Positions 1 to 64,000 are shown, counted from the first letter of the stretch. The stretch: DNA of 64,000 nt from an uncultured Acidobacteriota bacterium (GCA_963770895.1 CAVYRF010000001.1:960001-1024000), one strand, 5' to 3'. Numbers and translations: made by a program. Notes: a model not told the origin generated them from the sequence alone.

Positions 1-2
1 CT

Positions 3-701
3 GCGGCTCCGGCGACCCCGCCGATCACCGGCCGCACGCGCGTCGTCTCCATCAATTGGGACGCCTGGCAGGGCGCCGGCATGGCGTCGGCGGCCGACCT
101 GCCCGCGGAGCTGCAAGCCTGGCGCGCCGCGCAGCTCGCCGAGGCGATCGAGCCGGCGGAAGGGCGCGCGGCGCTGGCGCGCATCCTGGCGGCGGACCTG
201 GTACGGGTGGCGGTCGCGACCGACGACCTGGACGAGCGCCTGCGCGCCGCCGCAAGCCTGCGCCTGAGCGCTGCCCTGGCGCTCGCCGCCGCCGCCGCGC
301 CGCCGCACCGCAACCCGCACCCGCGGCCGGCGGTGGCACCGGCCTACGTGCCGCCGGAGACGCCGGACGAAGAGCTCCTCGCCGGCCTCTGGCAGGAGCT
401 TCTGGGCATCGCGCCGATCGGCCGCGACGACGGCTTCTTCGAGCTGGGCGGCCACTCGCTGCTCGCCGGCCAGCTCGCCGCCCGCATCCGCCAGCAGGTC
501 GGCATCGACCTCCCCTTGCAGGCGGTCTTCGCCCATCCCACGCCGGCGCGGCTCGCCGTGGCGATGCGCGATGGCAGCGATGGTGGCGACCGTGGCGACG
601 GTGGCGAAGACCACCAAGGCGGGGCGGTCGGCGCCGCGCCGGTGCTGGCGCCGCGGCCCCGTATCGGACGCCGCGTGCCGTTCCCCGGGGCGTTCGAATG
701 A
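3..701 (+). CDS. Type I PKS, 3' end (KR C-terminus + ACP), truncated by the window start
   Basis: Open frame from nt 3 reads ...VVSINWDAWQGAGMA (KR C-terminus), then HPRP linker and [11 protein letters not shown] (phosphopantetheine site). Its stop overlaps the next ATG (ATGA, 698-701). Confidence 0.85.
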   Translation, partial: AAPATPPITGRTRVVSINWDAWQGAGMASAADLPAELQAWRAAQLAEAIEPAEGRAALARILAADLVRVAVATDDLDERLRAAASLRLSAALALAAAAAPPHRNPHPRPAVAPAYVPPETPDEELLAGLWQELLGIAPIGRDDGFFELGGHSLLAGQLAARIRQQVGIDLPLQAVFAHPTPARLAVAMRDGSDGGDRGDGGEDHQGGAVGAAPVLAPRPRIGRRVPFPGAFE

Positions 702-3700
702 CGGCTTCCGAAGTTGCGGCACCGCCGGCAGCCGGCGCCGCCACCGCGGCGGCGGGCGAAGAGGCGTTCGTCTTCCCGCTCTCCCTGGCGCAGGAGCGGC
801 TGTGGTTCGTCGACCAGATGAGCCCGGGCCTGGCGGCGTACAACATCCCGCTGGCGGTGCGGCTGTGCGGCCGCCTCGACCGCGCGGCGCTCGCGGCGGC
901 GCTCGCCGGCGTGGTGCGGCGGCACGAAACGCTGCGCACGCGGTTCGGCGTCGACGACGGCCAGCCGGTGCAGGTGATCGCGCCGGAGACCGCCGCGCCG
1001 CCCGCCGCCGCCGCCGGCGCCGCCGTCCTGCCCGAGGTCGATCTGCGCGCTCTCGGTGCGGCCAAGGCGGCGGCGGAGGCCGCGCGGCTGGCGGCGGCGG
1101 CGGCGGCGGCGCCGTTCGACCTGCCTCGCGGGCCGGTATGGCGCGCGCGGCTGCTGCGCACGGCGGCGGCGGAGCACGTGCTGCTCCTGGTGCTGCACCA
1201 CATCGCCGGCGACCGCTGGTCGCTCGGCGTGCTGCTGGCCGAGGTCGCGGCGCTGTACGTCGGGCGGCCGCTGCCGCCTCTGCCGCTGCAGTACGCCGAC
1301 TTCGCGGTGTGGCAGCGCGAGGCGCTTGCCGGCGGCGAGCTCGGGCGCCAGCTGGCGCACTGGCGCGAGCGGCTGGCCGGCGCCGCGCCGCTCGTGCTGC
1401 CGGCCGATTGGCGGCGGCCGGCGCGGGCGCGGCATCGCGGCGCGGTGGTGCGGGGCGACCTGCCGCCGGCGCTCGCCGACGCCCTGCGGCAGCGCGGCCG
1501 CGAGGCGGGGGCGACGCTCTTCATGACGCTCCTCGCCGGGTTCGTGGTGGTGCTGGCGCAACACGCCGGCGAGGACGACCTGGTCGTCGGCACCGCGGTC
1601 GCCGGCCGCGCGCGGCGTGAGCTCGAAGGACTGATCGGCTTTTTCGTCAACACCCTGCCGCTGCGTGTCGATCTGGCGGGCGAGCCCACCTTTGGTGAGC
1701 TGGTGGCGCGGGTGCGCGCCGTGGCGCTGGACGCCTTTGCCCATCAGGACGTGCCGTTCGACCGCCTGGTCGAGGAGATGCGGCCGTCCGGCGGCCTGGG
1801 GGGCGGCGGCGCCGCGCCGCCGCTGGTGCAGGTGACCTTCCTGCTGCAGAACACGCCGCTGCCCGAGCTGCGGCTGCCGGGCGTCGAGCTGGCCGAAATG
1901 TCTCTCCCCTCGCGCTTCGCCAAGTTCGACCTCGCGGTGAGCGCGGTCGAGGAGGCGGGCGGCGGCGTGAGCGTGCACTGGGAGCTCGACGCCGACCTTT
2001 TCCTGCCGGCCGGCGTCGAGCGCCTGGCACGCCAGTTTCGCACCCTCCTGGCCGCCGCGGTGGCAGCGCCCCACCTCGCGGTGTGGGACCTGCCGCTCGC
2101 CGACCAGGCCGAGACCGCGGCGCTCCTTGCCGCCTGGAACCGCGATCTGCGTCTGCCGGTGGGCGTGGCGCCACCGCTGAGCGCACCGAGCGCACCGAGC
2201 GCAGTGTCGGAGACGGAGGAGCTGGCGTCCTGGCTGTGCACGGCGGCGGCGACTGCCGCCGGGGTGGCGGCGGCGCGGGTGGCGCCGGACATGCCGTGGA
2301 GCCGGCTGGCCCTCGACTCGCTGGCGGCGGTCGAGCTGCGGCACGAGATCGCCGCGCACACCGGCGTCGAGGTGGAGCTGGCCGATCTCCTGGACGCGGC
2401 GAGCGCCGACCACCTCGCCGCGGCGATCCTGGCGCGCCAGCAGGAGGAGCGCTCCGGGGCGGCGCCGTCGACCGCGGCGATGGCGGGGGTGGCGGCGGTG
2501 GCAACCGCAGCGTGGCCGGAGCCTTCGCCGCCGGGTTCCGAACTGCCGCTGGCGGCCGGGCAGCGGGCGCTCTGGCTCATCCACCAGCTGGCGCCGGCTT
2601 CCGGCGCCTACCACATCGCCGCCGCTTTCCGCGTCCTGGCGCCGCTCGACGACGCGGCGCTGCGGCGCGCCGTGGCGACGATCGCCCGGCGCCACGCGGC
2701 ACTGCGCTCGACCTTCCACGCGCGCGGCGGCGAGCCCTACCAGACGATCCAGCCGGAGATGCCGCCGGAGTGGCGGGAGATCGACGCCACCGGGCTCGCC
2801 CTTGCAGGGCTCGGCGAACGGCTGGCCGACGAGGCGTGGCGACCGTTCGACCTGGCCCGCGGGCCGCTGGTGCGCCTGGTCTGGCTGCGCGGCGCGGCGG
2901 GCGGCGACCGGCTGCTCTTCGTCGTGCATCACCTGGTCGCCGACTTCACTTCCCTGGCGGTGGCGGCGGCCGAGCTCGGCGCGCTCTACGGCCTCGCCGC
3001 GCCCCCGCCGCCGCCGCCGCCGCCGCCGGCAGTGAGCTACGAGCAGTTCGTGCGCTGGCAGGCGGCGGCGCTCGCCGGCGAGCGCCTGGAGCGCCTGTGG
3101 GCCTTCTGGAGCGCCGCGCTCGCCGGCGCCCCCGCGGCGCTCGATCTGCCGGCCGACCGGCCGCGCCCGCCGGCGCCGAGCTACCGCGGCGGGGTCGAGC
3201 GGGCGCGCTTGCCAGGCGGCGCCGGGAGCCTCGCGTTGTTAGCGGGGGCAGGGGCGGGAGCGGGGGCGGGGGAGCGCGCGGCGACGCCTTTCGTGGCGCT
3301 CGCCGCGGCGTGGATGGGGCTCCTCCATCGCACCACCGGCGACGAAGACCTGCTCGTCGGCACGGCCACCGCCGGCCGTCCCGGGCCGCGCGCCGCGGCG
3401 GTCGTCGGCTACTTCGCCAACCCGGTCGTGCTGCGTGCCCGGCCGCGCGGCGACCAGCCGTTCTCCGCGCTGCTCGCCGAGCTGCGGGAGACGACGCTCG
3501 CCGCCTTCGCCCACCAGGATCTGCCGTTCCCGCTGCTCGCCGAGCGGCTGCATCCGGAACGCGACGCGGCGCGCTCACCGGTCTTCCAGGTGAGCCTGGC
3601 GCTCTACCGCGAGCCCGGCGGCGCGGCGGCCCCCGCGGCGCTCGCCGCCATCTCCGGTATCGCCGGCATCGCTGCCGGCGCTCCGGACGTGCCGCTCGAC

Positions 3701-6700
3701 CTCGGCGGCCTGCGGCTCGCGTCGCTGGCGCTCGACGAGCGCTGGGCGCCGTTCGACCTCAGTCTGCGCGCCGCCGAGGTGGCGGGCGACCTGGTGCTCG
3801 CGCTGCAGTTCAGCCGCGACCTTTTCGACGCCGTGACCGCGCGGCGCCTGCTCGATCACCTGGTGCGCCTGCTGGCGGCGGCGGCGGCGCGGCCGGCGAG
3901 CCGCCTCGCCGAGCTGCCGCTTCTCGCCGCCGCCGAGCGCTGGCAGCTTCTGGGCGAGTGGGCGGAAACCGCGACGGCGACAGCGCGCGCGGTCGGCCTC
4001 CCCCACCTGGTCGCCGAGCAGGCGGCGCGCACTCCCGACGCGGTGGCGGTCGTCGCGACGGCTGGCCGCCACCTGTCCTACGGCGAGCTCGACCGTCGCG
4101 CCGCCGGCCTGGCGCGGCGCCTGGCGGCGCACGGCGTCGGCTTGGACTCCCGCGTCGGGCTCCACGGCGAGCGCTCGCCGGAGCTGGTGATCGGCGCGCT
4201 CGGCATCCTGCGGACGGGTGCCGCCTTCGTGCCGCTCGATCCCGAGCTGCCGCCGGCGCGGCTGGCGTTCCAGTTGGGTGACGCGGTGGGCGCCGGCGGT
4301 GTGGTCCTGGCTGCGGACGCGCCGGCCGGTCCGCCCTGGGATGCGATGCGCGTGCTGCCGCTCGCGCTGCGCGCGGACGGCTCGGCGGGCGCTCCGGGTG
4401 CCGGGGAGGTGCCGCCGGATGGGCTGGCCTACGTGCTCTACACCTCGGGCTCGACCGGGACGCCCAAGGGGGTGATGAACAGCCACCGCGGCATCGTCAA
4501 CCGCCTGCTCTGGGGCAAGACGGTATTCCCGCTCACGGCGGCCGACCGTGTGGCGCAGAAGACGCCGGCCACCTTCGACGTCGCGGTGGTCGAGCTGTTT
4601 TCGCCGCTCGTCCAGGGAGCCTGCCTGGTCCAGGCGCGTGCCGGCGGCCATCGCGAGCCGGCGTACCTGGCGCGCTGGCTGGTCGAGCAGGCGATCACGG
4701 TGGCGCACTTCGTGCCGTCCTTGGTTCTGGAGCTGCTCGCCGAGCGCGCGCTGCCGCGGGCGGGCGCGCTCCGCCGGCTGTTGGTGGGCGGCGAGGCGAT
4801 GGCGCGCCAGCTCGCCCTGGGCGTCGAGCAGCGCTTGGCGGCGCGGCTCTACAACCTCTACGGTCCGGCCGAGGCGGCGGTCGACACCGTCACCTGGCCG
4901 TGCCGTGACCAGGCCGCGGCGCGGCCGGTGCCGCTCGGCTGGCCGGTCGCCAATACCCGCGCCTACGTGGTCGAGCACGGCGGCGAGCCGGCGCCGCTCG
5001 GCATCGCCGGCGAGCTGTGGCTCGGCGGCCCGCAGCTCGGGCGCGGCTACCTGGGGCGGCCGGCGCTGACGGCGGAGCGCTTCGTGCCCGACCCCTGGGC
5101 GGCGGCCGCCGGCACGGCGGGGGCGCGCGCCTACCGCACCGGCGACCGCGTGCGCCGGCGCTGGGACGGCGCGCTCGAATTCCTCGGCCGGCTCGACTTC
5201 CAGGTCAAGGTGCGCGGCGTCCGTATCGAGCTGGGCGAGATCGAGGCGGCGCTCGTGGCGCAGCCGGAGATCGCCGCGGCGGCGGTGCGGCTCGCGGGCG
5301 AAGCGGCGACGGCACGGCTGGTGGCGTTCGTCGTCGCGGCGCGCGGCGCGAGCGTGCCGGCAGCCGCCGAGCTGCGCCGGCGCCTGCGCCAGACGCTGCC
5401 CGACGCGATGCTGCCGGCGCGCTGCGTGACGCTCGCGGCGCTGCCGCTGACGCCGCACGGCAAGCGCGATCACGCCGCCCTGGCGCTCCTCGCGGCGGCG
5501 CCGGCGCGGCCGGCAGGCGATGCCGGCGATGTCTTCGAAGGTGGGGAGGGCGGCGCCGCCTGGGAGGCGCCGCGCGGCGCGGTCGAGGAGCTGCTGGCGG
5601 CGCTCTACGCCGAGCTCCTGCCCGACCTGGCGCCGGGGGAGATCGGCCGCGACGCCAACTTCTTCGCGCTGGGCGGCCATTCGCTCCTCGCCGCGCGGCT
5701 CGCGGCGCGCGCCGGCCAGGCCCTGGGGTGCGAGCTGCCGCTGGCGGCGGTGTGGAGCGCCGCGACGCTTGCCGACCTCGCCAGGGCGGCGGCGGCGCTG
5801 CGCGCCGCGGGCGTGGCGGAGCTCGCGCCGCTCGTGCCGGTGCCGCGCGAGGGCGAGCTGCCGCTGTCGTTCGCCCAGGAACGGCTGTGGTTCATCGACC
5901 GCCTGGAGCCGGCAACGGCGCACTACAACCTGGCGGCGGCGCTCGCCGTCCACGGCGCGCTCGACCGCCGCGCGCTCGCCCGGGCGGTGGCGGCGCTCGC
6001 CGTGCGCCACGAGGTGCTGCGCGCGCGCTTTCCGGCGCCGCTCGGCCGGCCGGTGCAGGCGATCGCCGCCACGCCTGCCGCCGCGCCGCTGCCGCTCGTC
6101 GACCTGGCGGCGCTGCCGCCTGCCGCGCGCGCCGCGGAGCTCGATCGCCGCATGCGCGACGAGGCGCGGCGCCCGTTCGACCTCGCGCGCGGGCCGCTGT
6201 TGCGCTGCCTGCTGCTCCACGCCGCGCCCGGCGAGCACCGGCTGCTGGTGACCCTCCACCACATCGTCGCCGACGGTTGGTCGGTCGGCATCCTGGAGCG
6301 CGAGCTGGGGGATCTCTACGCCGCCGGCGCCGGCAGTCGGACGCCGCCGCTGCCGGTGCTGCCCTTGCAGTACGCCGATTTCGCCGTCTGGCAGCGGCGC
6401 AGCCTGACCGACGCGGTTGCGGCCGGCGAGGCGGCGTGGTGGCGCGAGCGCCTGGCGGCGGCGCCGGCCGACCTGGCGCTGCCTTTCGATCGGCCGCGGC
6501 CGGCGGTGCCGCGCCGATACGGCGCCTCGGTGCCGGTCGCGCTGCCGCCGGCGGTGGCGGCAACCGTTGGCGAATGGGCGCGGCGGCAGCGCCTGACGCC
6601 GTTCATGGCGCTCCTCGCGGCGCTCCAGGCGCTGCTCGCGCGCTACAGCGGGCAGCCGGCGATCGCCGTCGGCGCGCCGGTCGCCGGCCGGCAGCGGGCG

Positions 6701-9700
6701 GAGCTCGAGCCCCTGGTCGGCTGTTTCGTCAACACCCTGGTGCTGGTCGGCGAGGTGGATGACGACCCGCCGTTTGCCGATCTGCTGACCCGCACGCGGC
6801 AGGCGGTGCTGGCAGCGCTGGCACATCAGGAGCTGCCCTTCGAGCGCCTGGTCGAGCTCCTGGCGCCGGAGCGGCGCGTGGGACGTCAGCCGTTCTTTCA
6901 GGTTCTCCTCGCGGTCGAGGACGCACGCCCCGCGGGTCTCACGCTCGCCGGGCTGCGCGTCGCGCGGCTGCCGCCGGCGCACGTGACGGCCAAGGCCGAC
7001 CTGGCGCTGACCGTTGCCGGCGACACGGCGGGCTTCCGCGGCGCGCTCGACTACGACCGCGAGCTCTTCGACCCGCCGACCGCGGCGCGCCTGGCGGCGC
7101 ACTGGACGACGCTGATCGCGGCCGCGGCGGCGCACCCCGGGCGCCGCCTGAGCGAGCTGCCGCTGCTGTCGCCGGGCGAGCGTGCGCAGGTGGTGGGCGA
7201 GTGGAACGACACCGCGCCGGCAGCGGCCGACGCCGCCCATGCCGCCAACGCCGCCAACCCTGCCGACAGCGCGGCCTGGCTGCCGGTGCCGGCGCAGGTC
7301 GCGGCGCGGGCGCGGCGCGCCCCCGACGCCGCGGCGCTCGTCCAGGCGGGGCGGGTGGTGAGCTACGGCGCCCTCTACGCCGCGGCGTCGTCGCTCGCGG
7401 CGCGGCTGCGGGCGTGCGGCGTCGGCCCCGAGACCACGGTCGCGCTCTGCGCCGAGCGCTCCGCCGAGCTCGCGGTCGGCCTCCTCGCCGTGCTCCTGGC
7501 CGGCGGCGCCTTCGTGCCGCTCGACCCGGCGCAGCCCGCGGCGCGCCTGGGGCGCCTGCTGAGCGACGCCCGCCCGCGCGCCGTCCTCACCCGGCGCGGC
7601 CTGCGTGATCGGCTGCCACCGGCCTGCGACGCGCCGGTGATCGAGCTGGACGCGGTGCTGGCGCCGCAAGACGTCGCGCGGCCGGACGCGCCGCCGGCGC
7701 CGCTGGCGCCAGCAGACGCCGAGCCCGCCGCCACACCTGCCGCCGCCCCTCCGGCCGCGCCAGGGCAGCTCGCCTACGTGATCTATACCTCGGGCTCGAC
7801 CGGCCAGCCGAAGGGGGTCGAGGTCTCGCACGCGGCGTTCGCCAACCTGGTCGCCTGGCACCGGCGCGCCTGGGCGCTCGCCGCGGGGACGCAGGCGAGC
7901 TGGCTTTCGGGGGTCGGCTTCGATGCCTCGGTCTGGGAGCTGTGGCCGGCCCTGGCGGCGGGCGGCACGCTCCACCTGCCGGACGACGCCACGCGGCTCG
8001 CGCCCGAGGCGCTGCGCGACTGGCTGGTGGCGCGGCAGGTCGGCATCGCCTTCGCACCGACGGCCCTGGCGGCGGCCCTGGTCGAGTCGCCCTGGCCGCG
8101 CGCGACGGCTCTCGCGGTGCTGTTGACCGGCGGCGACCGGCTGGCGGCGCGGCCGCCGGCCGGCCTGCCCTTCGCGCTGATCAACAACTACGGTCCGACC
8201 GAGGGCACCGTGGTGGCAACCGCGGGGCGCGTGCCGCCGCGCACCGTGGCGGCCCCGGCGCCACCGACGATCGGCCGCCCCATCCGCGGCGTCGCGGTGC
8301 GGCTGCTCGACCCGGCGCTGCGGCCGGTGCCGATCGGCGTGGCGGGCGAACTCTGCATCGCCGGGCTGGGGCTGGCGCGCGGCTACCGCGGGCGGCCGGA
8401 GCTGACCGCCGGGCGCTTCGTGCCCGACCCGCTGGGCAGCGCCGGTGCACGCCTCTATCGCAGCGGCGACCTCGGACGCTGGCTGGCGGCGGGCGAGATC
8501 GAGTTTCTCGGCCGGCGCGACCAACAGATCAAGCTGCGCGGCCACCGTATCGAGCCGGCGGAGATCGAGGCGGTGCTGACCGCCCACCCGGCGGTACGCC
8601 AGGCGGTGGTTCTGGCGGTGGGCGAGGGCGGCGCGCGCCGCCTGGTGGCGAGCGTCGAAGGCGTCCAGGGCGCGGTGAGCGCCGCCGATCTGCGCGCCCA
8701 CCTGCGGGCGGCGCTGCCCGAGGCGATGGTGCCGGCGCGCCTGGTGTTCGTCGAGCGGCTGCCGCTGACGGTGAACGGCAAGCTCGACCGGCGAGCCGTG
8801 GCGGTGGAGCACGCCGCGGCACTGGCGGTGACCGGTGGCGGCGGTGGCGGCGCGGATCAGGCCGCGGCGGCCGGCGCGGACGGCACGGGTGGCGCGCCGC
8901 GCGGCCCGGTCGAGGAGCTGCTGGCCGGGGTGTGGGCCGATCTGCTCGGCATCGAGGCCGCCGCCATCGGCCGCCAGGCCGACTTCTTCGCCTTGGGTGG
9001 GCACTCGCTGCTCGCCACCCGGCTGGCGGCTCTGGTCGAGCGGGCGATCGGGGTCGAGATGCCGCTTGCGGCGGTGTTCGCGGCGCCCACCCTGGCGGGC
9101 TTGGCGGCGCGGATCGCCGCGGCGCACGATGCCACGCTGCCGCCGCTGCCGCCGCTGCCGGCGCTGCCGCCGCTCATCGCCGCCGGGCGCGGCGGTCCGA
9201 GGGAGGAGGGCGGCGAGCTGGCCGCCGCCTTCGCCCAGGAGCGCATGTGGTTGCTCGACCGGTTGGCGCCGGCGAGCGGCGCCTACCACATTGCGACCGC
9301 GCTCGCCGCCGCGGGCGCACTGGACGTCGCGGCGCTGCGCAGCGCCCTGGACGCCTTCGCCGGCCGCCACGAAACCCTGCGCACCACCTTCGCCGAGCGC
9401 GACGGCCGCCTGTTGCAGGTGATCGCGCCGCCATCGGCCCAGGCGCTGCCGGTGATCGACCTGACGGCGGCGACGGCCGGCGCCGCCGCGGAGCTGCACC
9501 GCCTGGTGCGGGCGGAGGCGGCGCGGCCGTTCGATCTGGCGCGCGGGCCGCTCCTGCGGGTGACCCTGGTGCGGCGCGGGACGCGGGACCAGGTGCTCCT
9601 GGTGACGCTCCACCACATCATCGCCGACGCCGCCTCGGTGGCGGTGATGCTGCGCGAGCTCGGCGTCCTCTACGACGCAGCGCAGGCGCGCGGCGCGGAT

Positions 9701-12700
9701 CATGGCGGCGTGGTGCCGGTGCTCGCGCCGCTGCCCATCCAGTACGCCGACTACGCCCTCTGGCAGCGCGGCTGGCTGCGCGGCGAGCTGCTGGCCGGCG
9801 AGGTGGCGTGGTGGCGCGAACGGCTTGCCGGCCTGCCGCCCGAGCTGCCGCTCCCCTGGGACCGCCCGCGGCCGGCCGTGCCGCGACGGGCGGCGCACCT
9901 GGCGCGGCGGCCGCTGGCCGCGGCGGCGGCGCTCGCGGCGCTGGCGCGGGCGCACGGGGCGACGCTCTTCATGACGCTCCTCGCGGCGTTCCAGGTGCTG
10001 CTGGCGCGCCTGGGCGGCGGCGACGACGTGCCGGTCGGGACACCGGTCGCCAACCGCACGCGGCCCGAGGTCGAGGGGCTGGTCGGCCTCTTCGTCAACA
10101 CGCTCGTGCTGCGCGGCGATCTCGCCGCGGCGCCGGCCTTCGATGCCTTCCTGGCGCGGACCCGCGACGCGGCCCTGGCCGCCTACGCCCACCAGGAGGT
10201 GCCGATCGAGAAGCTGGTCGAGGCGCTGGCGCCGGTGCGCGACGCCGGCCGCCAGCCGCTGTTCCAGGTCCTGTTCACCCTGGAGGAGGCGCCGCTCGCC
10301 GGGCTGCGGCTGGGCGGCGTCGCGCTGGCGCCGCTCGCCGCCGCCCCCGCACCGGCGAAGTTCGACCTGACGCTTGCGGTGACGCGCCAGGGCGGCGAGC
10401 TGACGGCGACGCTGGAGCTCGACGGCGACCGCTTCGACGCGGCGACCGGCGAGCTCCTGGCCGACTGCTTCGCGACCCTGGTTGCAGGCATCGCGGGCAT
10501 CGCCGGCATCGCCGCGGCGCCGGCCCCCGGTGTCGACGCGCTGCCGCTTCTCGACACGGCGGCGCGGCGCGCGGTGCTGGCGGCGGCGGAGGGGGAGCGG
10601 GTGAGGCGCCCGGCGCGCGGCCTGCACGAGCTGTTCGAAGCGCAGGCCGCGCGCACGCCGGACGCGGTGGCGCTGGTCGACGCGGACCGCCACCTCACCT
10701 ACCAGGCGCTCGACGAATGGGGGAACTTGCTGGCCCACCGCCTGGCGCGGGTGGGCGTCGGCGCCGACGCCCGCGTCGGCATCTGCGCCGAACGCTCCGC
10801 GGCGATGAGCGCCGCGCTCCTCGCGGTGCTCAAGGCGGGCGGGGCGTTCGTGCCGCTCGATCCGGATCATCCGCCGGAACGGCTGGCGGGCGAGATCGCC
10901 GAAAGCGAGGCGCGGGTGGTGCTGGTCACGGCAGCCGTCGCGGCGCGCCTGCCGCGGCTCCCTGCCGGCACGGTGGTGCTGCGCATTGCGGCGCCGCCGC
11001 CGTCGCCGGCAAGCGAGCGGGCGGCGCTGCCGCGGCGGGCGGCGCTGCCCGCGGCGCTGGCCTACGTGATCTTCACCTCCGGCTCGACCGGCAGGCCCAA
11101 GGGCGTCATGGTGTCGCACGGGGCGATCCTCAATCACGAGCTGTTCGTCGCCGAGCGCTACCCGCTGAATGCCGGCGACACCGCGCTGCAGATCACGCCG
11201 TTCTCGTTCGACGCCGCGCTCTGGGAGCTCTTCACCCCGCTCGCCGCCGGCGCGCGCCTGGTGGTGGCGCGGCCGGGCGGCCATCGCGATCCGTCCTACA
11301 TCACGCGGCTCGCCGCGGCCGAGGGGGCGACGGTGCTGCAACTGGTGCCGTCGATGGCGGCGCCGCTGCTCGACGATCCGGGCATCGCCGCCTGCCGCGC
11401 CCTGCGCCTGGTGGCGTGCGGCGGCGAGCCGCTGCCCGGCGAGCTGGCCGACCGGCTGATGGCGCGCCTGGGCGTCGCGCTGGTCAACTTCTACGGTCCG
11501 ACCGAATGCGCCATCGATGCCACGAGCTGGCCCTGCCGGCCGGGCGAGGGGCGGCGGCGCGTGGTGCCGATCGGCTTGGCGCTGCCCAACGTCCGGGCGC
11601 ACGTCCTGGACGACGGGCTGGCGCCCTTGCCGGTGGGGGCGCCCGGCGAGCTCTGCGTCGGCGGCGCCTGCCTGGCGCGCGGCTACGTCGGGCGGCCGGA
11701 GCTGACCGCCGAGCGCTTCGTGCCCGACCCGTGGAGTGCCCGGCCCGGCGAGCGGCTTTACCGCACCGGCGACCGGGTACGGCGGCTGCGCGGCGGCGAG
11801 ATCGAATACCTCGGGCGGCGCGACGCGCAGGTCAAGGTGCGCGGCGCCCGCGTCGAGTTGGGCGAGATCGAGGCGGTGCTGCTCGCCATGCCGGGGGTCA
11901 GCGAGGCGGCGGTGGTGATGGCCGGCGACCAGGACGCGCGGCGGCTCGTCGCCTGTGTGGTGCCCGCCGCCGGCGCGGCGGGCGATGATGGCGGTGGTGG
12001 CGGCGGCGGCAGGCCGGGGGAGCTCGCGGCGGCGCTGCGCCGCCACTGCCGGGAGCAGCTCCCCGAGTACATGCTGCCGCAGGCGTTCGTAGTGTTGGCG
12101 CGGCTGCCGCGTCTGCCGAGCGGCAAGCTCGACCGGCGGGCGGCGGCCGCCGCGGCGGCGGGTGCTGTCGCCGACGAGAGCGCGGCGTCGGCGGACGGCG
12201 CACCGCACACGCCCTACGAGGAGATCGTCGCCGGGCTCTGGGCGGAGGTGCTGGGGCGGCAGCGGGTCGGCGTTGAGGCCGACTTCTTCGCCGACCTCGG
12301 CGGTCATTCCCTGCTTGCCGCGCAGGTGGTGTCGCGAATGCGCGAGCGTCTGGGTGTCGAGGTGCCGCTGCGTGCGCTGTTCGACGCGCCGACCGTACGC
12401 GGTCTGGCGGCGGTCGCCCTCCGCACCTCGGAGATGGCGGCGACGGCGGCGATTGCCGTTCCGCTGCTCGCGCGGCGGGCCGGAGAGGAGCCGGCGGCGC
12501 TCTCTTTCGCCCAGGAGCGGATCTGGTTCCTCACCCAGCTGACGCCCGGGCTCACCGCTTACAACATGCCGCTGGCGCTCACCCTCCACGGTGATCTGGC
12601 GGTGCCGGCGCTGGCGCGGGCGCTCGCCGCGCTCACCGCGCGGCATGAGGTGCTGCGCACGCGCTACGCGGCGCTGGGCGGCCCGCCGGTGCAGGTGGTG

Positions 12701-15700
12701 GCGCCGGCGGCACCTGTGCCGCTGCCGGTCGTCGATCTCGGCGGGTTGGCCGGCGTGGCCGGCGGGGCGGCGGCCGAGGCGGCGCGGCTGGCGGCCGCCG
12801 AGGCGCGCCGCGCCTTCGATCTCGGCCGCGACCTGCCGCTGCGCGCCTGCCTGCTGCGGCTGGGCGGCGGCGAGCACCGCCTCCTCCTGACGCTGCACCA
12901 CATCGCCGCCGACGGCTGGTCGCTGGCGCTGGTCGCCGGCGAGCTGGGGCCGCTCTACGCCGGCGCGGCGCTCGCCACGCTGCCGCTGCAGTACGCCGAC
13001 TACGCGGCCTGGCAGCGGCGGGCGATGAGCGGCGCGGCGCTCGCGCGGCAGCTCGACTACTGGCGGCGGCAGCTGGCGGAGCTGCCGCCGCTGGAGCTGC
13101 CGGCGGATCGGCCGCGCCCGGCGGTGCCGCGGCAGCGCGGCGCGGTCCTCCCCTGGCGATTGCCGGCGGAGCTCGGCGACCGCCTGCGGCAGCTGGCGCG
13201 GGAGGCCGGGGCGACGCTCTTCATGACGCTCCTGGCCGGCTTCCAGGAGCTGCTCGCGCGCCACGCCGGGCAGGACGACTTCGCGGTCGGCGCCGCCGTC
13301 GCCAATCGCGGGCGGCGCGAGATCGAGGGTCTGGTCGGCCTTTTCGTCAATACCCTGGCGCTGCGCACGGGGGCCGGCGGCGACGGCGCCGCCGGCTTCG
13401 CGGCGCGGGTCGCCGCGACGCGCGAGACGACGCTCGCCGCCTACGCCCATCAGGACGTGCCGTTCGAGCGCCTGGTCGAGGAGCTGCAGCCGGCGCGCGA
13501 CACCCGCCGCGCGCCGCTCGTCCAGGTCATGCTGCTGTGGCAGAACACGCCGCTGCCGGCCCTCGCCCTGCCGGGCCTCGCGGCGTCGGCCGCCGCGATC
13601 GACAACGGCAGCGCCAAGCTCGATCTGCTGCTGTCGCTCGAGGACGAGGCGGGCGCCGTCGCCGGCGCCTGGGAGGTCGATACCGACCTCTTCGACGTGG
13701 CGACGATCGCGCGCTTCGCCGAGCGCTTCCGCTGCCTGCTGGCGGCGGCCGCGGCGGAGCCACGGCGGCCGCTTGCCGAGCTGCGCTGGTTCGACGAGGC
13801 GGAGCGGCGCGAGATGCTGGCCGCGGGGCAGGCCGCTCCGGCAGCCTGGCAAGCAGAGCGGCCGGTGCGGGCGCTGGTTGCCGAGCAGGCAGCGCGTGCT
13901 CCCGAGGCGGTGGCGGTGACCGCCGCCGGTGAGCGAGCGCTTTCCTATGGCGCGCTCGACGCCGCGGCCGCCCGCCTGGCCGGCGTGCTGCGGCGGCGCG
14001 GGGTCGGCCCCGAGGTGCGCGTCGGCGTCTGTCTCGACCGCGGCCCCGAGCTCCTGGTGGCGCTCCTCGCGGTGCTCGAGGCCGGCGGCGCCTATGTGCC
14101 GCTCGATCCGGCCCATCCGCCGGCGCGCCTCGCGGCGGCGATCGCCGATGCGGCGCCGCGGCTCGTGCTGGCCGCGCGCCGCCACCGCGCGCTCCTGGCC
14201 GGCGCAGCGGTCTACGACATCGAGGAGGCGCTGGCGGCGCCCGGCGGTGCCCCGCTGAGCACCGCGGCCGCCGGCGCGGCGCCGGCTGATCGCTGCCTGG
14301 ACGGGGCGGCGTACGTGATCTTCACCTCCGGTTCGACCGGCCGTCCCAAGGGGGTGGTGGTGACGCATCGCGGGCTGAGCAACCTGCTGCTCGCGATCCG
14401 CGACCTGGGGGCGGTGGTGCCGGGCGAGGCGCTGCTGGCGGTGACCACGCTCGGCTTCGACATCGCCGGGCTCGAGCTCTTCGTGCCGCTCGTCACCGGC
14501 GGCACGGTGGCGCTCGCGGCGCGCGAGGAGAGCGCCGAGCCGGCGCGGCTGCGGGCGCGGCTCGCCGATCCGCGCATCGCGGCAATGCAGGCTACCCCGG
14601 CCACCTGGCACATGCTGCTCGACGACGGCTGGCGCCCGCGGCGTGGGTTCCATGTCCTCTGCGGCGGCGAGGCGCTGCCGGCGGCGCTGGCGGCGGCGCT
14701 TCTCGCGCCCGGCGCGGCGCTGTGGAACCTCTACGGGCCGACCGAGACCACCATCTGGTCGACCGCCCTGCGTGTCGCGCCGCACGTGCCGCGAGGAGCG
14801 ATCGTGCCGCTCGGCGCGCCGCTCGCCCACACCACCCTGCGAGTGCTCGACGGCGGCGGCGAGCCGGTGCCGCTCGGTGTCGCGGGCGAGCTCCACATCG
14901 GCGGCGCCGGTGTCGCCCGCGGCTACCTCGATCGTCCCGACCTGACGGCCGAGCGCTTCGTCCCCGACGCCTGGGGCGCCGCCGGCGCGCGTCTTTACCG
15001 CACCGGCGACCGCGTCTGCCGGCGCTCCTCCGGCGCGCTCGAGTTCCTCGGCAGGCTCGACCACCAGGTGAAGCTGCGCGGCTTCCGTATCGAGCCGGCA
15101 GAGATCGCGGCCGTGCTGCGCGACTCACCGGGTATCGGGGAGGCGGTCGTCGTGCTGCGCGAGGACGTTCCCGGCGGTCCGCGGCTGGTGGCCTACGTCG
15201 TGCCGGCGGCGCCGGCGGGCGCGGGGAAGGTGCCGGCCGCGCCGGCGGATACCGCCGCGGCCGAGCTGGCGGCGGCGCTGCGCCGGCGCTGCCGCGAGCG
15301 GCTGCCGGCCCAGATGGTGCCGGCGGCGTTCGTGGTGCTGCCGCGGCTGCCGCTCACCCCCAACGGCAAGCTCGACCGCCGGGCACTGCCGGCGCCGGCG
15401 GCGCCAGCGTCGCCGGCAGCGGGGGAGCGCGGCAGCGCGGCTGCCGTGGCGGCGACGCCGCTCGAAGAGATCGTCGCCGGGCTGTGGGCGGACGTCCTGG
15501 GGCGCGAGCGCGTCGGCATCGAGGACGATTTCTTCACCGACCTGGGCGGTCACTCGCTCCTCGCGACGCAGGTGGTGGCGCGGCTGCGCGAGCGGCTGGG
15601 GTACGAGCTGCCGCTGCGCTCGCTCTTCGAGGCGCCGACGGTGCGCGCCTGGGCGGGGCGGGTGGCGGCCGCGGCGGAGGTGGGGGAGGACGCCGCGCTC

Positions 15701-18700
15701 GCAGCGGCGCCGCCGCGCCTCGAGCGGCGGCCGAAGGCGGCGCCTGGAGAGCCGCCGGCGCCGCTGCCGCTGTCGTTCGCCCAGGAGCGCCTCTGGTTCC
15801 TGGAGCAGTTGGCGCCGGGGCTCCCGGTCTACAACCTGCCGCTCGCGGTGCGCCTCTCCGGCCCGCTCGACCGCGCCGCGCTCGCCCGTGCGCTGGCCGC
15901 GGTGGTGGCGCGCCACGAGGCGCTGCGCACCCGCTTCCGCTTCGCCGGCGGGCGGCCGGTGCAGGAGGTGGCGCCGGCGCTGGCGATCGACCTGCCGGGC
16001 GCGCCGCTGCTGGCGCTGCCGCTGGTCGATCTCACCGGCGTTGCGGCGCCCGCGGGTGCGACGGCAAGCGCGACCGCGCCAGGCACGGCGGCGGCCCTCT
16101 CGATGCCGGCAAGCACGGTGGCGGCGCGGCTCGCGGCGGCCGAGGCGGCACGGCCTTTCGATCTCGAGATGGCGCCGCTGCTGCGCGCGACGCTCGTGGC
16201 GCTGGCCGCGGGCGAGCACCTGCTGCTCCTGACCCTGCACCACATTGCCGGCGACGGCTGGTCGTTCGGTGTGCTGCTGCGCGAGCTGGGTGCGCTCTAC
16301 GCCGGCAGGGTGCTGCCGGAGCTGCCGGTGCAGTATGCCGACTATGCCCTGTGGCAGCGGCGATGGCTGCGCGGCGCGGTGCTCGACGGCCAGCTCGCCT
16401 TCTGGCGGCGCCAGCTCGCGGAGCTGCCGGTGCTCGACATGCCGGCCGACCGGCCGCGGCCGCCGGCACAGGCGCACCGCGGCGGGCAGGTGCCGATCGC
16501 GGCGCCGGCGGCTCTGCTCCCGGCGCTCCGGCAACTCGGCCGCGCCGCCGGGGCGACGCTCTTCATGACCCTCCTGGCCGGCTTCCAGGCCCTGCTCGCG
16601 CGCTGGAGCGGGCAGCGCGACCTGGCGGTGGGGACGGCGGTCGCCAACCGCCGGCGCCGCGAGCTCGAAGAGCTGATCGGATTCTTCGCCAACACCCTGG
16701 TGCTGCGCGCCGACCTCGCGGCGGCGGCGGACTTCGCGGCGCTCCTCGCGCAGGTGCGCGCGACGACGCTCGACGCCTATGCCCACCAGGACGTGCCGTT
16801 CGAAAAGCTGGTCGAGCAGCTGCGCCCGACGCGCGACACCGGCCGCAACCCGCTGGTGCAGGTGATGCTCGTGCTGCAGAACGCGCCGCTGGCGGTGCCG
16901 CCGCTGCCGGGGTTGACCGCGGCCGCCGCGGCGGTCGCCGGCCACGGCGCGATGTTCGATCTGTCGCTGCTGCTGACCGAGGACGTGGACGGCGGGCTCC
17001 GCGGCGTGCTCGAGTACGACGCCGATCTTTGGGACGCGGCGACGGCGGAGCGCCTGGCGGACCACTTCCTGCGCCTGCTGGCGGCGGCCGCGGCGGCCAC
17101 GGAGGGGGCGACGGCGCCGCTCGCCGATCTGCCGCTGCTGTCGCCCGGCGAGCTGCGGCAGGTGGTCGAGGAGTGGAACCGGACGGCGCGCGAGCCGCGG
17201 CCGGCGGCGACTCTGCACGCGCGGGTCGCGGCGCAGGCGCGGCGCACGCCGGCGGCGGTGGCGGTGGTCCACGGCGGGCGGCGGCTCACCTACGGCGAGC
17301 TCGCCGACGCGGCGGGCGTCCTCGCCGGGCGGTTGCGGCGTGCCGGCGCCGGCGCCGGGCGGATCGTCGCGGTGAGCCTCGAGCGCTCCGCGGAGATGGT
17401 GGTGGCGCTGCTCGGCGTGCTCGCCGCGGGCGCAGCCTACGTGCCGCTCGATCCGGCCTATCCCGCCGAGCGGCGGGCCTGGGTCTTGGGCGATGCCGGC
17501 GCCGCCCTGGGGGTGACCTCGACGCGGCTTCAGGCGCAGGTCGCGGGCGACAGTGCGGTGGTGCGCTGGCTGTGTGTCGACCAGCCGGAGGAGGAGGCGG
17601 TGGCCGGCCCGGGTGGCGCGGCGGCGGTGGCATCGGCGGCGTTGGCGGCGGCGATGGCGTCGGCGGCCAGCGGGTGGCGGGAGACCGATCCCAGCGAGCT
17701 GGCGTACGTGATCTACACGTCGGGGTCGACGGGGCGTCCGAAGGGTGTGGCGATCGCGCACGAGAGCGCCTCGGCGCTGCTCGACTGGAGCGCGGCGACC
17801 TTTCCGGACGCGGCGTTGGCGGGGGTTTTGGCGAGCACCTCGATCAGCTTCGACCTGTCGATCTTCGAGCTGTTCGGCACGCTGGCGCGCGGCGGCACGG
17901 TGGTGCTCGCCGAGACGCTGTTCGATGAGGCAGCATGGGACTGCGGCTGGCCGGTGACGTTGGTGAACACGGTGCCGTCGCTGCTCGATTCGCTCCTGGC
18001 CGGCCGGCCGCTGCCCGCGAGCGTCCAGGTGGTGAACCTGGCGGGCGAAGCGCTGCCGGCGCGGCTGGTGGAGCGGCTGCGCGCGGCGCTTCCCGACGCG
18101 GTGGTGATGAATCTCTACGGTCCGTCCGAGGCGACGACGTATTCGACCTGGGCGCGGGTAGGTGGGGAGCCGGTGCCGCCGATCGGTCGGCCGGTCGCGG
18201 GGACTTGGGGCTACGTGCTCGACGGGGCGATGGCGCCGCAACCGGTGGGCGTACCGGGGGAGCTGTACCTGGGGGGCGCGGGCCTGGCGCGCGGCTACCT
18301 GGGCCGGCCGGAGCTGACCGCCGAACGGTTCCTGCCGGACCCCTTCGGTGATCAGAGGGGTAAGACGGGCTGGGGGGGCCAGGGGAGCCGGGGGGGCGAG
18401 CGTCTCTATCGCACCGGCGACCGGGTGCGCTGGCTTCGGGGGGGCGTGCTCGAATACCTGGGGCGGCTCGACGACCAGGTGAAGCTGCGCGGCTTCCGCA
18501 TCGAGCCTGGTGAGGTCGAGGCCGCGCTCGCCGGGCACCCGGCGGTGCGCGAGGCGGCGGTGGTGGTGGTGCGTCAGGACGCGGCGGGAGAGCGGCGGCT
18601 GGTGGCGTACGTCGCCCTCGCAGAGGCCGGTGAGCGGGCCGCCGCCGCGGGTGCCGCGGGCAATGGGAATGCCGCCGGCGCGAGCGCCGGGGACGCGGCC

Positions 18701-19198
18701 GCCGCGGAGCTTCGCCGCTACTGCCGCGAGCGCCTGCCGGCGCACCTGGTGCCGGCGGCGTTCGTGATGCTGCCGCGGCTGCCGCTCACCGCGAGCGGCA
18801 AGCTCGACCGCCGCGCCCTGCCTGCCCCCGAGGCTCCCGAAGCGGCGCTCGCCGGCCAGTTCGTGGCGCCGCGCAACGAGCTCGAACGCACCGTCGCCGC
18901 GATCTGGCAGGAGGTGCTGGGGGTCGAGCGGGTGGGCACCCGTGACAACTTCTTCGATCTCGGCGGCCATTCGCTGCTCCTGGTGAGCCTGCGCGACCGG
19001 CTGCGCCAGCGGCTGGGGCGCGACTTCACGCTGGTCGATCTCTTCCGCCATCCGACCGTCGCCGCCTTCGTGGACGCGCTGGCGCAGCCGGTCGCGGCCG
19101 AGCTGCCGCGCGGCGACATTGCGACGCGCGCCGCGCAGCGCGAGGCGGCGATGCGCGATCGGCGCTCGTTCCGGCCCGGCTCGAAAGGTGGGCGATGA
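698..19198 (+). CDS. Multimodular NRPS, 6166 aa: C-T-C-A-T-C-A-T-C-A-T-C-A-T-C-A-T
   Basis: True start is MTASEV at 698 (ATGA coupling), not 56. Six C motifs (HHIAGD, HHLVAD, HHIVAD, HHIIAD, HHIAAD, HHIAGD), five A domains (YTSGSTG/FTSGSTG..PKG) and six carriers (one LDSL, five GGHSLL). Hand-read codes: A1 DVVHLGLVDK (Ser-like), A2 DAWFLGNVVK (Leu), A3 DAWQAGFIDK (Gln-like), A4 DILQLGLIWK (Gly), A5 DLFNNALTYK (Ala). No E or TE domain. Confidence 0.95.
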
Positions 19199-22100
19199 AG
19201 AGCGCCGGCGCGGCGCCCCCGGTGCCGACGGAGAGGCTCGACGCGGAGGACGCCCTCGCCGGCCTCGACCCGGATCTTGGCTCGGCGATCGCGGTCGTCG
19301 GCATGAGCGGGCGCTTCCCGGGCGCGGCGAGCGTCGCCGAGCTGTGGGACAACCTGCGCGCCGGCCGCTGCGGCATCCGCTTTCTGAGCGACCAGGAGCT
19401 GGCGTCTGCGGGGGTCGGCGCGGCGGAGCGCGACGACCCCACCTACGTGCGTGCGGCGGGGGTGTTGGGCGGCGCCGATCTGTTCGACGCCGGGCTCTTC
19501 GGCCTGACGCCGCGCGAGGCGGAGGTGATGGACCCGCAGCTGCGGGTGTTCCTCGAATGCGCCTGGGAGGCGCTGGAGGACGCCGGGCACGACCCCGAGC
19601 GCTTCCCCGGCTGGATCGGCGTCTATGCCGGCGCGGCGCTCGGCAAGTACTTGTGGCTCAACGTCGGGCGCCACCCGGAAGCGCTGGCCGCGGTCGGCAC
19701 CTTCCAGGCGATGATCACCAACGACAAGGATTTCCTCGCCACCCAGGTCAGCTACCGCCTGAACCTGCGCGGTCCCAGCATCGGCGTGCAGACCGCCTGC
19801 TCGACGTCGCTGGTCGCGGTGCACCTCGCCTGCCAGGGTCTGGTGAGCGGCGAGTGCGACATGGCGCTCGCCGGCGGCGTCGCGGTGAGCGTGCCGGAGC
19901 TGCGCGGCTACCGCTTCCAGCCGCGCTCCATCACCTCGCCCGACGGTGTCTGCCGGCCTTTCGACGCGCGGGCGGCGGGGACCATCCGCAGCAACGGTGC
20001 CGGGGTGGTGGTGCTGCGGCGGCTGCGCGACGCGCTGGCCGACGGCGACCGCGTGCTGGCCCTCTTGCGCGGCTCGGCGATCAACAACGACGGCGCCGCC
20101 AAGGTCGGCTACACCGCGCCCTCGGTCGGCGGCCAGGCGGAGGTGATCGCCGCGGCGCACGCGGTGGCGGGGGTGAGCGCGGAGAGCATCGGCTACGTCG
20201 AGGCGCACGGCACGGCGACGGCGCTCGGCGATCCCATCGAGGTGGCGGCATTGACGCAGGCGTTTATCGCCGGGGGCGCCGGGGGCGCCGGGGGCGCCGG
20301 CGACCCAGACGGCACCCGCGGCCCCGGTGGCGACGGCGCTCCCCGGAGCCGCGGGCTGTGCGCCCTGGGCTCGCTCAAGGGCAATCTGGGCCACCTCGAC
20401 GCGGCGGCCGGGGTTGCCGGCCTGATCAAGACGGTGCTCGCGCTGCAGCATGCTGAGCTCCCGCCCAGCCTCCATTACGAGACGCCCAACCCGCGCATCG
20501 ACTTCGCCGCCAGCCCGTTCTACGTCAACGCCCAACTGCGCCCCTGGCCCGCGGGGGAGACGCCGCGCCGCGCCGGCGTGAGCTCGTTCGGCATCGGCGG
20601 CACCAACGCCCACGTGGTACTGGAAGAGGCGCCGCCGATGATGGGAGCAGCGGGAGCGGCGGGAGCGGTGGCCGCGGCGGCCGGCAACGGTGAAGACGTC
20701 GCCGCCGGCGGCGACGCCTGGCAGGTGCTGGTGCTCGCGGCCCGCGACGAAACCGCGCTGCGTGCCGCGGCAGAGCGCCTGGCGCGCCACCTGACGCAGC
20801 AGGAGGAAGCGGCGGCGGACGGCGGCGGCGCCCCCGATCTCGCCGCGGTCGCCTACACCCTGCAGGTCGGACGCCGCGCCCTGGGCTGGCGCTGGTCGGC
20901 GCCGGTGCGCGGCATGGCCGAGGCGCGCGCCCGCCTCGTCGAGCTGGCGGTGGGAGACGTGGCGGCGACCGCCCCTCCCGCAGCGCGGCCGGCGGTGGCG
21001 TTCGTCTTTCCCGGCCAGGGTGCGCAGTTCGCCGGCATGGGTGCCGAGCTCTACCGCGAGGAGCCGGTCTTCCGCGCCGCGGTGGAGGAGTGCTGCGATT
21101 CCCTCGGGCCGGCGCTCGGCGGCGAGGTGCGGCGCTGGTTGACGATGGACGTGGCGGCGGGCGCCGGCGGCGCCGCGCCGGCGGACGGCGGCGACACCGC
21201 GGCGGCGCTCGATCAAACCTGGCTCACCCAGCCGGCGCTCTTCGTCTGCGAGCACGCCCTGGCCCGTCTCTGGATGAGCTGGGGGGTGACGCCTACGGCG
21301 CTTCTCGGCCACAGCGTCGGTGAGCTGGTGGCGGCGACCCTGGCCGGTGTCCTGACGCTGGCGGACGCCCTCCGCCTGGTCGCGGAGCGCGGCCGCCTCA
21401 TGCACTCCCTGCCGCCGGGCGCCATGCTGGCGGTGACGCTCGGCGAAGAGGCGCTCCTGGCGCGCCTGCCGGCGGAGCTCGACCTGGCGGTGGTGAACGG
21501 TCCGCGGCAGTGCGTGGCGGCCGGCCCCGAGCCGGCGGTCGCGGCGTTCGCGGCGGCGCTGGCCGAGGCGGGAGTGGCCGCACGCCGCCTGCGCACCTCG
21601 CACGCCTTCCATGCGCGCGGCATGGAGCCGATCCTCGACGAGCTGCGGCGTGTCGCGGCGGCGCTGCCGGCCGGCGAGCCCGCGCTGCCCTGCGTGTCGA
21701 GCCTGAGCGGCGATTGGGCGCGCCCCGGCGAGCTCGCCGACCCCGGCTACTGGGTGCGTCAGGCGCGGCAGACGGCGCGCTTCGGCGACGCCCTCGCCCG
21801 CCTGCTCGCCGAGCCCGGCCGCATCCTCCTCGAAGTCGGCCCGCGCCAGGGTCTCGCCCAGCTCGTGCGCCAGCTCGCCGCGGAGCCGGCCGCCGCGCAG
21901 CCGGCGACCGCAGCAGCGCCGACCGCGGCGGTGCTGACTGCAGCGGCAGCGACAGTGCCGGGGTCGACTGCAGCCGAGCCGATCGCGGCGGGGTCGACGT
22001 CAGCGGCGCCGATCGCAGCCGAGCCAACCGCAGCGATGACCCCGGCTGGCGCCGCCATAGCGGTTTTTTCCGGGCTGCGGCAGGCGCCCGCCGGTCACCG

Positions 22101-25100
22101 GGTCGCGGGCGGCCGGGAGCAGGTGCTGCGCACCCTGGGAGCGCTCTGGCAGCACGGCGTGGTGGTCGACTGGCCAGCCCTACACCGCGGCGCGCGGCGG
22201 CGCCGGGTGGCGCTCCCCACCTACCCCTTCGAGCGGCGCCGCTACTACCTGCCGACCGCCGAAGAAGAAGAGGCTTCCGGCGGAGGTGCGGCAGCGATAT
22301 CCGGCGGGGAGGGGTTGGTGGCAGGCGGCGGGGAGCTGGCGGCGACCGATCGGGGCGCGGTGGCGGCCGGGCATGCCGCCACGCCCGCGGGCGGCGCCGC
22401 TGCGCGGCGGGCGCTGCGCGACTGGTTCTACCTGCCGTCCTGGGAGCGCACGCTGCCGCCGCCGCCCGTAACGACGGTGGCGCCGCCCGCGGACGCGGCG
22501 CCCGGCCGCTGCCTGGTCCTGGCCGACCGCCACGGATTGGGCGCCGCGCTGAGCACGGCGCTCGCCGCCGGTGGCTGGCAGATCACGACCGTCGAGGAAG
22601 GCGAGGAGTACGCGGCAGACGGCAACGGGCGCTACCGGCTGCCGCCCGGCGACGGGGACGCCTGCCGGCGCCTCTGGCAGGAGCTGGCGGCGGGGCCGGG
22701 CCTGCCGCACCGCGTGCTGCACCTGTGGAACGTGGCGCCCGATGACGGCGCGCCGGATGACGAAGCCTCCGACGTTGACGCGCCGGACTGCGTAGCGCCC
22801 GAAGTTGGCTCGTCGGCCGACGCAGCGCCCGACGTTGGCGCGCCGGACGGCGCAGCGCCCTACGACGGTGTCCCCGGCAACGGTGCTCTCGGCAACGGCG
22901 CGCCCTGCGGCGACCCTCCCGACGACGAACCGGAACGCAGCACGGCGGCGCTCGCCGCCGGCCTCGACCGCGCCTTCTACAGCCTGCTCCACCTGGCGCA
23001 CGCGCTCGGCCACCACGCCGCGGCGCTTGCCGCCGGAGCCGGGGTCGAGGTTACCGTGGTCGCCGACCGGCTGTATGCGATCGAAAGCGGCGACCGGCCG
23101 CGGCCGGTGGCGGCGACGCTTCTCGGGCCGTGCCGCGTCCTGCCGCAGGAGCTGCCGGGTGTGCGTTGCCGGGTGATCGACCTGGACCCGCGGCTGCCGC
23201 CGGCGCGCCAGGCGGCGCGCTGCCTGGCGGAGATCGCGGCGCCGGACGGCGATCCGGTGGTGGCCTGGCGCGGGCCGCACCGCTGGGTGCCAGCCTGGAA
23301 GGCGGCGCCGCTCCCCGCAGCGGCGCCGGGCGGTGGCGCAGCGACGGCCGGCGGTGGCGCAGTGGTGGGCGCGGGCGCCCACCTGATCACCGGCGGGCTG
23401 GGCGGCCTGGGATTGGAGGTCGCGCACCTGCTGGCGGCGCGCGGCGGTGCGCGCCTGGTGCTCCTCGGGCGCACGGAGCTGCCCGAGCGCGCGGTGTGGG
23501 AGGCCTGGGTGGACGGCCATCCAGGGGCGGGTCGCACGAGCGCCACCCTCCGCCGCCTGCTCGCCCTGGAGGAGCAGGGCGCCGAGCTGTTGATCCTCGC
23601 CGGCGACGTCACCGACGCGGCGCGCATGGTCGAGGTGCGGCGGCTCGCCGAGGCGCGCTTCGGTCCCCTCGACGGCATCTTCCACGCCGCGGGCGTGCCG
23701 GGCGGCGGCCTGCTGCAGACCCGGTCCGCGGCGCGCGCCGCCCAGGTGCTGGCGCCCAAGGTGCAGGGCACGGCGGTTCTGGCGCGGGTGTTCGGCGGTC
23801 CCGGAGCTCCGACTGGTCCCGGCATTCCTCGCGGCGCCGGCGGTTCTGGCACCGCCGTTGGGCCGGGTGGTCCAGGGAGTCTCGCCATTCCAGGCGGCCC
23901 CGGCGGTCCGGCCGGCTCCGGTGGTTCGTCCGGCTTGGACGGTCAGGTCGGCCCCGGCGCTCCCGGCAGTCGGGCGCTGCCGCGGCTCGTCCTCTGCTCG
24001 TCGCTCGCCGCCCTGACCGGCGGCATCGGCCAGGCGGACTACGCGGCGGCCAACGCCTTCCTCGACAGCTTTGCCGCCACCGCGGCAGCCGCGGGTGACG
24101 GACCGGCGCGAGTCGTCGCCATCGCCTGGGACGCCTGGCAGGAGGTCGGCATGGCGGCGGCGGCCGAGGTCCCGGCGGAGCTGCGCGAACAGCACTCTCG
24201 CGGCCTCGCGGAGGCGATCACTCCCGCCGAAGGGCGCCAGGCGCTCGCCCGCATCCTGGCGAGCGGCGCGCCGCAGATCGCGGTGTCCACGGTGGCGCTC
24301 GCCCCACGCCTCGCCGCCGCGGCGCGCTGGCGCCTGACGGCGGCGCTTGCGGGCACGGCCGCGGACGGGGCAGCGCCGGGAGCCGCCGATCGCCGCGCCC
24401 GCCATCCGCGGCCGGCGGCGCTGGGCCCGTGCCTGCCGGCGGCGGCACCGCTCGAAGCACGCCTGATCGAGATCTGGCAAGCGCTCCTGGGCATCGAGCC
24501 GATCGGCCGCGACGACGATTTCTTCGAGCTCGGCGGCCATTCGCTCCTCGCCATCCAGCTCGCCGCCGCCCTGCGCGCCCAGCTTGCCGTGGAGGTGCCG
24601 CTCGACACACTGGTCGGCGCCGCCACCCCGGCGGCCCTCGCCGCCGCCCTGGCGCCCGCGGCGGGCGGCTCCGTCGCCACGTCCGACGCCGCGAGCGCCC
24701 GCCCGGCCGGCGACCGTTCATCGGCCGCAGCGCCTGCCAGCTACGCTGGCGCTGCCGCTGTGCCCGCCGCGCCGCGCCTTGCCGCCCTGCAGGCGGCCGG
24801 GTCGCAGCTGCCTTTCTTCTGCGTCCACCCCGCCGGCGGCAACACCTTCTCGTACCGCGAGCTCGCCGCCGCCCTGGGGCGCGAGCGGCCGTTTCATGCG
24901 ATTCAGTCCGACGGGCTCGACGACGAGCTGATCGCCGGCCTCACCATCGAGACGATGGCGGCGCGCTACGTCGCCGCGGTGCGCGGCGTCCAGCCTGCCG
25001 GCCCCTACCATCTGGGCGGCTGGTCGATGGGTGGTCTGGTCGCCTACGAGATGGCGCGTCAGCTCGCCGCCGCGGGCCAGGCGGTGGCGCTGCTGGTGCT

Positions 25101-25575
25101 GTTCGACACCCGCGCCCGCACCCGCACCGGCGACGTCGACGAGCTGCCGGAGGACGACGTGGAAATCCTCTTTGCCCTCTACGGCGACGATCTCGGATTG
25201 ACGCTCGCCGAGCTCCAGGCGCTCCCCGCCGCCGCGCTCCTGCCGTTCGTCGTCGAGCGCGGCCACAGCGGCGGTTTTCTCGCGCCCGACTTCGGCGTCG
25301 AGCAGGCGCGCCGTCTGCTCGCGGTGTACAAGCGCAACCGCCGCCTCATGTGGGATTACGAGCCGCGCCCCTATCCCGGCTCCCTCGTCCTGCTGCAGGC
25401 CCGCGACCGCCGGCGCGGCGAAGCCGCACCCTTCGGGCTCGGCTGGGATCTCTTCGCGCGCGGCGGCCTCGACGTCGAGATCGTCCCTGGCAACCACAAC
25501 AACCTGATGGCCGCGCCCCGTGTCGCCGCGGTCGCCGCCGCCGTCGCGCGCCGTTTCGCCGCCCTCGTGCCCTGA
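19195..25575 (+). CDS. Terminal type I PKS: KS-AT(malonyl)-KR-ACP-TE
   Basis: KS has [12 protein letters not shown] (signature of a KS downstream of an NRPS), EAHGT and KGNLGH. AT has GHSVG and SHAFH. KR has ITGGLGGLG and [14 protein letters not shown] has GGHSLL and TE has GWSMGG. ATGA-coupled to the NRPS. Confidence 0.95.
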
Positions 25576-25609
25576 GGACGGACGCAAAGGGGCGAGGAGC
25601 GGGCGGCGC

Positions 25610-28033
25610 CTACTCGCTGCGCAGCGTGGCGATCGGTTCGGTGCGGGCGGCGCGCCAGGCGGGCAGGGCGGTGGCGGCCAGGGCGACGAGGGCGAGCAGT
25701 GCCATGCTGCCGGTGATGGCCAGCGGGCTTGCGGCCGGCACCTCGAAGAGCAGGCTGCGCAGCAGCGGCACGGTGGCGATCGTGGCGGCGAGCCCGGCGA
25801 TCTCGCCGCCCACGACCAGGACGCAGCTCTGGCGCAGGACGAGGGCCAAAATGTCGGCGCGGCGAGCGCCCAGGGCCATGCGCACGCCGATCTCGCGGCG
25901 CCGTTCGCTCACCGCGTAGGCGAGGACGCCGTAGACGCCCAGGGCAGCCAGCAGCAGCGCCAGACCGGCGAAGAAGCCCAGGAGGACGGCGACCAGGCGC
26001 GGCCGCGCCAGCGTGTCGGAGACGACGGCGTCCATCGCCTCGACTTCGTAGATCGGCTGCTCGCGGTCGAGGGCGAGCATCTCGCGGCGGATGGCGGGTG
26101 CCAGCCGGTTGGGCGCCAGGCGGCTCCTGACCAGGAGCGTGGCGCTGTTGTCGAAGCCGGCAAGGTAGATCTCCGGTTCGGCAGCGGCGTCGAGCGCCAG
26201 GTCGCGGGCGTTCGCCACCACGCCGACGATGGGCAGGGCGGTGGGGTGCGGGCCGACGACGCCCATCACGACGCGGCTTGCCGTGGGGTTCCTGCCGCGC
26301 AGGAAGCGGTCGGCGAAGACCTGGTTGACGATGACCGGGCTGGCGCTGTCGTCGACGTCGCGATCTGCAAACACGCGGCCGGCGACCAGGCCGATGCCCA
26401 GGGTGCGGAAGTACGACGGGCTGACGTCGCGGATCTGCGCCACCGGGTAGTCGCCCGGGGCGGGTGCCGGCGCGCCGGCGATCAGGAAGCGCGACAGCGA
26501 GTGCGAGGCGGCGAGCGGCCGCACGTTGATGGTGGCGGCGGCGGTGACCCCGGGCAGCGCGCCGACGCGCTCGAGCAGGCGCTGGAAGAAGCGCTCGGTC
26601 TGCTGGTCGCTGTAGGAGCTTTCGGGCAGTGAAACGCGCAGGCTGAGGACCTGCGCGGTCTGGAAGCCCGCATCGACCCGCAGCAGGTTGGCGAAGCTGC
26701 GGATGAGCAGCGAGGCGCCGGTCACCAGGACGATCGCCAAGGCGATCTCGGCGGCGGCGAGCAGCGCGCGCGGGGCGCCGCCGCGGCCGCTGCTGCCGCG
26801 CTCTCCCTGGCGCAGGGTGCCGGCGAGATCGGGACGCGGGCGGCGCAGCGCCGGGAAGCTGCCGCAGACGACGGCGGCCAGGGCGGTGATCGCCGCGGCG
26901 GCGACCAGCATCGGCAGGCTCAGGTCGGCGGCGGCGCGGGCACCGAGCTGGGCGCCGGCAAAGCGGCTCATCTCGATGGCCAGAAGCGGCCGCGCCGCCG
27001 CCGCGAGGCCGACGCCCACCGCCGCGCCCAGGGCGCAGAGCACGACGCTCTCGGTCACCAGCTGACGCAGCAGCCGGCCGCGGCCGGCGCCCAGGGCGGT
27101 GCGCAGGGCCATCTCGCGCTCGCGGCCGACGGCGCGAACGAGCAGCAGGTTGGCGACATTGGCGCAGGCGATGAGGAGCACCACGACGACGGCGCCGAAC
27201 AGCGCCAGGACGGCCGCGCGCAGATGGCCGACCAGGCGCTCCGGCAGCGGCACGACGCCGATCCCCAGGCCGCGATGGGTGGCGGGAAAGGCCTGCTGCA
27301 GGCGGCCGGCGAGGGTCGCCATCTCGGCGCGCGCCGCGGCGAAGGTGGCGCCCGGGCGCAGGCGGCCGACCACTCCGACGATGTGGTACTGGCGGTTGGT
27401 GCGGTCGTCCGCGCTCAGCCGCGAAAGCGGCAGGAACAGCTCGGCGTCGAGCGGATACTGCGCCCCGGCCGGCAGCACGCCGGCGACCGTCACCGGCTGG
27501 CCGTTCAGGCGCAGCGCGCGGCCGACGACTCCGGGGTCGCCGTGAAAGCGCCGCTGCCACAACTCGTGGCCGAGAAGCGCCACGCGGTCGTGTCCCGGCA
27601 CCTCCTCGTCGGGCAGGAAGTTGCGGCCGAGCGCCGGCCGCACGCCGAGCAGCGGGAACAGATCGGCGGCGACCAGCGTCGCCCGCACCTCTTCCGGCTG
27701 GCCATCGACCGTCAGCGCCGCATCCTTGTAGCCGCTGAACGAGTAGGCGGCCAAGCCGGAAAAGCTCGTCGCCTGGGTACGCCAGTCGACGTAGTCGGGA
27801 TAGGGCACGTCGATCGCCCCGGCCTGCGGGTGCAGATCCTCGATCACCGCCAGGCGGCCGGCGTCGCGGAACGGCAGCGAACGCAAAAGCAGCCCATAGA
27901 CGACGCTGGCGATCGCCGTCGTAGCGCCGATACCCACCGCCAGGGTCAGCACCGCCGCGGCGGTGAACCCCGGGCTGCGCGCGAGAGTGCGCAGTGCGAA
28001 GCGGAGATCCTGTGACAGCGACTCGATCGTCAT
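25610..28033 (-). CDS. ADOP-type (duplicated MacB/FtsX) ABC transporter permease
   Basis: MTIESLSQDLRFALRTLARSPGFT start, LLIACANVANLLL, REMALRTALGAGR and RRREIGVRMALGA: two MacB-PCD/FtsX repeats. Confidence 0.9.
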   Translation of the reverse strand: MTIESLSQDLRFALRTLARSPGFTAAAVLTLAVGIGATTAIASVVYGLLLRSLPFRDAGRLAVIEDLHPQAGAIDVPYPDYVDWRTQATSFSGLAAYSFSGYKDAALTVDGQPEEVRATLVAADLFPLLGVRPALGRNFLPDEEVPGHDRVALLGHELWQRRFHGDPGVVGRALRLNGQPVTVAGVLPAGAQYPLDAELFLPLSRLSADDRTNRQYHIVGVVGRLRPGATFAAARAEMATLAGRLQQAFPATHRGLGIGVVPLPERLVGHLRAAVLALFGAVVVVLLIACANVANLLLVRAVGREREMALRTALGAGRGRLLRQLVTESVVLCALGAAVGVGLAAAARPLLAIEMSRFAGAQLGARAAADLSLPMLVAAAAITALAAVVCGSFPALRRPRPDLAGTLRQGERGSSGRGGAPRALLAAAEIALAIVLVTGASLLIRSFANLLRVDAGFQTAQVLSLRVSLPESSYSDQQTERFFQRLLERVGALPGVTAAATINVRPLAASHSLSRFLIAGAPAPAPGDYPVAQIRDVSPSYFRTLGIGLVAGRVFADRDVDDSASPVIVNQVFADRFLRGRNPTASRVVMGVVGPHPTALPIVGVVANARDLALDAAAEPEIYLAGFDNSATLLVRSRLAPNRLAPAIRREMLALDREQPIYEVEAMDAVVSDTLARPRLVAVLLGFFAGLALLLAALGVYGVLAYAVSERRREIGVRMALGARRADILALVLRQSCVLVVGGEIAGLAATIATVPLLRSLLFEVPAASPLAITGSMALLALVALAATALPAWRAARTEPIATLRSE

Positions 28034-28193
28034 GGGCACCGGACTCCTTCGCGTAGGGCCACGCCAGCGATTTTGGCACATCGATGCCGAGCAAGTCGCA
28101 GGAGGAGCCCGCATGAGCGACCAACGCCGAGGGTATTTCCTGCAGGAAGCCTGAAGGGTTAAGCTTGCGCGTCAACTATGGAGGATGACCGCA

Positions 28194-28352
28194 ATGAAAA
28201 AGGATGCAAAGAAATTGAGGCTTTCGCGCGAAACGGTGGCTGGGCTCGATGCGCCCGGCAACCAGTCCGGGCTGGCCGCGGTGCGCGGCGGCGCCGGCAC
28301 CGCCAGCCACACGCAGCTCAAGGAGGACTGCTGCGTCAGCAAGACCCACTGA
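28194..28352 (+). CDS. RiPP (class I lanthipeptide-like) precursor peptide A1, 52 aa
   Basis: Hand translation: MKKDAKKLRLSRETVAGLDAPGNQSGLAAVRGG-AGTASHTQLKEDCCVSKTH*. GGAGGA RBS at 28180. KKLxLxRET leader, GG site and a Ser/Thr/Cys core. Not in the ORF track. Confidence 0.75.
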   Translation: MKKDAKKLRLSRETVAGLDAPGNQSGLAAVRGGAGTASHTQLKEDCCVSKTH

Positions 28353-28638
28353 GGGTGGCCCGATCCCGTGCCGGTTGATCGTCGTCGAGAGCCCGGTGGG
28401 CAGCCAAGGAGCCCAGCGGCGAGTGCACGGCCGTCGGCAGTTGCAGCCAGTACGTCTGCTGCAGCTGCAGCTAGGCAGGTTCCCAACACCAGCGGTCGCG
28501 AGAGACCAGTCTTGTCCTCCCCGCCTGCGGGATCGCCGGGACGGTCGGGCCGCGCAGCTGCTCACCCAGGGCGCGCAGCAGCCCCTTTTCGAACGCTTCC
28601 AGCGCGCCGTCGCGGGGTGGGCATGACGGCTGCGTCAG

Positions 28639-28990
28639 CTAGCGGCCCGGGGGCTGGATGTCTGGCTGGGCCCCGAGGTCCAGGGCCACGGGGGGCGTCG
28701 AAGGCCAACGGGGCGGCGGTGAAGGGGGAAAGCAGATGCGATCGACCTTGACGGCGATCAGGGTGACGAGATTGGCGACGCGGTCTACCGACAGGCGGGC
28801 GGTAAAGGTGGCGACGCCGGGCCGGGCAGTCGTTTCGCCCTTCTTGCCCATCGAAAGGGCAATGCGGCCGGTGACGACGCCGGACGTCAGCGTATCGATG
28901 TGCGGCTTATAGATGGTGACGTCGCTGCCCCGGCCAGTAAGGAACTGGCGGGGCCAGGAGCGGTGCGCCGGCGTGCCAGCGGCGGTGTCC
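28639..28990 (-). pseudogene. N-terminal fragment of a secreted protein (WPR..YxPxID family, often annotated as carbohydrate-binding V/XII)
   Basis: WPRQF..VTIYKPHID..TGRIALS..GVATFTARLSVDR..LVTL..FP, then abrupt loss of coding character. Confidence 0.35.
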
Positions 28991-29106
28991 GTGGCCGCGA
29001 GCACCGCAAGGCCGCCGAGCGGCCGGTCGGAGGTGCCGGCACTGCCTTCGACCAGCCGCTGGGCGGCCTGGTTGTCGGAATGAACCAGACTCATCGGCGC
29101 TGGCGC

Positions 29107-29970
29107 TCAGCGTGCAGGTGAGCCTGCGACTGCGGCGAGGCCCTGCGGCCGGTCGAGGCCGAAGAGATTGGGATGTCCCTGGCAGCCGCCGGTGGCAAGG
29201 TATTGGGATTTACCATCCACCTCTCCCTGGCTCAGGCCGGTGGCCAGGCGGTCGGCGCCGGCGCGGTATGCCTGCTCGATCGAGACGGGGTCGCCGGCGG
29301 GGTCGGTCGCATTGACGGCGGCTTGCCAGAGCGGCCGGATGAAGGGTTCGCACCGCGCTTCATGGTGACTGTCGGCGCTTGCCACACCGACGACGTCCCG
29401 TCCCATCCGCGCGGCTTCGTCGAGAAAGCCGCCTGAGTAACACTGATCGGCGATCAGGATCAATCGCGCGAAGGGGAGCGGCGCCAGCCGGCGAAGGAAC
29501 GCGCCAGCCGTGATCAGACCGCTTTCCAGATTGAGAAAGGGGTGGCCGAAGGCGCGCCCGCCATGGCCGGTGAGGTAGACGAGCAGCAGGTCTTGTGGCC
29601 GCATCTCACGGCGCAAGAGCTCCACGGCCTGGTCGAGGCCGGCGGTCGAAGCGGGCAGGCGCCGGAGCGCGGCGTCTTCGCCGTTCGCCTTGCCGGCGGC
29701 CACGAGCAGCGTATGGCCGGGGGTGTAGCCGAGACGGGGCAGGCTGTCCAGGGCCAGATGGACGTTGTAGTTGTGAGTGAAGGAGTCGTCGCCATTGACG
29801 ATCAGCGCGTACTGGACCCCGGCCGCGGCGGGCGCCGGAGGGACCGCGGCTGCGGCTGCGTTGTGCGACAGGGCGACAACGAGCAGTGCCGCGGCGCCGG
29901 CCCAGAGGTGCCGAGCGGCGCGGGAGCGGCGCGCCGATTGCCGAGTGTGGTTGGAAGGGGGGACGGTCAT
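29107..29970 (-). CDS. Secreted C13/legumain-like (caspase-hemoglobinase fold) cysteine peptidase
   Basis: Signal peptide, LLVYLTGHGG (His) and ILIADQCYSGGF (Cys) catalytic dyad. Confidence 0.8.
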   Translation of the reverse strand: MTVPPSNHTRQSARRSRAARHLWAGAAALLVVALSHNAAAAAVPPAPAAAGVQYALIVNGDDSFTHNYNVHLALDSLPRLGYTPGHTLLVAAGKANGEDAALRRLPASTAGLDQAVELLRREMRPQDLLLVYLTGHGGRAFGHPFLNLESGLITAGAFLRRLAPLPFARLILIADQCYSGGFLDEAARMGRDVVGVASADSHHEARCEPFIRPLWQAAVNATDPAGDPVSIEQAYRAGADRLATGLSQGEVDGKSQYLATGGCQGHPNLFGLDRPQGLAAVAGSPAR

Positions 29971-30171
29971 GGCGTGCTCCTTATCGTCGTCAGCGTGCTG
30001 GTTGGCAGCGTGTCAACGACAAGCGTAGGGCCGGCGCCCGCCGCGCACCATCGGTCGTCATCCCTTCGTGGGATCGGGAACCGTCCGGTCGCCGGCGCCT
30101 GCACCGGCCTCCCCCTTGTCGGGATTGTTCCTACGCCGCGAGGATCGATCGATGGAGCTGCCGTGCCTGCG

Positions 30172-30300
30172 TCATCGCGAGGTGGCGGCGACCGCGGTTG
30201 GCGCCGGGGCTGCGGCAGGTGGGTCGAGTGCGACGTGGGTGCTGCCGAGAGTCGCCAGGCCGTCCAGGCCCGGCATCGCCAGGTCCAGGGAGATCGCCAC
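30172..30300 (-). pseudogene. Chimeric remnant: response-regulator piece fused to a thioredoxin C-terminal tail
   Basis: ISLDLAMPGLDGLATL (REC motif) joined to STHVALDPPAAAPAPTAVAATSR*, which matches the tail of the thioredoxin at 45308. Confidence 0.5.
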
Positions 30301-30634
30301 CGGCAGAGAACGTGACCGCCCAGATCCGCGGCGTCGCTCTGCTCGATCCCTTGGCCGAAGACTCGCTGCGCCGGGCCTTCGAGGGCGAGCCGGTTCACTA
30401 CCGGGCGCGATGCGGGCTTGCTCCCGGCAAGGCGCGCCTCCTGGCCATTGCCTATGATCCGGTACGCGACCCGGCGCCGCCCTTCGGCAGCTCGTCGTCG
30501 ACCGCCGCTGAACGCCAGCCGCAAGTGGCACCCGCCGACGGCGGCCGCGAGGATCGCTATCACGTCAGGCGCTTGCTTTCGCAAGTGCCTTGCCGTATCT
30601 TTTGTGTACTCCAACCCCCTAGGGGTTCCGCTCG

Positions 30635-33256
30635 ATGTCCGCCTTCAGCCTGATCGACGACTTCCTGGGAGCGCTCATCACACTCCGCCCCGACGGCGAA
30701 ATCGTGGCCTGGAATCCAGGTGCCGAGACCCTCTGCGGGGTGCCCGCCGCAGCAGCGGTGCACCTCTCTGTTTTCGACCTCATCGTACCGCCCGGACAGG
30801 CCGACGAGGTCAACAGGCAGATCGGCAAGGCCCTGGACACCTCCTCCGCGACCTTCGAATCCGAAGTCCGCCGCCAGGACGGCTCCCTGGTCTTCGTGGC
30901 GATCGCACTGCGATCGGTCCCGGAAGCCGGCGGCAAGCTGATCGCCGCCAACATCCGCGACATCACCGAGCTGATGTACCTGCGCCAGTCGCGCGTGCTG
31001 GAAACCAAGTTCCAAGGTCTCCTGGAAGCGGCGCCCGACGCCATGATCACCATCAACCGGGACGGCCGGATCGTCCTGGTCAACGGCCCGGCGGAACGGA
31101 TCTTCGGCTACAGCCGCGGCGACCTGCTCGGCCGCCCGCTCGAAGACCTGGTGCCGCGCCTCTTTCGCGGCCAGCCGGCGCCGATGTCCAAGGTGCTCAT
31201 CGGCGCCTTCCAGCTGCGCCAGCAGAGCCAGGGCCTGTTCGACCTGCACGACCTCCATGGGTGCCGCCGGGATGGCTCCACCTTCCCCGCCGAAATCAGC
31301 CTTTCTCCCCTGGAAACCGAAGACGGCCTGTTCACCACCGCCGCGATCCGCGACATCAGCGACCGCCTGCGGGTCGAAGCCAAGTTCCGCAGCCTCCTCG
31401 AATCGGCCCCCGACGCGATGGTCATCGTCGACAGCCGGGGGCGCATCGAGCTGGTCAACGGCCAGGTCGAAAAGCTGTTCGGTTACCGCCGCGACCAGAT
31501 GCTGGGCCGCGAGGTCGAGATGCTGGTGCCGGAACGCTTCCGCCCCCAGCACGCGGGCCACCGCGACGGCTTCTTCGCCGACCCGCGCGTTCGCGGCATG
31601 GGCGCCGGCATGGAGCTGTATGGACGCCGCAGCGACGGCAGCGAATTCCCGGTGGAGATCAGCCTGAGCCCGCTCGAAACTGAAGAAGGCATCCTGGTGT
31701 CGGGCGCCATCCGCGATCTGACCGACCGCCGGCGCCTCGAAGAACAGCGCAGCAGGAGCCTGCACGAAGCCAGCCGACTGAAGAGCGAGTTCCTGGCCAA
31801 CATGTCGCACGAGTTGCGGACACCGCTCAACGCCATCATCGGTTTTTCCGAGCTGCTGTGCGACGGCAAGGCGGGTCACCTCGAACCGTTGCAGCGCGAA
31901 TATCTGGACGACGTCCTCAGAAGCTCCCGCCACCTGCTGGGCCTGATCAACGACGTGCTCGACCTGTCGAAGATCGAGGCCGGCAAGATGGAGTTCAACC
32001 CGCGCAACGTCAATCCAGCGGTGGTGGCGCGCGAAGTGTGCGACATCCTGCGCAGCATGGCGGCGACGCGACGCATCGCCATCTCGCTGCGAGACGACGG
32101 CGGCTGTTCGCGAGTCTTCACCGATCCCGCCAAGCTCAAGCAGGTGCTCTACAATTTCCTCTCGAACGCGATCAAGTTCACTCCCGAAGGCGGGCAGGTG
32201 CACCTGCGCGTCGCGCCCGAGGGGGACGACGCCTTCCGCGTCGAGGTGCGGGATACGGGCATCGGGATCCGCGCCGAAGACGTCGTGCGCCTGTTCGTCG
32301 AATTCCAACAGCTCGACGTCGGCAGCTCCAAGCGGTACGGCGGCACCGGCCTGGGCCTCGCCCTGACCAAGCGCATCGTCGAAGCGCAGGGCGGTCGCGT
32401 CGGCGTCGAAAGCGTGCCCGGCCAGGGCAGCGTCTTCTATGCCGTCCTGCCGCTGGAATGCCCGCTGCCCGCCAGCCAGGACGCGGCACTCTCCACCCTT
32501 CACCCGGGAGCCCCGACCATCCTGGTGGTCGAAGACCAGCTCAGCGACCGCATCTGGCTGGTCCGCCTGCTGACCGGCGCCGGCTACAACGTGCAGACCG
32601 CGGCCACCGGACAGGAAGCGCTCGAGCACTGCGCGCGACACCGCTTCGCGGCCATCACGCTCGACCTGCTGCTGCCCGACTGCAACGGCCTCGACCTGTT
32701 GCGATCCATCCGCACGGGAGCCGGCCCCAGCCACAACGCACCGGTCGTCATCGTCACCGTCGTAGCCGAATCGATCGCCGCCGAATTCCTGGTCCACGAC
32801 TGCCTGACCAAGCCGTTTGCCGGCGACGAGCTGCTTGCCTCTCTTGCCAGCGCCGGCATCGTGGCGCCGGAGCACCCCACGGTGCTGGGAGTGCGTCTCG
32901 ATCTCGAAACTGAGCGGTTGGTCAGAGCTACGCTCGAGCCGGCCGGCCATCGCGTGATCTTCGCCAACGATCAACAGGAAGCCCTGCGTCTGGCCGCCGA
33001 GCATCGCCCGCCCATCGTGATCCTGGATCCGCTGATGCTCGGCGCCGACGGCTTCGAGCTGGTCGAAAGCCTGCGCCGGAACACCGCAAACCTCGACACG
33101 GTGGTGCTGGTTTGCAAGGCGGGGGGGCTGGACGACGCCGATCGCCGGCAGCTGGAGGAGGTCGTCAGACAGGCGGGGCTCGCACCTTGCGCCGACGGCG
33201 CCGACGCGCTGATCGAACAGCTGCGCCACCGGCTCCAGGACAAGGCGCGCCGATAG
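30635..33256 (+). CDS. Hybrid sensor histidine kinase (3x PAS, HisKA, HATPase, REC, degenerate REC)
   Basis: PAS repeats ([12 protein letters not shown]; [10 protein letters not shown]), [44 protein letters not shown] and ILVVED..LDLLLPD. Confidence 0.95.
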
Positions 33257-33277
33257 CATGCCGGAGGCCTCGCGAAC

Positions 33278-33655
33278 GTGGCAGGCGAACCGATCCTGAT
33301 CGTGGACGACAATCCGGCCAACCTCAAGCTGGCGCGCGTCACCCTCGCCCTGGAAGGGTTCGAGGTGCGGGTGGCCGCCGATGCCGAAGAGGCGCTGGCC
33401 CTGCTCGCCGTGTTCCGGCCGCGGCTGATCCTGATGGATCTCCAGCTGCCGGGCATGGACGGCCTGACCTTCACGCGGCAGCTCAAGAGCGATCCCGCGA
33501 CGCGCGACATCCTCATCGTCGCCCTCACCGCATATGCAATGAAGGGGGACGAGGAAAAGGCGCGCGACGCCGGCTGCGACGGTTACATCACCAAGCCGAT
33601 CGACACCCGCTCGCTACCCATGGTGGTCGCCAGGCACCTGTCACAAGGCCCTTGA
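33278..33655 (+). CDS. Single-domain response regulator (DivK/CheY-like)
   Basis: ILIVDDN..LILMDLQLPGMDG..ALTAYAM..ITKP. Confidence 0.92.
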   Translation: MAGEPILIVDDNPANLKLARVTLALEGFEVRVAADAEEALALLAVFRPRLILMDLQLPGMDGLTFTRQLKSDPATRDILIVALTAYAMKGDEEKARDAGCDGYITKPIDTRSLPMVVARHLSQGP

Positions 33656-33800
33656 CCCCGATGCCGCTCACCGCTCTCGGCTGCCGCCGCGGCGACGGCG
33701 CGTTCTACAACCACGGCGCCGGTCAGCCCGCCATGACGACCGCCGGACCGCTAGGTTATACTGCTCATATCGTTGTGACACAGCTGCATGCCCGGGGGCC

Positions 33801-34937
33801 GTGGTGAGGCGCGCCGCAAACATCCTGATCGTTGACGACACCGAACAGAACCTGGTCATCCTGACAGACCTGGTGCGGGCGCTCGGCCACGACGTGCAAA
33901 CCGCCCGCGACGGTCTGGAGGCGTTGGTCAGCCTCTCCCCGGAGATCGACCTGCTGCTGCTCGACGTCATGATGCCCGGACTCGACGGCTACGCGGTGGC
34001 GCGCCGCCTGCGCGCCGACGCGCGATGGCGCGATCTGCCGGTGATCATGGTGACGGCGCTCAACAACCAACAGGACCGCCTGGCGGCCGTCGAAGCCGGT
34101 GCCAACGACTTCATCGGCAAGCCGGTGGATCCCACGGAGCTGCGCTTGCGCATCGAATCCCAGCTGCGCCTCAAAGAGGCGCGCGACGTGTTGCAACGGT
34201 CGCACGATGAGCTGGAAGCATTCGTCGCGCAGCGCACGGTCGAGCTGCGGCAGGCGCTGCTCGACATGGCGGAAGCGCGGCGCCATACCTACGGCGCGCA
34301 CGTCGATTCCATCCACCGCCTGGTCCTCGCCGCCGAATTCAAGGACGCCGGCACGGCCCACCACATCAAGCGCCTCAGCCGTTACAGCCGCATCCTGGCC
34401 GAGGCCCTGCAGCTGGCCCCCGGCGACGCCGAGATCCTGCGTCACGCCGTGACCATGCACGACGTGGGCAAGATCGGGATTCCCGACGCAATTCTGAGCA
34501 AGCCCGGCAAGCTCACCGGCGAAGAGCGCCGGATCATGGAATCGCACACGCTGATCGGCGCCCGCATCCTCGAAGGCTCGCCCTCCGAGCTGATCGAAGC
34601 CGGAAGGATCGTCGCCCTGACCCACCACGAGCGCTGGGACGGCGGCGGCTATCCCCACGGCATCGCCGGCGAGGAAATCCCGCTTTGGGGCCGCATCTGC
34701 GCGGTGATCGACGTCTTCGACGCGCTCACCACCCACCGACCCTACCGCGAGCCGATGCCGCTCACGGAGGCCTTGGCGGCGCTGGGCGCCGAGCGCGGGC
34801 GCCATTTCGACCCCGTGCTGGTCGACCATTTCCTGGCCCGCGCCGACGCGGTGCTGGCGTTGCACGGCGAGCTGCATGACAGGGAGCCGCCGGCAGACGC
34901 CACGCTGGCGCCGACGGCGCAGAGGGCACAGTCATGA
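33801..34937 (+). CDS. REC-HD-GYP c-di-GMP phosphodiesterase (RpfG-like)
   Basis: REC domain (ILIVDD, LLDVMMP), then MHDVGKIG, HHERWDGGGYP and DVFDALT..RPY. Confidence 0.92.
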   Translation: MVRRAANILIVDDTEQNLVILTDLVRALGHDVQTARDGLEALVSLSPEIDLLLLDVMMPGLDGYAVARRLRADARWRDLPVIMVTALNNQQDRLAAVEAGANDFIGKPVDPTELRLRIESQLRLKEARDVLQRSHDELEAFVAQRTVELRQALLDMAEARRHTYGAHVDSIHRLVLAAEFKDAGTAHHIKRLSRYSRILAEALQLAPGDAEILRHAVTMHDVGKIGIPDAILSKPGKLTGEERRIMESHTLIGARILEGSPSELIEAGRIVALTHHERWDGGGYPHGIAGEEIPLWGRICAVIDVFDALTTHRPYREPMPLTEALAALGAERGRHFDPVLVDHFLARADAVLALHGELHDREPPADATLAPTAQRAQS

Positions 34938-35566
34938 TTCGAGTGCTGCTGGCGGATGATCACCCGGTGGTGCGCAGCGGATTGCGCGCCATCCTGCAGA
35001 CCGATCCCACCATCGAAGTGGTGAGCGAGGCCGGCAGCGGCGAAGAAGCGATCGATCGCTCGCGCACCAGCCGGCCGCAGGTCGTGCTGCTGGACATCGC
35101 GATGCCGGGCCGCGGCGGCATCGAGACGGCACAGGAGATCAAGCGGCTGCAGCCTGGCGTCAAGGTGCTGATGCTGACGATGCATCCCGAGGATCATTTT
35201 GCGGTGCGCTGCCTGCGCGAGGGAGCCGACGGTTACATCACCAAGGACGCGGCCCCCGAGCTGCTGGTACAGGCCGTGCACAAACTGGCCGCCGGCGGCA
35301 AGTACGTCAGCCCGGCGCTCGCCGAGCGCCTGGCGCTGTATCTCGACACCCGCTCCCAGCAGGCGCCGCACGAACAGCTGTCCAACCGCGAATTCGAGAT
35401 CATGCTGCTCATCGCCGCCGGCAAGCGCCCCAAGGACATCGCCACGCAGCTGCACCTGAGCATCAAGACGGTGAGCACCTACCGCACGCGCATCCTGCAG
35501 AAGATGAACTTCAAGACCAATGCCGACATCATGCGCTACGCGTTCGAAACCAAGCTCGAACGTTAG
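34934..35566 (+). CDS. NarL/LuxR-family DNA-binding response regulator (UvrY/GacA-like)
   Basis: MIRVLLADDHPVVRSG..LDIAMPG..LSNREFEI..IATQLHLSIKTVSTYRTRI. Confidence 0.93.
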   Translation: MIRVLLADDHPVVRSGLRAILQTDPTIEVVSEAGSGEEAIDRSRTSRPQVVLLDIAMPGRGGIETAQEIKRLQPGVKVLMLTMHPEDHFAVRCLREGADGYITKDAAPELLVQAVHKLAAGGKYVSPALAERLALYLDTRSQQAPHEQLSNREFEIMLLIAAGKRPKDIATQLHLSIKTVSTYRTRILQKMNFKTNADIMRYAFETKLER

Positions 35567-35600
35567 TATCCCGACTCGGGACACCAGCCGGCCGGCACCC

Positions 35601-35981
35601 TCATTCGCCGTCGGAGACGCGACGGCCGATCAACCGGGCAATGTCCGCGGCAAAGGTGCGCGTGTCGATCGGCTTGGCAAAGAACGCTTCGCAGCCGGCG
35701 GCGACGGCCTGATCCCGGTCGCTGCCGTCGGCTGCGGCGCTCATCATCGCGATCGGGACGTGCCGCGTCTGCGGATCACGGCGCAGGTCGAGGGCGACCT
35801 CGAAGCCGCTGATCCCCGGCAGGCATACGTCGAGCAGAATGAGGTCAGGCTTGCGTTCGCGTACCTGCGCCAGCGCCGCGACGCCCGTCGCCGCATGGCT
35901 CACCACGTAACCCTCGCCGGCCAGCAGCGCACGCATCAAATTGAAGTGGAGCAGGTGATCTTCTACAATGAGGATTTCCAT
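35601..35981 (-). CDS. Single-domain response regulator
   Basis: ILIVED..LILLDVCLPG..FAKPID. Confidence 0.88.
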   Translation of the reverse strand: MEILIVEDHLLHFNLMRALLAGEGYVVSHAATGVAALAQVRERKPDLILLDVCLPGISGFEVALDLRRDPQTRHVPIAMMSAAADGSDRDQAVAAGCEAFFAKPIDTRTFAADIARLIGRRVSDGE

Positions 35982-35997
35982 CGATCGAACCTCGGCA

Positions 35998-36015
35998 TGT
36001 AGGAATATTCCTACA
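35998..36015. promoter_or_regulatory. Perfect 18-bp palindrome TGTAGG-AATATT-CCTACA, candidate NarL/GacA-type operator
   Basis: Exact palindrome in a divergent intergenic region. It resembles the GacA/UvrY box TGTAAG-N6-CTTACA. Confidence 0.55.
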
Positions 36016-36255
36016 ACCAGTAAGCCCTTCAGAGCGGCGGATCAGGGAGAATTCCCGACGCCAGCCGCAGGCAAATGTCCGATGCCGCGATCCCCACGCT
36101 GGCCCTACGCTTCCGTTGCCATGCCGGACCTGGACGCACGCAGGCGGGCGCCGCGCGCCGCGCCTGGCCAGGAATTGCTTACGGCGATGGCATCGTGCTG
36201 TGATCAGTATCTCACGTTTCTTGACCGGCCGACGTGCCTGAAAGAGTCCTTCGCC

Positions 36256-37524
36256 ATGTCCGACAGCAACCCAACCCGCGACGATGCCGTGCCGGCGCTC
36301 GCATCTGCCGACGCGCAAAAAATCGAAGCGCGCCTGCTCTGGGCCGAGCGCATGGAAAGCCTGGCGGCCCTCACCTCCGGGATCACCCATTCGCTCAGCA
36401 ACCTGCTCGCCTCCACGCTGATGTCGGTAGACCTGGTGCTGCGCACCAGCCCGGAGGGCACACACAACCAGCTGCTCACCTCGCTCCAGGCGATGACCCG
36501 CGACAGCCTGGAGATGGTGCGCCAGCTGATGTGGATCGCGCGCGGGGTGGAAGGCGCGCCGGTCGTCTTCCAGGCGCAGTACCTGTTCGTGGAAATTCAA
36601 CGCCTGCTGGAGGTCTCCGTCCCCGCCGTGCCGGTCATCACCGAATATCCCGAAGACCTCTGGCCGCTCCAGGGAGATCCGCACCGCTTCGTGCAGCTGG
36701 TCCTGGCGCTCTGCCTGGAGGCCAACCGCCATCTTCCGGCCGGCGCCGCGATCTTCCTGAGCGCCGCCAATGTCGCGCCTCCTTCGGCGGCAGGCGCGGA
36801 CCGGCATATTGCGATCGAGGTGGAGGTGCGGGCGCATCCGTCGTCGCTGTCGGCCGGCGCTGCCGCACCCGGTGCGCGCAGGGCCCCCGCAAAAACGACT
36901 GCGCGCGCCCATCCTCCGGGCCTCTGGCTGGTGGAACGCCCGCGGTGCCCCGCGGCGGCCCTTGCCGTGGGCGCCGGCGGCGCCTTCGAGGCGCTGCAGC
37001 CGCCGGCGGGGCGCGGCGCGCGTATCGTCCTGCCGGCGGCCGGCACGCCTGCCAACCCAGCCGCGCCGGCGGGCGAGCCGCCGCGCGGCGACGGCGCTCG
37101 CGTCGTCATCTGCGAGGAAGCGCCGATCCTCGCTCAGGCTCTCACCGAAGTGTTGGCCGGGCACGGCTACCAGGCGGTCGTCGCGCCCCGCTCGCAGCCG
37201 CGTCCCGCCGATGCGCCCGGTTTGGGAAGCCTGAAGGACCACGGGAAGGTGGACGAAGGGATCGATCTGGCCAGGTGCCCCGGCGACCTGCTGCTGGTGG
37301 CCGCGGATCTCGACGCCGCCGGTCTCTGGCAAATGTGCGCCGCGGCCGCCCAGGCCACGGTGCCCGTCATCCTGATGGTCGACGCCGCAACCGCGAGCCG
37401 GCTCGAGCGAGAGACGCCCGATCGGCCGCGCGGCTTTTCGCCGGCGGCCATCCTGCGCAAACCCTTTACCGCCCGCGAGCTGCTGTTCGCGCTCGCCGGC
37501 AGCGGCCAGCGTGCCTGCCCGTGA
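36256..37524 (+). CDS. Degenerate histidine kinase/REC hybrid (pseudokinase-like)
   Basis: H-box-like ERMESLAALTSGITHSLSNLL and DPHRFVQLVLALCLEA (N-box Asn residues lost). No G-boxes. REC remnant ICEEAP...LRKPFT. Confidence 0.6.
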   Translation: MSDSNPTRDDAVPALASADAQKIEARLLWAERMESLAALTSGITHSLSNLLASTLMSVDLVLRTSPEGTHNQLLTSLQAMTRDSLEMVRQLMWIARGVEGAPVVFQAQYLFVEIQRLLEVSVPAVPVITEYPEDLWPLQGDPHRFVQLVLALCLEANRHLPAGAAIFLSAANVAPPSAAGADRHIAIEVEVRAHPSSLSAGAAAPGARRAPAKTTARAHPPGLWLVERPRCPAAALAVGAGGAFEALQPPAGRGARIVLPAAGTPANPAAPAGEPPRGDGARVVICEEAPILAQALTEVLAGHGYQAVVAPRSQPRPADAPGLGSLKDHGKVDEGIDLARCPGDLLLVAADLDAAGLWQMCAAAAQATVPVILMVDAATASRLERETPDRPRGFSPAAILRKPFTARELLFALAGSGQRACP

Positions 37525-37685
37525 TCGGCACTGTGCATGCCCTCGGATCGATGGGGGAGCAGCAGGCATTGATCGTGCTCGGGCAGGAGGCGCAGGCGCT
37601 GCGCGGCGACGCCCTGCTTATAACGTCCACAAGCGTGGCTTGAGCGCCACGACCTCGACGCGTCTTCTGGCCGGCCCCTGGTAAT

Positions 37686-38087
37686 CTAGGCCAAGGGTGG
37701 CAGAAGGAAGCGGCAGCGCGGACCGGCGGCTCTGGCGAGGCGCTGATCAAGCGTCGCCATGGGAAGGTCGCACTGTTCGGCCACTGCAACGTACCAGGCG
37801 TCATAGCTCGAAACGTTGCCTCGCAGCTCCGAGACCCGCTCTGCGAAAGGTATGAAGGGCACCAGCTCGAGGTCGAACTGGAGAAGGTCACGGGCGGCGG
37901 TAGCGGCTTCCATCCGGCCAAGACGGCCCGCAAGCTCGAAGCGGCGGAGGATGTTCGTGGCCTCGACGAGAGCCAGGTGAGGCGCGACCAAGCCGCCTGC
38001 GCGCATCACGTCCTCCGCCCACCTCCCGGCGGGTCCCATATCCGAGGTCGCAGCAACCAAGAGCGAGGCGTCGACGACCGCGCTCAC
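37686..38087 (-). CDS. vapC: VapC-family PIN-domain toxin
   Basis: VVDAS..EATNILRR..SSYDAWYVAVAE..ATLDQRL. Confidence 0.88.
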   Translation of the reverse strand: MSAVVDASLLVAATSDMGPAGRWAEDVMRAGGLVAPHLALVEATNILRRFELAGRLGRMEAATAARDLLQFDLELVPFIPFAERVSELRGNVSSYDAWYVAVAEQCDLPMATLDQRLARAAGPRCRFLLPPLA

Positions 38088-38320
38088 CGGCGGTCCGCGT
38101 CGCGATGGGTCAGGATCTCCTCCGCAGAGAGCCTGGTTCCTGCCGTCGCCTTGCGCTCACGGATCCGCTCGAGCACCTTGTCGACCGGCGGGCGCGCAGC
38201 CAGACGCTCCAACTCGGCACGCAGGTATTCCTGCATCGACTTGCCCTGCAGAGATGCCCGCGCGGCAAGCTCATCCCTAACCGCATTTGGCACGTCACGG
38301 ATGGTGATTTGAACGCTCAT
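38084..38320 (-). CDS. FitA/VapB-like ribbon-helix-helix antitoxin
   Basis: MSVQITIRDVPNAVRDELAARASLQGKSMQEYLR, with a 4-nt overlap with the toxin gene. Confidence 0.85.
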   Translation of the reverse strand: MSVQITIRDVPNAVRDELAARASLQGKSMQEYLRAELERLAARPPVDKVLERIRERKATAGTRLSAEEILTHRDADRR

Positions 38321-38323
38321 GGC

Positions 38324-38354
38324 TGCATTTTGACGCTGCTGACCGCAAAATGCA
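38324..38354. promoter_or_regulatory. Inverted repeat TGCATTTTG-N13-CAAAATGCA, candidate antitoxin operator
   Basis: Perfect 9-bp arms immediately upstream of the antitoxin start codon. Confidence 0.55.
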
Positions 38355-38452
38355 AGCGCCGGCGGAGGGCGCATGGAGAGCAGTTCACGGCGAGGCGGAG
38401 ATGCGCCCGACGGCAGTTGCTGGGGGCAGGGGTGCCGGTCCATCGGCGCTGG

Positions 38453-38707
38453 CCGCCGCGGCGGACATCGCCCTGGCCGCCGCTGCCAGGCCCGCCGCCG
38501 CCTCGGGCGTGGTGGACGCCGGGCTCTGTCACGGCGCGGCGGGAGTGGCGCACCTGTTCGCGCGCCTGCACCTCGCGCCCGGCTCCGCGGCGCTGGCCGA
38601 CGCCGCCCGCGGCTGGCTACGCCGGGCGCTTGACCTGCGCAGCCCCGACCGCGGCCCCGGCGGCTTTGCCAGCTGGGCCGATACCTCGGCAGGCGGTACC
38701 TGGTGCG
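38453..38707 (+). pseudogene. Near-identical copy of a 3' segment of lanC (52620-52874)
   Basis: AAADIALAAAARP..DAGLCHGAAG..ADTSAGGTWC. The DNA is nearly identical to the intact gene. Confidence 0.85.
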
Positions 38708-38802
38708 GCCGTCACGCCCTCAGCGGCAAGGCCCGCCCCGTGGGCGCCTGGCCAGGACAGGCGACCGTCGCGGCAAAACGATTCTATCCATCCGCCTACC
38801 TA

Positions 38803-39225
38803 TCACTTTCGCATTGCAGGCGTGTGGGTGATGCCCACCAGCAGGCCTTCCGGTCCGAGCAGCCGTGTTACGACCTGGCCCCAGGGTTCCTTTTGCGCCG
38901 CTACCAGCAGCCTGTAGCCCTGCGACTGCAATTGCGCGTTGGCTTGTTCGATGTGCTCGACGTCGAATTCGATCCAGGCTTGCGGCACGGATAGATCGCC
39001 CGGCCATTGATCCTTGCCAAAGCAGGATTTCGCTGCCTGCGCCAAGGGCCATAGGGCGAAATGCTTCACTCCGTCCAGCTCTCCCGTGTGCAGGTAGCCG
39101 TCGGCGTCTTCCTTGAGCGGCAGGCCCAGTGTCTCGGAATACAACTTGCGGCTGGCGGCCGGGTCGCGGACGATCGGGCCGAAGCCAGCGACGAAGAGCA
39201 CATTGATATTGTTCGGTGTTTCCAT
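38803..39225 (-). CDS. VOC/glyoxalase-family protein
   Basis: METPNNINVLFVAGFGPIVRD..YSETLGL..WIEFDVE..EPWGQVVTRLLGPEGLLVG, with a GGAGG RBS. Confidence 0.85.
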   Translation of the reverse strand: METPNNINVLFVAGFGPIVRDPAASRKLYSETLGLPLKEDADGYLHTGELDGVKHFALWPLAQAAKSCFGKDQWPGDLSVPQAWIEFDVEHIEQANAQLQSQGYRLLVAAQKEPWGQVVTRLLGPEGLLVGITHTPAMRK

Positions 39226-39300
39226 CGGTTCCTCCTGTGATCTAGCCTGGGATCGTACCGCGAGCGGGGTTCCTGCGGCGGCACGGGCCATGCGGCTGGT

Positions 39301-39459
39301 TTCCCGCAGCTCACCATGGGGCTCGCCCTGCCGCTTCTGGTGATGACGGCGGCGGCGCTCGCGACCGGCGACCCGTCGTGGAACCGGTCCGCCCGCTTCT
39401 GGGCCGGAATCTTCGCCGTCAACTTCGTCATGGGAGTGGTCACCGGCATTCCCATGGAG
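39301..39459 (+). pseudogene. cydA: Cytochrome bd oxidase subunit I, N-terminal fragment
   Basis: FPQLTMGLAL..ARFWAGIFAVNFVMGVVTGIPME. Confidence 0.75.
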
Positions 39460-39585
39460 GGCGCTTGCCGCGGCGCCGCCGCCGTCCTTCCCAGGCTCTG
39501 GCCGTAACAATTCGGTCGCTTTGGTCGCCTCCTTTCTTATCAGCCGTAGCGCTCTCACGGCGCCAGCGGATTGCAAGGAGGAAGC

Positions 39586-39951
39586 ATGAGCGAGAAAACC
39601 AATCCCAGGAAACGCGGCTCGGACCTGCTGCGGGAGCTGCACGGGGACCATCACGGGCTCGACAAGCAGTCGCTCGATCTGATCGACACGGTGCTGGAGG
39701 ACGAATCCGTCCAGCTCCTGGGCTGGCATCGCTATGGCCAGCCGGCCGTCGATCAGCTCGTCGGTACATTTCTGGTTGAGGGCAGCAGCGTGGCTTCCCT
39801 GGTCGGCAAATTCCGCCAGGGCCTGCCCTGGGGCGTCAACGTCTTTCCGTACGGCATCCCACCGATCTACCTGACGGTGGTGCAGGTCACCCAGAACGGC
39901 GGTCCTTCTGCCGTCGCTTCCGCCAACGTGACTCCCGCCGCGGGCACCTAG
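39586..39951 (+). CDS. Hypothetical 121-aa protein with two aromatic-YG-x-P motifs; putative radical SAM substrate
   Basis: AAGGAGG RBS. WHRYGQP and FPYGIPP are 40 aa apart. The gene ends 10 nt before the radical SAM gene. Confidence 0.75.
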   Translation: MSEKTNPRKRGSDLLRELHGDHHGLDKQSLDLIDTVLEDESVQLLGWHRYGQPAVDQLVGTFLVEGSSVASLVGKFRQGLPWGVNVFPYGIPPIYLTVVQVTQNGGPSAVASANVTPAAGT

Positions 39952-39961
39952 ATCGACCGCC

Positions 39962-41080
39962 ATGAGCTGCACAGGAGCCACACGGGTCGTCCAGGTGCAC
40001 CCGACTCGCCGCTGCAACCTCCGGTGCCTACACTGCTACTCGTCCTCCGGGCCCGAGGTGCGCGGCGGGCTGGCCGTGGGGCTCCTGTGCACGGCTCTCG
40101 CCGACGCTGTCGCCGAAGGCTACACGGCGATGGCGGTCTCGGGCGGCGAGCCGCTGCTGTACCGCCCGCTGCCGGAGCTGCTGGGTACCGCCCGCCGGCT
40201 CGGTATGATTACGGCGCTCACCACCAATGGCATGTTGCTTGACGAGCGCCGGCTCGCCTCCCTGGCCGGCGCTCTCGACCTGTTGGTCATCAGCCTCGAC
40301 GGCAAGCCGGCCTCGCACGACCGCATGCGCAACGACCCGCGCGCTTTCGCCACGATGGCCGGCCGGCTGCCCGGCCTGCGGCAGGCCGGCCTGCCCTTCG
40401 GGTTTCTCTTCACTCTCACGCAATACAACCTGCACGAGCTCGATTGGGTGGCCGCCTTTGCCGTGGAGCAGGGAGCGCGCCTGCTGCAGATCCATCCGCT
40501 CGAGCCGGCCGGACGGGCAGGCGAGACTCTGGCCGAGGAGTGCCCGGACGACGAAGAGGGGAGCTGGGCGTTCCTGGTTGCCGCTGAGCTTCAAGAGAAG
40601 TACGGCGAAAGGTTGCGCGTTCACCTGGACTTCGTAAGCCGCCGCGCCATCGCCGGACGCGCCGGCCATTTCTTCGCCGGCGCCGAGCCGGTGCCGGCGG
40701 CATCCCGCCGGGAGTGCGCGTTGCCGGCGCCGGGTGGAGCCCCGGCGGCCGCCGCCACCGGCCCCGATGCCGACGGCGATGCCGATGCTGAGAAGTGGCC
40801 ACCGCTCTCGGCGCTGGTACAGCCGCTTGTCATCGAGGCCGACGGCGAGTTGGTGCCGCTCGAGTATGGGTTCCCGCGTCACCTCTCGCTGGGGAACCTC
40901 CATGAGGCGCCGCTGCCGGCGCTCGCCGAGCGCTGGCGCCGCGAGCGCCAACCCGCCTTCCGCCGTCTTTGTCGAGCGGCCTTCGCGTCGGTCGTCGAGG
41001 CGCCTCGCACCGCGGCGCCGCTCACCAGCTGGGGCGAAGCGCTGCGGCGGGCGGATGAAGGGCTCAGATGTGCGCCGTGA
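39962..41080 (+). CDS. Radical SAM enzyme (C-terminal domain without SPASM cysteines)
   Basis: CNLRCLHC, SGGEPLL, TTNG, ISLDG..HD, QIHPLE and LVIEADG..LGNL. Confidence 0.92.
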   Translation: MSCTGATRVVQVHPTRRCNLRCLHCYSSSGPEVRGGLAVGLLCTALADAVAEGYTAMAVSGGEPLLYRPLPELLGTARRLGMITALTTNGMLLDERRLASLAGALDLLVISLDGKPASHDRMRNDPRAFATMAGRLPGLRQAGLPFGFLFTLTQYNLHELDWVAAFAVEQGARLLQIHPLEPAGRAGETLAEECPDDEEGSWAFLVAAELQEKYGERLRVHLDFVSRRAIAGRAGHFFAGAEPVPAASRRECALPAPGGAPAAAATGPDADGDADAEKWPPLSALVQPLVIEADGELVPLEYGFPRHLSLGNLHEAPLPALAERWRRERQPAFRRLCRAAFASVVEAPRTAAPLTSWGEALRRADEGLRCAP

Positions 41081-41313
41081 CAGTGCTGCCCAGGCGGCCG
41101 CCGGCTCGGCGATCCAGCGGAAGCCGCGGCCGGTCAGGGGCAGGCGGATCTGTTGCGCAACCTAAGATGGTTTGGCGCTTGCTGATCCTCGGAAAGCGTC
41201 GGAAAAAGCAGTCTGCCAAGATCCCGGGGGCGGTATGGCGGGCCGCGCCGCAAAAGCGGTTCTCTGGGTCGTCTCGCTCAGCAGCGCGGCCGGGTGTTAA
41301 CCCCTTCGGAAGG

Positions 41314-41484
41314 CTAGCAGGTGTAGCCCTGGCAGGTGATATGGGGGCACGACGGACAAACCGAACACTCGGTGGTACAGCTGAGCTTCGCGGTCAGCCC
41401 GCCGGCGAGATGCGACAGCATGCCGTTTTCCAATTGGCTGAGGGTTTCCTTTGCCAGGGCGAGACGCTTTCCCACTCTCTTCAC
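41314..41484 (-). CDS. RiPP precursor peptide A2, 56 aa, with a Cys/Ser/Thr-rich core
   Basis: Hand translation (GTG start, AAGGAG RBS): MKRVGKRLALAKETLSQLENGMLSHLAGG-LTAKLSCTTECSVCPSCPHITCQGYTC*. Not in the ORF track. Confidence 0.82.
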   Translation of the reverse strand: MKRVGKRLALAKETLSQLENGMLSHLAGGLTAKLSCTTECSVCPSCPHITCQGYTC

Positions 41485-42179
41485 GGTACGGCTCCTTTCT
41501 TGACTAGGCTTCGCTCTCTCAGGCAGATTTGCGCCAGAGCTATTTTCATAAACTGTATCACGCGAATATCGATACTACCGGACATGCAACAAGCCTCTGC
41601 ACTCCACAGTAGGGGGCTTGCAATGCGTCGTTGGTCGGCACAGGGCGCCTGGTGAGCCCGAGCATCGGCCGGCTCTGAACCTGGCCCAGCGTCAGGTGGA
41701 GGTCGAGCAGGCCCTCGATGGCGCAGCAGGTGCTCGCCAGAGTGGCGCGAGGCCGCTTCTCGCGCCGACCAAGAGCGCCTCATCCACCCGCATGCGCCAC
41801 CAGGATCCTTGCCTACTCCACCGCGCACTCGCCAAACCCTGAGCCCGCGGTGCGCGCTCGGGCAGCAGCCATCCCTGCGAACACACACCGCTTCACCGCA
41901 TGCGGGAGAGCGGCGCGGGCGCCGCCACCGCGCCCGGCTTCGATGCCGGGCATGCGACGGTCGAGGTGGCGCCCTGCCGCTGTCACCGTGGACATCCATC
42001 TGGCGAGGTCGACTCTGCGGCAGCCGTAAGTGGCGGTGAGGGCGTGATGGCGACGTCGTCACCTTTCCAGCCCGCAGCAACGACAGGGCGCCAGAGCGAT
42101 GCCAGGTCGATGGGTCCATTGGTGAGATCGAGAGGTGACCCTGGGTGGTGTACATTGGTGGTGTCTCAAGGAGGTGCGC

Positions 42180-42386
42180 GTGAGCCGAATGACCGTCACG
42201 ATCGATGATGCCTTGCTGGAAGAGGCGAAGGAAGCGCTCGGTGCCGAGACTCGTGCCGAGGCCATCCGGACCGCGCTGGGGGAGGCCGTGAGGCGCCGGC
42301 GCTTGGCGCAAGCGCTCGAGCAGCGCGGTCAATTCCAACTGCGCGGCGACCTTTCTGAGCTGCGACGTCTGCGGGAAGAAGGATGA
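42180..42386 (+). CDS. vapB: VapB-family antitoxin
   Basis: MSRMTVTIDDALLEEAKEALGAETRAEAIRTAL, with an AAGGAGGT RBS and an ATGA overlap with the toxin. Confidence 0.85.
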   Translation: MSRMTVTIDDALLEEAKEALGAETRAEAIRTALGEAVRRRRLAQALEQRGQFQLRGDLSELRRLREEG

Positions 42387-42787
42387 TCGTCGCTGACAGC
42401 TCGGCGCTGATCGAATACTACCGACGGGGAGGTTCACCGGCGGTGCAGGAGGCCGTGGCCGCGGCGATCACTGCAGACGCGCTGGCATTCAATGGCATCG
42501 TTTTCGTCGAGGTCGTCGGGTTCGCTGCTGACGAGAGGGAGCGGCGAGCGCTACTTGCGAGCTTCGGCGCCTTCCATCGCCTGGCGCTGGAAGACGGGGA
42601 CTTCGATCTTGCGGCAAGAATCGCCTTCGACTTTCGGCGCCGCGGACGCACAGTACCCGCCACCGACCTGATCATCGCCGCAAGCGCGATCCGTGCCCAG
42701 GCTGAGCTTCTCCACGTTGACGATCACTTTGACGAAATCGCCAGCGTGAGCGCCCTGGCCTCCAGGAATCTTTCCAAGCCGGCTTGA
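42383..42787 (+). CDS. vapC: VapC-family PIN-domain toxin
   Basis: IVADSSALI..VEVVG..TDLIIAASA..LLHVDDHF. Confidence 0.88.
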   Translation: MIVADSSALIEYYRRGGSPAVQEAVAAAITADALAFNGIVFVEVVGFAADERERRALLASFGAFHRLALEDGDFDLAARIAFDFRRRGRTVPATDLIIAASAIRAQAELLHVDDHFDEIASVSALASRNLSKPA

Positions 42788-42877
42788 GCTGTCGTTCCAC
42801 CGATGCGGGAGAGCGGCGCGCCCCGGCGGGCGGCGCCGGGGGCTGGCCGGCGCCGCGCTGACCGGAGGTGGCGACCG

Positions 42878-43543
42878 TCACACGGGGGAGGAGGCGGGGC
42901 CGACGGTGAGATTGTTGGCGACGGCCAGGACACCCGGCGCGGCCCAGGCGGCGCGGCCGGCTTCGGTTTTGGCCTGCCAGGAGTGGACGTGGCCGGTCAG
43001 GGTGACCTTGCCGTCGTCGGCGGTGACGGTGATGTCGTGGGAGTCGAGCTCGGCGCTGCGGTGGAGAGCCCGCTTGATCTCGACGGCGACTTCGCGCGGG
43101 CTCAGGGCCGGTTCGATGTCGATGCGGTTCATCACCCCCTTGACGCCGGCGAAGTAGCGCACCACGTCTTCGGCCATCTCCTTTTCGAATCCCCAGGACA
43201 CGGTGCCGGTGAGCACGATCCAGCCGTGTTCGGCCTTGACCTGGATGTGCTTCCTGGCGAGCGTCACGTTGGCGGCGAGCGCGTCCAGCGCGGCCTGTGC
43301 GAGCTCGGTGTCGGAGCGCATCATGCTGGCGGCGGGAGTGACCTCGATCTCTTCGGCGAGTCCGCGCACGCCCTTGACCCGCCGCACGGCCCGTTCGCAG
43401 GCGAGCTTCTCCGGGTAGGTGGCGACGGTGCCCATGAGGGTTACGACGCCGTCGCTGACGTTGACAGCGATCTGCTGAGGGTGGATTCGCGGGTCCCAAT
43501 TAAGCTCCGCAACGACCTGTTCTTGCAAGTGGATGTCGTCCAT
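42878..43543 (-). CDS. BON-domain protein (three BON repeats, OsmY-like)
   Basis: [33 protein letters not shown] and [22 protein letters not shown]. Confidence 0.9.
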
Positions 43544-43669
43544 GGCTTCCTCTCCAGTGTTTTCGTTGGGGCGGCCCGATCGATTTCGGGCGCTGTGCGA
43601 CCGTTCTGTACCGCAAGTGATCCCGGCTGATCGCCGCTTGCTGGAAAACAGACTACGGGGCGGCTGTTG

Positions 43670-43738
43670 TACCGCCGACCCCCCTCGGGGTGGTTCGTGA
43701 GGCTTCGCCGGGTGGGCCGGCGACCCACCCCGCCGGGG
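43670..43738 (-). repeat. ~68-bp element; an inverted copy lies at 48362-48430
   Basis: The reverse complement ccggcggggtgggtcgccggcccacccggcgaagcctcacgaaccaccccgaggggggtcggcggtac aligns with ccggcggggtgggttgcaagcccacctggcgggaccctgcggaccacccccagggaggtcggcggcac. Confidence 0.7.
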
Positions 43739-43855
43739 AGGCCGGGGGCGTGTCCCGCGGATGACGGCCCACTGGGGATCGGCCCCACCCTGGGATGCGG
43801 CCTGCGGCCACCCCCGGGGTGTCGGAGGCAAGGGGGGCCCGCAATAGTCTGCTCG

Positions 43856-44488
43856 AAGCAGGTGGCGCAGGCGGCGCTGGCGGTCGCACAGCGGCAGTAC
43901 GACCTGGCGCGCGCCGGGGCCTGGGCCTACGACGTGAAGAACCAGGAGGAGCAGTACCACGCCCTGACCCAGGCCTACGAGGCGTCCAAGCGCGCCGCAG
44001 ACGTGGCGGCGATCCAGCAGGCGGTGGCGCGGCTGGGCTACGTCGCGCTGACCAAGGACCAGTTCATCGCGCGGATCGCCGACTTCTACACCTACAAGAC
44101 GGGCGTCGGCACCAACCTGATGGTGATGACGATCATCAGCTTCCTGGTCGGCCTGTCGATCTCGGGGCAGACGTTCTTCACCTTCATCCTGGAAAATCTC
44201 GAGAAGTTCGGCGCCTTGAAGGCGATCGGCGCCAAGGGGCGCGAGCTGGTGTACATGATCCTTTTCCAGGCCAGCTTCACGGCGCTAACCGGCTACGGGC
44301 TAGGGGTGGGATTGTGCGCCCTGATGATATGGATCGCGCGGCTGAGGCTTCCCGACTACGCCGCCGTCATCACCTGCGGCAACCTGGGCATCGCCTTCGC
44401 CATGGTGCTGGTGATCGCCGGGTTGTCCAGCTACATCGGCATCCGCAAGGTGCTGAAGATCGAACCCTTCGACATTTTCCGCGGCTGA
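43856..44488 (+). pseudogene. Fused remnant of an HlyD-type adaptor and the C-terminus of an FtsX/DevC-like ABC permease
   Basis: [21 protein letters not shown] runs directly into ..[35 protein letters not shown]. No credible start codon. Confidence 0.65.
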
Positions 44489-44530
44489 GCGGCGGTGCTG
44501 CCGGCGGCCGGCCAGCCGCGGCGACGACCC

Positions 44531-45167
44531 TCAGCGTGCAGCTGCGCCCGCGACCGCGCCGAGGCCCTGCGGACGATCGAAGCCAAAGAGGTTGGGATGT
44601 CCCTGGCAGCCGCCGGTGGCAAGGTATTGGGATTTACCGTCGACCTCTCCGAGATGTGGCCCGCTGGCCAGGGCGTCGGTGCCGGCGCGGTATGCCTGTT
44701 CGATCGAGATGGGATCGCCGGCGGGGTCGGTGGCATTGACGGCGGCTTGCCAGAGCGGCCGGATGAAGGGTTCGCAGCGCGCTTCATGGTGACTGTCGGC
44801 GCTGGCCACGTCCACGACGTCCCGCCCCAACCGCGCGGCCTCCTCAAGAAAGCCGCCCGAGTAACACTGATCGGCGATGAGGATCAAGCGCGCGAAGGGA
44901 AGCGGCGCCAGGCGGTGCAGGAATGCGCCGGCTGTAACCAGACCGCTTTCCAGGCTGAGAAAGGTGTGGCCGAAGGCGCGCCCGCCGTGACCGGTGAGAT
45001 AGACGAGCAGCAGGTCTCGTGGCCGCATCGCGCGCCGCAGCAGTTCCACGGCCTGGTCGAGGCCGGCGGTCGACGCGGGCAGGCGCCGGATCGCGGCGTC
45101 TTCGCCGTGCGCCTTGCCGGCGGCCACGAGCAGCGTATGGTCGGGGGTGTAGCCGAGACGGGGCAGG
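44531..45167 (-). pseudogene. 5'-truncated second copy of the C13 peptidase
   Basis: Homologous to 29107-29743. The start and signal-peptide region is deleted, but TGHGG and DQCYSG are retained. Confidence 0.8.
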
Positions 45168-45307
45168 ACGGCGCCTGCCGCGCACCATCAGTCATTACCC
45201 CCGGTCGGGATCGGGAGTCGTCCGGTCGCCGGCGCTCGCTCCGGCCTCCTCCTTGTAGGGTTTTTCCTACGCGGCGAGGATCGATCGATGGAGATGGCGT
45301 TGCTGCG

Positions 45308-45838
45308 TCATCGCGAGGCGGCCACCGCGGTGGGTGCCGGAGCTTCGGCGGGTACGCCGGGTGCGGCGTGGGTGCTGCTTGCAAGCAGATCGCGGATGTC
45401 GTCGGGTGAGAGCGCGCCGGTCGCACGCTCGACGACGGCACCGTGATCGAACACGAGCAGCGTTGGCAATGCCTGAACGCCGTACTGTTTGGCCAGGTGG
45501 CGGGCCCATGTGACGTTGACGCGCACCACCCGCACCCGCCCGCCGGCGGTGGCCGCCACCGTTTCCAGCGATTTTTCGAGTTCCTTGCAGGGAAGGCACC
45601 AAGGTGCCGAGAAATCGACCAGGACTGGCGTCTTGGCTTGCAGAACCTGCGAGCCGAAGGAGAACAGCGACACTGCCACGATGCGCCCCTCGGCCGCCGG
45701 CGATGCGGCACCGCAGGGTGACGCCACCGTGAGCGCCAGCGCCAGCGCGGCGAGGATGACGACAACGCCGGAGCGGGCGCCGCGGTAACCGATCCTGTGG
45801 GTGACGACGGCGGCAAACGGGAGCGTGAATCGATGCAT
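45308..45838 (-). CDS. Thioredoxin with an N-terminal signal/membrane anchor
   Basis: PVLVDFSAPWCLPCK..YGVQALPTLLVF, with a hydrophobic N-terminus. Confidence 0.88.
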   Translation of the reverse strand: MHRFTLPFAAVVTHRIGYRGARSGVVVILAALALALTVASPCGAASPAAEGRIVAVSLFSFGSQVLQAKTPVLVDFSAPWCLPCKELEKSLETVAATAGGRVRVVRVNVTWARHLAKQYGVQALPTLLVFDHGAVVERATGALSPDDIRDLLASSTHAAPGVPAEAPAPTAVAASR

Positions 45839-46134
45839 GACGGCCTCCTCCATCGCTCCCGAATCGCCGGATGCAGCCGGTGTTCAGGTGCGTGAAGGAA
45901 GCATGAAGTTCGGCAGTTGGCGGCAACAGCGGCCGATCTCTGAAGGGCGCGTGCGCTTCCGCGCTCGACCCTTTGTAGGATGTTTTCCACCGGCCCAGGG
46001 TGGAGTGCTGATACCCAGGATCGCCGCGCACGCTGCGGTGGTCGGCAGCCGGCTCGCGCCCCCCGGCCGGCGGTCGATCTGGCTTGGATCGGACGGCGGT
46101 GGGGGCGGCGCTGCTGCGGGCGAGCGGCGGCGGT

Positions 46135-46866
46135 TTACGGCGTCGGCGGATTGGAGAAGGCGTTCAGGTCGATGAAGTTCTGATTGGTTCCCTGTGATGA
46201 GCTATAGGTCTTGGCCGGGCAGGGCGACTGCGCGTTGCAATGTCCGTCCAGGGTATCGGTCACGGTCAGGTTGAAGGGGACGTTGGTCGAGCTGGCGATG
46301 AAGACCCAGTAGTGGCCGTTGATGGCGGTGCCGTCCAGGACCTTGACGGAGACCTCGATGGTGCCGGCGTCGAAAAACCAGAAATAGCCTGACTCGTCGG
46401 CGACTTGCACGGCGGGGGCCTGGTGCAGAGCGGGCGTCCCCCCGCCGAGAAACCAGGACGTGGTGGCGACGAAGCGTCCGGCGAGCAGGTTGAGATCGGT
46501 GGCGGGGAGTGTGACCTGAAAAACGCTGGCGGAGAGGAAATTTCCCGAGTTGTCGACCTCTTTGACCGTGTAGCTTCCCGCGGCCAGCGTCCTCAGGGGA
46601 AACCGCTGCGTAATCGGGAAGGGCGCCGGGATGAGCGGTCCCACCTGGAGGGTGATCACATTGCCGGCGATGGTGGGAGCCTGATAGACATCGGAGAAGG
46701 TGGGCTCGACCACCAGGAACACCGAATCGCTGGTTGTCGGCAGGGCCGGGCTGATCAGGATCGGTGTCTGGGCCGCCAAGACGCCGCAGCCGCAAACCAG
46801 TGCGCCCAGGCTGGCGAGTACCTTGCAGCGGCGAGAGACGGCACCAAGCAAACGCGCTTCAAGCAT
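46135..46866 (-). CDS. Secreted hypothetical protein with a C-terminal SGYFWFF..VKVLDG..NGHYWVF domain
   Basis: Signal peptide, GGAGGT RBS and an aromatic-rich C-terminal beta domain. Confidence 0.75.
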   Translation of the reverse strand: MLEARLLGAVSRRCKVLASLGALVCGCGVLAAQTPILISPALPTTSDSVFLVVEPTFSDVYQAPTIAGNVITLQVGPLIPAPFPITQRFPLRTLAAGSYTVKEVDNSGNFLSASVFQVTLPATDLNLLAGRFVATTSWFLGGGTPALHQAPAVQVADESGYFWFFDAGTIEVSVKVLDGTAINGHYWVFIASSTNVPFNLTVTDTLDGHCNAQSPCPAKTYSSSQGTNQNFIDLNAFSNPPTP

Positions 46867-46961
46867 CCGTGGACCTCCTGGTTCTGGTAGCCGGCGACGT
46901 GGTAATTACGCCGACGGGTAGGTCCCCAATATGCTATATCAACATTTCAGGGCCTGCAACC

Positions 46962-47141
46962 CGGCCGCTGGTCTACGGGCTGTTGCGCACCGTGCATGGC
47001 GCCTCGTCGCAGGTGTCCTCCGGCAATGCGCTCTTCAGCCTGCTGGGCTTCTTCGGCATCTACACTGTGCTTTCCATCCTCTTCCTGTTCCTCCTCTACG
47101 AGCAGCTGGCGCGCGGCCCCGAGCCGGAGCCGGCTGTCTGA
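46962..47141 (+). pseudogene. cydA: Cytochrome bd oxidase subunit I, C-terminal fragment
   Basis: PLVYGLLRT..VSSGNALFSLLGFFGIY..LARGP, directly upstream of cydB. Confidence 0.75.
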
Positions 47142-47166
47142 CGCCGGCCCCGGCGGGAGACCGATC

Positions 47167-48240
47167 ATGGATGCGTTTCTGCCCGGCGTCTGGTTCTGGC
47201 TGGTGGCTGTGACGCTCGCGGTGTACGTCGTGCTCGACGGCTTCGACCTCGGCGCCGCGGTGGCCGGCCGCCTGCTGGCGCGCACCGCCGGCGAGCGGGG
47301 AGCCGTCGTGCGGACGATCGGTCCGGTGTGGGACGGCAACGAGGTGTGGCTGCTGGCCGGCGGCGGCACCCTGTTCGCGGCGTTCCCCGCGCTCTACGCC
47401 GCCAGCTTCAGCGGCTTCTACCTGCCGCTGATGATGGTGCTCTGGCCGCTCATCGGCCGCGGCGTTGCCGTGGAGCTGCGCCACCACACCGGCAGCGCTC
47501 TCTGGCGCTCCTTCTGGGACGCCATCTTCTTCGTCTCGAGCCTGCTGCTGGCGGTGTTCTACGGAGCCGCCCTGGGCAACGTGGTGCGCGGTGTGCCCTT
47601 TGGCTCCGACGGCCAGTTCTTCCTGCCGCTGTGGAGCGATTTCCGGCTGGGTCCGCCGTCCGGCATCCTGGACTGGTACACCGTGACGGCGGGGCTGACG
47701 GCGCTGGCCGCCCTGACCCTGCACGGTGCGCTGTGGCTGGCCGTCAAGCTGCCGGGCGACCTGGAAGCGCGCAGCCTGCGTCTGGCCGGGCGGCTGGTGT
47801 GGCCGCTTGCGGCCCTGACCGCGCTGCTGACCGCCGCGACCTTTTCCATCCAGCCGCTGGTGCCGGCGCATCTGGCCGCGCGGCCTTGGGGTGGGGTCTT
47901 CTGCCTGCTGGCCGTGGGCGGGCTCGCGGGTGTGATCGTCCAGGTGCGGCGGGGGCGGCCGCTCGGCGCCTTCCTGGGATCGTGCGCCTACCTGGCCGGC
48001 ATGTTGACGAGCGTCGCCTTCGGACTCTTCCCCTCGGTCCTGCCCGGTCTGCCGGCAGGTGACGCGGGGCTCACCGCGGCGGCGGCGGCCGCGCCCGCGG
48101 ACGGCCTGCGCGTGGCGCTGGCCTGGTGGATCCCCGGCATGCTGCTCGCGTGCGGCTACTCGTTGCACGTCTATCGCCACTTCGCGGGCAAGGTCGAAGC
48201 GGAGGCGGCGGCCGCCGGTCCCACCCCGGCGGGGTACTGA
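47167..48240 (+). CDS. cydB: Cytochrome bd ubiquinol oxidase subunit II
   Basis: YVVLDGFDLG, IGPVWDGNEVWL, FAAFPALYA and GAALGNVVRGVP. Confidence 0.93.
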   Translation: MDAFLPGVWFWLVAVTLAVYVVLDGFDLGAAVAGRLLARTAGERGAVVRTIGPVWDGNEVWLLAGGGTLFAAFPALYAASFSGFYLPLMMVLWPLIGRGVAVELRHHTGSALWRSFWDAIFFVSSLLLAVFYGAALGNVVRGVPFGSDGQFFLPLWSDFRLGPPSGILDWYTVTAGLTALAALTLHGALWLAVKLPGDLEARSLRLAGRLVWPLAALTALLTAATFSIQPLVPAHLAARPWGGVFCLLAVGGLAGVIVQVRRGRPLGAFLGSCAYLAGMLTSVAFGLFPSVLPGLPAGDAGLTAAAAAAPADGLRVALAWWIPGMLLACGYSLHVYRHFAGKVEAEAAAAGPTPAGY

Positions 48241-48361
48241 GCGCCGGCTGTGGGCGCCAGGCGCGACGCCTGGGCACGACCCCGATCGGCGCCCATCCGT
48301 TGGAATTCATGTCCGAAAGGCTGGCTGCCGGCCTGCCAGGGCCTCGGCGCGTTGCTGCCCC

Positions 48362-48430
48362 GCCGGCGGGGTGGGTTGCAAGCCCACCTGGCGGGACCCT
48401 GCGGACCACCCCCAGGGAGGTCGGCGGCAC
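48362..48430 (+). repeat. ~68-bp element, partner of 43670-43738
   Basis: Contains GGTGGG-N7-CCCACC; see the alignment given for the partner copy. Confidence 0.7.
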
Positions 48431-48532
48431 CGCGGGCGCTCTATTCCAGGCTGTGGGGCTCGTCGCTGGCCGTGGTGGCGGTCGCGGCGCTGGTGCCGTT
48501 TACGCCAAACGCTGCGCGAAAGCCAGTCCTGG

Positions 48533-48813
48533 CTATCGCCGGTACCGGCGGATGGCAGCCTGGCCGCCGGATCGCCGGGTGGTGATGCCCAGCACGGCGT
48601 AGAAAGGGCACCAGCCGGCCAGGTCGCGAGCGGCACCCAGCCGAAGATTCCGAGCGCGATGCCGGCGACACCCGCCACGACACCGAAGGCGGGCATCGCC
48701 AGCATGGTGACGGCGGCGACGATGCGCAGCAGGCGGTCGGCACGGCCGAGGTTGCGCCAGTCGGCCGGGTCCGGGTCACGCGCGGGTGACGGGCTGTTTG
48801 CGGCTTGCATCAT
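48533..48813 (-). pseudogene. DUF2892/YgaP-like membrane protein, frameshifted
   Basis: NLGRADRLLR..GWVPLAT, then LAGWCPFYAVLGITT continues in another frame near 48622. Confidence 0.65.
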
Positions 48814-48844
48814 GTAGGTCCGAGCCGGCGACCGGTGGCGCGTT

Positions 48845-49020
48845 TCAGGCCGCGCTCTGCGCGGAAGAGGGTTCCGTGGCTCCGCCGCGCCGTTCGCGGG
48901 CGGCGCGCGGCGGCACCACCACCAGGTTCGTGTCGCAGAAGTTCACCAGGGCTTCGGCGACGCTGCCGAGCAGGAGCCGTTCGAAGCCGCCGCGGCCGTG
49001 GGTGCCGGCGATGATGTCGA
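48845..49020 (-). pseudogene. Universal stress protein, C-terminal fragment
   Basis: IIAGTHGRGGFERLLLGSVAEALV..NLVVVPP. Confidence 0.75.
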
Positions 49021-49515
49021 GGCGCCGCTCTAGCGCTTTCGGCCGGTTTGAGAAGCGCACGGGGGCCGTGGTGCGCGTACCGGCCCCTGCGGAGCACTGG
49101 CCCAGCCGCACAGCATGTTAGAGTGATCGGGTTGCAGATAGATCCGCCGCGCCGAGGCAGTGTCCTCCAGGCCGGCGGAACCGGCGCTCAAGGCGCCAAG
49201 GAGATCCGATGCGCAGACCAATGATGACCCTGGCGGCCCTCCTCCTGGCTGCCGCAGCCTTCGGCGCGACCAGGCCGCAGCCTGCGCAGCAGGGAATGCG
49301 GAGGCCACAATGCGCCACCTGTTTGCCGGGATATATCTGCAGCGGGCCGCCACTCTACGAGTGCATCCGGTAGGGCCCGTCGACGGATCCACGACCTTCG
49401 AGCCGAGTCCTCGGCAGGAGCTGATGGAGCGACTCGGCGCCTGCGCGCTTGCATTCTTTGGCTCCGGGTGGGGCCCCGGCTCCCCCGGCCTTCAATCAGA
49501 GGAAGGGGGACGACG

Positions 49516-50157
49516 GTGAAGGCATCTTCGACAGTCATTCTTCTCGCTTGCGCAGCGCTCGGTGCCGTGGCGCTGCACGGCCAGCAGCCAAGCAAGCCGC
49601 TCTCGCCGCGCGGCACCGCCGCCACTCAGGTCGGAGCCACCTGGGTCGCGCAAAAACCTGGGGTCCCGCCGAAATACCCCGGCGGCAAATGGATCGAGGT
49701 CGAGTACGGCCGCCCGATCCTGCACGGGCGCAACAACATCTTCGGCAGCGGCGCGGACTACGGGAAGAGCGTCAATGCAGGCGCCCCGGTGTGGCGTGCC
49801 GGCGCCGGGTCCACCACCAAGCTCACCACCGAGGTGCCGATCGTGATCGGCGGCAAGACCCTCAAGCCCGGGGTCTACGATCTGTTCGTGGAGCTCAAGG
49901 AAGGAGCCTGGACCCTGATCGTGGGGACGCAGCCGACCCAGGACACCCACGACGCCAAGGAGAAGACTGCGATTTGGGGAGCCTACGGCTACGACCCCAA
50001 GTTCGACGTCGCGCGGGCGCCGATGACGGTGACCAAGCTCGAGCACTCGGTCGACCAGTTCACCATCGGCTTCCTCGACATGAGCGACAGCGGCGGCAAG
50101 CTGGGGATGGAGTGGGATACAACCGGCGCGAGCGTGGCGTTCTCGATCGCGCAATAA
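49516..50157 (+). CDS. DUF2911-family secreted protein
   Basis: Signal peptide, LSPRG..IEVEYGRP..IFG..VWRAGA..GKTLKPGVYDLF. Confidence 0.82.
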   Translation: MKASSTVILLACAALGAVALHGQQPSKPLSPRGTAATQVGATWVAQKPGVPPKYPGGKWIEVEYGRPILHGRNNIFGSGADYGKSVNAGAPVWRAGAGSTTKLTTEVPIVIGGKTLKPGVYDLFVELKEGAWTLIVGTQPTQDTHDAKEKTAIWGAYGYDPKFDVARAPMTVTKLEHSVDQFTIGFLDMSDSGGKLGMEWDTTGASVAFSIAQ

Positions 50158-50260
50158 GGCTCCCAGGTTCCGGAGCGCACATTCGGACGATCAAAACCCC
50201 GGGCGGCCCGTTCACCGGAGCCGCCGTCGGCGCGCGGTGCCGCCCCGCAGGGGGAGAGGG

Positions 50261-51139
50261 CTAAAGTTCGCCGCCGGGGCGGGGAGCGAGGCCGGCCAGT
50301 TGGGCGAGGCGGCTGTAGCGCTCCTGTAGCAGGACGGCGTGACCGGGCACGAGGTCCAGGATCATCACCTCGTCGACCTGGTGTCGATCGGCGATGCTCT
50401 CGAACGCCGCCACGCAGCTGTGCGGCGCGTCAACGACCGTCACGTCGCCAAGGCCGTTGCTTTCGCGCTCGGCCAGCGCCAGGTCACGGGTGGCGGCGGT
50501 CACCATGCTGGCGACGACGATCGCCCGCGGCGCGGCGAACTCGGGGCTGGGGACGAAGTGGCGGTAGTAGGCGGCGATCACCGCGGCGCCGTCGGCGGTG
50601 GTGCCGTGGTGCAGTGAAAAGCAGAAGCCGGTGCCGTGGCGGGCCGCCCACAAGGCGCTGCTTTCGCTGGCGCCCAACAGCCACATCGGCGGCCCGTTCT
50701 CCAGATGCGGCTCGACGCCGGCCGGAAGGGACTCCGGCGGGCGGCCGGTCAACAGGCAGTGGAGCTCGTCGAGCTTCCGATCGTAGGGCCGCAAGGTCTC
50801 GGGCGGACGGCCGTCGAACATCAGGTCGCGCATCTCGGGCGGCAGCTTCAGACCGCGCGTGATGCCCAGGTCGAAGCGGTCCGGCAGCAGGTATTCGATC
50901 AACCGTGCGTCCTCGGCGATCCGCAGGGGGGTCTGGTATGTGAGGCACGCTCCCCCGCTGCCGATACGGATACCCCGTGTGGTCGCCGCCAGCAGGGAGC
51001 CCAGCATCAGCGGGTTGGCGCACTGCCACCTGCTGTGATGCTCGCCCAACCAGAAGCGCGTGAAGCCCAGGGCGTCGGCCGCCGCCATGAAGTCGACGGC
51101 GGCGCCGACGTGGCCGAAATAAAGGATCGAAAGGTTCAT
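50261..51139 (-). CDS. Luciferase-like (LLM class) flavin-dependent oxidoreductase
   Basis: GFTRFWLGEHH, IRIGSGG, PLRIAED, DRFDLGITRG and PMWLLG. Confidence 0.88.
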   Translation of the reverse strand: MNLSILYFGHVGAAVDFMAAADALGFTRFWLGEHHSRWQCANPLMLGSLLAATTRGIRIGSGGACLTYQTPLRIAEDARLIEYLLPDRFDLGITRGLKLPPEMRDLMFDGRPPETLRPYDRKLDELHCLLTGRPPESLPAGVEPHLENGPPMWLLGASESSALWAARHGTGFCFSLHHGTTADGAAVIAAYYRHFVPSPEFAAPRAIVVASMVTAATRDLALAERESNGLGDVTVVDAPHSCVAAFESIADRHQVDEVMILDLVPGHAVLLQERYSRLAQLAGLAPRPGGEL

Positions 51140-51292
51140 GGGGTGGTTTGAAAATCGTTGCAACAGTTCGTCGCTTCGTGATAGAGAGTTTATTGCAGGT
51201 TGGGAGCCCCGCTCAACCTCCAGCTCGTCCTCGCGGTGCGCGGCACCACCGCCGCGGACCGTTTACCACCGCCAGCGCAAAAGGAGCCAACG

Positions 51293-51451
51293 ATGCAGAA
51301 GAATCAAAAGCAGCCGCAAGGCCCCCGGATCTCTTTCCATCGCGAGACGCTGCGCCAGCTCCAGGTCAGCGAATACGAGCAGGTCAAGGCCGGCCACGTC
51401 ACCTGCCCCACGTTCTCGCAGTATCGTATCTGCCCGATCTGCTGCCTCTGA
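51293..51451 (+). CDS. RiPP precursor peptide A3, 52 aa, upstream of lanC
   Basis: AAGGAG RBS. MQKNQKQPQGPRISFHRETLRQLQVSEYEQVKAG-HVTCPTFSQYRICPICCL*. Confidence 0.82.
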   Translation: MQKNQKQPQGPRISFHRETLRQLQVSEYEQVKAGHVTCPTFSQYRICPICCL

Positions 51452-51616
51452 TCGCCTCGCCGCGGCGCCCCGGCACCCAGGCGGCCGCTGGGGCCCCGCG
51501 GCCGCGGCGCCCGGCGCGCCGCGCTCCTGCCGCCCCGCCTCCCAGCGGCTACCTGTAGCAGCCGCCGGTGCCGGCGGCAGGCACCCGCCGCGTAGACCGG
51601 CCATGGCAGCGTTGCG

Positions 51617-52990
51617 ATGACCACCCCGCCCCCTTCTGCCGCGCACCCCGTCTGGCTGCCGCTCGCCGATGGCGACCTGGCCGCCGCGGCCTGGGAAGCG
51701 ATCGCCGCCATCGCCGTCGCGCTGGCGCCCGGCGCGGCCGCGCCGCCGCAAGGCGCCACGCCGCCGGATGTCACCCTGGCCACCGGCGATGCCGGCCGGG
51801 CGCTGTTTTTCGCCTATCTGGCGCAGCATCTCGACACGGTGCCGGCGACATCCGCATCGTCCGCGGCACCCGACCCGGCGATGCCCGCCGCAGCCGCGGC
51901 TGCGGCCGCGGTCGATCCGGCGGCCGCGGCGATGACGCTGATCGAACGGGCGGTCGCCGGACTGGCACCTGGGCCGGCGCCGGCGGGGCTGGCGCTCGGC
52001 CTGCCGGGGGTCGGATGGGTTGCCGAGCATCTGCGCGGGCGCCTGTACGAGCAGGAGGCGGCGGCCTACGACGAGGTGGACCATGTGATCCTCGCGTGGC
52101 TCGACCGGCCGGTCTGGCAGGGTGGCCTGGACCTGTTGGGCGGGCTGACCGGGCTGGGCACATATGCTGTCGAGCGGCTGCCGCGACCCGCCGCGGTGCG
52201 GGCATTGACGCGCGCCGTCGAGCACCTGGCGGCGGCGGCCGACCTGACGGCCGAAGGGGCGGCCTGGTTGACGCCTGCCGAGCGGCTGCCGCCGGCGGCG
52301 CGCGAGGCGTTTCCGCTGGGCTGCTTCGACCTGGGGGTCGCCCACGGCGCCGCCGGCATCGTGGCGCTGCTCGCCGCGGCTCGCGCGGCCGGCGTCGCTG
52401 CCGGCCCGGCGGAGCGCCTCCTGGACGCCGCGGTGCGCAGGCTGCTGGCCGGCCAGCGCCGCGCGACGGCGGCCGCCGCGGGCCGCTTCCCGCACCGGCT
52501 GGCTCCCGACGGCAGCGCGCCCGAAGGCCCCAGCCGGCTAGCCTGGTGCTACGGCGACCTGGGCATCGCCGCCGTGCTGGCGCTGGCGGCGCGCGCCGCG
52601 CGGCGACCGGATTGGCTGTCCGCCGCGGCGGACATCGCCCTGGCCGCCGCTGCCAGGCCCGCCGCCGCCTCGGGCGTGGTGGACGCCGGGCTCTGTCACG
52701 GCGCGGCGGGAGTGGCGCACCTGTTCGCGCGCCTGCATGTTGCGACCGGCTCCGCGGCGCTGGCCGACGCCGCCCGCGGCTGGCTACGCCGGGCGCTCGA
52801 CCTGCGCAGCCCCGGCCTCGGCCCCGGCGGTTTTGCCAGCTGGGCCGATACCGCGGCAGGCGGTACCTGGTGCGCCGAAGGGGGATTCTTGACCGGCGCC
52901 GCCGGCGTGGGGCTGGCGCTGCTGGGCGCAGTCTCGCCGGTCGACCCGGCCTGGGACCGCGTGCTGGCGCTGTCGCTGCGCGGCGACTGA
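51617..52990 (+). CDS. lanC: Lanthionine synthetase C-like cyclase
   Basis: LGVAHGAAG (catalytic His), AWCYGDLG and LCHGAAG (Zn ligands), GFLTGAAG..WDR. Confidence 0.9.
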   Translation: MTTPPPSAAHPVWLPLADGDLAAAAWEAIAAIAVALAPGAAAPPQGATPPDVTLATGDAGRALFFAYLAQHLDTVPATSASSAAPDPAMPAAAAAAAAVDPAAAAMTLIERAVAGLAPGPAPAGLALGLPGVGWVAEHLRGRLYEQEAAAYDEVDHVILAWLDRPVWQGGLDLLGGLTGLGTYAVERLPRPAAVRALTRAVEHLAAAADLTAEGAAWLTPAERLPPAAREAFPLGCFDLGVAHGAAGIVALLAAARAAGVAAGPAERLLDAAVRRLLAGQRRATAAAAGRFPHRLAPDGSAPEGPSRLAWCYGDLGIAAVLALAARAARRPDWLSAAADIALAAAARPAAASGVVDAGLCHGAAGVAHLFARLHVATGSAALADAARGWLRRALDLRSPGLGPGGFASWADTAAGGTWCAEGGFLTGAAGVGLALLGAVSPVDPAWDRVLALSLRGD

Positions 52991-53330
52991 CCGCTGGGCG
53001 ACGGCTCGGGACTCGCAGCAAGTGTAGCGGCGCATGGAAGCAAGGAGCGGGTAAGGGGCCTCACTCGCTTCCCTTGCCCCAAGGTTCGACCCCCGGCCAC
53101 CAAGCCGGCGATGCGAGCAAGCTCATGGGCCGCCGCAGCGCCAGCCAATTTGCATGAATCGAAAGCGGTTTCGCGCCTGGTCGATCGCTGGCAGTAGTCG
53201 CTCGAAGCGCTTGCTGGTTCGCTCGCGGGCGCGCTGTGGCACGTTCGTCACGAAGTCATAGTGCGCAATTCTTAGATGCAAAAATATCAAGAACTGATCG
53301 AAGCGTTGAAAATTGTGTTTTGCGAGACTC

Positions 53331-64000
<10,670 letters not shown>

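Follow-up and report, generated by a model that had tools for sequence, protein, structure and literature searches.

Three Scattered Short Genes of an Uncultured Soil Acidobacterium Are Likely Members of a Large Dispersed Family of Class I Lanthipeptide Precursors

The window analysed here is a stretch of 64,000 nucleotides from the genome of an uncultured Acidobacteriota bacterium, and it holds three short genes, A1, A2 and A3. We consider it likely that they belong to a set of some 90 class I lanthipeptide precursor (LanA) genes, dispersed and for the most part standing alone, the products of which would be matured by a LanB dehydratase and LanC cyclases. This reading builds on direct observations, namely the gene family itself, the type of its leader, the association in relatives between this leader and LanB/LanC, the set of enzymes encoded by the genome and the lineage-specific expansion of the family.

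The first-pass annotation of this DNA had described three ORFs with a common leader and differing Cys-rich cores, and coordinates and translations agree with this description (Table 1). The A1 translation reads MKKDAKKLRLSRETV...VRGG and then the core AGTASHTQLKEDCCVSKTH, while the leaders of A2 and A3 end with LAGG and VKAG, so that a Gly-Gly-type cleavage site is present in all three (RGG, AGG and KAG, respectively). Near the N-terminus, the motif L-x-L-x-(K/R)-x5-L is found as LRLSRETVAGL in A1 and LALAKETLSQL in A2; in A3 it becomes ISFHRETLRQL, where I and F replace the first two motif positions. The cores hold Cys together with Ser/Thr suited to (methyl)lanthionine formation (2 Cys versus 5 Ser/Thr in A1, 7 versus 9 in A2, 4 versus 3 in A3). 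Good ribosome binding sites had been claimed, and a Shine-Dalgarno sequence (GGAGG or AAGGAG) is indeed placed 6-9 nt 5′ of each start; the spacing, given as 10-13 kb, measures 13.3 kb between A1 and A2, and 9.8 kb between A2 and A3. All three peptides are shorter than 60 aa, and would therefore be missed by an ORF search run with its default minimum length.

Table 1. Positions of the precursor genes and of their neighbours in the window
Feature	Coordinates	Strand	Characteristics
ADOP-family duplicated MacB/FtsX permease, divergent from A1	25610..28114	-	TIGR03434 847.7 bits
A1 precursor gene	28194..28352	+	ATG start, 52 aa, leader MKKDAKKLRLSRETVAGLDAPGNQSGLAAVRGG, core AGTASHTQLKEDCCVSKTH
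LanC gene fragment, 260 bp	38448..38707	+	96% identical to 52615-52874 of A3-linked LanC
Radical SAM gene, convergent with A2	39962..41080	+	PF04055 55 bits
A2 precursor gene	41314..41484	-	GTG start at 41484, 56 aa, core LTAKLSCTTECSVCPSCPHITCQGYTC
Luciferase-like (LLM, MsnO8-type) oxidoreductase, divergent from A3	50261..51163	-	PF00296 88.6 bits
A3 precursor gene	51293..51451	+	ATG start, 52 aa, core HVTCPTFSQYRICPICCL
LanC-like lanthionine cyclase gene, 457 aa	51617..52990	+	PF05147 86.8 bits

A whole-genome scan with the leader motif, the check proposed in the first pass, revealed some 90 dispersed short ORFs having the same leader and hypervariable cores containing Cys, Ser and Thr. When the genome (8.16 Mb) is translated in all six frames, the motif [KR][LI]x[LF]x[RK]ET[LV] occurs 37 times, for an expectation of 0.4 based on residue frequencies, and the reversed motif 0 times; in 36 of the 37 matches a stop is no more than 70 aa away, and the tail is Cys-rich. 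The leader pattern is therefore far beyond chance. With an HMM built on the family's own leader, 94 matches were obtained at E≤0.05, spread over 3 contigs, and a plausible start codon was found in 89 of them. In nearly all of these 89 copies the frame is intact, the start codon is ATG, the Shine-Dalgarno site is strong and GC3 is high; the start codon is missing in at least one family copy. The concatenated ORFs have GC contents of 0.54/0.54/0.84 at codon positions 1/2/3, which is the pattern of real genes in this genome and thus supports their coding status. The three copies of the window are a large underestimate of a family of about 90.

Family members are made of a leader of ~29 aa, MKK..(K/R)LxLx(R/K)ETLxxL....(A/G)G (the consensus of 40 members being KLxLxRETLxxL), followed by a hypervariable core of 12-48 aa in which Cys amounts to 16.6%, and Thr and Ser are abundant. 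Ser plus Thr equal or outnumber Cys in 86 of 88 cores, and a Ser or Thr is located 2-7 residues upstream of 378 of the 385 core Cys. At least one LanC-linked member (C2:2709152-2709301) has a core without Cys. The doublets at the leader end, with cleavage sites assigned by our own rule, are GG (52 of 88), AA (18), AG (11), GA (5) and GQ (2).

Judging from its sequence, the leader belongs to the LxLx(K/R)x5L...GG type, which is known from class I lanthipeptides. In Bacteroidetes, class I LanAs carry an LxLxKx5L leader that finishes with GG, and a C39 protease is encoded in their cluster, according to the passages of PMC7268733 (Walker et al. 2020) that deal with them, and in viridisin LanBC modify GG-leader class I peptides, as outlined in PMC9680876. 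The statement of the first-pass annotation that KLxLxKET-type leaders with a GG site occur on class I precursors matches the first of these descriptions. A leader-family HMM match was also expected; it was obtained with our own leader HMM (E of 2.5e-10 for A1, 4.1e-10 for A2 and 2.2e-13 for A3), but not at the curated cut-off of NCBIfam NF038153 (22 bits), as A1 and A2 score 16.1 and 21.1 bits and A3 gives no match. Only 3 loci in the genome surpass this cut-off. Nevertheless NF038153, a 'class I lanthipeptide' model, is the closest curated one: it matches 24 of 40 members at E≤1, against 2 of 40 (best E 0.02) and none of A1-A3 for TIGR04149, and the Nif11 and NHLP models match neither A1-A3 nor the 40 members. 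By these scores, A1-A3 are best placed as relatives of the leader modelled by NF038153, not as formal members.

The search for lanB and C39-peptidase transporter genes, also suggested in the first pass, yielded one complete LanB with a LanC, and at least two canonical C39-peptidase ABC transporters elsewhere in the genome. The LanB gene (C2:5180050-5183583; PF04738 550 bits, PF14028 236 bits) carries the N-terminal and elimination domains and adjoins LanC among housekeeping genes, on a different contig from the window and 17 kb away from the nearest family precursor. No LanB was found within the window or elsewhere on its contig. A second LanB-like gene of the genome is devoid of the elimination domain. 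At four loci, including A3, a family precursor is accompanied by a LanC and no dehydratase; most precursors have no maturase nearby, and no transporter was found near family precursors. Of the four large LanC-domain frames, two LanM loci were examined, and close to each lies a precursor whose leader is of another kind. SPASM matches amount to 5 in the genome and zero in the window.

A complex of LanB (residues 1-780) with A2 was predicted with a score of 0.56, compared to 0.01 for the best of 3 controls. Of 80 solved complexes, 58 attain the mark used, as do 2 of 110 mismatched pairs; scores of 0.60 or less account for only 7 of the 80 solved complexes, and for both passing mismatches. The runs share at least 35% of their contacts, and the pLDDT of the partner is at least 39. 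The similar NisB-NisA complex is already solved, so that the pass may reflect mere likeness to it. The prediction gives weak support to a complex of LanB with A2.

Among the neighbours, the LanC-like gene starts 165 bp downstream of A3 and keeps the HG, WCYG and CHG motifs when aligned to NisC (2g02) and to 8byk. It probably encodes a dedicated cyclase for A3. The luciferase-like oxidoreductase on the other side (TIGR03558 149 bits, under the cut-off of 167) is a possible tailoring enzyme or a mere neighbour. In the congener G004, an A3 ortholog with the core SSPSFSHLPHCPLCCP lies between the same two genes, the synteny with LanC and oxidoreductase being retained. No lanthipeptide enzyme was found near A1 or A2. 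The closest candidate maturase to A2 is the radical SAM gene, the stop codons of the two being 233 bp apart; no SPASM domain was reported in its product by the Pfam search, and every NCBIfam match is far under cut-off. It is taken here as context only, any functional link being hypothetical. The A2 region is plastic, with vapBC and PIN toxin-antitoxin genes, a dispersed repeat, and the 260 bp LanC fragment, which is a duplication remnant. For A1, 80 bp separate its start codon from that of the ADOP permease, considered as context only. ADOP genes are found at 4 kb or less from 12 of the 89 family precursors, versus 5.6±2.3 at random points.

Comparison with 9 congeners revealed a high turnover of individual members: an ortholog was found in one congener for A1 (G005), in one for A3, and in none for A2, at the DNA level. 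The A1 core is nearly identical to that of its ortholog (∼94% DNA identity) and better conserved than the leader, and conservation falls right after the stop codon. In the syntenic slot of A2, G008 has the same radical SAM gene followed by two family precursors with other cores, and in G005 the same gene has no adjoining precursor. Some family copies adjoin integrases. All congeners have tens of copies per genome, except G002 with one; the family has expanded specifically within this lineage of soil Thermoanaerobaculia.

The leader is also linked to LanB in relatives. Precursor, LanC and LanB are found together, with this leader, in L060, L061, L062 and L063, L062 having six tandem precursors beside LanC/LanB. 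The leader is present at 5 kb or less in 27 of the 80 loci of LanB orthologs. A LanB of at least 475 bits was detected in 17 of 19 precursor-bearing related genomes, versus 1 of 12 genomes without precursors. In one related genome, G023, LanB is present and precursors were undetected, and the precursor-rich G005, 84% complete, gave a weak LanB match only. An annotation gap is exposed by the 120 public relatives listed, only 3 of which are named 'class I lanthipeptide'; one is called 'TIGR04149 family rSAM-modified RiPP', and the rest are nearly all 'hypothetical protein' or unnamed.

Other explanations were weighed against maturation by LanB and LanC. The family might consist of secreted double-glycine-leader peptides without enzymatic rings, cleaved and exported by C39 ABC exporters with no involvement of LanB; these would resemble class II bacteriocins, or be disulfide-rich peptides serving in signalling or metal binding. 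The 52 leaders of 88 ending with GG, the canonical C39 ABC transporters of the genome and the lack of a maturase near most precursors all fit with this proposal, and disulfides are equally possible in Cys-rich cores. We nevertheless find it unlikely, given that the same leader adjoins LanB and LanC in relatives and follows the LanB ortholog across genomes, that the cores are enriched in Ser/Thr upstream of Cys, and that precursor-LanC pairs exist at four loci; moreover, the precursors have no transporter nearby either. It is very unlikely, in our opinion, that maturation of part or all of the family falls to another class of enzyme using a similar leader, which could be, for A2, the adjacent radical SAM protein (TIGR04149-type, making sacti- or ranthipeptide-like thioethers), or else a LanM with a GMC oxidoreductase. 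The convergent arrangement of A2 and radical SAM gene recurs in G008, one public relative bears a TIGR04149 name, and a Cys-rich precursor of Thermoanaerobaculia is modified by a LanM and a thiazole-making GMC oxidoreductase, as demonstrated in PMC13083261. On the other hand, the radical SAM protein of A2 has no SPASM match and its NCBIfam matches are far under cut-offs, the 5 SPASM matches of the genome all lie outside the window, the radical SAM gene of G005 has no precursor alongside, TIGR04149 matches far fewer members than NF038153 (2 versus 24 of 40), and the precursors near both LanM loci examined have a different leader.

We give hardly any credit to the idea that most copies form a silent or decaying reservoir, a residue of duplication and of the movement of mobile elements, in which function is restricted to the few copies linked to enzymes. 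The high turnover of A1, A2 and A3 among congeners, the plasticity of the A2 region, the integrases beside some copies and the copy devoid of a start codon would all be expected in such a case. However, nearly all 89 copies keep start codon, Shine-Dalgarno site, frame and GC3, the conservation between the A1 core and its G005 ortholog stops with the gene, and tens of copies persist in the congeners other than G002.

Under the preferred reading, a dispersed class I precursor family, the genes would be transcribed and the conserved leader would dock each peptide on the single complete LanB. This enzyme would glutamylate Ser/Thr of the core and eliminate glutamate, giving rise to dehydro-residues, to which LanC would add Cys thiols, thereby closing thioether rings; the cyclase would be either the LanC adjoining LanB, or one of the paralogues linked to precursors, as in the case of A3. 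A C39-peptidase ABC transporter encoded elsewhere would then cut after GG/AG and export the product, any bioactivity of which is presumed. One enzyme set thus probably makes a large natural peptide library. Counting against this reading are the scores of A1-A3 below the NF038153 cut-off, the lack of a LanB on the contig of the window and of lanthipeptide enzymes near A1 and A2, the departures of G023 and G005, the LanC-linked core devoid of Cys and the TIGR04149 name of one public relative. The first-pass annotation had proposed a scattered, prochlorosin-style library served in trans: the dispersion and the single LanB agree with it and its action in trans is what we infer, but A3, with its own LanC, would not be served purely in trans. 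The chances are about even that the system works as a hub-and-spoke class I factory, in which a LanB embedded among housekeeping genes acts in trans on some 90 fast-turnover precursors, the rings being set by the LanC partner or its paralogues.

If this is true, the prochlorosin system would for the first time have a natural counterpart in class I, natural combinatorial lanthipeptide libraries being hitherto known for class II enzymes (ProcM, SyncM); no published dispersed class I library was found among the main texts of open-access papers and preprints. It would mean that a glutamyl-tRNA-dependent LanB can match the substrate tolerance of ProcM. It would also give peptide engineers a new scaffold, in which the dehydratase is separate and the cyclases can be exchanged, and add about 90 unexplored ring-peptide cores from one uncultured soil bacterium, with tens more per relative. 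Genome mining that relies on gene clusters would overlook nearly all these precursors, because they are far from any enzyme.

The closest described relatives of the family are the Bacteroidetes-type class I LanAs (NF038153 lant_leader_L1a; viridisin VdsA/VdsCB), which share with it the leader motif and spacing, the GG-type cleavage site, and a Ser/Thr/Cys core; the leader also goes with separate LanB and LanC enzymes, which adjoin the precursors in relatives of this genome, and with C39 protease exporters. In those systems, as far as the relevant parts of PMC7268733 and PMC9680876 go, one to few precursors are found inside the cluster, whereas about 90 are scattered here away from a single LanB, several of them paired with LanC only, and in another phylum (Acidobacteriota, class Thermoanaerobaculia). 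The TIGR04149 (GG_sam_targ_CFB) precursors of radical-SAM RiPPs resemble it in the general layout of the leader and in its GG terminus, but the present family has no associated SPASM maturase; an assignment of A1-A3 to this group was rejected for want of a model match and of SPASM in the radical SAM protein of A2. ThaA/ThaM/ThaO and TheA/TheO belong to the same class Thermoanaerobaculia and combine an N-terminal leader with a Cys-rich core; unlike the present family, they are class II, grouped in clusters and equipped with a thiazole-making GMC oxidoreductase, and for them the sections of PMC13083261 concerned describe no dispersed library. The best parallel in architecture is offered by the prochlorosins/SyncA of marine picocyanobacteria. 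There too, tens of precursor genes with a conserved leader and hypervariable cores turn over rapidly between relatives and are often far from one synthetase: many prochlorosin genes are distant from LanM, according to the corresponding passage of PMC7268733, and the promiscuous class II synthetases ProcM or SyncM have up to 79 substrates in one strain, the SyncM figure quoted in PMC9872173, which the 94 copies found here would exceed. The 'prochlorosin-style' label of the first pass therefore stands for the architecture but fails for enzyme class and leader: prochlorosins depend on a bifunctional class II LanM and a Nif11/NHLP leader, in a different organism and habitat, and the genes described here do not belong to the prochlorosin family. 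By analogy of architecture only, the family may be viewed as a class I counterpart of the prochlorosins, relying on LanB plus LanC and another leader family, and with extra, dedicated LanC paralogues linked to precursors on the side.

The first-pass annotation had described three dispersed precursor genes, A1, A2 and A3, with a common leader. Their coordinates and translations were reproduced; all three encode fewer than 60 aa, and the good ribosome-binding sites claimed for them are present, as GGAGG or AAGGAG 6–9 nt 5′ of each start codon. The leader motif proposed then, (K/R)(L/I)x(L/F)x(R/K)ET(L/V), was searched in a six-frame translation of the source genome (8.16 Mb in 3 contigs, C1 to C3, 70.7% GC). 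It occurred 37 times, against 0.4 predicted by residue frequencies, and the reversed motif did not occur. In 36 of the 37 matches a stop codon followed within 70 residues, with a Cys-rich tail after the motif, as the idea of a scattered library predicted. An HMM built from these 36 leaders and run on all stop-to-stop segments gave 94 matches at E≤0.05 (29 on C1, 64 on C2, 1 on C3). We conclude that the three precursors are real, but that three was too low a count. Coordinates of the main features are collected in the table.

Features of the window and enzyme genes of the source genome (positions without a contig prefix are those of the window)
Feature	Position	Strand or orientation	Remarks
ADOP-family MacB/FtsX permease gene	25610-28114	divergent from A1	
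A1 precursor gene	28194-28352	+	translation MKKDAKKLRLSRETVAGLDAPGNQSGLAAVRGGAGTASHTQLKEDCCVSKTH
PIN gene	37686-38087		
Duplicated piece	38448-38707		260 bp; 96% identical to 52615-52874 of the A3-linked LanC gene; surrounding region without family hit
Radical SAM gene	39962-41080	convergent with A2	
A2 precursor gene	41314-41484	-	GTG start; 56 aa; ends LAGG-LTAKLSCTTECSVCPSCPHITCQGYTC
Dispersed repeat	41754-41891		135 bp; sharp left boundary
vapB-like antitoxin and PIN-domain toxin pair (vapBC)	42181-42787		identified by reading the sequence
A3 precursor gene	51293-51451	+	52 aa; ends VKAG-HVTCPTFSQYRICPICCL
LanC-like gene	51617-52990		165 bp downstream of A3; 457 aa; PF05147 86.8 bits
LanC beside LanB	C2:5178405-5180015	divergent from LanB	
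Complete LanB	C2:5180050-5183583		1177 aa; glutamylation domain 550 bits; elimination domain PF14028 236 bits
Second LanB-like gene	C2:4507910-4510687		925 aa; N-terminal (glutamylation-type) domain only
Stand-alone PF14028 (Lant_dehydr_C) match	C2:3339409-3340281		485-aa frame

The consensus of 40 members reads MKKxxxKLxLxRETLxxLxxxxLxxAAGG, followed by a Cys-rich core in which little else is conserved, as expected from the earlier description of one leader before unrelated Cys-rich cores; only M1, E and T are invariant. Splitting 88 members at the GG-type site by a rule of our own gave a mean leader of 29 aa and a mean core of 26 aa, with Cys making up 16.6% of core residues and 0.6% of leader residues. 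Thr and Ser account for 15.1% and 8.2% of core residues, and the final residue is Cys in 38 of the 88 cores. A few members are poor in Cys: the core of C2:2709152-2709301, directly after a LanC gene, has none (…AGAGAGTMVHLNNSRVIHD), and two related 'ETLLPL' members have a single Cys each. These are either a sub-family with another fate or decaying copies.

What do these leaders belong to? NF038153 (lant_leader_L1a, 'class I lanthipeptide'), whose cut-off is 22 bits, gave 21.1 bits for A2, 16.1 for A1 and no match for A3. At E≤1 it matched 24 of the 40 members (best 1.8e-6), and its cut-off was exceeded at only 3 loci in the genome. A1-A3 thus stand outside the formal model, as relatives of the leader that it describes. 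No Pfam family was found for A1-A3 and the 40 members, where matches stayed at chance level. Judging from sequence, A1-A3 and their family probably constitute a class I lanthipeptide library.

The dehydratase (LanB) and C39-transporter genes that such a library would call for were located. PF04738 matched two genes in the genome, one of them the complete LanB with its divergent LanC, amid genes for chorismate synthase, RNase II, a T2SS ATPase and an M14 peptidase. This LanB has no small Cys-rich ORF in its vicinity and no family precursor closer than 17 kb. The second LanB-like gene was rejected as a lanthipeptide dehydratase, since its N-terminal domain stands alone and no LanC adjoins it. 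Neither it nor the stand-alone PF14028 match adjoins a LanC or a family precursor. PF05147 (LanC-like) gave 14 matches, 4 of them in frames of at least 1000 aa. At four loci, one or two stand-alone LanC genes are found no more than ~2 kb from a family precursor (five genes in all: at A3, C1:1568272, C2:3323047 with two LanCs, and C2:2709301); none of the four has a dehydratase.

At A3, the linked LanC aligned to NisC and 8byk with its HG, WCYG and CHG motifs kept, which contain the catalytic His and the ligands of the zinc. A luciferase-like oxidoreductase gene lies upstream of A3, divergent from it. The A3 ortholog in one congener (G004) is flanked by the same oxidoreductase and LanC, and the two cores have the pattern (S/T)FS....CP.CC in common. 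The idea of a scattered RiPP library served in trans was thus supported by the in-silico tests run, except that A3 has its own linked cyclase gene.

How LanB, LanC and C39 transporters act is established for these enzyme families, and by analogy we infer that it would apply to A1-A3-type peptides as follows. The leader would recruit the single complete LanB, which would dehydrate core Ser and Thr; thioether rings would be closed by LanC, either the partner of LanB or a precursor-linked paralogue as at A3; and a C39 transporter would cut off the leader at the GG/AG site. For other class I systems, heterologous expression is done with the tRNA-Glu and GluRS of the source organism (PMC9993889). 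When LanB residues 1-780 were modelled in complex with A2, the prediction scored 0.56 (best of 3 controls, 0.01), with runs agreeing in at least 35% of contacts and a partner pLDDT of at least 39. Of 80 solved complexes 58 pass the mark used, as do 2 of 110 mismatched pairs, but passes at scores up to 0.60 comprise only 7 of the 80 together with both mismatches. The prediction lends weak support to leader docking, and since the structure of a LanB-leader complex has been solved, it shows likeness at most.

The distribution of the family was followed in relatives, with a 40-member profile and at most 150 candidates scored per genome. Among 31 related genomes, source included, the family was found in 19: all 9 congeners, at 1 to 67 copies each, and 15 of the 18 further genomes from the same taxonomic family. 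Of the 19 genomes with precursors, 17 have a LanB of at least 475 bits on PF04738, versus 1 of the 12 without (G023). The two precursor-bearing exceptions are G013, in which contig ends divide the gene, and G005, an 84% complete genome with a 228-bit match only. Because these genomes are kin and not independent, the co-occurrence counts as a pattern and carries no statistical weight. At four loci of relatives the leader lies directly beside LanC and LanB (L060 in G002, L061 and L062 in G021, L063 in G024). A search of species-representative genomes with the source LanB protein returned 80 loci, mostly soil MAGs labelled Thermoanaerobaculia or Acidobacteriota, the others being from Holophagales, Archangium, Cystobacter, Myxococcus, Kofleriaceae and some Actinomycetota MAGs. 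The leader HMM matched within 5 kb of LanB in 27 of the 80. The 7 loci whose LanB is nearest to that of the source gave no such match; contig ends truncate three of these. An even sample of the phylum (200 genomes at least 85% complete, 33 candidates scored per genome) contained 8 genomes with a match at E≤1e-6, or 7 of 199 without the unpublished G174. Most of them carry 1–2 copies; one genome from the order of the source has 30, and another genome 9. The large expansion is thus particular to the source lineage.

No universal neighbour gene was found when ORFs within 4 kb of the 94 loci were clustered. The commonest neighbours were ADOP permeases (14), histidine kinases or response regulators (9), megasynthases (9) and ABC transporters (8), followed by Vgb-lyase-like, BNR/sortilin and integrase genes. 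ADOP permeases have 51 paralogues in the genome, and one lies within 4 kb of 12 of the 89 precursors with a placed start versus 5.6 at random points (~2-fold; 12 was reached in 4 of 300 simulations), which hints weakly at a connection with export or immunity. Megasynthases were not enriched near the 89 precursors (12 versus 17 at random points). Putative megasynthase ORFs occupy the two ends of the window, at 2-25575 and 53313-64000, so that the A1-A3 region lies between giant ORFs of 6398 aa (open at the window 5′ end), 2126 aa and more than 3562 aa. Crude gene calling puts the number of genes of at least 2000 aa in the genome at 84, 1.16 Mb in sum. Rfam gave no match at gathering score in the whole window.

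The neighbourhood of A2 looks plastic, with vapBC, a PIN gene, a dispersed repeat and a LanC-like piece. The stretch 42112-42789, with vapBC, recurs at 75–89% DNA identity in each of the 9 congeners, some of which have two copies, and its flanks are not conserved. The 135-bp repeat has 18 genome copies (76–86% identity), several of them clustered at C2:4737-4748 kb; 4 of the copies have a family precursor no more than 1.5 kb away, versus ~0.6 expected. The 260-bp LanC-like piece looks like a recent partial duplication or a pseudogene fragment. An ORF overlapping the A2 start (41481-42437, minus strand) was treated as spurious because it has no family hit and is antisense to vapBC. Near the A2 3′ end, 41139-41204 and 41275-41336, the latter overlapping the A2 stop codon, are 88–89% identical to C1:626884-626949 and C1:2077895-2077959; C1:626884-626949 lies directly upstream of another family precursor, C1:626969-627136.

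That the peptides are secreted unmodified after removal of a GG leader seems unlikely. In its favour, the genome encodes canonical C39+ABC transporters, at least two in number (C1:1782768-1784981 and C2:2970253-2973840), besides a third with C39 and ABC ATPase domains; against it, none is within 45 kb of any family precursor. A further C39 match, C2:1561828-1565859, is an RHS-repeat protein and was rejected as a transporter. The cores also speak against it: Ser+Thr equal or exceed Cys in 86 of 88, and 378 of 385 Cys have a Ser or Thr 2–7 residues upstream (~79% expected from Ser/Thr density alone). Maturation by another enzyme, be it the radical SAM protein beside A2 or LanM/GMC-oxidoreductase chemistry of the kind described in PMC13083261, is quite improbable. 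TIGR04149 (rSAM-modified GG RiPP) matched only 2 of the 40 members. Downstream of the same radical SAM gene, G008 has a pair of family precursors in convergent orientation, with other cores. In G005 the gene is present without a family precursor after it, and A2 itself has no DNA-level ortholog among the 9 congeners. The radical SAM protein matched NCBIfam models (NirJ/Ahb-like, peptide-maturase) in its N-terminal half only and far under cut-offs, and no SPASM domain was found in it, the 5 SPASM matches of the genome all lying outside the window. As for LanM, two of the four long PF05147 frames were examined and are LanM loci (C2:4307653 and C2:276460), both with a nearby precursor of a different leader type, (A/I)RAW(K/R)D..Y..SL. 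A member of the dispersed family, adjoining an ABC transporter, lies 3.5 kb from one of these LanMs.

We regard as very improbable that the family is a largely silent reservoir of gene copies. Apart from Shine-Dalgarno (AAGGAG, 38 versus 7.5), k-mer comparison of the 200-nt regions 5′ of 89 members brought out no shared promoter motif, and sigma-54 and sigma-70 consensus patterns were not enriched there. A plausible start was placed for 89 of the 94 matches (peptides of 42–75 aa), nearly all being ATG with a Shine-Dalgarno site upstream, and GC at codon positions 1/2/3 of the concatenated ORFs is 0.54/0.54/0.84, the signature of genuine genes in this genome. A1 has a DNA-level ortholog in one of the 9 congeners, G005, where the core is AGTASYTQLKEDCCISKTTH instead of AGTASHTQLKEDCCVSKTH; the leader is less conserved than the core, and similarity ends directly 3′ of the stop codon. 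A frame 3′ of A1 (28379-28474, …ECTAVGSCSQYVCCSCS*) resembles a core peptide. It was rejected as a fourth precursor because it has no start codon and is not conserved at the G005 locus, and is probably a chance product of GC-rich DNA.

A class I lanthipeptide library, the preferred reading, can be compared with known systems. Among 491 relatives at E≤1e-5 in a protein-collection profile search (1929 candidates), the 120 matches listed include 3 named 'class I lanthipeptide', 1 'TIGR04149 family rSAM-modified RiPP' and 3 'natural product precursor', the remainder being 'hypothetical protein' or unnamed. In open-access papers and preprints we found no dispersed class I precursor library and no class I lanthipeptides of Thermoanaerobaculia, and where the review PMC12328550 deals with natural multi-substrate systems, these are discussed for LanM only. 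The first-pass annotation had given KLxLxKET-type GG leaders as known from class I lanthipeptides, and rightly so: in the relevant sections of Walker et al. 2020 (PMC7268733), class I LanAs of Bacteroidetes have an LxLxKx5L motif in place of FxLD, many of their leaders end in Gly-Gly, and their clusters often encode a C39 protease. The spacing of that motif is matched exactly by the family consensus. For viridisin, the pertinent part of PMC9680876 reports a LanC/LanB pair that modifies class I precursors with double-glycine leaders. By their sequences, A1-A3 would thus be new members of an already known precursor type. A clustered counterpart of the dispersed arrangement is seen in L062 (G021:C7:22001-30000), where six tandem family precursors with closely related cores (…RCTTTDTCTDSC…CC) lie beside LanC and a 1430-aa LanB frame. 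Taken over the whole genome, the arrangement, in which ~90 precursors are scattered, a single LanB is complete and several precursors are paired with LanC only, would be a new form of known kinds of system.
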